From: Octopus bimaculoides
Taxonomy: Eukaryota
Assembly: GCF_001194135.2 (NCBI RefSeq)
Contig: NC_068989.1
Coordinates: 32,362,621-32,422,114 of the forward strand
DNA length: 59,494 nt
Direction: 5' to 3'
Part shown: positions 1 to 59,494 of the stretch, in pieces
Numbering within the stretch: the first letter of the stretch is position 1
How the letters are laid out: every line of letters begins with the position of its first letter
Notes under the pieces: model-generated
Told to the model about the DNA's origin: nothing
Databases searched by the model: none
What the model saw: only the letters and a program-made list of their open reading frames with translations
Translations under genes and position numbers: made by a program

Positions 1-46
<46 letters not shown>

Positions 47-47
<1 letters not shown>

Positions 48-1108
48 CAAGTCATCCCATAAGTTCTGTCCGAATTTTGAATACAGAAAACAAGTGATCA
101 AATGTTATATTTAATTGATATTTAATCATCAATGTACTTTCCCTGATTATATATGACTTCCTTCCATCTATTTACAAGCTTTTTAATCCCATCAATGTAA
201 AACTCTTTTGCTTCCAAATCAAAGAACTCTGAAATGTCAGTTTTGACCTCCTTCTCCTGGTTTGCAAAAGTTATATCCCCCAAATGATTCTGTAAACTAT
301 GAAATAAATGGTAGTCTGAAGGAGCATGGTTGGGAGAATAAGGTGAATGAGGAATTTTTTTCCCAACTAAGCTCTTCGATCTTCTGTGATGTGATCTTTG
401 CAGTGTCGGGTCACGCATTGTCTTGATGAAATATCACTTTTCGATTCACTAAAGCAGGTCTTTTTTCTTCAAAGCTTGGTTCAAACACTCTAATTGCTGA
501 CAGTAGACTTGAGCATTGATTGTTGCATTAGGTGGTAACAATTCAAAGTGAATTACTCCTTTGCAATCCCACCAGATAGAGAGAAGAACCTTTTTCCCAT
601 GAAGTTCCTTTCTCGATTGTAGTTGAGCTTTTTCCCTTTTACCAAGCCACTGTTTACGACGTTTAACATTTCGATAGAAGATCCATTTTTCTTCACCAGT
701 CTCAAGTCTATCCAAAAATGGTGAATGAGTCTGCGAGAATGGAGAGAAGAGCAGATGTCAACTCAGGATTTGCGGTTACTTTTGGACAATTCATGAGGCA
801 CTCATTTTCCAAGTTTAAGAACCTTTCCAAATTGTTGAAAATGACGATGAACAGTTGTATGATTTGAACTAAGCTTTATTGCCAATTCTTCAACTGATAA
901 TGCAGGATTTTCTTCAAGTAATTCCAAAGGAGCTTATCATCAAACTCAATTGGACGTCCTGTTCGATCTTCATCTTCAAGGCTGAAATCTCCACTTCTGA
1001 ATTTTGCAAACCATCTCCTGCAAGTTCTTTCATTCAAGCATCCTTTCCCATAAACTGAGTGTATGTTTCGAGTCACTTTGGCTGCAGAGTTTCCTTTTTT
1101 GTACTCAT
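47..1108 (-). mobile_element. Decayed mariner (Tc1/mariner) transposon; 5' end lost in N gap
   Basis: Fragmented ORFs with mariner motifs (WIFYRNVKRRKQW, KVLLSIWWDCKGVIHFELL, HSPYSPNHAPSDYHLFHSLQNHL). The end reads TA-TCAAGTCATCCCATAAG, the same TIR type as the copy at 31162. Confidence 0.9.
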
Positions 1109-1699
1109 NNNNNNNNNNNNNNNNNNNNNNNNNNNNNNNNNNNNNNNNNNNNNNNNNNNNNNNNNNNNNNNNNNNNNNNNNNNNNNNNNNNNNNNNNNNN
1201 NNNNNNNNNNNNNNNNNNNNNNNNNNNNNNNNNNNNNNNNNNNNNNNNNNNNNNNNNNNNNNNNNNNNNNNNNNNNNNNNNNNNNNNNNNNNNNNNNNNN
1301 NNNNNNNNNNNNNNNNNNNNNNNNNNNNNNNNNNNNNNNNNNNNNNNNNNNNNNNNNNNNNNNNNNNNNNNNNNNNNNNNNNNNNNNNNNNNNNNNNNNN
1401 NNNNNNNNNNNNNNNNNNNNNNNNNNNNNNNNNNNNNNNNNNNNNNNNNNNNNNNNNNNNNNNNNNNNNNNNNNNNNNNNNNNNNNNNNNNNNNNNNNNN
1501 NNNNNNNNNNNNNNNNNNNNNNNNNNNNNNNNNNNNNNNNNNNNNNNNNNNNNNNNNNNNNNNNNNNNNNNNNNNNNNNNNNNNNNNNNNNNNNNNNNNN
1601 NNNNNNNNNNNNNNNNNNNNNNNNNNNNNNNNNNNNNNNNNNNNNNNNNGTGAAAAATATTGTATGTGGTTAGATGATCTAAAGTCTGTTTTGCAGCAT

Positions 1700-2720
1700 A
1701 TGGGAATAGAAAATGTTTCTTCTTTAATCAAAGTATGATCCATGTTCATTTATGATGTTTACCCAATGTTTCTCTGTCATATATTCCATCTTTAAAAAAG
1801 AATTCATCTTTTGATGTGATAAACTGCCCGAATGCTTCAATTACCTTTTCTCTAGAATGTTTTATTGCTTATGAAAAGCTCAAAATGCTTAAATAAGTGA
1901 TGATCAGTAGGAGAGATATCAGGGGAATAGGGAAGATACTGCAAAATCTCATAATTCAGGCTTTGCAATTTTTGGAACGTAGCTTGAGGAGTGTGAGGAT
2001 GTGCATTGTCATGGAGCAAAATTGGACCATTTCTATTCACTAATCTGGGCTGCTTCTTTTTCAAATTCTCGTGCTTACAATCATTTTCCTGGCAATACGA
2101 TGTTGCTGTTACCATTTTTCCTTGTTGCAAAAATGAATAATGAATAACTCCCTTCACAGACCACTATACAGTGACCACTAACTTTTTAGGGTGCAGTGGT
2201 GGGTTTGGGTAGTGTTTAGGTGACTCTCCTGCATCTAATCACTGCCCTGTTCTCCTGCTATTTTTAAAGAGTATCAATTTCTCATCACAAGTAATGATTT
2301 GATGCAAAAATGGTCTTTTTCCAATCGAGAAAGCAATAAGGAGCACACTTCGAGGTGTCTGTTTTTCTGAATCTCATTCATTTTCTTGACTTTTCCAATT
2401 GTTTACAGGCATCCAAAAACATTTGTGTAAGATGTTTGGAGTTCTGATGAAAATTTTCAAACCTTCATTCTCAGATTTTGTTCAACCAAAGCATTTAATC
2501 CATCATGCCGAATAACTGATTTTGGCCTACTCCTTGGTTTAATTTTAAGGCTGTCATCTGAATGAGAGCTTTGGAACTCTCTCTGAACAGTTCTGATGTC
2601 AATAAAACCATTATCAAAGGCCCATTTGATATTCCATACTTCTGTGGCAGAGTGACCCAGTTGTATACTCATACGAGAAAATCACTCAACATAGTTTCAT
2701 TGTTATCATTTTCATAAAGT
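1700..2720 (-). mobile_element. Decayed mariner transposon, second family
   Basis: ORF pieces KGVIHYSFL...PILLHDNAHPH...LPYSPDISPTDHHLFKHF and N-terminal LGHSATE. Stops and frameshifts present; ends approximate. Confidence 0.85.
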
Positions 2721-2994
2721 CTGTAGGTACAAATTTTGTATACCAATATTGTTGGAAAAGAAAAAAAGTCAAGATTAAATGCAAGGTACAAATAACTGAA
2801 ATAACAAGTAATTAAAAACGTGACATTTCATGTCAAACAACCTAACATATATGTATATATATAGAGAGAGAGATATATGTATATATATATATATAGAGAG
2901 AGAGATATGTATATATAGAGATATATGTATATATGAACAATAACAATAGATGGAGCAAAACGAATATAAATAAAAGTTCCTTTAATTCCTACAC

Positions 2995-3066
2995 GTTTCA
3001 AAATATATGTGTACTCTACTCCAAAGAAGTAAGAGCTGCTGGAATTCCACATATATTCATCATCAG
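2995..3066 (-). ncRNA. Hammerhead-ribozyme-like core, left arm of palindrome
   Basis: The minus strand reads CTGATGA-TGAATATATGTG...CACATATATTTT-GAAAC. Confidence 0.45.
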
Positions 3067-3204
3067 GGAACCAACATATAGAAGCAAGACAAATGCGAAA
3101 TGATGAGGTAACTTACGAGCTATAATATTACATGGCCAAGTAATATTATAGCTCGTAAGTTACCTCATCATTTCTCATTTGTCTTGCTTTTATATGTTGG
3201 TTCC

Positions 3205-3276
3205 CTGACGATGAATATATGTGGAATTCCAGCAGCTCTTACTTCTTTGGAGAAGAGCACACATATATTTTGAAAC
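3205..3276 (+). ncRNA. Hammerhead-ribozyme-like core, right arm of palindrome
   Basis: CTGACGA, then a stem GAATATATGTG...CACATATATTT containing a GCTCTT/AAGAGC hairpin, then GAAAC. Stems I/III not verified. Confidence 0.45.
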
Positions 3277-3548
3277 ATGTGTAGGAATTAAAGGAACTTT
3301 TATTTATATTCGTTTTGCTCCATCTGTTGTTATTATTCATATCTACTCAAAATGCATCACTTCAACTTGGTATTTCTACCTATAAAACGGGTGTGATATC
3401 CTGTTTTTTTTTGTGTAATTTTTGGTACCCATGGTAACTATTAACATATTTACATTGTCAGATTTTTTTTAAACTGAGATAATATTAATATATACATAAA
3501 CTGATATATGTATACCTATTAGATATATGCATAGATATATGTATAGAC

Positions 3549-3593
<45 letters not shown>

Positions 3594-3639
3594 TAGATAG
3601 ATAGATGTATAGATATATAAATTTGTATAAATAAGGATA

Positions 3640-5220
3640 AGATCCTTATTTAAAATACCGATCATATCAAGCATGGGAATAAAAACCTTATAGGTAATAA
3701 TTATTATTAAAATTATAATTAAGGGTATCTAAAGGATATCACCGTGCTAGAGATAGCAATCAAAAATTGAGTCTAAAACCACGTCAAGTATTCATACAGC
3801 ACCATCGAGAAAACACAAAGAGACAAATAAATTGTCAATTAATTAATTTAGTGTTAAAAAAGCTATCGACTAAAATTATCATTAAAAATCAATTGAATCA
3901 AAATAAAAATACATATTTTTTTCAAACAATGATATAAAGTCATTTAACAAAGGTAAAACGATACTTATCGCTGCGCTGCTGCAGTTTAAACTAAAATTTA
4001 GACGTTAAACTCAGAACTAAAGCGTTTATTAGAAAGAGTCCACGTGAAGATATTACGTTAAGAAAAAGAATAGAATAAAGAGATATAAAAACATGAATGA
4101 AAGAATTATTTATAAAATCATGAATGAAAGATTTAAACTTTATATAACTTACATCGTAATAAAACAATTAGCTATATTTTAATGAACGTTAAATTCTAAG
4201 TAATTATAGATTTTAAATAATATATACGAAATAAGCTAAAATGATAAATTTAGTCGATAGCTTTTTTAACACTAAATTAATTAGTAGTAAGTTTATCATC
4301 TTAGCCTAAACCAAGACTTTCGATTAAATTAGGGTTGAATTTTTTCCATTAATACTGTTTAATATTTATTTTTATTTTATGGGATGAATAACTAGTCTTT
4401 TTATTTAATTTCTTTGATTATACAATATCGTTAATTGTTTTATTATGATTTAAGTTATATAAAGTTTAATCTTTCATTCATAATAAAATTTTCGTTCATG
4501 TTTTTATATCTATTTATTCTATTCTTTTTCTTTACGTAATATTTTCACGAGACTTCTTTCTAATAAATGTTTTAGTTTAAAATCATTTACTTTAAACTAT
4601 TGCATCGTTTAGATAAGTGTTATATCTATCTTTATTATTTTAACCTAAAACTTCGTTCAAATTGTATTTTAAACGAAAGATTCGATAAAATTAGCTTTTG
4701 CATATAATATTCTTGTTAGCTTATATTATAATAAACGTAAAGATAATTATGGAACGTTTATAATTCTGATATTTTTAATAATATTATTCTATCTTAATAT
4801 AATAAGTATTTTATTTACATTCATTTGTTATTTATTGTTGATTGATATATACATTCTTTTATTATTATTATTGTTGTATTTTGACCTGAAGATTAGTTAT
4901 ATTTTTTAATAGAATTGATTTTCGATAATTTTAATCGATTTAAATATATTTTCTATTTGAAAATTGGTTATAAAACACGTGTAGTCGTTTGATTATCATT
5001 ATCTTATGATATTTACTTTGTATTATACTATACTTATTTATTGTGCTTTTACTTATTATGTGACAGTGGATTTTCATCGATGAGTTCATGAACCTTGGTT
5101 CTTTTCCCTAAAACTATATATCTATATTTTATACTGTGAAACTTAATTTAATATTAATTTTTAATAAATTGAATTTAATTGAGTTTTTGCCTGTAAATTT
5201 GTATTTTTATCCCTAATAAT
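3640..5220. repeat. AT-rich element with interleaved inverted repeats, related to the flank of the GIY-YIG element at 38.7 kb
   Basis: Inverted pairs ~3841-3885/4238-4285 and ~3975-4175/4430-4610. CGTGAAGATATTACGTTAAGAAAAAG resembles CGTGAAAATATGGCGTAAAGAAAAAA at ~38730. Confidence 0.55.
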
Positions 5221-5224
5221 ATTA

Positions 5225-5279
<55 letters not shown>

Positions 5280-5469
5280 ATATAAAAATACATATATACA
5301 TATACATATATATAAAAATACATATACATATATATATACACACACAGGCGCATATATATATATATATATNNNNNNNNNNNNNNNNNNNNNNNNNNNNNNN
5401 NNNNNNNNNNNNNNNNNNNNNNNNNNNNNNNNNNNNNNNNNNNNNNNNNNNNNNNNNNNNNNNNNNNNN

Positions 5470-5678
5470 GCCTGACTGGCCTTTGTGCAGGTGACACGTA
5501 AAAGCACCTACTACACTCTGTCAGTGGTTGGCGTTAGGAGGGGCATCCAGCTGTAGAAACTCTGCCTAATTTAGATTGGAGCCTGGTGTTGCCATCCGGT
5601 TTCACCAGTCCTCAGTCAAGTCGTCCAACCCATGCTAGCATGGAAAGCGGACGTTAAACGATGATGATGATGATGATG
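5470..5678 (+). mobile_element. 3' end of abundant RTE LINE family with (GAT)n tail
   Basis: Family signature GGTTGGCGTTAGGAAGGGCATCCAGCTGTAGAAACTCTGCC...CCATGCTAGCATGGAAAGCGGACGTTAAAC(GAT)n. Confidence 0.85.
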
Positions 5679-5755
5679 ATATATATGTGTATATATATAT
5701 GTGTGTATATCTCTATATATATGTATATATATATATGTATATATACACATATACG

Positions 5756-5788
<33 letters not shown>

Positions 5789-5809
5789 TTATACAAAGAG
5801 AAAGAAAAA

Positions 5810-8800
5810 GAAACAGATTATCTGTAAATTCTACCTAAATGGTACCTGTTGGCACGGGGAAAAGGGACGAAACTGCAGATTTGCCCATCCCAAACACCAT
5901 CAGCTAAATAAGCTAGATGATCACTCACAACAAAATAAACGGGAGCGCAGAAAAGGGAGACCAAAAAGCTTAAACCTGCATACCCATAATCCACCAAGAA
6001 CCAACAGGACTCACAAAGAGAGAAGTCCATATATTCCTTCTGCTCCCAACAAAAGGCTGTATGCAGAGGCTGTACGAACTGCAGCAGCTGAACAGCAAAC
6101 TTTTTTAAGCATGTCTCAGAAAATAGTACATCAACTAACATGGATACAGAGGGTACAGAGTCAACACCACACAAACCACTGTCCAAGACCACCACAGATG
6201 ATGGATCAGGGATGGCCACCGCTAACACCAGNNNNNNNNNNNNNNNNNNNNNNNNNNNNNNNNNNNNNNNNNNNNNNNNNNNNNNNNNNNNNNNNNNNNN
6301 NNNNNNNNNNNNNNNNNNNNNNNNNNNNNNNNNNNNNNNNNNNNNNNNNNNNNNNNNNNNNNNNNNNNNNNNNNNNNNNNNNNNNNNNNNNNNNNNNNNN
6401 NNNNNNNNNNNNNNNNNNNNNNNNNNNNNNNNNNNNNNNNNNNNNNNNNNNNNNNNNNNNNNNNNNNNNNNNNNNNNNNNNNNNNNNNNNNNNNNNNNNN
6501 NNNNNNNNNNNNNNNNNNNNNNNNNNNNNNNNNNNNNNNNNNNNCCTACTACTCCTATCACACTCAAACTCTGTCTGTGATACTTTAATAGTACACATAA
6601 AACAAATTGATGTAGTTGTATGCTCAACATACCGTCCACCAAATACCGCAAAGCAGGAAGGTAAATTTGAGGATAGCCTCAGATGCATAGAAGAGGTCTT
6701 GACAAATCTGGACCAACACAAATATATTTTTCCTAGGCGACTTTAACCTCCCAAATGTTAAATGGCCTGAAGGTCACATCCTCTCTGGGATGTTACTCGA
6801 TGAACAAAGCCAGGCAACATCTTTGTTAGAACTCTCCAACATGCTGTTCATGGAACAAGTGATACTCCAACCAACCAGGGGAAGCAATGTGAGCCTAATC
6901 CATAATGTGAAAGTAACACCTACATCTCTCTCAGATCATAACATTATAGAATTAACTGTGTATGGTCCTAGACGACCCACTGACACCCACCCCATCAGGA
7001 GGACTCAAGCCATAGCCAACCTGAATTTCCACAGGAAAGTCAATCCTCAAAGAGATTCGAAATCAAAACTGGCATGACAGCTGTTCTATACAAGACGATG
7101 ACCTCAAACTAAGTCATTTTATGTCAACCATACAAGATATATGTGCCAAATACGTGCCAAAAAGAAAGATCAGCAAACATGCCAATAGAATTCCCAGAGA
7201 CAGAAAAATCCTTATGAGACACAGAACAAAGGTCTCAAACCAGTTAAATAGAGAACAGGAGGATAGGAAAAGGGCTAAATTAAAACTAACACTGTTAGAA
7301 ATAGAAAACAAGATCAAACTCTCACATGAAAAGGAGAGAGAAGAGAAGAAGAGAGCAGTAGAAAGCATAAAAACAAACCCCAAGGCTTTCTATAGATTTG
7401 CAAAAGAGACTGCACAGTATAAAATAGGACCCCTATTCCTGCCTAATGGCTCACTGACTGCACACCCCACATGGATAAGTTAAGTGCTCAGTGCACAGTT
7501 CAAGAGTGTTTTCACTTCTCTGAGTCACATGCAGATAAAGAACCCAGCTGATTTCCTTGACAATATCACTCAGCAGAAAAAGACTGCATCCATTACCTAC
7601 ATTGACATTGAAGAGGAAGATGTAATAGCTGCCATAAACGAAATGAGCTCAAATTCGGCAACTGGCCCTGATGGTTTCCCAGCCATCCTCCTAAAGTTGT
7701 GTAAACAAGAATTAGCGGGACCAATCCGGATACTCTTCCAGAGTTTCCTTGCAAGTGGTAAACTTCCCAAAAAGATGAAGGAAGGCACAATATGTCCTAT
7801 CCATAAAGGTGGAAGCAGAGCAGAGGATAGGAACTACAAGCCCATCTCTCTGACTTCACATATTAGCAAAGACATGGAACGAATTGTCAGAAGGAGGTTG
7901 ATTGCGTTCCTAGAAGAAAATGACTTGCTGAATGAGACCCAGCATGGTTTCTGTCCAGGTAGAAGCTGCCTCATACAGCTCTTGCAGCATTATGACTAGC
8001 TCCTGAAGCAGCTACTTGACCATTCAAATGTCGATGTGATATATCTCAACTTTGCAAAGGCCTTTGACAAAGTTGATCATGGCTTGATATGTCACAAGCT
8101 GCGAAACCTTGGCATAGCTGGTAAATTAGGAGAATGGCTGCATGACTTCCTGAATGGTAGAAGTCAGACAGTTGCAGCCAATGGAGAACTATCTAGGGAA
8201 ACGCAAATATTGAGCGGCGTTCCGCAAGGAACTGTCCTGGGGACAATACTGTTCATAGTGGCCCTTCTGGACATGCCCACGGTCACTAGCTACGCTGATG
8301 ACACGAAACTATCTCAGGCAATAAAGAATCCTGATGATATTATAAGTCTGTAGAATGAGCTAAATGCAATATACAAGTGGGCAGAGCAAAATAATATGCA
8401 GTTCAATGCAAAAAAATTTCAAGTACTGCGCTACAAGGCCACAAGTGCCTCCCAACTGGCATACACAGGACCTGGAGGTACTGCAATCCCAGAACCACAA
8501 ACAGTAAGAGACCTGGGCATCAACATGTGTAGTGATGCATCATTTCACATGCACAATGTCAAGTTGACAGCAAAGTGCAGACAACTGGCAGGGTGGATAC
8601 TGAGGACATTCTGAACAAGGGATCAAAAAATCATGTTGACTCTATGGAAGACATTTGTTCTGAGCTGCCTAGACTATTGCTCTCAGTTGTNNNNNNNNNN
8701 AAGAGATGAACTACAGGGAGTGACTGAAAGCACTAGGTCTCTACTCTCTGGAGCGCAGACGGGAGAGATATGTAATAATATACATATGGAAAATACTGGA

Positions 8801-9120
8801 AGGACTGGTCCCAAACTTTGGCATCAAGTACTACAAGAATGCCCGCTCAGGTCGCCACTGCATGGTACCGAAGGTGCTGTCCACTGCATCTCACATAAGA
8901 ATGAGGTACTGCAACAGCCTCGGTTTCAGAGGACCTCAGCTCTTCAATGCCCTGCCAAAACATTTGAGAGAGCTGCAAGACATGGATATAGAGGTCTTCA
9001 AGAGAAAACTCGACGCTTTCCTCCCCACGATACCAGACGAACCAATAGCTCGAAATGAGACACAGTTTAGGGCAGCGATGTCAAACTCTCTTATACACCA
9101 GATGTGCCATCAACACTCTT
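5810..9120 (+). mobile_element. Decayed CR1-like LINE (CCCH finger, APE endonuclease, RT)
   Basis: [22 protein letters not shown]; endonuclease YRPP and GDFNLP; RT YLNFAKAFDKVDHG, SGVPQGTVLG, YADDTK. Several stops and frameshifts. Confidence 0.9.
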
Positions 9121-9258
9121 GATTGGAGAAGAGCCATGCAAGGAACGTGAAGAGAGCACGGCATAAAGACGGGAAATCACAGTGGTGCTCCAGCATGACC
9201 ACAGCTACTTGGCTGAAACTCATAAATAAATAAATATATACATATATAGATATATATG

Positions 9259-9295
<37 letters not shown>

Positions 9296-9405
9296 TTATA
9301 TATATATGAATTATAACATAGGTTAAAAATCCATGATTTTCAGCAGTTGGTCAACATGGAAGTAAAAACCTCATAGGTAAATTTTATGATTATATACATC
9401 ATCAT

Positions 9406-9715
9406 CGTTTAATGTCTGCTTTCCATGCTAGCATGGGTTGGACGATTTGACTGAGGACTGGTGAACCAGATAGCTACACCAGGCTCCAATCTAATTTGGC
9501 AGAGTTTCTACAGCTGGATGCCCTTCCTAACCCCAACCACTCAGAGAGTGTAGTGGGTGCTTTTACGTGCCACCGGCACAAAGGCCAATCAGGCAGTACT
9601 GGCAACGGCCACAGTCAAAATGGTGTATTTTACGTGCCACCTGCACAGGAGTCAATCCAGCGGCACTGGCAACGATCTCGCTCAAATGAGTTTTCATGTG
9701 CCAGGAACGCAATAA
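9406..9715 (-). mobile_element. RTE LINE 3' UTR copy
   Basis: Reverse complement of the family signature, starting at (CAT)n. Confidence 0.85.
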
Positions 9716-9769
9716 TTATAAATAGCATGTGGCTATGATCCTCACTACGAAGAAATATATATATATATA

Positions 9770-10165
9770 GGCGTAGGAGTGGCTGTGTGGTAATTAGCTT
9801 GCTTACCAACCACATTAATCTGGGTTCAGTCCACTGCATGCCACCTTGGGCAAGTGTCTTCTACTATAGCCTCAGGCCAATCAAAGCCTTGTGAATGGAT
9901 TTGGTATATGGAAACTGAAAGAAGCCCATCGTATATATGTACGGGTGTGTATATGTTTGTGTGTCTGTGTTTGTCCCTCTAACATCGTTTGACAACTGAT
10001 GCTGGTGTGTTTACGTCCCCATAACTTAGCGGTTCGGCAAAAGAGGCCGATGGAATAAGTACTAGACTTACAAAGAATAAGCCTTGGGATCGATTTGCTC
10101 AACTTAAGGCAGTGCTCCAGCATGGCCGCAGTCAAATGACTGAACAAGTAAGAGAGTAAAGAGAG
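9770..10165 (+). mobile_element. tRNA-derived SINE
   Basis: A-box-like TGGCTGTGTGGT, B-box-like GGGTTCAGTCC, body CCTTGGGCAAGTGTCTTCTACTATAGCC, internal (TG)-rich tract and A/G-rich tail. Confidence 0.75.
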
Positions 10166-10202
10166 TATATATATATATAAATGTTTATGCGTGTGTATAT
10201 AT

Positions 10203-10801
10203 CATCATCATCATCATCATCATCATCGTTTAACGTCCGCTTTCCATGCTAGCATGGGTTGGACGATTTGACTGAGGACTGGTGAAACCGGATGGCAACA
10301 CCAGGCTCCAATCTAATTTGGCAGAGTTTCTACAGCTGGATGCCCTTCCTAACGCCAACCACTCAGAGAGTGTAGTGGGTGCTTTTACGTGTCACCCGCA
10401 CGAAAACGGCCATGCTCGAAATGGTGTCTTTTATGTGCCNNNNNNNNNNNNNNNNNNNNNNNNNNNNNNNNNNNNNNNNNNNNNNNNNNNNNNNNNNNNN
10501 NNNNNNNNNNNNNNNNNNNNNNNNNNNNNNNNNNNNNNNNNNNNNNNNNNNNNNNNNNNNNNNNNNNNNNNNNNNNNNNNNNNNNNNNNNNNNNNNNNNN
10601 NNNNNNNNNNNNNNNNNNNNNNNNNNNNNNNNNNNNNNNNNNNNNNNNNNNNNNNNNNNNNNNNNNNNNNNNGGGTGTGGCACCTTTTCACGCAGCTATC
10701 CTCATCCATTCTCACCACATGTCCATACCAGCACAATCGTCTCACTTGCACACCACAACTGATGCTTCTAATGTTCAGCTTTTCTCTCAAGATACTTACT
10801 C
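10203..10801 (-). mobile_element. RTE LINE 3' end (ORF C-terminus plus UTR) spanning a gap
   Basis: (CAT)n tail, family UTR, and LREKLNIRSISCGVQVRRLCWYGHVVRMDEDSCVKRC. Confidence 0.85.
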
Positions 10802-11334
10802 TGTATATATATATATATAAATGTGTGTGTATATATATATATATATACACACATTTATAGTGTTTGTATATATATATATATATGTATATATTGGAAGGTT
10901 TTGAGATGATGTACAGGAATTATATATTAGAAAAAATAATAATCAGGTTCTCAGATGTCTGGATGGTTGTATATTTACAGATTTTTATTCAAATGTCACG
11001 TTTTATAAATTAGTGCTTTCACCTAGTCTTGTAGGTTTATCAAATTTTGAGAGAAATTAGTCTTATATATATATACATATATCTATATATATATATATAT
11101 AACACATAGACCATTATGTAGTGTTAAAATCGGAGAATTTATCGTGGTAATAGTGCTATTTGGTGTCTATTTTTCAGTGCATGTTGAGGCACATAGCCAA
11201 ACACCCTTGCTATAATTACATATTTACATATACATAATTATTGATATAGACATATATTTATTCATATAGATATATATACATACATATATATTTTCACATA
11301 GATATATATATATATATACATACACATATTCATC

Positions 11335-11625
11335 ATTCGAGCGAGGTCGTCCCAAGTGGCGCTGGACTGGCTCCTGTGCAGGTAGCACGTAAAAAACACC
11401 ATCTTGAGCATGGCCGTCACCAGTACCGCGTGACTGGTCCTCGTGCCGGTGGCACGTAAAAGCACACACTACACTTTCAGAGTGGTTGGTGTTAGGAAGG
11501 GCATCCAGCTGTAGAAACTCTGCCAGATCTGATTGGAGCCTGGTGCAGCCATCCGGTTCACCAGTCCTCAGTCAAATCATCTAACCCATGCTAGCATGGA
11601 AAGCGGACGTTAAACGATGATGATC
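11335..11625 (+). mobile_element. RTE LINE 3' UTR copy
   Basis: Family signature ending in GATGATGAT. Confidence 0.85.
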
Positions 11626-11879
11626 ATCATCATGACAGGGAACTAAGTCTTACTTGAAGTTAATTGAAAAATGGATTATCCAGCAAAATTGGCTGAAATT
11701 TTTTTTTTACATAAGACATTGATACGAAATGTAAAGAATTTATGTAAATAATGTGAGCCATATGCATTAAATTTATGTCAGAGAAGAGTGCAACCACATA
11801 CAACCACTGTTTGGAGAAGATCGCTCGCTAACTCCAAACCCCAACAGGATAAGTGAAGTGCTAAATATTTATTCTCTGG

Positions 11880-12840
11880 GTGTCTTCACTTTCTCCACTG
11901 GGAAACTGGGAGAGTGGCTGCATGAAGGACAGAAGTCAGTCATACAATGAGCTACTCTCACCAGCTATGCTGAGAATACGAAAGTATTTCATGTGGCCAA
12001 GGACCCTGATGACATGGTAAAACTGCAAAATGACCTGAATATAATATACAAATGGACTGATGAAAATAATATGCATTTGAATTCTGATGAGTTTCAGGCA
12101 CTCTGCTATCAGTCCACAAACAGACTACAATTGGAATACAGGAGGCAGTGCAATCCCAGTGTTAGAATCAGTGTGTGACTTGGGAATCCACATGAGTAGT
12201 GAGGTAATATTCCATGTGCATACTGCCATGATGGCAACACTGTGCAAGTGAGTGTGCAAGATGAATCGTTAGATCATTCAGAACTAGAAATAAGGATACC
12301 TTGCTACTCCTATGGAGGACACTTGTCCTCAGTTGTCTGGATACTGCTACCAACTGTGATCATTGCAGAGCATCAAATTGGTGGCAGAACTTGAGGCAAT
12401 CCAGCATCACTACACAAAGAAGATTGAGTCAGTGAAACAAATGAAGCAACAAGAACTGAAGCTCTACTCCTTAGAGAGAAGATGAGAAATGTAGCCAGTG
12501 ATATCCATACAGAAAATCCTGGAAGGTCTAGATTTCAACTTTGGAATTAAAAACTATACCAACCACCAAACTGGATGGCACTGCATAATACCAAAGATAT
12601 CATCTTCTACATCTCAGATAAGGACCCAGTATTGCAACAGTTTGGGTTTCAGGGTACCACAACTGTTTAACATCCTACCAAGGAACCTAAGAGATCTGCA
12701 AGGTGTAGATGTGGAAACATCCAAAAAGCACCTGGACAAATTTCTATCTGAAATCCCAAATGAGCCCACATAGCTGGAGGAAGCATAAAGAGCAGCTTTG
12801 TCCAACTCATTTCTTCACCAAAAACATTGAAACATGGTGC
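11880..12840 (+). mobile_element. Decayed, internally deleted CR1-like LINE 3' fragment
   Basis: Homologous to 8100-9110 (GKLGEWLH; DLNIIYKWTDENNM; YCNSLGFRVPQLFNILP). Confidence 0.8.
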
Positions 12841-12964
12841 TACAGTATGGCCCCAGACTCTGGCTGGAACAAGTAAAATATATATATATATACCGGAGTA
12901 AGCACATAAATGTGAAACAAAGTGGAAAAAAATAGTACTCAAATACCAGAGGTAGAGTAATATG

Positions 12965-13111
12965 CTTTATTAACAAGCTGCAAAGACCTTGCAAAAACTG
13001 TTACTCAAAGTTTCATGCTCCTGTTTGTCAGGCAGTTTTGGTTTAGACAAACAGGAACATGACACTCTGAGTAACAGTTTTTGTGATGTCTTTGCATCTT
13101 TATTAATAAAG
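12965..13111. repeat. ~147-bp imperfect hairpin with degenerate hammerhead-like cores
   Basis: Arms 12965-13030 and 13047-13111 are reverse complements. The minus strand of the left arm reads CTGACAAACAGGAGCATGAAAC. Confidence 0.75.
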
Positions 13112-13142
13112 TATACACACACACGTATATAGATAATATATA

Positions 13143-13330
13143 TGGACAAAGGCCCACAACTCTTCAATGCCCTGCCACAAAAATTTAAAAAACCAACACA
13201 ATGTGGACACAGACATCATCAAAAGGGAACTTGACAGTCTCCTCAGTACCAGACCAGATAGACACACGGCTTGATATGAGGTATAGATGAAGGCAGCAGT
13301 GTAACGCTCTCTCTGCAAGTAATGGGCCAA
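13143..13330 (+). mobile_element. CR1-like LINE 3' tip
   Basis: GGCCCACAACTCTTCAATGCCCTGCC matches the CR1 copy at ~8930-8960. Confidence 0.7.
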
Positions 13331-13632
13331 CAGGTGGAAGCACTAAGTAGTGTGTATAAATGCAATGTTATTACCAGTTCAAATATGTCTGAACTCAATT
13401 AGCAAATTATTCACTGTGCTTTGTCATAGAGAAAATTTCTCACTGCAGAAAAATGGTGTAAATACACCTAAATCATGTGCGATGAATGCATTCTGAGGTG
13501 GTTATCTGTTCTTCAGTCTCAGAGATTGGATGGGGGTGCTGCGAGCTGACAGAAGCGATTGTCTCTCTTATGCTATTCTAGTCATTGCATAATGACTTGT
13601 AGCACTAATCAGCAACTCACTATAAACAAATT

Positions 13633-14365
13633 ACATCCAGCCTGCAATACATAGAAATCTAAGAAACAATCAGTCACTGATTTTGCAACAAGCAAAGTAG
13701 CTAGTTTGAAAATCTCTATAAGAGATGAAAGTAGTAATTATACTGAGAAGTGCTGGTTATCATCACATCAATATGGCTGTTCAATGTTACTATTGTTTAA
13801 TCCTAGGCAGAGCCTCTGCCATCTGGTTATCAGTGCAATCTGCACTTGGTATATGTAGCAAGCAGGGGAGCAAACCCCAGCCATCTTCGAGTAGACAATG
13901 GAATCACCAAACCAAATGGTTTTGGGCTATATACTAGGTGCAGATTGCACAGATAACCAACTGGCAGAGACACTGCATGGGGTTAAATGGTAGTAATGTC
14001 AGTCATATTGCTGTGGTGATAAACAATACCCCTCAGTATAGTTACTACTTTCATCTCTTATAAAGACTTTCTAACTAGTTACTTTGTCTGTTGCAAAATC
14101 AGTGACTGAATGTTGCTTAGTTTTCTATATATTGTAAGCTGGAGTGCATTCCTGCTATCTCTAGTAATTGGGTGTTCACCACTGAAGATGGGCACAAATA
14201 GCCTGAAACCATTCAGTCTGGTGATCCCGTCATCTGCCAGATGGTAGGGATTCATTCCCCAGCTTGCATTATATACTGGGCGCAGAGTACACCAATAACC
14301 AGCTGACAGAGGTTCTGCCTGGGGTTAAATGGTAGTTATCCATATTGATGTGGTGATGAACATTA
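13633..14365. mobile_element. Penelope-like inverted plus partial-tandem terminal repeat with hammerhead-like core
   Basis: 13633-13860 is inverted relative to 13925-14147. 14270-14365 directly repeats 13927-14025. CTGAAGATGGGCACAAATAGCCTGAAAC lies at 14182-14209. Confidence 0.65.
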
Positions 14366-15129
14366 CTTTATATATATATAAAATGGTATTTTTATATTAG
14401 CTTAAAACTTATGGCGATCACTGTGCAAGGACTAAGGAAAATAGTCTAATAAAGGGGCAAAAAAACCAAAAAAGGCGGCTTTCCTCTCCACGTGTAAAGG
14501 TAACACACTTAGTCATGTTAACAAAGGGATGTGGGTTGTCTCTCACACTGATAGGAAAACCATTTTTATGCCCCTTTATTAGACTTTAAGCTTATGTAAA
14601 AATACCATTATTATTATTTACAGGATTGTAAACATGGCACTGTATTAAAAAAAACCATTCGCACTGAAAACATATATGCATACATATATATATATATATA
14701 CACACACACTTGCATTTGTCTTCAATACATTATATAAGCATCAATGTTATAAATTGATTTGATGCCATTTAACTGCCTGTTTATGCTTTTGTTCCATTGT
14801 ACCCATATCAACTCAGTTTCATTGCCTATAGCAATCTTCATTCAGGCATATCTTACATCCCTACACTTAATGTTTTAGACATTAATTCATCCTGAGCACT
14901 CATTCTGTATACCTGCCTATTATTTTATTATTCACAACATATACATGCATATATGCAAGTATATAACAGGAAACCAAGAATTTGGAATGTGAAAAGTTCA
15001 CAGTAGTTCAGATGTAGGTAGGTACACTCCAGGATAAGGTAGAAATGCAGCAACAAAATGTAATTCGGTCTTTAACAGACTGGGAGTGGCAAACGCAACT
15101 CAATTCCAAGCAAATGTGTGAAACTTTTC

Positions 15130-15625
15130 AGTTGCACTTCACTTAAGTGTTTGGGGTGGCTGATAGACTTTATCGGCTACCTCAACAGCCTGATAACAAT
15201 TGGCAAAATACAGGAAGCAATGGCACTGGAGTTGGTTGGTGTGCTCTATGAGCTTTATCTACAATAGACATGTTTAGGGGCCTCTTGACAGATATCTACA
15301 GTAACTGGCAGCAAAATGGAAGAATTCCCACTCCTGCAACAAGAGGTGTGGTGGTGCTTTTGAGAAAGTACCTAAACAAGGGGGATGATTTTCCTAACTT
15401 CAATCCTGTAACTTTGCTAAATGCAGAGTTGAAGATTTGGACAAAGGTATTATTTGAAAGGTTGACACTTGCTGTCAATACTCTGGTAGGGAAGGTACAA
15501 ACATGCACCATACCAAACAGATCTATTCATGACAACATACACCTCATGCAATGCAACATTGAGTGGGTAAAGGACTTGGCATTGGTAGGAGCCTTCATCA
15601 ATTTAGATCAGAAGAAAGCTTTGTA
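15130..15625 (+). mobile_element. L1/Tx1-clade RT fragment
   Basis: NFNPVTLLNAELKIWTKVL...QTCTIPNRSIHDNIHL...NLDQKKA, corresponding to RT domains 1-3. Confidence 0.8.
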
Positions 15626-15910
15626 TATCTGGCTCAACACATACACAAACTCTAAGATACTTTGGAACTTGGTAATAAGATATGGAGAGTGGATGAACCT
15701 AAGATTCTTCAATTACCTTTACGTGACCTATGTGCTTTTGTCAATAATAAAGATGGTATACAAAAAGCATGCAATTCACCTGATAACTCTGGATGGACTA
15801 TGAACACAAAGAAGATTAAGACTTTAAAGCAACTTGCTTCTTGAAAGGTTTATGTCAAACACAAAGGCAATAGCGAACTTGGTATTTTCTATGAGCGACA
15901 ACAATTGGAA

Positions 15911-16531
15911 ATATGCTGTGCGTGAGAAGACCCAGCAAGCCAAGTGAGACCTAAATCTAAGGCCTCAGCCAGTCCACTTATGCGTACCTTCCTTCATTGG
16001 ACACTAAACTCCACTTGCGAAGACCTGTTGAGGCAAGTGAAATCGAAATCGAGTTAAATTCAACGACTGGCACCCATGCCAACATCATCTCCTTCATTGG
16101 ACACAAAACTCAGCTTGCGAAGACTTATTGGGGCAAGCGAAAGCGAAATCGTGATGGCACCTGTGCCCAGCGTTGCCTTTCTGGCACTTGTGCCCGCGGC
16201 ATGTGTAAGGACTTTCNNNNNNNNNNNNNNNNNNNNNGAGCAAGATCGTTGCCAGTGCCTCTGGACTGGCTCTTGTGCGGGTGGCACATAAAATACACCA
16301 TTTTGAGCGTGGCCATTGCCAGTACTGCCTGACTGGCCTTCGTGCCGGTGGCACGTAAAAGCACCCACTACACTCTGAGTGGTTGGCGTTAGGAAGGGCA
16401 TCCAGCTGTAGAAACTCTGCCAAATCAGATTGGAGCCTGGTGTAGCCATCTGGTTTCACCAGTCCTCAGTCAAATCGTCCAACCCATGCTAGCATGGAAA
16501 GCGGACGTTAAACGACGATGATGATGATGAT
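15911..16531 (+). mobile_element. RTE LINE 3' end, long-UTR variant
   Basis: ORF end WKYAVREKTQQAK*, an internally duplicated UTR (CCTTCATTGGACAC...CTTGCGAAGAC twice) and a (GAT)n tail. Confidence 0.85.
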
Positions 16532-17855
16532 ATCATTGTTTCCATGGATAATCAAATGGAAGAGAAAACAGCAAAGTCAAATGTTACTTGAGCAACATGG
16601 AAATCATTTGGAATGCAATCTGAAACCAGTGTTTAAATCGGCTACCCACCAGCTGCATGCATAAAATTACACACAACAGGAGATAAACAAAAGTACCCAA
16701 CTTAATAGTAAAAACAAAAAAGGGGTTAGTGTCTACACTTTTCTAAGTGTACAGTTTATGCAGTGTTCAGAGCTAGTAAGAGAAACAGAAGAAAGGATGT
16801 AAGAACATCCTTGAAAACTGTGGAAAAAAAAACCCCTGCAATATATACACAAGCATGACAAATCTTTAGACTAAGACTGGTTTCCTTAGAAAAGGCAGAT
16901 AAAATGATATTTTTTCACTCAAATTGTGGTTAAAGCCTTTGTGCATTAAAGAGAGGATTAATCTTAAAGAATTTTTCTAGTAGCTATCACACTTTGCAAA
17001 GAACACCAGTAGTAACCCAATTTGGCACAAGTCCAAACAGCATCTCATCTGAGCACATTCTCTTTCTAATCAATTGCGCTAATACTTCTTTCTGATATTT
17101 TCATAACTTGGTCCATCAATATGTTGCTTCTTTCTAGAGCATTGCTTTTTAGCAGTTTCCATCTACCAAATACCTTATATAATGCATTGAGGCTGCAGTA
17201 GAAAATATTTGCCCAAGATTCTCTGCAGAGTGTAACTAAGGTAGTTTGCCTTTCATACATTTACTATTGTGGAATCATTACCATGCAATTCAATAGAGAT
17301 CAATATAATAAACATCATGGTTGAAATGAATGACTAAATAACTGAATATGGCACCTAGCATGACCAGAGTCTAATGACTGAGGCTAGTAAAATAATATTG
17401 AGTTTATGTTAGCAGATCATTCAAAGTAACCTTTAGCAAGTATGTTGGCTTCTTTTTTTTTTTTAGTAATAATCTAACCATGACATTCCATTCTAAATTG
17501 ACAACTAGCATGAGGAAACTTATTACAATGTTTGACATTCAAATTAAAACACTTAATTTTTGACTATCTATGATAATGATATTAAATTTATTGCTTTTAA
17601 TTAATAATATTTCCATCAATGTAAAATAAAGCAGTTTGAGTTTAAATAAACAATAGCAAGGCAAAAGTGTTTGTAAGATTTTTATATGCTGTACAGGACA
17701 AGGACAAAGCTGTACAAGGGAACTGTACAATAATTTAATTTGAGTTAGACATAGGTTATTGGTAAAGTTAATCAATCACTCAATAAACCAATCATCTAGC
17801 ACAGAGAAAAACATTGATAAACAGTTTCAACAATATTACATCTGATATATACCAA

Positions 17856-17865
17856 GTAGTTGTAA

Positions 17866-17896
<31 letters not shown>

Positions 17897-17990
17897 CATA
17901 GTGGTGGTAGTAGTCGTAGTGGTGGTAGTAGTAGTAGTAGTAGTAGGAGGAGGAGGAGGAGTGGTAGTAGTAGTTGCAGTAATAGTATTT
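17856..17990. repeat. Compound (GTA)n/(GTG)n/(GGA)n microsatellite
   Basis: Read directly from the sequence. Confidence 0.9.
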
Positions 17991-20300
17991 ATAGTAGAGT
18001 TTTATTCATGGTAAGAAGAAAAATTCCCAGCAGAATATGGATAACTACTAACAGTAATACTATTACAATCACTGCAGTTTTTTGAGGTTGAGTTACTTTT
18101 GCATCATCTCAATCCTATTTCTTCCTCTTTCTGAACAATTTCGATTTATTGATAAGGGTAAGAATTTCAATCTAAAACATAAATTGATAACTAAAGTCAA
18201 AGAAAAGAAAAAAAAAAATCAAATTTATTTGATATGTGTGCTGGGTGAAATTAATAATAGACAAAACAAATGCCTCATTGGTTTCTTTTAAATATTTCCC
18301 TTTATCAGCAACTTTTGAAGTTTGATAGAAAAATCTGTAAAGGATCAGAAAAACCCAATGAAAAAAAAAAACTAAAAAAGTAGTCAAACTAAAGTGATTC
18401 AACTTGCATTCATATATACAGAAGTTGATAATTAACATATTTAATGCATGAAGCATTAAAAAGCTAAATGGGAATCAAATATCAGGTTATCACAAATTTC
18501 TGAAAATTGGAAAAGCATACAGAAAAGAAATAACTAAATTTGTAAAAAATCTAAGTTTGAAACTTTTGTAGAATCTGATAAAGAATGAAACTGTTTTATC
18601 TAAGATTAAATTTGAACAGCTCAAAGCAGTCAAATAATTAATACTCTACAAATGAAACATGACTGCATTTTGCTTGAAAGTGTAAAAAATAAATAAAATT
18701 AAGGTAAATTTAAAAAAAAAAAAAAAAAAGCTCTTCAGTTTAATAATTGGATTTGTATGTTAAATTTTTTGACATAAAAATGACATTTCTGTTGAAGACA
18801 ATGAACAAAGAAGCATAACTTCAAATGGCTTGAAAATACGTACAAGATGAAAGAGGGTTAATTTGAGGTAAAAAAAAAAAGAGAAAAAAAAAGAAAAAAA
18901 AGAAGGAATCTTTATCAGCAAACAAAAATGGAATATAAGTTGGCAGAAATAAAATTCTCAGCAATGAAATAACTATTTCTTAAAATTTGCAATTGCATTC
19001 CAGTAGCATTTACCTGTATANNNNNNNNNNNNNNNNNNNNNNNNNNNNNNNNNNNNNNNNNNNNNNNNNNNNNNNNNNNNNNNNNCAATAAAATGAAATC
19101 ATATTTTAACCTAATTATTTTATTGTTTAAACAATAAATAATAATCCAAAGTTAATTTAAATTGTCTCAAAATCTGCAACAACTTGTGAAATTCTGTTCC
19201 CAGAGGAGGAGAATGGAAGGGAAAAGATTGAGAAAGTACTCAATACTTAACCATTTCCATTGATTGAGAATGTGTTTAAAAGGATTTTATCAGACAGAAA
19301 GAAAAATATATAAATTTTCACAACAGTACCATACTCTGCTGTTGGCATCACAGGATTAAAAATAAAAACATTGCATTTAAAAAAGTTCAAAAATTTCTTT
19401 TAACTATAACTTCATAGCCAAGCTTGGGGGGGGGGGAGGAAGAAAGAGAAGAGAGAGATAGAGAGAGAAATTACTAAATTTAACTCAGTTGTAATGATTA
19501 TAAAATCTAACTTTAAATAGTTATTTTGTAAATGTTCAAAGTTACAGTAGCTGTCATTAATTGATTGCAAGAGATGAAATATATTTTGAACATGATCGTT
19601 AAGTTAAAAAATTAGTTAGCCAAGATTGGTTAAAATTACTGAACAAAAATAAGAACAAGAGAATAATGCAAAAAATAACAAAAATGGCTATTCTAACCAC
19701 CCACAACCTGGTAATATCAATAAGTTTGCCAATAGAATCTCTGTAATAATACTCAAATCTATAAAAACACACACACAAGCACACACACATACATATACAC
19801 ACATATCCCACCACCAAAAGGAAGAAAAAAAAAAAAAACAACTTAATATTTATATTTTTTTCCTTTCATTCATTATATCACGACATTTTAAGATAGAAGA
19901 AATGTGGTCAGATTTAGTTCTGCCAAATTCTTCACTGTAAATGTTATATCACAAACATATTCTTTTCAAAATTTGTCTTTTTCATTTTATATTTAGAAAA
20001 AATTGCATGCTTTTCCATGTCAATATTAATATTTCTTAGCTTTGATAAATCTTTAAATTTCATACCGATGTTTCAGTATAGACATACAAATGTACATTAT
20101 CACCAGCAATATAGAAAAGAAATTCATTTATAATTCTGTAAGGATGCAGTTAGAGTGTAAATGATGCAACAGAAGTAAATATGGCATTCACAGGGTGAGG
20201 AACAAATTACAGAAAAATAAAAATATCCAACTGATTAGCTGTAGTCTATCTCAGAAAGTTTACAGAAGTAAAAAAGAATAGATTCTAATATTTTCATTAC

Positions 20301-20335
<35 letters not shown>

Positions 20336-22143
20336 GTTATAAGAAAGATTAATAAGAATAAATAATAAATTTATGCATCAGAATGTATGTGTGCACTTAA
20401 GTACACTCATATAAAACTACCATTTTGGAAAGATTTTACAAAGAATATTTTCATGATAATAATTCATTGAAAAAAATTGCAATAATCTACAGATTAAGTT
20501 CAAATTATAAAATTCCTAATTTTAATAGCTGAAAAGGAACAGCTCTGGTATAACATTTTACAAATAAAAACATTTGATTTATAATGTTTTAATGAGTAAA
20601 ATCCTTTTCACATTTCTTGAGCTAGCAATTAATTTAAAAACAATGCTAATATCACAATGGGGTGAATCAGTAAAGATGTATACACAGCATTACAGCCTGA
20701 CTATCAATCTGATCACTAAATGAACTAAAGAACTTCACACTTTTTCAAAATAGGGATCATCTAAAATAACTAGCCATGAGAAGATATAGAAATCATACAC
20801 AATGTTATCTGTTGAGTATCAGGAGTTTTTTTTCTTTTTAAAGTTAAATCAGCTTTGATCTAGCAGTTCAAAAACATATGACTGACACTACTATTTCTTG
20901 TATGCAGGCTGTTTTACCAGAAGTATTATTTACTGTGTTTTCAAGTTACAATTAAAGAGACCAACACTGGCAACATTAATGAAAAGCCCGATATAGAAAA
21001 AAAAATGACCATCCAAGTCATTTTAGAGATATGTAAATGTTATATTATCTTTCCATAGTAGGATGCAATTTGTCTGATATTTCTAACAAGTTGAGCAATC
21101 ACATGAAAGCTCCCTGTTGGCTGGGAAACAATCAGAATTTGAATGTATTAAGTGAAATTAAATTCCTAAGTATAATATTTGTACAGTTAACCCAGATTGT
21201 TCAGGGTTAGCAAAAAGGCAACTACTTACTTAAAAAACCCCATTAATAATGGAAGGAAAAGGAATAATTTAAATAAAGATTGTTTTCAAAGAAACAAAAT
21301 GCAAAGTATGTATGTAACATTTCTAAAACTGAAGAAATAAGACAGACTAACAGCTCATGAGTGTTTACATATTTTTCAACAACCATTTTGAGGGCGCTTA
21401 AAAATAACAGTAACAATGATAAAAGAGAGAAATATAAAGTAAGTTTTTTGACAAAGCTAATTAAATATAAGAGTGAAGAGGAGGGGTGTTATTAACAGCA
21501 AAATGGAAAACCATCCTTAACACTGTTATAATCATTTAAACACAAACTGCCTAATTGGGAGAGTGCTGCTGACACTGACATTCAATCAAATATACAACTA
21601 ATCAAATGCTGTTAGTATTCTGACAATCACTTAAACACCAATCAATTAGTTAGGAAATTCTTGTCAATACTGTTAACAACAATTTAATCATATTTATTGA
21701 TATTTAAACATCAACTATATATGCTGGATTGAAGTTTCTCAGAAATTAACCCAGTTAACTCCACAGAAATTTGGGGAGTGATAAGAAAAGTTATAATTTA
21801 CAAGTAAAATGTAAGTGGCAGCAGTTTTCTCCCTTCCCACAAAATCGCCAAATAAGTCACAGACAGACACAACCACACAGACAAGTAAGTCAGGATCAAT
21901 GCATACATATCAATAAACATATGTAGAACTATCAAGTAACATATGGAAATAGACATATTTAAATGCATTGACATCCAGTGATACACACACTAAAATTTGA
22001 ATACGTGTTTAGACAAAAACAGTTGATATATATTAATGTGTCTGTATATGTGTTATAAATACATGAAGATATGGAGGTGTGATATTTATTAAACATCACA
22101 CCAACATATATTTATGTTAATAAAGAAAAATTTTATAGAATTA

Positions 22144-25100
22144 CTAGTAGGTTATCATTAATGCTTCATCCATAAGATCATTATCAATAGGACTGGAGGA
22201 AACTGAAGTGGAGTTTGAATGTAAACTTATTTCACGCACACCTGAAGGTGAAAGAGGAAGGGGATTTTTCTGTCTTGGTGATGGTGTAGGAGACCTACTA
22301 GAAAATTTATGTTTACTATCGTGAGATTTGAAAATATCAACCTTTGATGATGACATCGCTGGTATTGTGGGGTGTTTTTGATGTTGAGCTACAGCCACTT
22401 GATGCTGCAGTTGGGAATTCTTAGGCGATGATGCATAGTCAATAATAAGTCCATTTTCAGGACTGCTGGCATCACTGCCAGGGCTAACTGGGTTTAGTGA
22501 AGAAAGGGTTTTTTTTTGCACTAATGTTTCATCTTGACTGCCTGTAAAATCCTTTTGTTTTTCAAAGTCTCCTGAGGAAATTTCCTCATCTTTTCGTAAT
22601 GCTGAATGGACGTGTGATTCGTATATTTTAGAAAATTCATTTTCACCATTAAACTTAGCATCTTGTAAATGTCCCTTAATTCTCCGGATGGAAGTATGGA
22701 CTTTGGTCCCTGAGTCAGTCCGTAAGGGAGCATTACTGCTGTCTAAATCTCGGCAGTTATTCAATACTCTGTCTAAAATGTCACGTTCTCCACTGCTATT
22801 GGAATTATCAAAACATGTTTTGTCAGAAGAAGACTGTTTTATATTTGCATTAGCAGTATTTAAATGTTTATTTGAACACCACCCTGGCTCTTCTACAACC
22901 GAATCTAACCTATTCCAAGGTTTTGAGCTGTTTTCTGAAATATACCTACCTTTGTTTTCAACTTCAAGATTCTCTGAAGATCTTGATGACTCTTGGGAGC
23001 AATCCCAGTCACTTGATAATTTAGAATGAACATTTGGGGTTTCTTTACTGTTCTCATTTGATTTTTGAGGTGATTCAAGGCATTGGTCTTCCACATCTTT
23101 CTTTTGAACAAGCTTCATTGTTTCATTCAAAAATGGAGATTGACTTTGGCTAGGACTAGATAACTCAAGTATGTCCTCAGAGTAACATCCATTTTCTCTT
23201 GAAAGTGTTTTAGATGTGGAAGACGTTGCTGACCGAGAATCTTTATGTGATTTGTTTGACAGCTGCTGCTTATTATTATTGTTGTTACTACTACTACTAC
23301 TACTATTACTACTACTACTACTGCTATTACTACAACTATTATTACTATTAATACTACTAGTTCTACTACTGCTGTTACTGTAACCACCACCAGAACTACT
23401 ACTGCTATTACAACTGCTGCCCGTGCTTTTGTTTGAATGATCACTTTTCACTGATAAATGGCAGTCTCGTTTTGAAGTGCAACGTAATTCTTTCTTTTCA
23501 ATTGATTCATGTCGGCTCCCTGTTAACACTGGAACTTCCTTGTTAATTATTTTACTATTGAGTGGTTCTTTTGATGATGTACTGACTAAAGTCATTGTAG
23601 TGATGGCCTTAGATGCAAATTTTTCAGAAAATGATTCATCATCATCATCATCATCATCATCGTCATCATCATCATCATCATCATCATCATCCCCATCTGT
23701 TGGCGTAACTTCTTTAGGGTTTGATCTGGCAGAAATATCTCCATCATTAGCACTACTAACATGAACATTAGTTGTGCTTGTCTTGGTGAGTTTATCAATC
23801 ACAGCTGATAATGAACCTTTACGAGACCTTATAGCAGCTTTAGTCTTGTTGAGGCAAGTACTTGTGTTCACATTATTAATGGTGGGGTTGCTGCAGCTGG
23901 TGCTGCTGCTGCTACAATTATTATCACTACTACTGGTGCTGGTACTGCCAGTACCAAGTGCAGCAGCATTTGTTGTAGTAATAGAAGTTGTAATCGTAGA
24001 AGTAGTGGTAGGAGAAGAAGTAGTAGTAGTAGTAATAGTAGTAGTAGTAGTAGTAGTACTAGTAATAATACTAGTAGTAGTCGTACTAGTAGTAGTAATA
24101 GAAATGTTTTTGGCATTGCTTATTTCTTTGGAAGTACTATTCCCACTATTATTGCTGCTTACACTACAGCAACTGGAGAGGTTAAGGTTATTATTACTAT
24201 TGTTTGTGAAATTACTACAACTGCTTGAAATACTTCCAATACTACTGGCTGTAGTTGCACATATAGACACATTACTGCTATTACTATTTTCTGTGTGTGG
24301 GCTGTTTGCCAAAGTATTATTTACAGTACTTTGGGTGACAATTGAAGAGGCCGTCATTTTTGATGTTAATGAACGGCTAATTGGAGATGTAGAAGAGAGT
24401 GAAGAAACAGCTGATGTTGATAATATTGTACTGGTAGCTACAGTGGTTGTAGTTGTTTTGTTACCTGAGGGAGTAGCATTAGAATACACTGAAGGTGTCC
24501 GAACTGAGCTCACATTTACAGATGAACCTGATGTAACTGGCATTACTAAAGGTTTTAATTTAACTGTAGGTGTTTTTGTCATAAGCTTAGAATCTGCTTT
24601 ATTGACAGTTATATTCTGTGAGCTGTGTGATGAAGAAGCTAAGGAGCGAGGGGCACGGTGAGGCTTGGGACACTTCTCCGACTCTTTGTTGTTGCTTGAA
24701 TTACTACAATGACTAGTAGAATATGAGCCAGTCAATTTATCCATTTGCTCATATCTTGAGCACTTTTCAGAAGTAGAAGAATCATACTTTGAAGAAACTT
24801 TTTCACTGATTGAAACTAATGAACGTTTTGAAGAATCAGTCAAATTTGATGCTTTTTTGTCAACAGATAATTTTAAGAAGCTTTTAGTGATTTTTAACTT
24901 CGGCATTGGCTTCGAGTCAGAAGACGATTCAACTTGTGTAGATCGATAGACAGCCCCCTGTACTATCTCCGAGTAATCGTCATTCTTTTCTTGTTTGCGC
25001 TTCTTCCTTTCCTTTTTACTCTCTTCTTTCCGCCTTTTTCCAGAAATATCATTATTTGCACTATTGTGCTTTGACTCTTTCTTTTTTGATTTATCACTTT

Positions 25101-26701
25101 TAGCATCACTATTGTGATATTCTTTGTTCCGCACATTAACACTATGTTTATGGAGAGGTGAGTTATTCTTAAGAGTTCGATTAAAACTATCATTTGGAAA
25201 ATCTTTGGATTCTACATTGCACCTAAGTTCAAAACTCTCTTTTCCTTTTGCTGAATTTGATACTTGAAGGTCTTGCACCAAATTCCAATTTTCTGATTTC
25301 TTCAGCTCATGAGTGCATAAGCGTATTTTCATTACATTGTTAGAACAATCTAATTTGCTTTCCTCTTTTAAAGTCAAAACTTTTGCTTCACTTTCTATGG
25401 AATTCTTGTGTTTTATAATGTCCCTTTCTCCTTTTACATCCTCACCAAGTTTCTCTAGAATAGGAATTGGCCGAGAATTTCCAGAACCACTTTTTTCTAG
25501 ATTACTGCTAGAAGAGTTACTCAATAAACTGGATTTTCCCAGAACAAAATTATTAATTTCAGTTCCAAAAGCTATTTTATCACATTTTTCAAGGCAAATG
25601 TCTTCATCATCATTAACAGGATATACACTAACAGGGTTTAAGAGATCATTCCCAAAATCCAATGTTTCTCCACTATATGTAGAGGTTTGCAATTCACAGT
25701 TAGTTCGTGACAGGGTGCCATTTTCTAAAAAATCATTTGAAGACATTTGTGCTTTATTAGTAAATTCATCAGGGTTGATTGGTTGGCCTGAATCACTAAA
25801 GAGATCTTCCAGAGAAGACACACCATTTTTTGTCATACTGTTCAGATTATGACAACAGTTACTTTTTTCTGATTCTTTCTTAATTATCACATCAGGTTTA
25901 ATATCTTCTAACATGATTGACACCATCTCTCCTTTCATATTTTGTGATTTTGTGTAACATTTATCTGAAAGGTTATTTAAGCAGCTACTTGAGTTGTTAT
26001 TGGAAAATCTTTTGGCTCCATTATCCCTGTTTAAGGATCCATTTTCAGTTAAGTCTATAGTAACCATAGAACCTGAAGTATGTTCAGGAGGACTACTGAT
26101 GTTACTTAGTGCACTGGACAAACTAGGGCTGCTTGAATCAATTTCGATCAGTGACCGATGATCATCTTCAACCATATCGTTATCTTCCATATGCTTTTGT
26201 TTAGGACTGCGTCCAATTATTTCTGATACAGCTCTCCGCTTTTTACCTTTTCGGACTTTCGTTGGATTTGTCATGCAAGCAGTGGCTGTTGTATGATCAT
26301 CAAGCAATTTTGACAACATTGGACTATTATGAACATCAGATGCAGCTGCTGTATCTTGATCAAGGAGAGTTGCTAGCAGGGGGTTCTGAGCCACTTTATC
26401 TGCCCGTATGTCATCCAGCAGCTCTTGCGGTGCCTTTGCAGGATCAAGGTATGGCAAGTTATTTTTGTATTTTTCTGCTACATAACGATGTGGATAGTTC
26501 AAATGATTTAGAGAAAATCGATAGTCATTTGAAATAGATTGAACTCGTGAATGATGTACTGACATAAAGCTACTCATGTGTTTGGAATAGAAGTTCATAT
26601 TATGTAACATATGTGAGCCATTCACCCCAGGAATTGTCTTTTTCAGCTGTCCTAGAACTTTGTTAAGAATTGCACGCAATGACACAGGGATAGACATGCA
26701 T
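22144..26701 (-). CDS. MED1: MED1 terminal coding exon (~1518 aa): LxxLL boxes and disordered tail
   Basis: Acceptor (T)nCAG|A TGC ATG gives CMSIPVSLRAI (cf. vertebrate RCMSIPVTMRAI). Also QNPLLATLL, SPMLSKLL, RKGSLSAVIDKL, and C-terminal PIDNDLMDEALM followed by TAG. Uninterrupted frame. Confidence 0.93.
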
Positions 26702-27049
26702 CTGAAAAAAAAAAAAGAAAGGGCGGAATATATATATATGTATATATAAATGTACAAATACATATAACAAAAAGTGAGCACAAAAGTATTGTAAAGGTGA
26801 TTAGAATTATCAGAATGAGAATTTATTACAGACAGACAAGTAAGGTAGAGAATAAACTACTCAAAATAATGATGTCATAATGCAAAAAGCTAAATTTTAT
26901 CAAGAGAAAATATAGCGAATACAATAAGCCACCATTATAAGTATTAATCATATCTAGATGATTAATATGTGCAACAGGTTTTTTTTCTTTTTTACAAAAT
27001 AACCTGTTCAAGGCTACAAATCAGACATGTGGCTGGGGGAAAACCCAGC

Positions 27050-28920
27050 CAAACTGAAGGTGACATGGTGGTGGAATGGCACAGTTGATAAGGTAGTAAA
27101 GAGTAAGAGACAGGCTTAGAAAACCTGGAAGGAAGGTAATAGTAAGGAACTTTTGCAAATGGCTAGCAGAGAAGCTAGATGACAGGTAACTTGGCTAAAG
27201 GTAAGGCAGAATGGAAGACATGCAATGCGAGGATAAGAGGTGTGAAGTATTCAGGATTGTGAACTGAGAAGTCAATGGTCAGAAATGTATTTGGAATGAT
27301 GAAAACAAATTCGCTATCAATACGAAAAACAATAAAATGGCTTAGAAATTCTATTATGAGAAGTGGTTGGTGTTAGGAAGGGCATCCAGCCATAAAAACC
27401 ATGCCAAAACTGGTTGGCTCCTGTCAAACCACCCAACCCATGCAAGCATGGTAAATGGACATTAAATGATGCTGATGCTGAGTGTGGAGAATGCATAGGA
27501 TAAAGAGGAGCTATCTCATGATGACCCTACCGAGGAACTAGAGATTCAAGCTGACAATAGTATGATAAATAGAGTGATTAAGGACATGAAGAGAGGGAAG
27601 GCTGCAGGTCCATCAGGGATATAATTACCATCTAGATAGTTAATCAAGTTATATAGGAAAGTGTCACATCCTGTAAGTAACATAGCTGGTTGTTGTAAAC
27701 TGCCGCAAAGGCAAAGAAGATGTCTTAGAGAGAGGAAACTATAGAGGAATCAAACTACTGGATCAGATTATTGAAGTCGGAGAGAGAATCATAACACAAC
27801 TAATTTATGATTGAGATTTAGATGAGTTGCTGTTGTGGCTTTGTCCCTGAAAGAGGAACTACAGATGCAAACTTTCTAGTGAAGGCAATTGCAGAGGAAA
27901 AACTTGGTTAGCATTTGACAGGATACCACACTCAGTAATTTGGTAGTCATTTGAGGAATGATGTAAATGAATTGCATTTCAGAGCAGTACAAGCTATGTA
28001 GAAAGGTGCAGTAAGTGAGAATTAATTTCAGTGATAAATTTAATGTGATGGTAGGAGTTCACCAAGATTCAGTCCTCAGTCTCCTCCTTTTCATTATAGT
28101 CCTACAGCCCATTACAGACTGGATGTCTATGCTATATGCTGCTGATCTAGTTCTCATAGCTGAATTTATAAGAAATTCCAGGCATGTAAACTAAACCTAG
28201 ACTCAAGAGGTCTTAAAGTAAACCTAGCAAAGATGAAGGTTTTTAGTAACAGAAGACAGGACACTAGTAACTTCAGGGAGATGGTCTTGCTTGATATGCA
28301 GAAAAGGAGCAGGTATAAACTCCATTGCTCCATGTAAGCTATGGACACACAATAAATGCAGTGGAATTATAGACAAGCTATCTGAGAACTTAAGCTTTAA
28401 ATGTGATATATTGGAGTAGTACATACTCCGATATAGTTTCTCTTAAATGCCTGAATGGCTCACTAGAAGTAGTTGATAGCTTTTGTTACCTAGAAGTATT
28501 TAACTAGGGAGATAGTTGTTCTGAAAATATAGTAGCCAGAAGAACAGGTTGGAGAAAGTTCAGAGCTACTACTGCTGCTGACAACAAAAGACTTTTCCCT
28601 CAGAGTGAAGAGCAAACTGCATGATGTTTGAGTTAGAAGCACAATGTTGCATGGTAGTGAGACATGGGCCTTGAATGCAGAAGACTTAGCATGTTCCATT
28701 GGATGTATAATGAAGTGTGCATGAATAGTATAGCACAAATGTACTAAGAGAAAAACTGGATATAAGAGGAATTAGATGCAATGTGCAAGATAAAGACTAC
28801 ACTGGTATGAACATGTGACATGTATAGAGGAGGACAGCTGTGTAAAGAAATGATGATAACTTAAGACCTACTAAAAGAGGAAGACATGGGACAAATTGTT
28901 GAAGGACCTTGAACCTCATG
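27050..28920 (+). mobile_element. Highly decayed RTE LINE (RT region) with an embedded 3' UTR copy at ~27361-27480
   Basis: Remnants WWWNGTVDKVVK, KAAGPSG, NYRGIKLLD, GVHQDSVLSPLLF, YAADLV; many stops. Confidence 0.75.
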
Positions 28921-28923
28921 GAG

Positions 28924-29760
28924 GCCTTTGATGACAGTTGTGAAAAACCAAGATGGCAAAAGGTAATGTATGATTACTCTGTCAAATGTAATTCTTATTT
29001 ATTCACATTGGTTTGGCTTGATCAGACTCAGTATTATTTTGTAACTTTAATTTTTTACATATAAACTTGAAATTCTATTAGAAGGTGGGTGATAAAATAC
29101 CAAGGATTTACAGTTATTTTTACCTGGGTGTTTTATCCATGGACAAGTGAAATTAATTGGTGTGAAAGCTATAACTTTACAGTAAACATGAAAATGGAAC
29201 CTTTTATGTGTTTTACCTGTTTGTTTTGTTACTAAAATTAATTCCAGATATTGACTTCCAACAATTTGCCACTTTTTATAAGCAGGTATATTAATTTGAG
29301 TTAAGCACCTGTACCAGTGGAGCGCTAAGAGCACCATCCAAGCGTGATCGTTGCCAGAGCAGCTGTCTGGCTTCCGTGCCAGTGGCATATAAATAGCATC
29401 ATTTGAGTGCAGTCATTACCAGTGTCACCTTCCTGGCACTTGTGACGGTGGCATGTGAAAAGACATTCGAATGAGGTCATTGCCAGTGCTGCTGGACTGG
29501 CTCCTGTGCAGGTGGTACGTAAAATACACCATTTTGAGCGTGGCCGTTGCCAGTACCGCCTGACTGGCCTTCATGCCAGTGGCACGTAAAAGCACCCACT
29601 ACACTCTTGGAGTGGTTGGCGTTAGGAAGGGCATCCAACTGTAGAAACTCTGCCAAATTAGATTGGAGCCTGGTGTAGCCATCTGGTTCACCAGTCCTCA
29701 GTCAAATCGTCCAACCCATGCTAGCATGGAAAGCGGACATTAAATGATGATGATGATGAT
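28924..29760 (+). repeat. Duplicate of 41097-41930: 3' 39 nt of a MED1 exon, donor, intron and RTE 3' UTR
   Basis: 28924-28973 is identical to 41097-41146. 29309 onward matches 41464 onward. The intervening ~335 nt is about the size of the 317-N gap. Confidence 0.85.
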
Positions 29761-30742
29761 TTCTGGTAGAGGTGTGGGGGTGATCATTTAACGTCTATTT
29801 TCCATTTTGGCATGGGTTGGACAGTTTGACAGGAGCTGGTATGGCTGGGAGCTGTACCAGGCACCATTGTCTGTTTCGGTATGGATACCCTTTCTAATGT
29901 CAACCAAGTACTGGGTGCTTTTTATGTGGCAACTGCACCAATAGGGTCACCAAGCAACTTGCAAGACAAAACTCCTTGGCTGGGAGGGGGAAAGTAGTAT
30001 TGAGTGGTTGTGGCATTGTGCTACTTGTGAGATCAAAAGTTAAGAGGGACAAGGATAGGTGTCCTGCTGTAGAGTAGATTTATGAATACCCAAGCTGGAA
30101 GAGAAAGGAGAGCAAGTTAGAGAGTAAGATAAAGAAAGGTGTTTGAGAGAGTAAGATGAAGAGAGCAATAGTGAGAAAGATGGTGTTGAACATGTATCGA
30201 GACATGCACTGAAGGGACATTGGGGGTGGTTAGAATAAGTGAAGTGATACAAGAGGTGGGGGTTGATACAAGTGAGGTGTTAATGATGGGGAACAACACA
30301 GGGGAGAGAAACTTTCTTGTTTTGTTTACACAGTAAAGATTGAGAGTAGAATGTTTTACTGGATAAAGTCAAAAAATTCTGATAAAGTGTGGTGCATTTG
30401 GGCATAACATTTAATATTAATACCCCTTTTTGGTGAGTTCACTTAACACCAATCTAGAGAAGTTTCAGCTTGGACAAGTAATATCTGAAACTATCTCCCA
30501 AAAACTTTACTACCAACAACAACCAGGAAGACATTCCTAGTATTGGTGCTATACAAAAATAAATGCCCTTATTTCTAGAGTGAAATAGTAGTCTCTCAAC
30601 TTTGACAACAATAATGGAAGATTCTTAGAAGCGAAATATACTGTAGAACTTTTGGGGCCTGTATATCTCCACCACATAATCACCCTTTGGATAAATTTGA
30701 AGAGAATATTCTTAACATGATCCTGAACATTAAACTCCTTAA

Positions 30743-30962
30743 CCCTTTAACATTCAGATTACACTGTCAAATGTGATACTTATTTATTCACACTGCTTTG
30801 AATTAATCATGCATTATCTTGTAACTTAGAGATTTTGATGATGTGATTGTTTATTTTTAGAATTACATTGTAGTGCAGCTGTGAGAGGCTGGAAGTGGTT
30901 GGTATAAACATAAAACAGATAGAATATTTGGGTCTGATATGGCCAGTTTAAATACTAAAGGA
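30743..30962. mobile_element. piggyBac-type MITE
   Basis: TTAA-CCCTTTAACATTCAG...AATACTAAAGGA-TTAA. A second, inverted copy lies at ~54110-54300. Confidence 0.75.
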
Positions 30963-31161
30963 TTAAACAATCCAACCCTTTCCAACAGAAACTCGTGAAT
31001 ATTGTTAACCAGATTTGGAAATCTGAAAAACTGCACATGCTCGTTGATAAGGGAAGGAGAAGATAAAGGAAAGAAAGGATAGGAATGGGGAGGTGGTGAT
31101 GAAATATGTCAAGAATTCTAGCTGTATTTAAACTCATTGACCACTGATGTTAAATATAATA

Positions 31162-32428
31162 CTAGGTCATCCCATAAATAACACTGTTTTTCAATTGCAT
31201 GAACTAAAAGTCAGAGGGAGACAGGATAAAATACCTGCATCAACTTGCTATTAAAGCAGGTAGTAATTTTACTTGCTTATTCTTAGTGCAAGTTTTGAAG
31301 AGTGCAGTTTGATTTTAACAGTTATTTTCTCAAAGCTATAATGGAAGTGAAAGAGGAGCATTGCAACGGAAAGTGTGAGGAATATTAATGCAATATATGG
31401 AGATTGGACAATAAGTGGAAGCCAGTGTCAGTGGTGGTTCCAGAAATACTGAGCTAGAAACTACAGCCTAGAAGACAAGCTTTGCATCCTGGAAGGTTTG
31501 TACAGCTCAACAAGGACATCCCGCAAATCCTGGTAACTATTGAGGAACAAGTAGAGAAGCTTGGATATGGTCATTCAACAATTCATAGAAACCTGCATGC
31601 CACTGTAAAAGTCAGGAAATTGGGTCAATGGGTTCCTTACAAACTTTCCGAGTCTAATCGAATGCAGAGAACGAATGTGTGCTCTTCTTTGCTGCCACAC
31701 CTCACAAATGAACCTTTTTTGGACTGAATAGTGACTGGCGACAAGAAATAGGTTCTCTATAAAAATGTCAAGCACCAAAGACAGTGGGTAGGGAAAGGAG
31801 AAACACCAGCACCCCAAGCTAAAGAAGGCTTCCACCCACATAAAGTGTTGTTATCTGTTTGGAAGGATATGAAAGGCTTATTCTGCTTTGAACTTTTAAA
31901 CCCAAACCAAATGATAACAAAGGAGATTTACTGTGAGCAGCTTGAGCAGCTTAAATCAGTGCTAAAAGAAAAACGGCCATCTTTGGTTTTAAGATGAAAG
32001 GTGTTCTTCCATCAGGATAATGCTCAGCCACATACAGTGAGGATGACATTCCAAAGGCTGGAGCAGTATGAATGGGAGATGATGCCCCACCCACCATGTT
32101 CGCAGGACACTGCCCCATCTGATTATCATTTATTCCGCAGTCTTCAAAATCATTTGAACAGAAAAAATATGAATTCAGTAGACGAGATCAGAACAGTACT
32201 GGGGGAGAACTTTTCATCACAGAAACCTGCATGCCACTGTAAAAGTCAGGAAATTGGGTCAATGGGTTTTGGAAGAGGGGCCTTGCAAGTCTACCAGACA
32301 GATGGAAGTACATTATAGAAAATGAAGGAGAGTATATATATATATTTTAGATTAAAAAAGATTTGTTTATCTTAATGTTGAAAAATGAAAGAAGTATGAA
32401 AAGCTGCATTATTTGTGGGATGACCCAA
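31162..32428 (+). mobile_element. Near full-length (~1.27 kb) decayed mariner
   Basis: TA-flanked TIRs CTAGGTCATCCCATAAATAA / TTATTTGTGGGATGACCCAA. Motifs LGQWVPY, FFHQDNAQPH, HPPCSQDTAPSDYHLFRSLQNHL. Confidence 0.92.
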
Positions 32429-32819
32429 TATAAATGGATATGAAGTATAGGATATTTATAAGCTAGACATATAAGATATTAGAAAGACTTGAAAAAGAAT
32501 AGCAAATATTGTTGTTGAGAGGTAACAAGATATGCCCATAATAATAATATTATTAAAGGAATTAAAGTAAACACTAAAAAACCTGAAGGAATTATGGTGT
32601 AAGAATTAGTAGAAAAAAAAAGGAAAATGAACAAACATTCATAATACCACTTCAGTAACAGAACTAGTACAATCTAGTTAAAACCATTTAAAGATTATAT
32701 GGAGAATATTAGATCAGTTATATAAGCCCACCCTTATTTAAGTCAGTTACTCTTAATATTACTTAGGAAAATATTAAAAAGTTTTTCTATCTAGATGTAA
32801 ACAGAAAACATCATCATTA

Positions 32820-33790
32820 ACATCACCACCATTACCATAATCATCATTTAATGTCCATTTTCCAGGCTGACATGGGTTGGACAGTTTGACAGAAGATGAC
32901 CAGCTGAAGAGCTGTTCAGGCTCCATGCCTGTTTTGGCATGGTCTCTACAGCTGTATGCCCTTCCTAATGCCAACCACTTTACAGAGTGTATTGAATGCT
33001 TTTATGCAGTACTGGCATGGGTGCTTTTTACATGCCACCAGCATCTACAAGCCCACAAAATTAGGGATGCTCAGTTGGAGAGGAGTGCAGGGAATGAGAC
33101 TGTATGCAAGTGCAACTACACTTTTCACTTAGTTTGATGTGTCTTTTTAAGCACAGCAAACCACCAGGAGTCTTGCTCCCCTGTCATTCCCTCTGTGAGT
33201 CCCAACATCTGTAGATCGTTTCTCACCACTAGAGATCAGCACCTTTTGATGCAATTGTCTTCATTCATATGCATTATATGGCCATGCCAGTACAGTCTTC
33301 TCTCTTGCACACTACATCTGATGCTATGTATACCCAGTTTTTCTCTCATATCACTCACACTCTGTCATATATGCACACTGACATTACCCATCCAGCGAAG
33401 CATACTGGCTTCATTTCTTTCAAGTTTTTGCATATCCTCAGTAGTCACAGCCCATGCCTCACTGTCATGTAGCATAACTGTTCATACACAGGCATCATAC
33501 AATCTGCCTTTCACTCTGAGAGGCCCTTTGTTACTAACAGAGGAAGTAGCTTTCTAAACTTAGCTCAGCCTATTCTTATTCTAGCAGCTATGCTTTTGGA
33601 ACAACCACTCCAACTACTAACTTGATCACCTAAGTAACAAAAACTGTCTACTACTTCTAGGGATCTATTTTTTGTACAATCCCGGTGTTTAATGTACTTG
33701 CACATCTGCCATGTGTAAAGACTATCTTCTCTGTTAGTTGTCCAGTGATACCACTGCACTTCTTATGTGTCCATAGCCTGTACTGAGTAC
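32820..33790 (-). mobile_element. Decayed RTE LINE 3' portion
   Basis: EVVDSFCYLGDQVSSWSGCSKSIAARIRIG and LYWHGHIMHMNEDNCIK, followed by a UTR with a (GAT)-like tail. Confidence 0.8.
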
Positions 33791-34346
33791 ACCTCATGGA
33801 GTTTCTCTCGACACCTTTTCTACATATCGAGCAGGGCCATCACCCTGAAAGGATCTGCTATTTGTCAGTTTTCCTACTTCATTTAAAAACAGCTCAAAGA
33901 ATTGCAGTACCAACAAACATCTTGATAAAGAAGCTTGTAAAGAAAATGTGAGCAAGAAGTCAAGCAAACAGTGAAGTTCTTGGAATGAAACCTTGGACAA
34001 AGTATTTAGTACATGAGAAAAAGGTTTTATTTATAGTAATAGGAATGTGGGAACATTCAAATGAGCAGAAACTATTGACGTAGCAGTAAAAGAGGTGGGA
34101 AGAACAAATACATTTAAGGTTTTGCTAGTCAGAATGCTTTTGTGTGAACTGGTAACATCATTTGGAAAATGTAAGCATGTATGAGGTACATAAGATAAAT
34201 GAAGGAAATACACTGGTACAGCAGTTGAGAAATTATCCAACTTGATAGTTTAAAGATTACATGCAGCATTATGAAGCTCCTACATATTACTTACAAAACA
34301 AAGAGTTACTGATATAGAATTAGAATGAAAGTAATGCTATACATAC

Positions 34347-34452
34347 TGGTGAAATACTTTAGATGCATATTCATCAGAACAAAACGACTGTCCATCAAGA
34401 GCAGTACAGACGCGGCACTTCAGATTGGTGATGTCACTCATATCAAACTCGG
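34347..34452 (-). CDS. MED1: MED1 penultimate coding exon (106 nt)
   Basis: AG|CC GAG...CAC CA|GTATGT encodes (A)EFDMSDITNLKCRVCTALDGQSFCSDEYASKVFH(Q), matching vertebrate MDVQDSTHVSCKLY...ICTDDFIAKVVQ. The phase-1 start fits exon 57303-57398 and the phase-2 end fits 26701. Confidence 0.9.
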
Positions 34453-35689
34453 CTTAAACAAAATAAAATAAAAGTAATACTTCATTATACATTAACACAG
34501 GGTATAGAGATATATTTATAAATGATTTTTTTTCCTCATCCAATTTTGTAAGGAAGGAGAAGAGCCAATATAACTGATGCTGATCACACAAGGAGAAAAA
34601 AGAATTTAATGCAAAATAGAAGTGGCTGTGGTGAGCTGAGATGCATAGGGGTAGTTGGATATAAAATTTTTAAGGGTTGTCTGGTTTGGAGTGGCAACAA
34701 TAAATAGTTTTCTAAGTTTCAGAATTTTCTTCCATAAGTACATATTTTTATAGGTGTAGTGTACATGTAGTAATACAAAGTGCATGTCTGTTATGTTTTG
34801 AATACATTTTGCTATGCTGGAGGAAAGATTAAGGATGAGTGCCATATTTCATGACAGCTCAGAGATATTATTTACATGCCCAAAGTACATTCAGTTGTCT
34901 ATTTGCTTTGTTTTTTATAACCGTTACAAGTGAAAAAAAAAAAGGTCATTAGGATTTTAGTTGTTTGAATAATTTTTATGTTGGTGAGTATACAGTCAGT
35001 CATTATGATGCTTTCCAGTGATGCTGGAGGATGAGGTAATGATGGATTTGTTTAATGCTATAATTAGTCACAGTTCTAGTGAGAGGAATTTCAGCTGTTG
35101 ATGTTGTGATGTTGTCAGCAAAAGATGCTAAGTATATATCATAGAAAGTAAAGGAATGATTAGATAGAACACGTTTTAGTGGTGCTTAATATAAAAGGTC
35201 ATGCTATTAATACAAGTTTAATTAAAAGATTAATGATATAATGTAGAGGAAAGGGACAATTTTGGGTGTTAAAGAACAGAATGAGTGGTTTGCCAGCTGA
35301 TGTCTGAAATAATAAAATTAACATGACATTTTGATGGAAGGTTCTAATTTTGGTCACTTTAAAATAATAACTTTGTATCATAGAGCCAAGGGTGATCTCA
35401 TGCAGTTGGTATCAATAGGGTTAAGATGTCCCTGCCACCATTTTCTCAAAGACAGAAATATCCACTTTAGTGGGATCCTTCAGATTATCCTTGAGCAATT
35501 TCTCAGTGCAGACTTAAAGGGGTGGAGAACAGATATGATTCCAACTGACAAATGTTACAAGGAATATACTGATGCAGCAAAAATATAATATTACTGACTT
35601 TGATACACCAAAGAATGAAGTAGATACCAAAGAAATTTTTAAGTATTTGAAAAGTTTGGAATGTGTGAAAATTATTTCTAATGTCATTG

Positions 35690-35870
35690 GAGGGTATGAG
35701 ACATTCTGGCACAGCCATTTTAGCATTGTCTATTTGGCATCCCTGATTTGACACCAAGTTATTTAACATCAGACGTATTAATGTTTCCCTTATTCTCTCT
35801 ACCACCCCATTGTCTTTGGGCGTGTGCGTGAGCATATTTCTCTTTATGCTCATGAGGAGAGAGAAAGTGT
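35690..35870 (-). mobile_element. Possible Ty1/copia-type integrase remnant
   Basis: LTHTPKDNGVVERIRETL resembles the integrase motif TPQQNGVxERxNRTL; short and isolated. Confidence 0.35.
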
Positions 35871-35949
35871 TTATGTCAGTCATGCTGAATAAATAAATTG
35901 TAATCTCTCTCTCTCTCTCTGTTATATATATATATATATAGATATAAAG

Positions 35950-36200
35950 ATAAGAATGTGTGTCTGTCTGTCTGTATGTCTGCATGCATCACTAAAACTC
36001 GAGAACTACCCAACCGATTTCATTCAAAATTTACGTCTTACTTCAGGTCCATGCAGTGTCATGTGTCGAAATCAATTGTCAACTTCATGGTTAATGTGAG
36101 CCTGGAGCAGTCTCTTATATCTTACACATTTTCAGGATTACGTGTCAAAAGTGAAACGATAACATCTCTATTTTCATGTGATTTACTTTCAATTTTAATA
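35950..36200 (+). mobile_element. Possible non-autonomous Helitron fragment
   Basis: (GTCT)n followed by ACTACCCAACCGATTTCATTCAAAATTT, a layout typical of invertebrate Helitron-N elements. No termini seen. Confidence 0.4.
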
Positions 36201-36281
36201 TTGAAATTATTATCCCACATATATAAACCCACCCACCCACCTACATATATATATACACTTCAATACATATACATATGTGTG

Positions 36282-36314
<33 letters not shown>

Positions 36315-37415
36315 NNNNNNNNNNNNNNNNNNNNNNNNNNNNNNNNNNNNNNNNNNNNNNNNNNNNNNNNNNNNNNNNNNNNNNNNNNNNNNNNNNNNNN
36401 NNNNNNNNNNNNNNTTGGGCCTCACCGAGGCGATGACTACTGACCGAGACCTTTGGAAATATGTATATATATATATATCATCATCATCGTTTAACATATA
36501 TGTATATGTATATATGTATATATATATTTGTATATATATGTATATATGTTTGTGTATATGTATATATATATGTGTGTGTACATATATATGTATATGTGTA
36601 TATATATGTGTGTGTGTGTATTAGAAAAATAATCAGGTACTCAGATGAGTGGATGGTTGTACATCTACAGATTTTTATTAATATGTCACATGTTTTATAA
36701 ATTAACACTTTCACGTAGTCTTGTATGGTTTTCAAATTTTGATTTCACTTTCAGATGCTGTCTCTTTTTATATTATTGAATGTGTAGGGGTGGAGATATA
36801 TATATATATATATAGGATAGTAAGAGAGGGTGAGTAATGGAGGGAAAAGTGAGAGAGAGAGAGTGTGTGTGTGAGTGTTTTTCTGTTGGTGTGTGTGTGT
36901 ATGCCTGTGTGTCAATGTAAACAAGGTTTTCTACTTTCTTCCTTCTCTTTCCCATTATCTATTATTAATCAGGTATTGTGCGTACACTGTTCTACTCGCA
37001 CTTTTACATATTTTAAAAAATAACAAACTTTGAAAAATGTGGTACTTCTACATCTACCATGTTCATCTTTGGCTATTAATTAGCAGATATTCAAATTGAA
37101 ATTGAACCTTTATAACACACATTTTTGATTTCTCACCTTAACGTATAATCTTCCTGTGATAGTTAAAATTTCAACTTTATCCATGGATAGTATATTTTTT
37201 CACATCACTTCTGCTATTGCTGTTAGTTTTTAGTATGTTTCTTACTTATTTTTACTCTATTTAACTTAAAAGAATAGGATGTTTTGAAAGTTCTTAATAA
37301 TTTTTAATTAGTTTTCAAACCTTGTATATTTTATTTTATTTAATGCCTGACCCTGAATGATCCTTATCATTCCATTATTTCATGGCTTGTAGTGGTATTG
37401 TTACTGTTATTCTAT

Positions 37416-37736
37416 CTTATTATTATGCGCCCTTTTAAAGCCTAGCCAGGCTCATGGGCCCGGTTTCTATGGTGTATGTGTTCCACCCAGCTGGACGGGA
37501 CGCCAGTCCATCGCAGCGTTACTCAAGAAACAGGAAGAGAGAGTGAGAGAAAATTGGGGCGAAAGAGTACGACAGCTGGAGCCTCGTGGAGCTTTAGGTA
37601 TTTTCGCTCAATAAACACACACACAACACCCGGAATCGAAACCGCGATCCTCCCACACACACAACACCCGGAATCGAAACCGTGATCCTCCGACCGCGAG
37701 TCCGCTGCCCTTACCACTGGGCCATTGTGCCTCCAC
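37416..37736 (-). mobile_element. Young tRNA-derived SINE with V-like core and 13-bp TSD
   Basis: A box TGGCCCAGTGG, duplicated B box GGTTTCGATTCC, core GCGATGGACTGGCGTCCCGTCCAG and (TAA)n tail. TSD ACTGTTATTCTAT at 37403-37415 and 37737-37749. CpG-rich. Confidence 0.88.
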
Positions 37737-37894
37737 ACTGTTATTCTATGGTTGACTTAAATAAATCTAATCCTTGTTCCATTATTATTCTGCACTTGAC
37801 CCATGTTAGTTAACACAAGTTCGTGATTATTTAAGATAGTGCAATTAAACTAGTACATAATTATCATATTCTCTATTAATTGTTTTGGACTACT

Positions 37895-38405
37895 ATTGTA
37901 TTCTTTGTTAATTCCAACCATTCATTTTATTAGTTTCTTAAACCTTGATAAGCCCATTATTATAAACTATGTAAATCCTATATATTAATTCTTTACATTA
38001 GTTATAAAATAAATTCTATCTCTTATGTGTCCTTTAAATGATATTAGATATATAAGTTTTTAATTTTCATCATTATAATTCTATGTTAATTCCAATCATT
38101 CAGTTTACCAGTTTCTTAAACCTTGATGAGTCCATCATTATAAACTATGTAAATCCTTATGTATTAATTCTTTACATTAGTTATAAAATAAATGTTATAT
38201 CTTATGTGTCCATTAAATATGATATTAGATATATAATTTTCACCATTATATTCTATGTTAATTTCAATAATTTATTTTACCAATTTCTTAAACCTTAATG
38301 AGTCCATCATTATAAACCATGTAAATCCTATGTATCAATTCTTTTATAGTAGTTATAAATAAATTTTATCTCTCATGTGTCTTTCAAATAATATTAGATA
38401 TATTA
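37895..38405. repeat. Three tandem ~175-bp AT-rich units
   Basis: TTAAACCTT(G/A)AT recurs at 37938, 38116 and 38288 with collinear downstream sequence. Confidence 0.85.
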
Positions 38406-39135
38406 GCTTTAATTTTAAAATAATTTAAAATAGTTTTTAGTCCAATATATATAAAAAATTTTTTAAACTTCACAGCTTATCTATGGTTCTTTATACTGAT
38501 ATAAATAAGTCTAAATGTACTTGAATGTATTGATTAATTATGTCACTATTATTCACGTAATAATTAAGCTAATATTGGTATCTCAAAGTTTCCATACTTA
38601 GTATATGTAAAACAATACTGATACATATATATAACAACATTTAACAATAACTTATCTTATCGAAGAAATGCTGTTAAACTAAAATTTTAAATGTAGTATG
38701 TAGAATGTAGTGTTTATAAGAAATATATCGCGTGAAAATATGGCGTAAAGAAAAAAATTATGGAATAATGAGATAGAAATATGTATTTAAACCTTTAAGA
38801 TGACATAATGTATTTTAGATGTGAGAATAAGAAAAAAATTAACTGTAGTATATCATTTACTTGAAACTTCTAAAGTCTAAATAACTTAAATCTAAAATAC
38901 CTAAAATACATTATATATAATATACAAAAATGAAGCTAAATTACAATAATTTAATCTATTTTCATTAATTGATTAATTCATGTATTTATTTATTTTATAA
39001 ACATCTTAGTTTAATCTTATTCTAAATATGTAATATATCCTTTATAATCTCGTGCTAATTCATACACATTCTACTACTACAAATCATAACTACAACAATT
39101 AGTAACATAAAATAGGGTTTATATAAATACATAAA

Positions 39136-39590
39136 TTAGCTACACTTATTATATAAGTAATTTAACTTATGACTGCATTTAGTTTTTTGTTTATCCAGGG
39201 AATTAATCAATTTTTTATTATCAGTTAATAATATCTCCTTAAATTCATTAGTACATAATAAACAAAAAGCACTACCTATTCGATAAGATTTAGCCTTACA
39301 AACTATCTCCCAGTTTAAATTGTACATAATATTTTTAGATTTTAGTTCCCATATATATTTACTAAGGCCAGTAGAATTAATTAAATTTCTATTCTTAAAA
39401 GAATTCATTTGTTGAGCCACACGTAACTTAATTTTGTTAAAAGTTGACCCTATGTAAATAGTATTTAAATTATAGCCATTCATATTAATATCATCAAGCA
39501 AATTCACTACACATTTATATACTACATCCTCCAAATTACAGTTATTATTAAATTTACATTTATTTTTTATCTCTACATGTACACTTAATT
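39136..39590 (-). mobile_element. GIY-YIG endonuclease of a Penelope-like element
   Basis: VVYKC...IYIGST...KLR...STGLSKYIWELKSKN...NWEIVCKAKSY...CLLC...LIN...CSH. An upstream Cys linker KCTCRDK/NKCKFNNNC crosses one frameshift. No RT motif seen. Confidence 0.85.
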
Positions 39591-40377
39591 ATGTTCTGGT
39601 CTGTATTATTATTATTGGAATAATTACTTGATTTGTTTTCGTAAAACTTATTCAACTTAAATTTATTAAAAGAAGAAATAATATTACCAACATTATTAGT
39701 AGTAGAGTAAAATTTCTTTAATGATGTTTGTTTTAACTTGAACTCCAGAAGGAATAATGAACTAAATTTTGTTCTTATTATTTCTATTATTACATTTATT
39801 TTTCATATTATTAAATTTATTATTATCAATAAAAGAATTAAATTTAATCTTATTTTTTAGCCTACTATTATATTTATGTTTTGTATTATCATAATCCCTA
39901 TTACTAATACTATAATTATCTAAATAAAATTTATCATAATTATTTATGTTAGGTTTATTATTATAAAAGACATAGGAATCATTTAAACTATAATCTTTTA
40001 TATTATAATTATATTTAGAATTATTAAAGAATTTAATATTATCATATCCCACCTCCCACAGGGCATCATTATAATAAGGTGTGTGTTTTTGGAAAATCTC
40101 AAAATTAGAAGAAAGTAACGAGAGAATAAAAAAACCTTATGTTATAAGCAGTCAAGCATGTGCTACGTGCTTATGTATATATGCATACATGTGTATCTGT
40201 ATCGGTGCGTGTGTGTGCAAGTTTGAACCTAGTGTATGTGACCTCATGTTGCTAATAGTTGATAATTGAGCATGAATGACATTCACCTCAACAATAGGAA
40301 ATACAGATTTGATTGGTAGCGTATTGTTTTGTTAATATTTTCAATGATGTGATTTTCTGTTTTTTATTTTATTGCAG

Positions 40378-40532
40378 TATCATTGTGGGTGATTCTAACA
40401 TTATTTTTCGATCTCCACTTGGTATCCTGTTGCCACGTAAAGGTGGTCGCCCAATGAAGCTTATTTATTTTGTTTCTCCATATGATCTTCTTGATCGTAA
40501 AACTAAAATAAAACATCCTCTCACAATAGATG
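40378..40532 (+). CDS. MED1: MED1 internal exon A (155 nt)
   Basis: IIVGDSNIIFRSPLGILLPRKGGRPMKLIYFVSPYDLLD (cf. vertebrate GYLTPRSGGHLMNLKYYVSPSDLLD). AG/GT boundaries, phase 2 to 1. Confidence 0.9.
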
Positions 40533-41020
40533 GTATGTATTCTACAGGCTTTTTTAAAAAATTGCTTTGAATGGACTGTTCTTTTTTGCATAACAAAGTT
40601 TTTCTTTGTGAATTTAATTACTAATGATAGTAAACATCTAAGAAAAATGAAAAAATCCCTTGGCTACATATTAATGCTTATTTAAATGTGGAATTCTAAA
40701 ACACGTACTGAAATTTCAGTATAGTCATAGACATGCAACAGTAAATTTGAATTAAAAATCATGTATTAAGCTTGAAGTATTTCATAAGGAACTGCTATGG
40801 AATAAAATTTAAGATAAATTCTTTTTCAAGATAATTTTTTATCTCAATTATGTGTCTACTTTGAATTCATTTTTATTTAAAACAAAGTACAATATATTAC
40901 AGTGTTAGATCAATTTATACTTGGGATAAATATTTTAGATTGATTTATTCAATTCATTTGCTATTTTCTCTTTGTTTTAGAGTGTCTATTTGCATTTTCA
41001 ATTGTTAATGTATTTTGTAG

Positions 41021-41135
41021 CCATCACAGAATATCAGTTGGGACATAGTGTCACAGTGTCAATTGAACACAGTTCCCTGAATCGCTTGCAAACAATGCCT
41101 TTGATGACAGTTGTGAAAAACCAAGATGGCAAAAG
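41021..41135 (+). CDS. MED1: MED1 internal exon B (115 nt)
   Basis: (A)ITEYQLGHSVTVSIEHSSLNRLQTMPLMTVVKNQDGK(S). Phase 1 to 2, consistent with neighbours. Confidence 0.85.
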
Positions 41136-41463
41136 GTAATGTATGANNNNNNNNNNNNNNNNNNNNNNNNNNNNNNNNNNNNNNNNNNNNNNNNNNNNNN
41201 NNNNNNNNNNNNNNNNNNNNNNNNNNNNNNNNNNNNNNNNNNNNNNNNNNNNNNNNNNNNNNNNNNNNNNNNNNNNNNNNNNNNNNNNNNNNNNNNNNNN
41301 NNNNNNNNNNNNNNNNNNNNNNNNNNNNNNNNNNNNNNNNNNNNNNNNNNNNNNNNNNNNNNNNNNNNNNNNNNNNNNNNNNNNNNNNNNNNNNNNNNNN
41401 NNNNNNNNNNNNNNNNNNNNNNNNNNNNNNNNNNNNNNNNNNNNNNNNNNNNNNNNNNNNNNN

Positions 41464-41930
41464 CTGTACCAGTGGAGCGCTAAGAGCACCGTCCAAGCGT
41501 AATCGTTGCCAGAGCAGCTGTCTGGCTTCCGTGCCAGTGGCATATAAATAGCATCATTTGAGCGCGATCGTTACCAGCGTCGCCTTCCTGACACTTGTAA
41601 CGTTGGCACGTGAAAAGACATTCTAGCGAGGTCATTGCCAGTGCCGCTGGACTGGCTTCTGTGCAGGTGGTACGTAAAATACACCATCACTATTTTGAGT
41701 GTGGCCGTTGCCAGTACTGTCTGACCGGCCTTCGTGCTGGTGGCACATAAAAGCACCCACTACACTCTCGGAGTGGTTGGCGTTAGGAATGGCATCCAGC
41801 TGTAGAAACTCTGCCAAATCAGATTGGAGCATGGTGTAGCCATCTGGTTCACCAGTCCTCAGTCAAATCGTCCAACCCATGCTAGCATGGAAAGCGGACG
41901 TTAAACGATGATGGTGATGATGATGATGAT
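41464..41930 (+). mobile_element. RTE LINE 3' UTR copy
   Basis: Family signature with (GAT)n tail. Confidence 0.85.
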
Positions 41931-42297
41931 AAATTAAAATGCAAGTATAATCAGGACAAGATGTTATTCTTACTCTGTATTCCATTAATTTTCATTGAAA
42001 ATAAAGAATAAAACTCTTTCATTATTCAATATAATATTTGCAATTTAAAAAGTACATTTATATAAAAGAATGTGTCCAATAATATAGGCTCGTATGTGAG
42101 ACACAGGTGAATACAAGTGTGTCACATACTGAAAATTAATATATATTTTCCAGTTTCACATATTATTTGTACTCAAAGGTGTACAATATATCAAAATGGC
42201 ATTCTGTCAATCAAGAAAGTATTTTTATGCTATACTCAACTTTTTCAGTGTGGGTGGAGAGGGATGAGCACATTCGACACTTTTTCCTACTATTTAG

Positions 42298-44299
42298 CCC
42301 TCTAGAACCTGCTCATACATCCAGCAACACAAAAGTTGATTCCCTTTGAAATCATAATTAGGTCATGAAATATGATATGGTCCAAATTTGGCACAACAGG
42401 CTGTTAAGGAACACTTGCTAAATGGTCCAAATTTGGCACATAGGTCTTTGCATCTCAGTAAACATTTCAAAGAGTACAAATTTAATCTAGCACTTAATTA
42501 AACAGCAAAACTGTTACTTATAAACTATTTAATACAATGTCAGTCAAACTGAGTTGATTCGCTGAATGTCACTTGAAAACATGGAATTGCATGAAGGAAT
42601 TTCTCTCTTTGTCCAAGCACAGCCACAAGTTGTATTTGCAGCACTTCACTTGACTGCGTCCTTGACAGTCCTTGTATTTGCAGCACTGTCGATCAGGTGT
42701 GTACTCAGGCAAATGCCAGCCACTGGGGCTTTCCTACGGATGATTTTTGCTGGGGGTGGTGTCACAGTGTATAATAAAGGGTATCCGACTTTCTTGATGG
42801 ACAGCAGTGCTTCAGTAATCATCCCTTGGAAAAACACTGAGTTTCATTGGTTATAAATCCAACAACCTCGCATGACGTTTATACCAAATCCAGCTGTTGA
42901 CAACAGTCACGGTTAGTGTATGGTAAAAGATGTACATAAACCAACGACGGGATTTCATGTTACACTTGTACAGTGCTGTCAAGGAGATCCTCCCCATGAA
43001 TTTGTTGTACTCTTGTACAATAGCTGGTTGTATCGCTCAGCCTAGTCTACTGGTTCAAGTCCAATATATGAGGACAGAGTATCAACACATCTGCTGTCAA
43101 ACCAATGTACAGCAATGATGTTTGACTCTAACTCCACTTTCATGTCCAAAGAGCTACACCTGAGTTTCTTAAGATGTTTCTCTAATTTCAGTTGACATCT
43201 TTTCAGCCTGTTGGCCCGAAATGTGCCAACAAAAAACATGAACCTGGTCCTCAGAGCTTTGACAAGAGAAAGATTAGAGAAAAAATTGTCTGCAAAGATC
43301 TTACAGTTCTTCCCACTCTCAAGTCCCTCAACCATCTGGAGAACCACATCTCCATCTATTCCCAGTGCAGATGGAGCTCTGTGCTTGACGTCAGCCAAAC
43401 CTTGATAGACATCAAAGTTATACAGGATGCCTGATACACCTGCTCTAGGCCAGAGCTTGAAGCCCCAAGGGTTAGGTTTTCCTTGCATGTACCGTTTTAG
43501 AGCTGCTCTCCCCTTGAAGACAACCATTATTTCGTCATCACAATGGTGTTCTTCAGGAGTGATATTCTTGATATTGGCTTGAACGACCTTAGCCATGGAC
43601 TCAATTTCCACACTCTATCATCAGCCTTGTCCTGCTCTTTTACTTTCAAGCTGTTGACAAAGTGAATCACAGGCACGTTTGTCGACATGCTAAAAAAGAA
43701 AGAAGCAGCTCTTCATAACCGGCACGAAACAAATAATTTGGTGCAGTATGAAATGCTAAGGTTAAAGGAAGCAAATTCACACATTATACAATACAAATGT
43801 ATTCTGAAAGATACAGAAAAGTCAGTCAATCATTCTAATTTTACACTTAAAACCTGTTGGACAATATTTGGCACATAGAAGAAGAGTTTTTTCTCATTGC
43901 ATTTTCCACTTATGCCTATAGTGCCAAATTAGGCACTTGTACTTTGAAGTGATGCCATATCAAAAAGATAACACATTGTGACTATATACAAATATTGCAA
44001 TGTCAATTCAACCAATACAAGAAAATGTAGGTAAAATATGAGGTACTACTGACATTTCTTTGTAGTGATGATAGGAAGTGGGATCAGTGCAAATACATAT
44101 TGCTGCTGCAGAGGAGAGAAAAGGCAGGAAGCATCCCACAGTGTCAGAGGTACTAATTTGCAGTGGTTTAGTGGTTAGAGCATGAAGCACATTCCAGAGC
44201 ATTGTTTAAAAAGTATTCTTGTCCTCCGTCACTATTTTTCCTTTGGCTGGAGATCACTAAAATCTATGTGCCAAATTTGGCACACACGGCACTAGAGGA
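42298..44299 (-). mobile_element. Decayed ~2.0-kb piggyBac (PGBD-like) transposon
   Basis: DEIMVVFKGR, KPNPWGFKLW, FADNFF and VGTFRANR motifs, plus a C-terminal Cys-rich remnant. Ends TTAG-CCCTCTAG / CTAGAGGA-TTAA. Subterminal CCAAATTTGGCACA repeats. Confidence 0.9.
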
Positions 44300-46892
44300 T
44301 TAACTTTTCTATCTGATAGAGAAGTCAGCATTTTGTCTGTTGCCATCCACCTCAGTTAATTTTGCTTTTCTCCTAGCTCTGTGCTTTCAGCGCCCCCCCC
44401 CCTCCCAACTGATATGCGCCTTCAACCTGAAACTTCACATGGCAGTAGTCCTTTGGTGGTGGTGATACACTGTGCTTTTCATATACACAATAAAAGAATT
44501 TACAAATGTTAAATTTACTAAACCACAAGATGTACTTCCATTTCTTTCCAGAACATCAAACTGGATAGTATGCATGTCACTGGTCAGATTTGTCAACACC
44601 ACTCATGTGCTTATTGTACAAGATATTTATAATGGCTTTACTTTCAGCACCAACACGTGGCTGTTTACTAGTAGACAAGAATAAAATTTGCCATTTGTCC
44701 TTGTGGCTAGCATGTTCCTCTTTTGCTTCAGGATGATGTTCCATTTTTGTTTAGTTTAGTAGATTTTATTTCTTGGAGTAGTCCTTAGTGATTGCCCATT
44801 ATTGTATTGCAAGTATACGTTTTCACAAGACCAAGATGTCTGCCAAAACCACTGAAGAAAAAAATAGTCAAAATGCAAATGTCTTTGTTAATGGTTAAAG
44901 GGCTCAGTTAACGATGACACAACATTATACCCCAATCCATTTGGTCTCTCTCCGTTGTATTTTTTCCCAGTGCAAATAGCAAAGTTTGCACAGTAACATG
45001 TACCTGATTCACAGTGCTCCCATAGCTTGATACTCCATTTTGTTCATTTAACTGGTATGTATTGCCAAAACTGTACCCTACTCTTATACCTTATCATTGC
45101 TTCATCAACACTGAGATTTTTTCCTTGCAGACATATAGCTATATTATTTTTCAGGTTAATCAAGTATTGGGCGCATTCTGTATAGGGAGTCATAGTCTTG
45201 TTCATTCCAGCTGGGGACATATAAAGTATCTCTCGGGTGTAGATATGGATTTAATTTCAAATACTGGTTTTTTACTGCATTATACTTGATATATAAGGGT
45301 CACTATACCTTTTATCTGGGATGCAGTAGTTCTACAGTTTGCAAATTGTTTATACCAAACGTTATATTTATGTTAATAAAAAAACCCCAAATTTCTGATG
45401 TATCTGTTGGTCATCTTAATGGATTGGGACTTCCATAAGCAGTAATAATTTGTTGGGCATAACAATTTATTTCTTCTGTGACACTTTTGAAAAAGTTTGT
45501 TTGGGAAAAAAAAAAGTAGTTAATTGGGCAGGGATGGTGGTGCAGTGGGTGTAGTAAGAGATAGAAGTGACTCAGAGATGATAAATCAGGAAAGTGAAGG
45601 ATGATGATCATGGCATAGGAGTAATGGAGAAGGAGATGTAAGGGTACAGAAAAGTGGCTATAGTAAATGGGTAGGGTAACAGATAAGAAAGGGTGTTGGA
45701 AATGATAGCAGATATAAGAAGTATTAAGAAGTATGACAGAGGAATTGGGGAGAAGATAACTGGAGGCACAGAAAGGAAGTGATTAGTGAACATAGTGTGG
45801 GGAAAGGATAATAATGATAATGAGGGTGGAGAGAGGAGTAATTGGTAGCACAAAGTTAGGAGATATATGTGCCAAGGAAGGATGAATGTTGAGAGAAAGG
45901 TGAGGAGTTAAGGTGATGTGGGTAATGCTTGATGGAGCAGAATGGATGTAGGGCAGGGTCAAGGAAGTACAAGGATAGATAGAATATTTTTAGAACTCCA
46001 TATTTGTTGTGACGAAGAGGTCTTCTTGAACACAGAAAATTGCCAATCATCTTAGTTTTTTGTCATCTCCTCTGTGAGGTTCAGCATCTTGAGATCAACT
46101 TTCACTACCTCTTCCCATGTCTTCTTGGGTTTCCCTCTTCCACAAGTTCCATTCACTTCAAACCAGCACATGTCTAACAACAACCATTTTCTATTTGCAT
46201 TCTCTGTAGCAAATATATATTATGCTTCCACAGCTTCTAAGTCCACCACAAATTGACTGAAAAAAATAATATGCAACCCTGATTATGGTATGAAAGCAAT
46301 AATTTCCAAATTGGATCCTAGACTTGTACAACTGTCATTAATTTTTACCTCTATAAAAATTAAACCAGAGCAAAATCCAGCACTTACTTCACCCAGTACT
46401 TACTTCACTAATTGTCCAAACTTTGATCTTTCATTTTATGGGTGTGTTAGATACATTTTTAGAAATGTACCTAAACATTATGATCTATCGTACCTCCATA
46501 GACAGTCACCTCCTATGTTTGTAAAATGTACTTTGAACTGTGTTGATAAAGGATCTTAATTTAAATAGATCATGATTTCCTTACTTACATATTACTGTGC
46601 TGCTTGTGTCTCATACATGCAAGAACTGATACAAATTCAAAAAACACAATATCTTCAGGTCTTCATCATACCCAAAACGTTCTGGTCACTGAAAGGTTCC
46701 TCCCTATTTCATTACAATGGGTTTTAGCATTACAAATTACCATAGGGATGTTTATAGCAGAAAAGAAGAAAAAAAAAGATCAAATTTCCTCCAGACATCA
46801 AAAACCACAAACCATCTTGTTTTTCTTCTTTGTTTACATCCTGTAGAATGATTTATTTTTACAATTATTGCTTGGAATATTTCAGAAAAAGT

Positions 46893-47033
46893 AAGGCAGT
46901 GAGCTGGCAGAATTGTTGGCATATTGGGTAAAATGCTTAGCGGCATTCCATTTATCTTTATGCTCTTAGTTCAAATTTTGCCAAGATCGGCTTTACGTTT
47001 CATCCTTTCAGGATTGATAAAATAAGTACTAGT
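46893..47033 (+). mobile_element. Decayed tRNA-derived SINE
   Basis: AAGGCAGTGAGCTGGCAGAA head, B-box-like AGTTCAAATT, and CTTTCATCCTTTC...GATAAAATAAGTAC body. Confidence 0.6.
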
Positions 47034-47551
47034 TTAAGAAAAGCTTTTGGAACCCCTTCTTTATCGCGTTCCTGCACAATTCTTGTTGTTTTTGTTATTA
47101 GAGTTGTTGTCAATTAATGTTTTCACTGTCATACATTGATGTATCTGATTGTCTATGAAGCACTTGGTAATGCATGTTGTGAATGCCAACATCAGAAAAG
47201 GAAAGCATTCTGTGGATGGTCACTTGAAATGACTTTTTCTTGTGTATTCTGCAAGGTTGTATTATGTAGAGTAAGATGCTTTACAAGTGTACATGGCAGG
47301 AATATTGTTATAATTTCTTTTTGTGTGTGTGTGCATATGTATANNNNNNNNNNNNNNNNNNNNNNNNNNNNNNNNNNNNNNNNNNNNNNNNNNNNNNNNN
47401 NNNNNNNNNNNNNNNNNNNNNNNNNNNNNNNNNNNNNNNNNNNNNNATATAAATTCAATAATAGGATGAATTCTTTTACAAGAATTTACCAAGTAGCTAG
47501 CATGAAAAAAACCTCATAAGGGAAAAAAATCCATCATTTATTCCCAAATAA

Positions 47552-47611
<60 letters not shown>

Positions 47612-47732
47612 GCACACACAAATAATTAGTAGCAACAGAAGCCATATTAATACGAAAAGGTAATATTAGCACTTAAAAGTGGATCTTTCATTACCTGGTA
47701 CAAAGCCACTTCCTACACTACCACCCTTCCTG

Positions 47733-47937
47733 CAAAAAAACCTTTGTCTTGCAAGATACTTGGTGACCTCAGTGGTGCAAGTGCCATGTAAAAAGCACCC
47801 AGTTCACACTGTAAAGTGGTTGGCATTGGGAAGGGCATCCAGTCTTAAAAGTCATGCCAAAGCAGACAGTGGACCTGCTGTCAAACTGTCCAACCCATGC
47901 CAGCATGGAAAACAGATATTAAATGTTGATGATGATT
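47733..47937 (+). mobile_element. Diverged RTE-type 3' UTR copy
   Basis: GGTTGGCATTGGGAAGGGCATCCAG...CCATGCCAGCATGGAAAAC...GATGATGAT. Confidence 0.75.
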
Positions 47938-48232
47938 GTATTCTGTGTAGCTCTCAGAGAAAAGCCCAATTAACCTAGCTTTTAGTATTTTGACAATAAA
48001 TTACAAGTGGAAAGAAACATCTCATTTCATTTTCTTTTTGTTGCAGTTTATTTTACAGCACTCTTGATGAAATGCAATATAGATTCAGTATTTATTTGGA
48101 CATTAACTGCAATTATCTTTCTATCTTCACAAGACTCTTCAGTTTTGAGCATTCTGATTTTTAAGAACTTGTTTTTATGGAAATAAAGTTACTTTAATTT
48201 ATACCAGAATTGCATTTATTTTTGTATTACAG

Positions 48233-48357
48233 CTTGCCATCTTTCTCAGGATTAAGCAACATGAACAGTTGTATGCTTCCAGCTTGCTTTGTACTGACTC
48301 TACGAACACCTCTCACTGTCCTGGCTTCATTGTTGCAAAAGATTGAATCAATAACAA
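48233..48357 (+). CDS. MED1: MED1 internal exon C (125 nt)
   Basis: LPSFSGLSNMNSCMLPACFVLTL...LLQKIESIT (cf. vertebrate PSFSSITSANSVDLPACFFLK). Phase 2 to 1. Confidence 0.92.
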
Positions 48358-49276
48358 GTGAGTATTTTAGAACTATTAAAACTATTGCTAGTGGCATTGT
48401 GGTGTTGCCATGTGGTGTTCAGCATGATCTTAGCTTTTTGTCTTTATGTTTATGCCTTTTTTTTATTTGGTAACTACTCTTTTCATAACATTGATATATG
48501 CACCCAAGGAAACTATTCTTGTTTTATCTATGAAAAATTAAAATTATAATTTTCAAGTTAACAAGTATCATGAATGCTTACAATTTTTCATTTTCTTGAG
48601 AAATTTAAAGAAACTGAATCTAATTTAAATGAAGGTTCAAAGCTAGTCTGTGTGATTGTGTGTGTGTGAGACACACACACACACACATGTATATATACAT
48701 ATAGCTTAGATTTTTGCCTATAATTATTGGAGAATTTGGCTTCATAACTAACTATCAGTACTATTCTTGGGAAGCTGTGATTCGAAAACCAGAACGATGA
48801 AATCTAATCAGAAGATTAAAGAACAAGGTACCATCAAAATATGTAAAACAATCAGGAAGTTCAATATGTGTGCATGTTACACACACATGCATGAGTACCC
48901 TGTCTGATACTGTCTAAATTCCAATGAAAGAGTTTCTTGGTTAGAAACAGGCTCTTTCTCCATTGGTGAGAAATTCAAAAAATAAAATATGACAGTACAC
49001 CTATGTATATAACAGTCTTATGTTCAGATTCTTTTGGGATTTTCACTCACGAGGTTTAAATCAGCTTAAGCCAAACCCTTGTGGCTGCAAAGCAAACTTC
49101 TTTACCACAGTGTCAGGCCTGTATGATAGCGCTAATAAAAAGAGACCCAATATATGTTCATAGAACTTATTAAAACTCTCAGTGTTTTGCTTGTTAACTA
49201 ATTGTGTGTGTATAGTTAATGGAATACTATGCTGGCCTACATGAAGTGTTAATGATGTGATAACCTGAATTTTAAT

Positions 49277-49870
49277 TCATCATCATCATCATCATCATCA
49301 TCGTTGGACGATTTGACTGAGGACTGGTGAAACCGGATGGCAACACCAGGCTCCAATCTAATTTGGCAAAGTTTCTACAGCTGGATGCCCTTCCTAACGC
49401 CAACCACTCAGAGAGTGTAGTGGGTGCTTTTACGTGTCACCCGCACGAGGGCCAGTCAGGTGGTACTGGCAACGGCCACGCTCAAAATGGTGTCTTTTAT
49501 GTGCCACCCACATAAGAGCCAGTCCAGGGGCACTGGCAACGATTTCACTTGGCTTGCTGGGTCTTCTCACGCACAGCACATTTCCAAAGGTCTCGGTCAG
49601 TAGTCATCGCCTCGGTGAGGCCCAATGTTCGAAGGTCTTGCCTCACCACCTCAGCCCAGGTCTTCCTGGGCCTACCTCAACTGTTACGGTGTGGCACTTT
49701 TTCACGCAGCTATCCTCATTCATTCTCACCACATGTCCATACCAGCACAATCGTCTCTCTTGTACACCACAACTGATGCTTCTTATGTTCAGCTTTTCTC
49801 TCAAGATACTTACACTCTGACGGGTATGCACATTAACATTACACATCCAGCGGAACATACTGGCTTCCGG
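49277..49870 (-). mobile_element. RTE LINE 3' end (ORF C-terminus plus short UTR)
   Basis: MFRWMCNV...RRLCWYGHVVRMNEDSCVKKC...LGLTEAMTTDRDLWK, then the UTR and (CAT)n tail. Confidence 0.9.
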
Positions 49871-50099
49871 AGCATCCCCTCAAATTTTCTATATGCATAT
49901 AAAATTCGAGGGGATAATTATGATGCAGGCTACCACAGTATTCTGTCAATTATAGACACATATACACACACATGCATGGTGTGTGTGTGTGTGTGTGTTT
50001 ATAACCAGCCAGCCAGCCACCTAATCCCCTATCAATCTGATGGGCACATGCAGATTAACTACTTTCTCACCACAAACAAGGATAGGTAGATGCTGGTAA

Positions 50100-51045
50100 A
50101 TGCAAAGTCCTTCCTCAATGAGGAATGTACAACTATGTGTGCTAGATGTGCAGGTATAATGAACTCTTAAGAATGTATAGATAATAGACCACAAATATCC
50201 AAGGTGATCCTTAGAAATAGCAGATAGCTTTGATTACCTGAGTGACCAAGTTAACTGTGGAGGAGGAAGTGTAGTTGCTAGAATAAGAACAGGCTGGGCA
50301 AAGTTCAGAGAGCTACTACCTTTGTTGGTAACAAAGGCCCAAGAGTGAAAGGCAGATTGAATGATGCCTTTGTACATACAGCTATGCAACATATCAATGA
50401 AACATGGGCTGTAACTGCAGATAACATGCAAAGGCTTGAAAGAAATGAAGCCAGCATGCTCGACGATACATCAAGCTAAGTAAAACTGGATGAGTAATGT
50501 AAGTGTATGTACAACATAGTGTAAGCATCTTAAGAGAAAAATTGAGGATAAGTGGCATCAGAAGTGGTGTGCAAGAGAGAAGACTGGATTGGTGTAGCCA
50601 TGTGATGCATATGAATGAGGACAGCTGCATAAAGAAGTGCTGATCTCTAATTGTGGAGGGAACTTGTAAAAGGGAGTAGACACTGGAATACATAGTACAA
50701 AGTGGTGAGGAAGGATCTTCAGACATTGGGCCTCACAGAAGAAATGACAAGGGATCGAGACTTTTAGTAGTTTGCTGTGCTGGAGATACCACGTCAAGCT
50801 AAGTAAAACTGTGGCCATCCATACATACAGGTATGTCCTCTACATCCCTCTCTTAGCTGAGAGATCCTTCTCTTGAGGGCTCATGAGTGTTGGTGTCACA
50901 TAAAAAGCACTCATGCTGGTGCCACGTAATATGCACGTAGTACACTCAGTAAAGTGGTTGGCATTACGAAGGGCATCCAGCTGGCCAGCTTCTGCCAAAC
51001 TCTCCAACTCCACAGCATGGAAAATGGACATGAAATAATGATGTT
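50100..51045 (+). mobile_element. Decayed RTE LINE 3' portion
   Basis: RIRTGWAKFRELLP, ETWAV and EVVRKDLQTLGLTEEMTRDRD remnants, followed by a diverged UTR. Confidence 0.78.
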
Positions 51046-51536
51046 CACACACACACATACACACAATATTCCTAAAAATGTTCAGATTTCCAACTTTCTT
51101 CCAAGTATGTGAGGAACCTCTTTGTTTACATTCTGTGTAACGATTCATTTTCTGCAGTAATCGATTACAAAAAATAAAGTTAAAAAACAATGTAACAGTT
51201 TTTTTGTTTTTTTTGGAAAGACCAGCTAGGTCTAATATCTTTCTGTTAACATGGAAAAAGTGGACATTGAATTGATAATAAATCTTCCAAATTTGCTTTC
51301 TAATATTTATGAAAAGCAGTATTATAATGAACTGACTGGACATCTAAATGAATAAAGTAATATACTACAATATTTTTATAATAATTAATTATATGTTTGT
51401 TTAAGAGGTGGAGATATTTAATTAGGCTTTGTGTGAAATTACTGATATAATATTTAAACTAGTAAAATTTATACTATCGTGAGAGGTAGAAATTTGTAGA
51501 AATTAAAATTTTGTTTTGATGGTTGTTCTTTTATAG

Positions 51537-51637
51537 ATATGGAGGTTCCACGAATATCAGAAGGAAAGAAGCTGTTATCATTGTTGATTGAGACCATTTC
51601 ATGTCAACAATTATTTAACAAAAAGGAGCTTTATGTT
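51537..51637 (+). CDS. MED1: MED1 internal exon D (101 nt)
   Basis: TATAG|AT ATG...GTT|GTTAGT encodes (N)MEVPRISEGKKLLSLLIETISCQQLFNKKELYV. Phase 1 to 0 bridges exons C and E exactly; sequence similarity is weak. Confidence 0.75.
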
Positions 51638-52576
51638 GTTAGTAATGTTTCATATTTTATATTCCCTTTATAAATCCTGAAGATGCTATGTTTTTAAAAA
51701 TTGAACTGGATCTTATGATTCAATGCTGGCCAACCTTTGTTGCAAATGTTCTCTCCCTTTGTCCCCTCCAAATCACTTGGTTCTACACTTATGTTATAAA
51801 AGTAGTGAATTGAATTTGAAATGCATGTAAACAATTTTATTATTTTATTTATATCAGTAGTTTTTATTGATGTCAGCTAAAAAAGAATTATTATGATAAC
51901 ACACATTAATATTAAAATAAAAATAATTAAAATTGTATACATCATTTATTAATATGATCTCTGGGGGTGATGACTAGCAGTAATTTTTGCAACATTAAGT
52001 TTCAAATTTGATAAAAGAAATCATAAATCCTCCTATGGCACTATTTCCATTTGGTTTCTTTTCTTGGTTAAAATTTGATTTACTGCACTAAAGCATTTGT
52101 TGTCAGATAGGAGGCATAGAAAAGCAGTAAAAAATTGCTTGGTTTTAATCCATAATATAGGATACTTCAGCCTACCTTGCAACTACATATCACAGAAGCT
52201 TTGATTTTCAAAAGTCATCTTTATTAATGGTGGTCTTTTTCTTTTTTTTTTTTTTTGTTATTCTATTATGCACACAAGTGGGTTTTTATCCAGTTATTAA
52301 ATCCTATCTCAAAATATTCTTTCAGTTGTTGTAAATGTACAAAGTATGTCCTGAGATTATCATGTTTAAATAATTGTTAGAAGTTTTTCATTGGTCAAAT
52401 GAGAGAACTCTCATCTGTCAAGGTTTCACTTGAACAGTTCAGTTTTACTTGTATGAGATTAAGATTACTTCCTTGCATTTTCAAATTCAGGGTGTTTATC
52501 TTGCCAGTAAACTAGGAATGAATTTTTGGTTTACAAGTAAAAGTTCAACAATAGCATCATAAAACTGGCAGATATA

Positions 52577-53376
52577 CCATAAATCCTTGAGTATGGTCCG
52601 CCCTTGAGTATAATACGCAAGGGATTTTTAAGGGGATGTACCTCTGAAAAACCTAAACCTTGTGTATAATAAGCACCCCTTCTCTAACTTGAGTCAAGGA
52701 GGTCTATATAACGTTCTTGGTTTGTAAACATATATACGGTAATGTCCTTTATTATTATTGTATATATAACATAATGCAAACGTGTAGTTTTATTGTGCAC
52801 TTTGTTTGCAGAAAATAAAGAAATAACAGTCATAATGTCAGTGAAAACTAAATATTGAGTAAATTGCCTTTACATATTTATCACTATCAGTTACAAAAGC
52901 AAAAGCAAAAACATTTATTCAAATCCTTAAAATTCAACGTCACTTTCAGCATCAAATAACTGTTCCATTTGTTCCTCCGTAAACATGTCAGCATCATTGT
53001 AGTGTAAATCTCCGTCATCGTCAGATTCATAGTCAACATCAGAAGATTCACTTTCATTTATTTCATCTTTCCATACAACGTCATCCTGAGTACAATCCAG
53101 TGAAGACGATATACAACACTTTTATTTTAATAAATGTTGCTTACTGAAAGTTATGGATGATTCTTTTATGACTTCATTGCTTTCAGGCTTAGCTTAAGGT
53201 GTTTTCGTGCCCAACATCACAAAATGCATCTGAATAAACATTGCCGGACAGCAAATAGAGACTCAGACATTGCTTAGGAAATATTTTTCATTTTTAACCT
53301 CGTATATAGTACACACTAGGGATTTTGACCTTTAAATTTGGGGGGAAAAATGCGGATTATACTTGAGGATTTACAG
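52577..53376 (-). mobile_element. Internally deleted pogo/Tigger-like element
   Basis: TA-flanked TIRs CCATAAATCCTTGAGTAT / ATACTTGAGGATTTACAG. The minus strand retains the transposase C-terminus KCCISSSLDCTQDDVVW...FDAESDVEF*GF. Confidence 0.8.
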
Positions 53377-53384
53377 TACTTCAA

Positions 53385-53830
53385 ACAAGATCTTATTGAC
53401 AGCCATTGAACTTCAGTGTGGAGAAATATGGCTTCCAAATTTTCATTCTGTTCCCATGATTGGCAGAACAGCCGAGTGCTTAAGACCCAAGCTTTTATTT
53501 TAACAGCAAATATTATTATGGTCAGACTTGAAAACAACTGTTTACTAACCTTAACAACAAGGTGTTGTCTATGAATTACAGTGTGATTAGTGAATAGATC
53601 AAGCACTTCCTTTTGATATATGATACCAGGTCAGCTTGACAGTCTATCAAAGTGTATCATCAGTTGTGCACACTATCATGTTGTTGAAGGGAATGTGCTT
53701 ATCTTTGATATAACTTTGAAATGCTTGATTCTGCAATTAGACTTTCCTAAAACTTCATCAATTCAAATCACATGCTGGTTTATTGACAAGTGACTAAAAA
53801 GATTGTCTGTTCTTTGGAAGATCAAGCTTA
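53385..53830 (-). mobile_element. hAT (Buster/SCAND3-like) transposase remnant
   Basis: HTVIHRQHLV...KIKAWVLSTRLFCQ...LHTEVQWLS matches the hAT Buster motifs HCxIHRxxL and LHTEVRWLS. Confidence 0.75.
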
Positions 53831-54109
53831 TGTTCTTTTAGCTGCAGTGGTGCCAAAATGTTTGAAGTTTTAGGAAATAAGTGCAGGCTAAAAAAAAATT
53901 AGGTGTTAATTTTCTTGAATGACCTGTCAACTGATAATGATAAAAAAAATGCTAGGTTGCTACTGCTCTTACATAAAATAGATAATTTATTTTGAGAAAT
54001 AGCCATTCACTTACATTCAAGAAATTGGTAATAAAAATAAAGGGCACCAAAGAAAACTTCACCCCAGAGTGGGTGGATTTTTCTACATCATCATCCCAAG
54101 AGAATATTT

Positions 54110-54300
54110 AACCCTTTAATATTTAAACTGGCTGTATCAAATATTCTACCTGTTTTATGTTCTCTCACCTACCCTACAATGTTATTCGAAAAATAATCGT
54201 ATCATTGAAGTCTAAAAACTGTGAGATAATGTATGATCAATTCAAAACAATGTGAATAAATAAGCATTACATTCAATATAGTAATCTGAATACTAAAGAA
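54110..54300. mobile_element. piggyBac-type MITE, second copy
   Basis: TTAACCCTTTAATATTTAAACTGG...CTGAATACTAAAGAATTAA; inverted homolog of 30743-30962. Confidence 0.7.
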
Positions 54301-54759
54301 TTAATTGAAAAATTCACACAACCATGATGAGAAAGATGTTAGATCTATACCAAACACCTCTAGGTCTTAATGCATAGACTCTATCTTCCTATTAATAGTA
54401 CATTGAGACATCCAAACATTTTAAAACTAAATATTTTCAAAATGAAAACAAATTTATTAAAATATCAATTTTTTTCTCCTTAGTTCATTGGTGATTATAC
54501 ACAATGTTGCTTACTACCCAACACAGACTTCTAAACACTCTCCTGTAATATAATTTTGTTCATTGCTCACCTCATAATTCCAAATACCCCCATGCCTTAT
54601 ACCTCAAGGGTATAAGATACAGACCCCCATTGAGAAATGTTGAAATAATTTATGCTTAATATTCAAATTCTTAAATCACTTGCCTAACATGATATTATAT
54701 AAAACAAAAACTTGTTTTTTTTTTAAATTTCTATTTATTTATTTACTTGTGTGTTTCAG

Positions 54760-54949
54760 ACTTTACCTGATCAGCAACATGTTTATTTCTTGGGTGGTCA
54801 TCAGAGTGGTATAGAAGAGGAGGGAGTTCTTATATCAAAGATTCCTTTTACTCATCCAACCAATTTACCTAAAATTTTGTCTTATCTTCGTCAGCAAATG
54901 CTATTTAACACTGCTATTACCAGTTGTATCCGGCCTTCTGCCAAAAGAG
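54760..54949 (+). CDS. MED1: MED1 internal exon E (190 nt)
   Basis: TLPDQQHVYFL...GVLISKIPFTHPTNLPKILSYLRQQMLFNTAITSCIR (cf. vertebrate GTLVSKITFQHPGRVPLILNLIRHQVAYNTLIGSCV). Phase 0 to 1. Confidence 0.93.
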
Positions 54950-55609
54950 GTAAAATATATTCAACATACTACTTCTCTATGAACTGATTTGCCTTCTATC
55001 TTGCTTTCTAGAAACAGAAAACCCTTACATAGTTGTAAGAGAAAATATAAAAATGGAAACAAAATGATTATAATAACAGTTTTAGTCTGGTATCATCATT
55101 TCGTCATTGCTGCTGGTGGCACAACACATACTCAGTAGGCTGTAAAGTGGTTGGCTAATGAAGCAGCAACAATGTAGGGTTTGAGAGGATTATTTAGTGT
55201 TAGTCTGTAGTCTTTTAGAGGGTAAAATAACCTCTATATCTATAATGCTAGTGTCACAAAAAAATGCACCTGTTCCACTGTGTAAAGTGGTTGGTGTTAC
55301 AAATCAAGCTAAAATTGAGATGTTGATGATGATTATACACAGTCTCATGCACATTGTTGGGTAATGAGATGGAGGTGTAATCAATATACACTGAGTACAG
55401 CTGGTTCCATGACCTGTAACTCTGCAGTTTCCAAAAGACACATCACTCCACTTCGATGATGGAAACGGTGCAGAGACGAAAAATGCATATTGACAATGGC
55501 ACTAACAAAAGTAAAAATACTAGTAATGAAATTGAAAAACATAATAGTGATCACCTGGATCAGCCAGGCTGTCTGGTGCCAAGTCAGCTCTGCTGGGCAC
55601 GGTATTCAC

Positions 55610-56150
55610 TCCATTCCCTTTATGCTCTTGCCATTCTCCTCCACGTTGTTCCAAACCTTTTTTTTAAATTGTCTTCCCACCTCATTGGATGTCTTCCGAG
55701 TGGCCTCTTCTGCTCTTGCGGGTACCACTTGACAACTGCACGGGTCCAGCGATTGTCTGTGAACCCTGCAGCATGACTGGCCCATCGTAGCTTTTTGTGG
55801 TAGTATTCTACAACAATATCCTTCACTCTAGTTCTATCCCTGATCTCCTTGTTCCAGGTGTGATCTCTTAGCGATATTCCCAACATCAACCTTTCCATGA
55901 CTCTCTGCATTGTCAGCAGACGTTGATCTCCATCAAGACCCAAGTCTTACATGCGTATAGCATTGCCAGCATGGCTGTGCTGTTGAAGACATTGGTGTGA
56001 GTTGCCTTGTCTAGGTTCACCTTCAGCACATCCTTCATGGCGTTGAATGCTCTTACCCTTAGTGAGATCTCATTCTTCATATCTCACCTCATAGTCACTT
56101 CTTGACCGAGACACACATAGCTGCTCACCTCTTCTATTTCATCGCCTCCA
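55610..56150 (-). mobile_element. RTE-1-like LINE fragment of a different family
   Basis: QRVMERLMLGISLRD...EIRDRTRVKD...KLRWASHAA...DNRWTRAVVKWYP...RPLGRHPMRWED. Confidence 0.8.
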
Positions 56151-57302
56151 ACTGTTAGGCTACCAATTGGTACACTTCAGATGAGAGAAAGGAGAAAAAA
56201 GTGCTGCAGTTAGTGTCGCAGGAACAATATGTGAAGGAAGTGCAGCTAAGGGAAGCCATTAGGAAAGAATGCTGGGATCAGCTTGAGGAAATAGATGATG
56301 ACTATGAGACACTGGTCCAGAAGTAGAAGAAAAACTTGAGGAGTACAAAGGTTGCAGTTCTGAAGGAGACAGGATCTTTGAGCAGACAAAGAAGGTGATG
56401 AAAAAGCAGAGAAACATGATTGTGATAACTAGCTGAAATACCTGGCTAGTCATTACTCATAGTTTTTCAGTTCTCACCAGACTGTGGGTCATGAAATCCT
56501 TTCAAAAGACTTCATTGAGTCACATAAATTCAAAATATATTTTCTATTCTTAGCTAGTAATTTCCCTTGGTGTTGTTCCTCTAGAAATTTAGCCTATATG
56601 ACTCCTCAGTTCAATACTACAATTCCATATTCCATCTTATTCCACTAAACCTGTTTTGTAATAGCTTTGCTAAAATCCAGTTCATCTAATTCAAAACTCA
56701 TATCATCTACATGAGGCTTTGTGTAGTTGCCTATCTTTTGTACATATTCCTTTTAAAGCAATTTCTGATGATTACTGCCTTGTCAGTTGCTAGGGTAATG
56801 CTACCTGATTAACTAAGAGAATACTTAGCATAGTAGGTACATGACTTGATACTTCTGACATCTTGATAGCTATTCCCAGTGGACTTTCAAATTTTCCTGC
56901 TTTCGTTTTCTTAATCACTTCACTAAACACATCTAAGCCAGAATGAGGTTTGGTGTCAATATCAGTATGCCTCATTTTTTAAAATCAAAGTCACTTTTGT
57001 TTATGTGGTCACCTGAATGGTAGTGGGCCAGTTATATGACTGAAAGTGTGCATTGCAGATGATAAACGTATTTTGCATTTGATATCTGAAATTTTTACTG
57101 TTTCTTATATTTAATACAAGAAAGATGTATTTGTATGTTGAATCTGAGGAATCCAAAAAATTTACTTCAAAATTTTCCAAGTTTTATATACTTCTATATC
57201 TTATAACAATTCGAATTTTAAAAATTTTCTGTGATTTATTTTTCTGAAATGTCTGCATTGAAACAGAACCTTTTGCATATGTTTTGAATTTTATAATTAC
57301 AG

Positions 57303-57398
57303 ATCTTAAAAGTGCACTGGTATTCGAGTTATCTGCTTTGTCTTTGCATCAAGTTAATGTATCATTTGAACATCCACTACAAGATTCTATGGTTACAG
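57303..57398 (+). CDS. MED1: MED1 internal exon F (96 nt)
   Basis: (D)LKSALVFELSALSLHQVNVSFEHPLQDSMVT (cf. vertebrate LQFEVCPLSESRFSVSFQHPVNDSLVC). Phase 1 to 1. Confidence 0.92.
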
Positions 57399-57707
57399 GT
57401 GATTCTTTTATATCTGTTATCTTGTCATTTTTAATATCTTTCTTCATAATATTTAGCATATGTAATGTGGAAATTTTTGCAAAACCTGAGAGGCTTTCAA
57501 ATAATATATTTTTCTACATGATCAAATGTATATCTAGATTTTCATGTGAGATTAAATACATTTCAACAATAATTTAAATTAATAACATATTTTTACTATT
57601 TTACATTTTCCCCTATTAGCATCCATACATTTCTGATCTTAAAGCATGTTTCATAGTGTTGGGGAAACTGTTTCTAGTAGCAAACAGAAAACAAGGTACT
57701 ATATATA

Positions 57708-57749
<42 letters not shown>

Positions 57750-57789
57750 CTAGCAGAGATACCCAGAATTGCTCGGGATTAAAATGGCA

Positions 57790-58030
57790 TAGTTTTTTTT
57801 ATTGTTTTGCTTGCTTTGGTCATGTGACTGGAGACATGCTGGGGGACCACATTTAGTTACAGATATCAACCCCATGATTTATTCTTTGTAAGCCTAGTAC
57901 TTATTCTATCGGAGTGTTGTGCCAAACGGCTAAGTCACAGGAACATAAACAAAGCAACATGGGTTGTCAAGTAATGGTGGGGGTACAAATACAGACACAC
58001 ACATAAGCATACATGAGAATATATATACAG
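57790..58030 (-). mobile_element. 3' half of the SINE family seen at 9770
   Basis: Reverse complement of ACTTAGCCGTTTGGCA...GATAGAATAAGTACTAGGCTTACAAAGAATAA. Confidence 0.65.
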
Positions 58031-58070
58031 GCATATATATACATATACACACATATATATATAGATAGAA

Positions 58071-58106
<36 letters not shown>

Positions 58107-58224
58107 GAGAATATATGAAAAAAAAAACCACAGACGAGGACAGGTGGTGTAAATAACAAAAGGATGTATTAGTATGACGCTCGGGAATATGGAAACGTAT
58201 AAATATATATATACATGCATATAT

Positions 58225-58270
<46 letters not shown>

Positions 58271-58307
58271 ACACATACATATATATATACATGTATATGT
58301 GTGTGTG

Positions 58308-59120
58308 TCATCATCATCGTTTGACGTCCGCCTTCCATGCTAGCATGGGTTGGACGATTTGACTGAGGACTGGTGAAACCGGATGGCAGCACCAGGCTCC
58401 AATCTGATGTGGCAGAGTTTCTACNNNNNNNNNNCGATTTGACTGAGGACTGGTGAAACCGGATGGCAGCACCAGGCTCCAATCTGATGTGGCAGAGTTT
58501 CTACAGCTGGATACCCTTCCTAACGCCAACCACTCGGAGAGTGTAGTGGGTACTTTTCCGTGTCACCCACACGAAGGCCAGTCAGGTGGTACTGGCAACG
58601 GCCACGCTAAAAATGGTGTATTTTATGTGCCACCCGCACAAGAGCCAGTCCAGGGGCACTGGCAATGATCTCGCTCGAAAGTCCTTACACATGCTGCGGG
58701 CACAAGTGCCAGAAAGGCATTGCTGGGCACAGATGCTATCACAATTTCGCTTTCGCTTGCCCCAATAAGTCTTCGCAAGCTGAGTTCGTGTCCAATGAGG
58801 GAGACGACGTTGGCATGGGTGCCAGTCGTCGAATTTTACTCGATTTCGATTTCACATGCCTCAACAGGTCTTCGCAAGTGGAATTTAGAGTCCAATGAAG
58901 GAAGGTACGCATAAGTGAAATGGCTGAGGCCTTAGATTTAGGTCTCACTTGGCTTGCCAGGTCTTCTCAAGCACAGCATTTGACAGAGTTTCGACAGCTG
59001 GATGCCCTTCCTAACGCCAACCACTCCGAGAGTGTAGTGGGTGCTTTTACATGACATCGGCACGAAGGCCAGTCAGGCGGTACTGGCAATGGCCACGCTC
59101 AAAATGGTGTATTTTATGTG
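58308..59120 (-). mobile_element. RTE 3' end, long-UTR variant, plus a second partial copy
   Basis: (CAT)n tail at 58308 and a UTR homologous to 15911-16531, running to ~58975. A second partial UTR lies at 58985-59120. Confidence 0.85.
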
Positions 59121-59132
59121 CGTGTGTATATT

Positions 59133-59494
59133 TGGACACTAAACTCCACTTGTGAAGACCTGTTGAGGCAAGTGAAATCAAAATCGAATTAAATTCGACG
59201 ACTGGCACCCATGCCAACATCATCTCCTTCATTGGACACGAAACTTGGCTTGCGAAGACCTCTTCGGGAAGTGAAATCGTGATGGCACTTGTACCCAGCG
59301 TCGCCTTTCTGGCACGTGTAAAGGCATTCGAGCAAGATCGTTGCCAGTGCAGGTAGCCATTGCCAGTACCGCCTGACTGGCCTTCGTGCCGGTGGCACGT
59401 AAAAGCACCCAGTACACTCTCGGAGTGGTTGACATTAGGAAGGGCTTCCAGCTGTAGAAACTCTGCCAAATCATATTGGAGCCTGGTGTAGCCA
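59133..59494 (+). mobile_element. RTE long-UTR copy inverted relative to 58308-58975
   Basis: TTGGACACTAAACTCCACTTG...GGAGCCTGGTGTAGCCA; runs off the window end. Confidence 0.85.

Follow-up and report, generated by a model that had tools for sequence, protein, structure and literature searches.

The window, i.e. the whole stretch of 59 494 nucleotides that was analysed, comes from chromosome CM046609.1 of the Octopus bimaculoides assembly GCA_001194135.2 and carries coding exons of MED1, the gene for subunit 1 of the Mediator complex. An extended locus (L001; CM046609.1 32393074-32430197) matches positions 30454-59494 of the window with no mismatches and runs on past its end. Exons were searched for by tblastn with the tick, spider and Aplysia MED1 proteins and combined in a hand-curated gene model, and RNA evidence was taken from assembled RNA contigs of four runs (X13, X14, X17 and X18) belonging to two studies. 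The nine exons are as follows, in protein order (a slash marks an exon border).

Window-equivalent 66243-66169 (L001 35716-35790), minus strand: exon preceding exon A (pre-A), beyond the window; found by tblastn and in RNA contigs
40378-40532, plus strand: exon A, 155 nt; found by tblastn, acceptor ttgcag/TATCATT
41021-41135, plus strand: exon B, 115 nt; found by tblastn, donor intact, with a gap 11 nt further on at 41147
48233-48357, plus strand: exon C, 125 nt; found by tblastn, RNA contig pieces over 48231-48357
51537-51637, plus strand: exon D, 101 nt; matches residues 108-140 of an annotated fragment (P0004), RNA contig pieces over 51537-51637
54760-54949, plus strand: exon E, 190 nt; found by tblastn (E from 1e-17 to 1e-21)
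57303-57398, plus strand: exon F, 96 nt; found by tblastn, donor ACAG/gtgatt
34452-34347, minus strand: exon G, 106 nt; found by tblastn, borders aag/CCGAG and CACCA/gtatgt
26701-22144, minus strand: exon H, the last coding exon, 4558 nt; ends in the stop codon TAG and lies inside an open reading frame at 22144-26781

The borders are canonical (GT-AG) in all nine exons of the curated model, with tttttttttcag/ATGCATG as the acceptor of exon H. Both tblastn and the model confirmed the coordinates of a first-pass annotation made from the sequence alone, which had placed exons A-F on the plus strand (40378-57398) and exons G and H upstream of them on the minus strand. That annotation had described one gene in two orientations; the strand split holds, but the division into two pieces does not, as a third piece, pre-A, lies on the minus strand beyond the window. 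The layout of the gene in the assembly is thus minus, plus, minus: pre-A on the minus strand, A-F on the plus strand and G-H on the minus strand. A search of the window for 5' exons with the N-termini of the tick and spider proteins at very loose thresholds gave nothing convincing; the 5' MED1 exons are located outside it, on the minus strand, and encode the first approximately 180 residues. No second copy of any MED1 exon was detected by tblastn in either the window or the extended locus, in agreement with the earlier reading.

Joined together, exons A-H form a single open frame of 1839 codons. Exon F closes in phase 1 (ACA G/gt) and exon G opens with ag/CC GAG, giving the continuous reading DSMVT-A-EFDMSDIT; the seamless fit of these splice phases, as originally claimed, is borne out by the phase 1 borders, the 1839-codon frame and the Med1 domain that it encodes. 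The joined product scores 81.1 bits on the Pfam Med1 profile (PF10744), above its cut-off of 25 (E = 1.2e-22), over profile positions 127-427 of 427, the first 126 being encoded beyond the window. The alignments with tick, spider and Aplysia MED1 run unbroken through pre-A/A and F/G/H, and the Aplysia protein is 53% identical to the octopus protein over the Med1 domain. Exon H matches tick MED1 (tblastn) over residues 481-660 and again at the C-terminus (930-1033). It carries two LxxLL motifs (NPLLATLLDQD and SPMLSKLLDD) right after the Med1 domain, just where the nuclear-receptor boxes of vertebrate MED1 are situated, as well as extended low-complexity Ser/Thr/Asp tracts. The long, disordered, Ser/Thr-rich C-terminal part typical of MED1/TRAP220 is here provided by this single large last exon, whereas the low-complexity tail is shorter in the arthropod MED1 proteins that were compared. 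Octopus MED1 is an ordinary orthologue of MED1/TRAP220, Mediator complex subunit 1.

The RNA contigs cross both strand switches. In contigs from the four runs and both studies, the match to exon F stops at 57398 and gives way at once to exon G: the unmatched sequence that follows, CCGAGTTTGATATGAGTGACATCACCAATC, opens exon G, and reciprocally the one behind 34454 is the end of exon F in reverse complement. Each F-G contig has at G the strand opposite to that at F (plus on A-F, minus on G). The transcript junction between 57398 (plus) and 34452 (minus), which the first-pass annotation had proposed to look for, is thus present in one contig in each of the four runs. Further along, the loose end that precedes 34347 reads as the start of exon H in reverse complement. 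At the other switch, the loose end before 40376 is TGTGATTTAAGCATGCTTGCACAACTACAG, the end of the minus-strand pre-A exon, so that the RNA contigs join pre-A to A. Between the two switches, four runs show the joint from exon A to exon B (40531 to 41020), bounded by GT..AG; the sequence that follows 41135 in the contigs opens exon C, so that B leads directly to C in RNA, and exon D directly continues exon C in the coordinates of the RNA contig record. Exon E is supported by the loose end before 57301, which corresponds to its end, and by a length in exact agreement with the coordinates of the RNA contigs. In each of the four runs a single RNA contig spans pre-A, A, B, C, D, (E), F, G and H in contiguous record coordinates with 0 mismatches. 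Such a continuous contig has the appearance of a normal cis-spliced mRNA, and the F-G continuity in four runs places the strand-split observation far beyond chance. The RNA contigs of the four runs represent a single isoform, with no alternative trans-spliced isoforms among them and no separate transcripts stopping at F or beginning at A.

The positions at which the gene changes strand can be compared with the gaps in the assembly, which are given below with the block that they delimit (none of these features is stranded in itself).

36315-36414: gap of exactly 100 N, a scaffolder join at the left edge of the plus-strand block
36415-59494: part of the plus-strand block within the window, likely a backwards insert, which extends to window-equivalent 64464
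41147-41463: gap of 317 N inside the B-C intron, coding sequence unaffected
47344-47446: gap of 103 N inside the B-C intron, coding sequence unaffected
58425-58434: gap of 10 N with identical 70-bp sequence on both flanks
Window-equivalent 64465-64564 (L001 34012-34111): gap of exactly 100 N, the second join, at the right edge of the plus-strand block

The whole block (36415-64464) measures 28,050 bp and is flanked on both sides by MED1 sequence on the minus strand. Its second breakpoint is located outside the window: the second 100-N gap, together with the minus-strand pre-A exon beyond it, makes the plus-strand block one 28-kb unit between two scaffolder joins. Every path in the assembly from a minus-strand to a plus-strand exon crosses a 100-N join. 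The other 11 of the 14 gaps in the region are irregular in size (541, 313, 10, 233, 21, 65, 317, 103, 10, 2616 and 363). As the RNA record leaves exactly 416 nt between exons B and F (125 for C, 101 for D and 190 for E), the two gaps in the B-C intron hide no coding sequence. The 10-N gap at 58425-58434 was considered as the right breakpoint and rejected on account of its exact 70-bp duplicate flanks and of the position of pre-A past a later 100-N gap; it is a false gap where two contig ends overlap.

Version 2 of the O. bimaculoides assembly combines the published (2015) shotgun assembly with Hi-C data, using HiRise for scaffolding and Juicebox for curation, and its scaffolding included no gap closing (PMC9068888, supplement). 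The supplementary note that covers the octopus also gives a 'default gap of 100 bp' for the squid assembly (PMC9068888), and this default probably applies to the octopus assembly too. Among the short-read DNA contigs of the four runs none bridges 36315-36414, where the assembled orientation is without contig support. The flanks of this gap consist of a (TA)n microsatellite and high-copy SINE-like repeats (depth up to 10^6), and the unique DNA contigs nearby end at 35918, 36296 and 36866 with loose ends that are repeat consensus. The block begins on its left with an interior fragment of a SINE-like element, and to the right of the second join lies a SINE head in the opposite orientation; these two pieces are not halves of one copy, and no repeat copy split across the hypothetical true junctions was seen. 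The contig ends in these repeats are neutral as to orientation, and the repeats at the gap edges point to continuity in neither of the two orientations.

The strand split of MED1 very probably reflects a mis-oriented scaffold in the assembly. This is the reading that the first-pass annotation had preferred, with the error at 36315-36414, and it gains support from the Hi-C build, the two 100-N joins and the collinearity obtained by a single flip. When the block is flipped computationally, all nine exons fall in order on one strand, and the two introns thus created (5667 and 9028 nt) compare with 488-7645 nt for the rest. MED1 would accordingly read as an ordinary single-strand, cis-spliced gene, in which an old shotgun scaffold of approximately 28 kb with exons A-F would have been set between its correct neighbours, but the wrong way round, at the HiRise/Juicebox step. 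The true order on the minus strand would be the 5' exons, a join, A-F, a join, G and H, and we infer that the 28-kb block has the opposite orientation in the DNA of the animal. Mis-orientation of short contigs is a recognized and frequent error of Hi-C scaffolding that damages gene prediction (PMC7672694). The octopus case shares with the class of errors addressed by HiC-Hiker (PMC7672694) the short unit, the fixed-size gaps, the correct neighbours, the broken gene prediction and the repair by one flip. It does not differ from that class in kind, the orientation error being deduced here from gene structure and mRNA. Fixed-size gaps lie on both sides of the block, the flip restores the collinearity of the mRNA and the unit is short compared with Hi-C resolution, short contigs being those that suffer mis-orientation most often (PMC7672694). 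A protein search for MED1 of sister species gave no other cephalopod, only a truncated O. bimaculoides fragment and the proteins of distant molluscs and arthropods.

We may wonder at this stage whether the assembled order could instead be real. Splicing in trans between transcripts of opposite strands is known for Drosophila mod(mdg4), also for lola, and for eri-6/7 in C. elegans. If the 28-kb block were a true, fixed inversion, MED1 mRNA would be built from three primary transcripts by two such events, the first from the minus strand to A-F on the plus strand and the second to G-H on the minus strand, which would be a striking example, the first in a mollusc, and would involve a core transcription gene. 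As with mod(mdg4), exons from opposite strands of the reference are brought together in the mature mRNA, at canonical splice sites throughout, and no data show the DNA of the block the other way round. Yet such canonical joining fits trans-splicing and the ordinary cis-splicing of a gene whose scaffold is mis-oriented equally well, and the assembled orientation is based on Hi-C scaffolding alone. The layout of mod(mdg4) lies in continuous, verified genomic sequence, whereas no continuous, sequence-verified DNA connects the opposite-strand exons of octopus MED1, both switches falling in unsequenced 100-N joins. Moreover, mod(mdg4) has many alternative 3' exons that are trans-spliced to common 5' exons and octopus MED1 has one constitutive isoform; two trans-splicing events would be required here, unlike in mod(mdg4), and in an essential single-copy gene. 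The RNA contigs offer neither alternative trans-spliced isoforms nor separate transcripts that end at F or start at A, and the simple flip yields perfect collinearity with ordinary introns. Opposite-strand trans-splicing is very rare. Mis-oriented short scaffolds, by contrast, are common (PMC7672694). We therefore consider a fixed inversion very unlikely.

It is also very improbable that the inversion is one allele or a polymorphism of the sequenced animal, captured by the assembly, with the intact mRNA coming from the normal allele. Octopus genomes are heterozygous and rich in repeats, which makes an inversion between inverted repeats conceivable, and both joins are flanked by SINE-like repeats. 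On the other hand, there is no breakpoint sequence, the supposed breakpoints coincide exactly with the scaffolder joins, and the runs of two separate studies all carry the intact mRNA. The 2015 shotgun scaffolds appear to end at the joins, so that the pieces would be unlinked in either orientation (as deduced from PMC9068888). As for two partial MED1 copies (a duplicate or a pseudogene) on the two strands, joined seamlessly by coincidence, the difference in strand is the only argument in favour. There is no overlap between the two exon sets, which complement each other exactly in protein order, neither the window nor the extended locus holds a second copy, and single RNA contigs fit all of the exons in contiguous coordinates with 0 differences, which makes this explanation extremely improbable.

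The strand split is thus almost certainly an error of assembly and annotation and no new biology; the value of the finding is practical, and its biological meaning is nothing new. It places an error at about 32.399-32.427 Mb of CM046609.1 in a widely used chromosome-scale reference for O. bimaculoides, and errors of this type skew cephalopod orthology tables, gene counts, RNA-seq quantification and RNA-editing analyses. The rest of the assembly could be screened for flipped scaffolds by the same signature, namely one continuous mRNA whose exons change strand exactly at 100-N joins. At the locus itself, standard annotation had been expected to break the gene in two; the breakage did occur, but the NCBI annotation presents MED1 as three 'genes' of 1550, 294 and 186 amino acids, a consequence of the mis-orientation of the block. 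The annotated 186-residue Med1 fragment runs on rightward on the minus strand, and the middle annotated piece starts at an internal methionine and runs on past a splice donor into intron sequence.

With the conserved region of the predicted protein as query, a protein search retrieved P0004, an annotated 294-aa ‘mediator of RNA polymerase II transcription subunit 1 [Octopus bimaculoides]’; among the search matches, O. bimaculoides was the only cephalopod represented by a MED1. P0004 is encoded on GCA_001194135.2, chromosome CM046609.1, 32393074-32430197. This locus (L001) is identical to window positions 30454-59494, with 0 mismatches, and runs 8 kb beyond (window = L001 + 30453; positions above 59494 are window-equivalent). 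The exons were mapped by tblastn with tick, spider and Aplysia MED1 and with P0004, after which the borders were inspected, and the exon coordinates of the first-pass annotation proved to be correct.

MED1 coding exons in protein order (tblastn and border inspection; for pre-A, tblastn, border and RNA loose end)
66243-66169 (window-equivalent), - strand, pre-A exon
40378-40532, + strand, exon A
41021-41135, + strand, exon B
48233-48357, + strand, exon C
51537-51637, + strand, exon D
54760-54949, + strand, exon E
57303-57398, + strand, exon F
34452-34347, - strand, exon G
26701-22144, - strand, exon H, with the stop codon at its end

Every exon is bordered by an AG acceptor and a GT donor and the phases agree, including at the F/G junction, where the phase 1 end of F (ACA G|gt) meets the phase 1 start of G (ag|CC GAG) as originally described. 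Joined together, pre-A and A-H give one open frame of 1839 codons, which contains a Pfam Med1 domain (81 bits, E 1.2e-22), followed shortly by two LxxLL motifs (NPLLATLLDQD and SPMLSKLLDD) and by a long low-complexity tail within a single 4.56-kb exon (H). The nuclear-receptor boxes of vertebrate MED1 sit at this same place, just downstream of the Med1 domain. The gene is an ordinary MED1 orthologue. The tail in exon H (22144-26701, -) is extremely low in complexity, with 19 consecutive Asp, extended runs of Thr/Ser and tracts rich in Asn/Ser; the long spurious ORFs on the opposite strand (e.g. 23774-24661 +) are mere mirror images of these tracts.

Sequencing runs that contain this DNA came under a single organism label. 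The strand switch was followed in RNA from two studies, with two runs each (X13 and X14, 2015; X17 and X18, 2020). Each run has an assembled contig (4026, 4580, 5082 and 5118 nt) whose match to exon F is exact and which carries on beyond it with CCGAGTTTGATATGAGTGACATCACCAATC, the opposite-strand start of exon G. The same contigs match exon G on the strand opposite to F, with record coordinates that follow on (in the X17 contig, F at 2268-2365 on + and G at 2364-2471 on -), and their loose ends at G are the reverse complement of the F end on one side and of the H start on the other. RNA spanning 57398(+) to 34452(-), which the first-pass annotation had proposed to look for, is thus present in all four runs. 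Within the + strand exons, the A-B joint is GT..AG, B continues into C, C and D are contiguous within an RNA contig, and the B-to-F spacing of 416 nt equals C + D + E exactly. The MED1 mRNA is thus a single continuous molecule with conventional splicing. Both 41147-41463 and 47344-47446 are gaps within an intron, and no exon is concealed in them.

A further piece of the gene lies beyond the window. The MED1 segment before exon A (Aplysia residues 178-201) was found by tblastn at L001 35789-35718 on the - strand. This pre-A exon ends in ...CAACTACAGAG|gtagga, in phase 2, and the missing third base is the start of exon A; the loose end of the RNA contigs ahead of exon A, TGTGATTTAAGCATGCTTGCACAACTACAG, is its exact end. 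Since pre-A on the - strand joins A in RNA, the order is -,+,- rather than only +,-. The earlier description of one gene in two orientations therefore holds for the strand switch, but the pieces number three and not two. Likewise, the annotation is broken as had been predicted, but into three genes rather than two.

MED1 genes in the L001 gene table
left side of L001, - strand, 1550-aa product with exons G and H
window 40454-57577, + strand, 294-aa Med1 fragment (P0004)
right side, starting at L001 35712, - strand, 186-aa Med1 fragment

NCBI's P0004 model begins at an internal Met of exon A and continues past the donor of exon F into intron sequence (...DSMVTGDSFISVILSF...), which adds 59 spurious residues and a spurious stop.

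The extended region contains 14 gaps, three of exactly 100 N (5370-5469, 36315-36414 and 64465-64564) and the others of 541, 313, 10, 233, 21, 65, 317, 103, 10, 2616 and 363 N. The block carrying exons A-F is the exact interval from the second to the third 100-N gap (36415-64464, 28,050 bp). The chromosome-scale assembly combines the already published shotgun assembly with new Hi-C data, and its supplementary note mentions, for the squid assembly, ‘the default gap of 100 bp’ (PMC9068888). Carried over to the octopus, this default and the Hi-C build suggest that the round 100-N gaps are Hi-C joins of older scaffolds, so that only Hi-C contacts fix how the 28-kb scaffold is oriented towards its neighbours. 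That Hi-C scaffolding tends to mis-orient short contigs is well documented, and such errors are known to harm gene prediction (PMC7672694). When the block is reversed, pre-A, A, B, C, D, E, F, G and H become collinear on the - strand. The two introns created by the flip would measure 5667 nt between pre-A and A and 9028 nt between F and G, with a nominal 100 N counted in each; the remaining introns range from 488 to 7645 nt.

Taken together, the 100-N joins, the Hi-C build and the flip argue strongly for mis-orientation of the block, the explanation preferred from the outset. The 28-kb scaffold would have been inserted backwards and MED1 would be a normal cis-spliced gene, and we regard this best explanation as very probably correct; the locus behaves like a mis-oriented scaffold in a Hi-C assembly on each point that can be tested. 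The RNA data would be explained equally well by a real, fixed inversion in which opposite-strand trans-splicing, as in mod(mdg4), took place twice, yet its breakpoints would have to coincide by chance with both scaffolder joins and a very rare mechanism would be needed twice, on an essential gene, which makes it highly improbable. The resemblance of octopus MED1 to mod(mdg4) goes no further than an mRNA that appears to join opposite strands; octopus MED1 lacks the opposite-strand layout in verified continuous DNA that characterizes such cases. It is also very unlikely that the assembly caught an inversion allele while the mRNA came from an intact one, a scenario that has no supporting breakpoint sequence. 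As for two partial MED1 copies, the exactly complementary exon sets and the single RNA contigs matching all exons contradict them, and their probability is close to negligible. The strand-split MED1 is very probably an assembly artefact, of practical and not biological interest.

Around 36315-36414, a (TA)n microsatellite and SINE-like repeats reach word depths of up to 10^6 in short-read DNA contigs, and unique DNA contigs stop at 35918, 36296 and 36866; in neither orientation do the repeats at the gap edges make up the two halves of a single element. The SINE-like element, whose head resembles CATCATCATCGTTTRACGTCCGC, is very high-copy (49253-49837, 36415-36490, 58310-58700 and many further copies), with word depths of 10^5-10^6 in DNA contigs and 10^4-10^5 in RNA contigs. 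Both scaffolder joins have copies at their edges, and this is probably the reason that the shotgun scaffolds broke off at these places. The remaining 100-N gap, at 5370-5469, is presumably another Hi-C join; the 30.8-kb scaffold from there to 36314 holds the MED1 3' end. The 10-N gap at 58425-58434, inside a SINE-like repeat, has the identical 70 bp on both sides (58355-58424 and 58435-58504); since the contig ends overlap, it is a false gap that can simply be closed.

The window also contains fragments of transposable elements. The B-C intron carries an ORF fragment with a piggyBac-type transposase domain (43042-43611, -; PF13843 DDE_Tnp_1_7, E 9e-22). At 7484-8353 (+) and 1852-2157 (-) lie fragments of reverse-transcriptase ORFs (PF00078) from a non-LTR-like retroelement and a remnant of a mariner-type transposase (PF01359). 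The ORFs at 122-715 (-) and 31482-32318 (+) resemble further mariner remnants, but a Pfam scan of pieces 122-418 and 32001-32318 matched no family. Finally, 38 nt at 38589-38626 are matched by short RNA contigs from X13 (511 nt) and X17 with unrelated flanks on both sides, and may represent a very small exon of a different transcript or part of a repeat.
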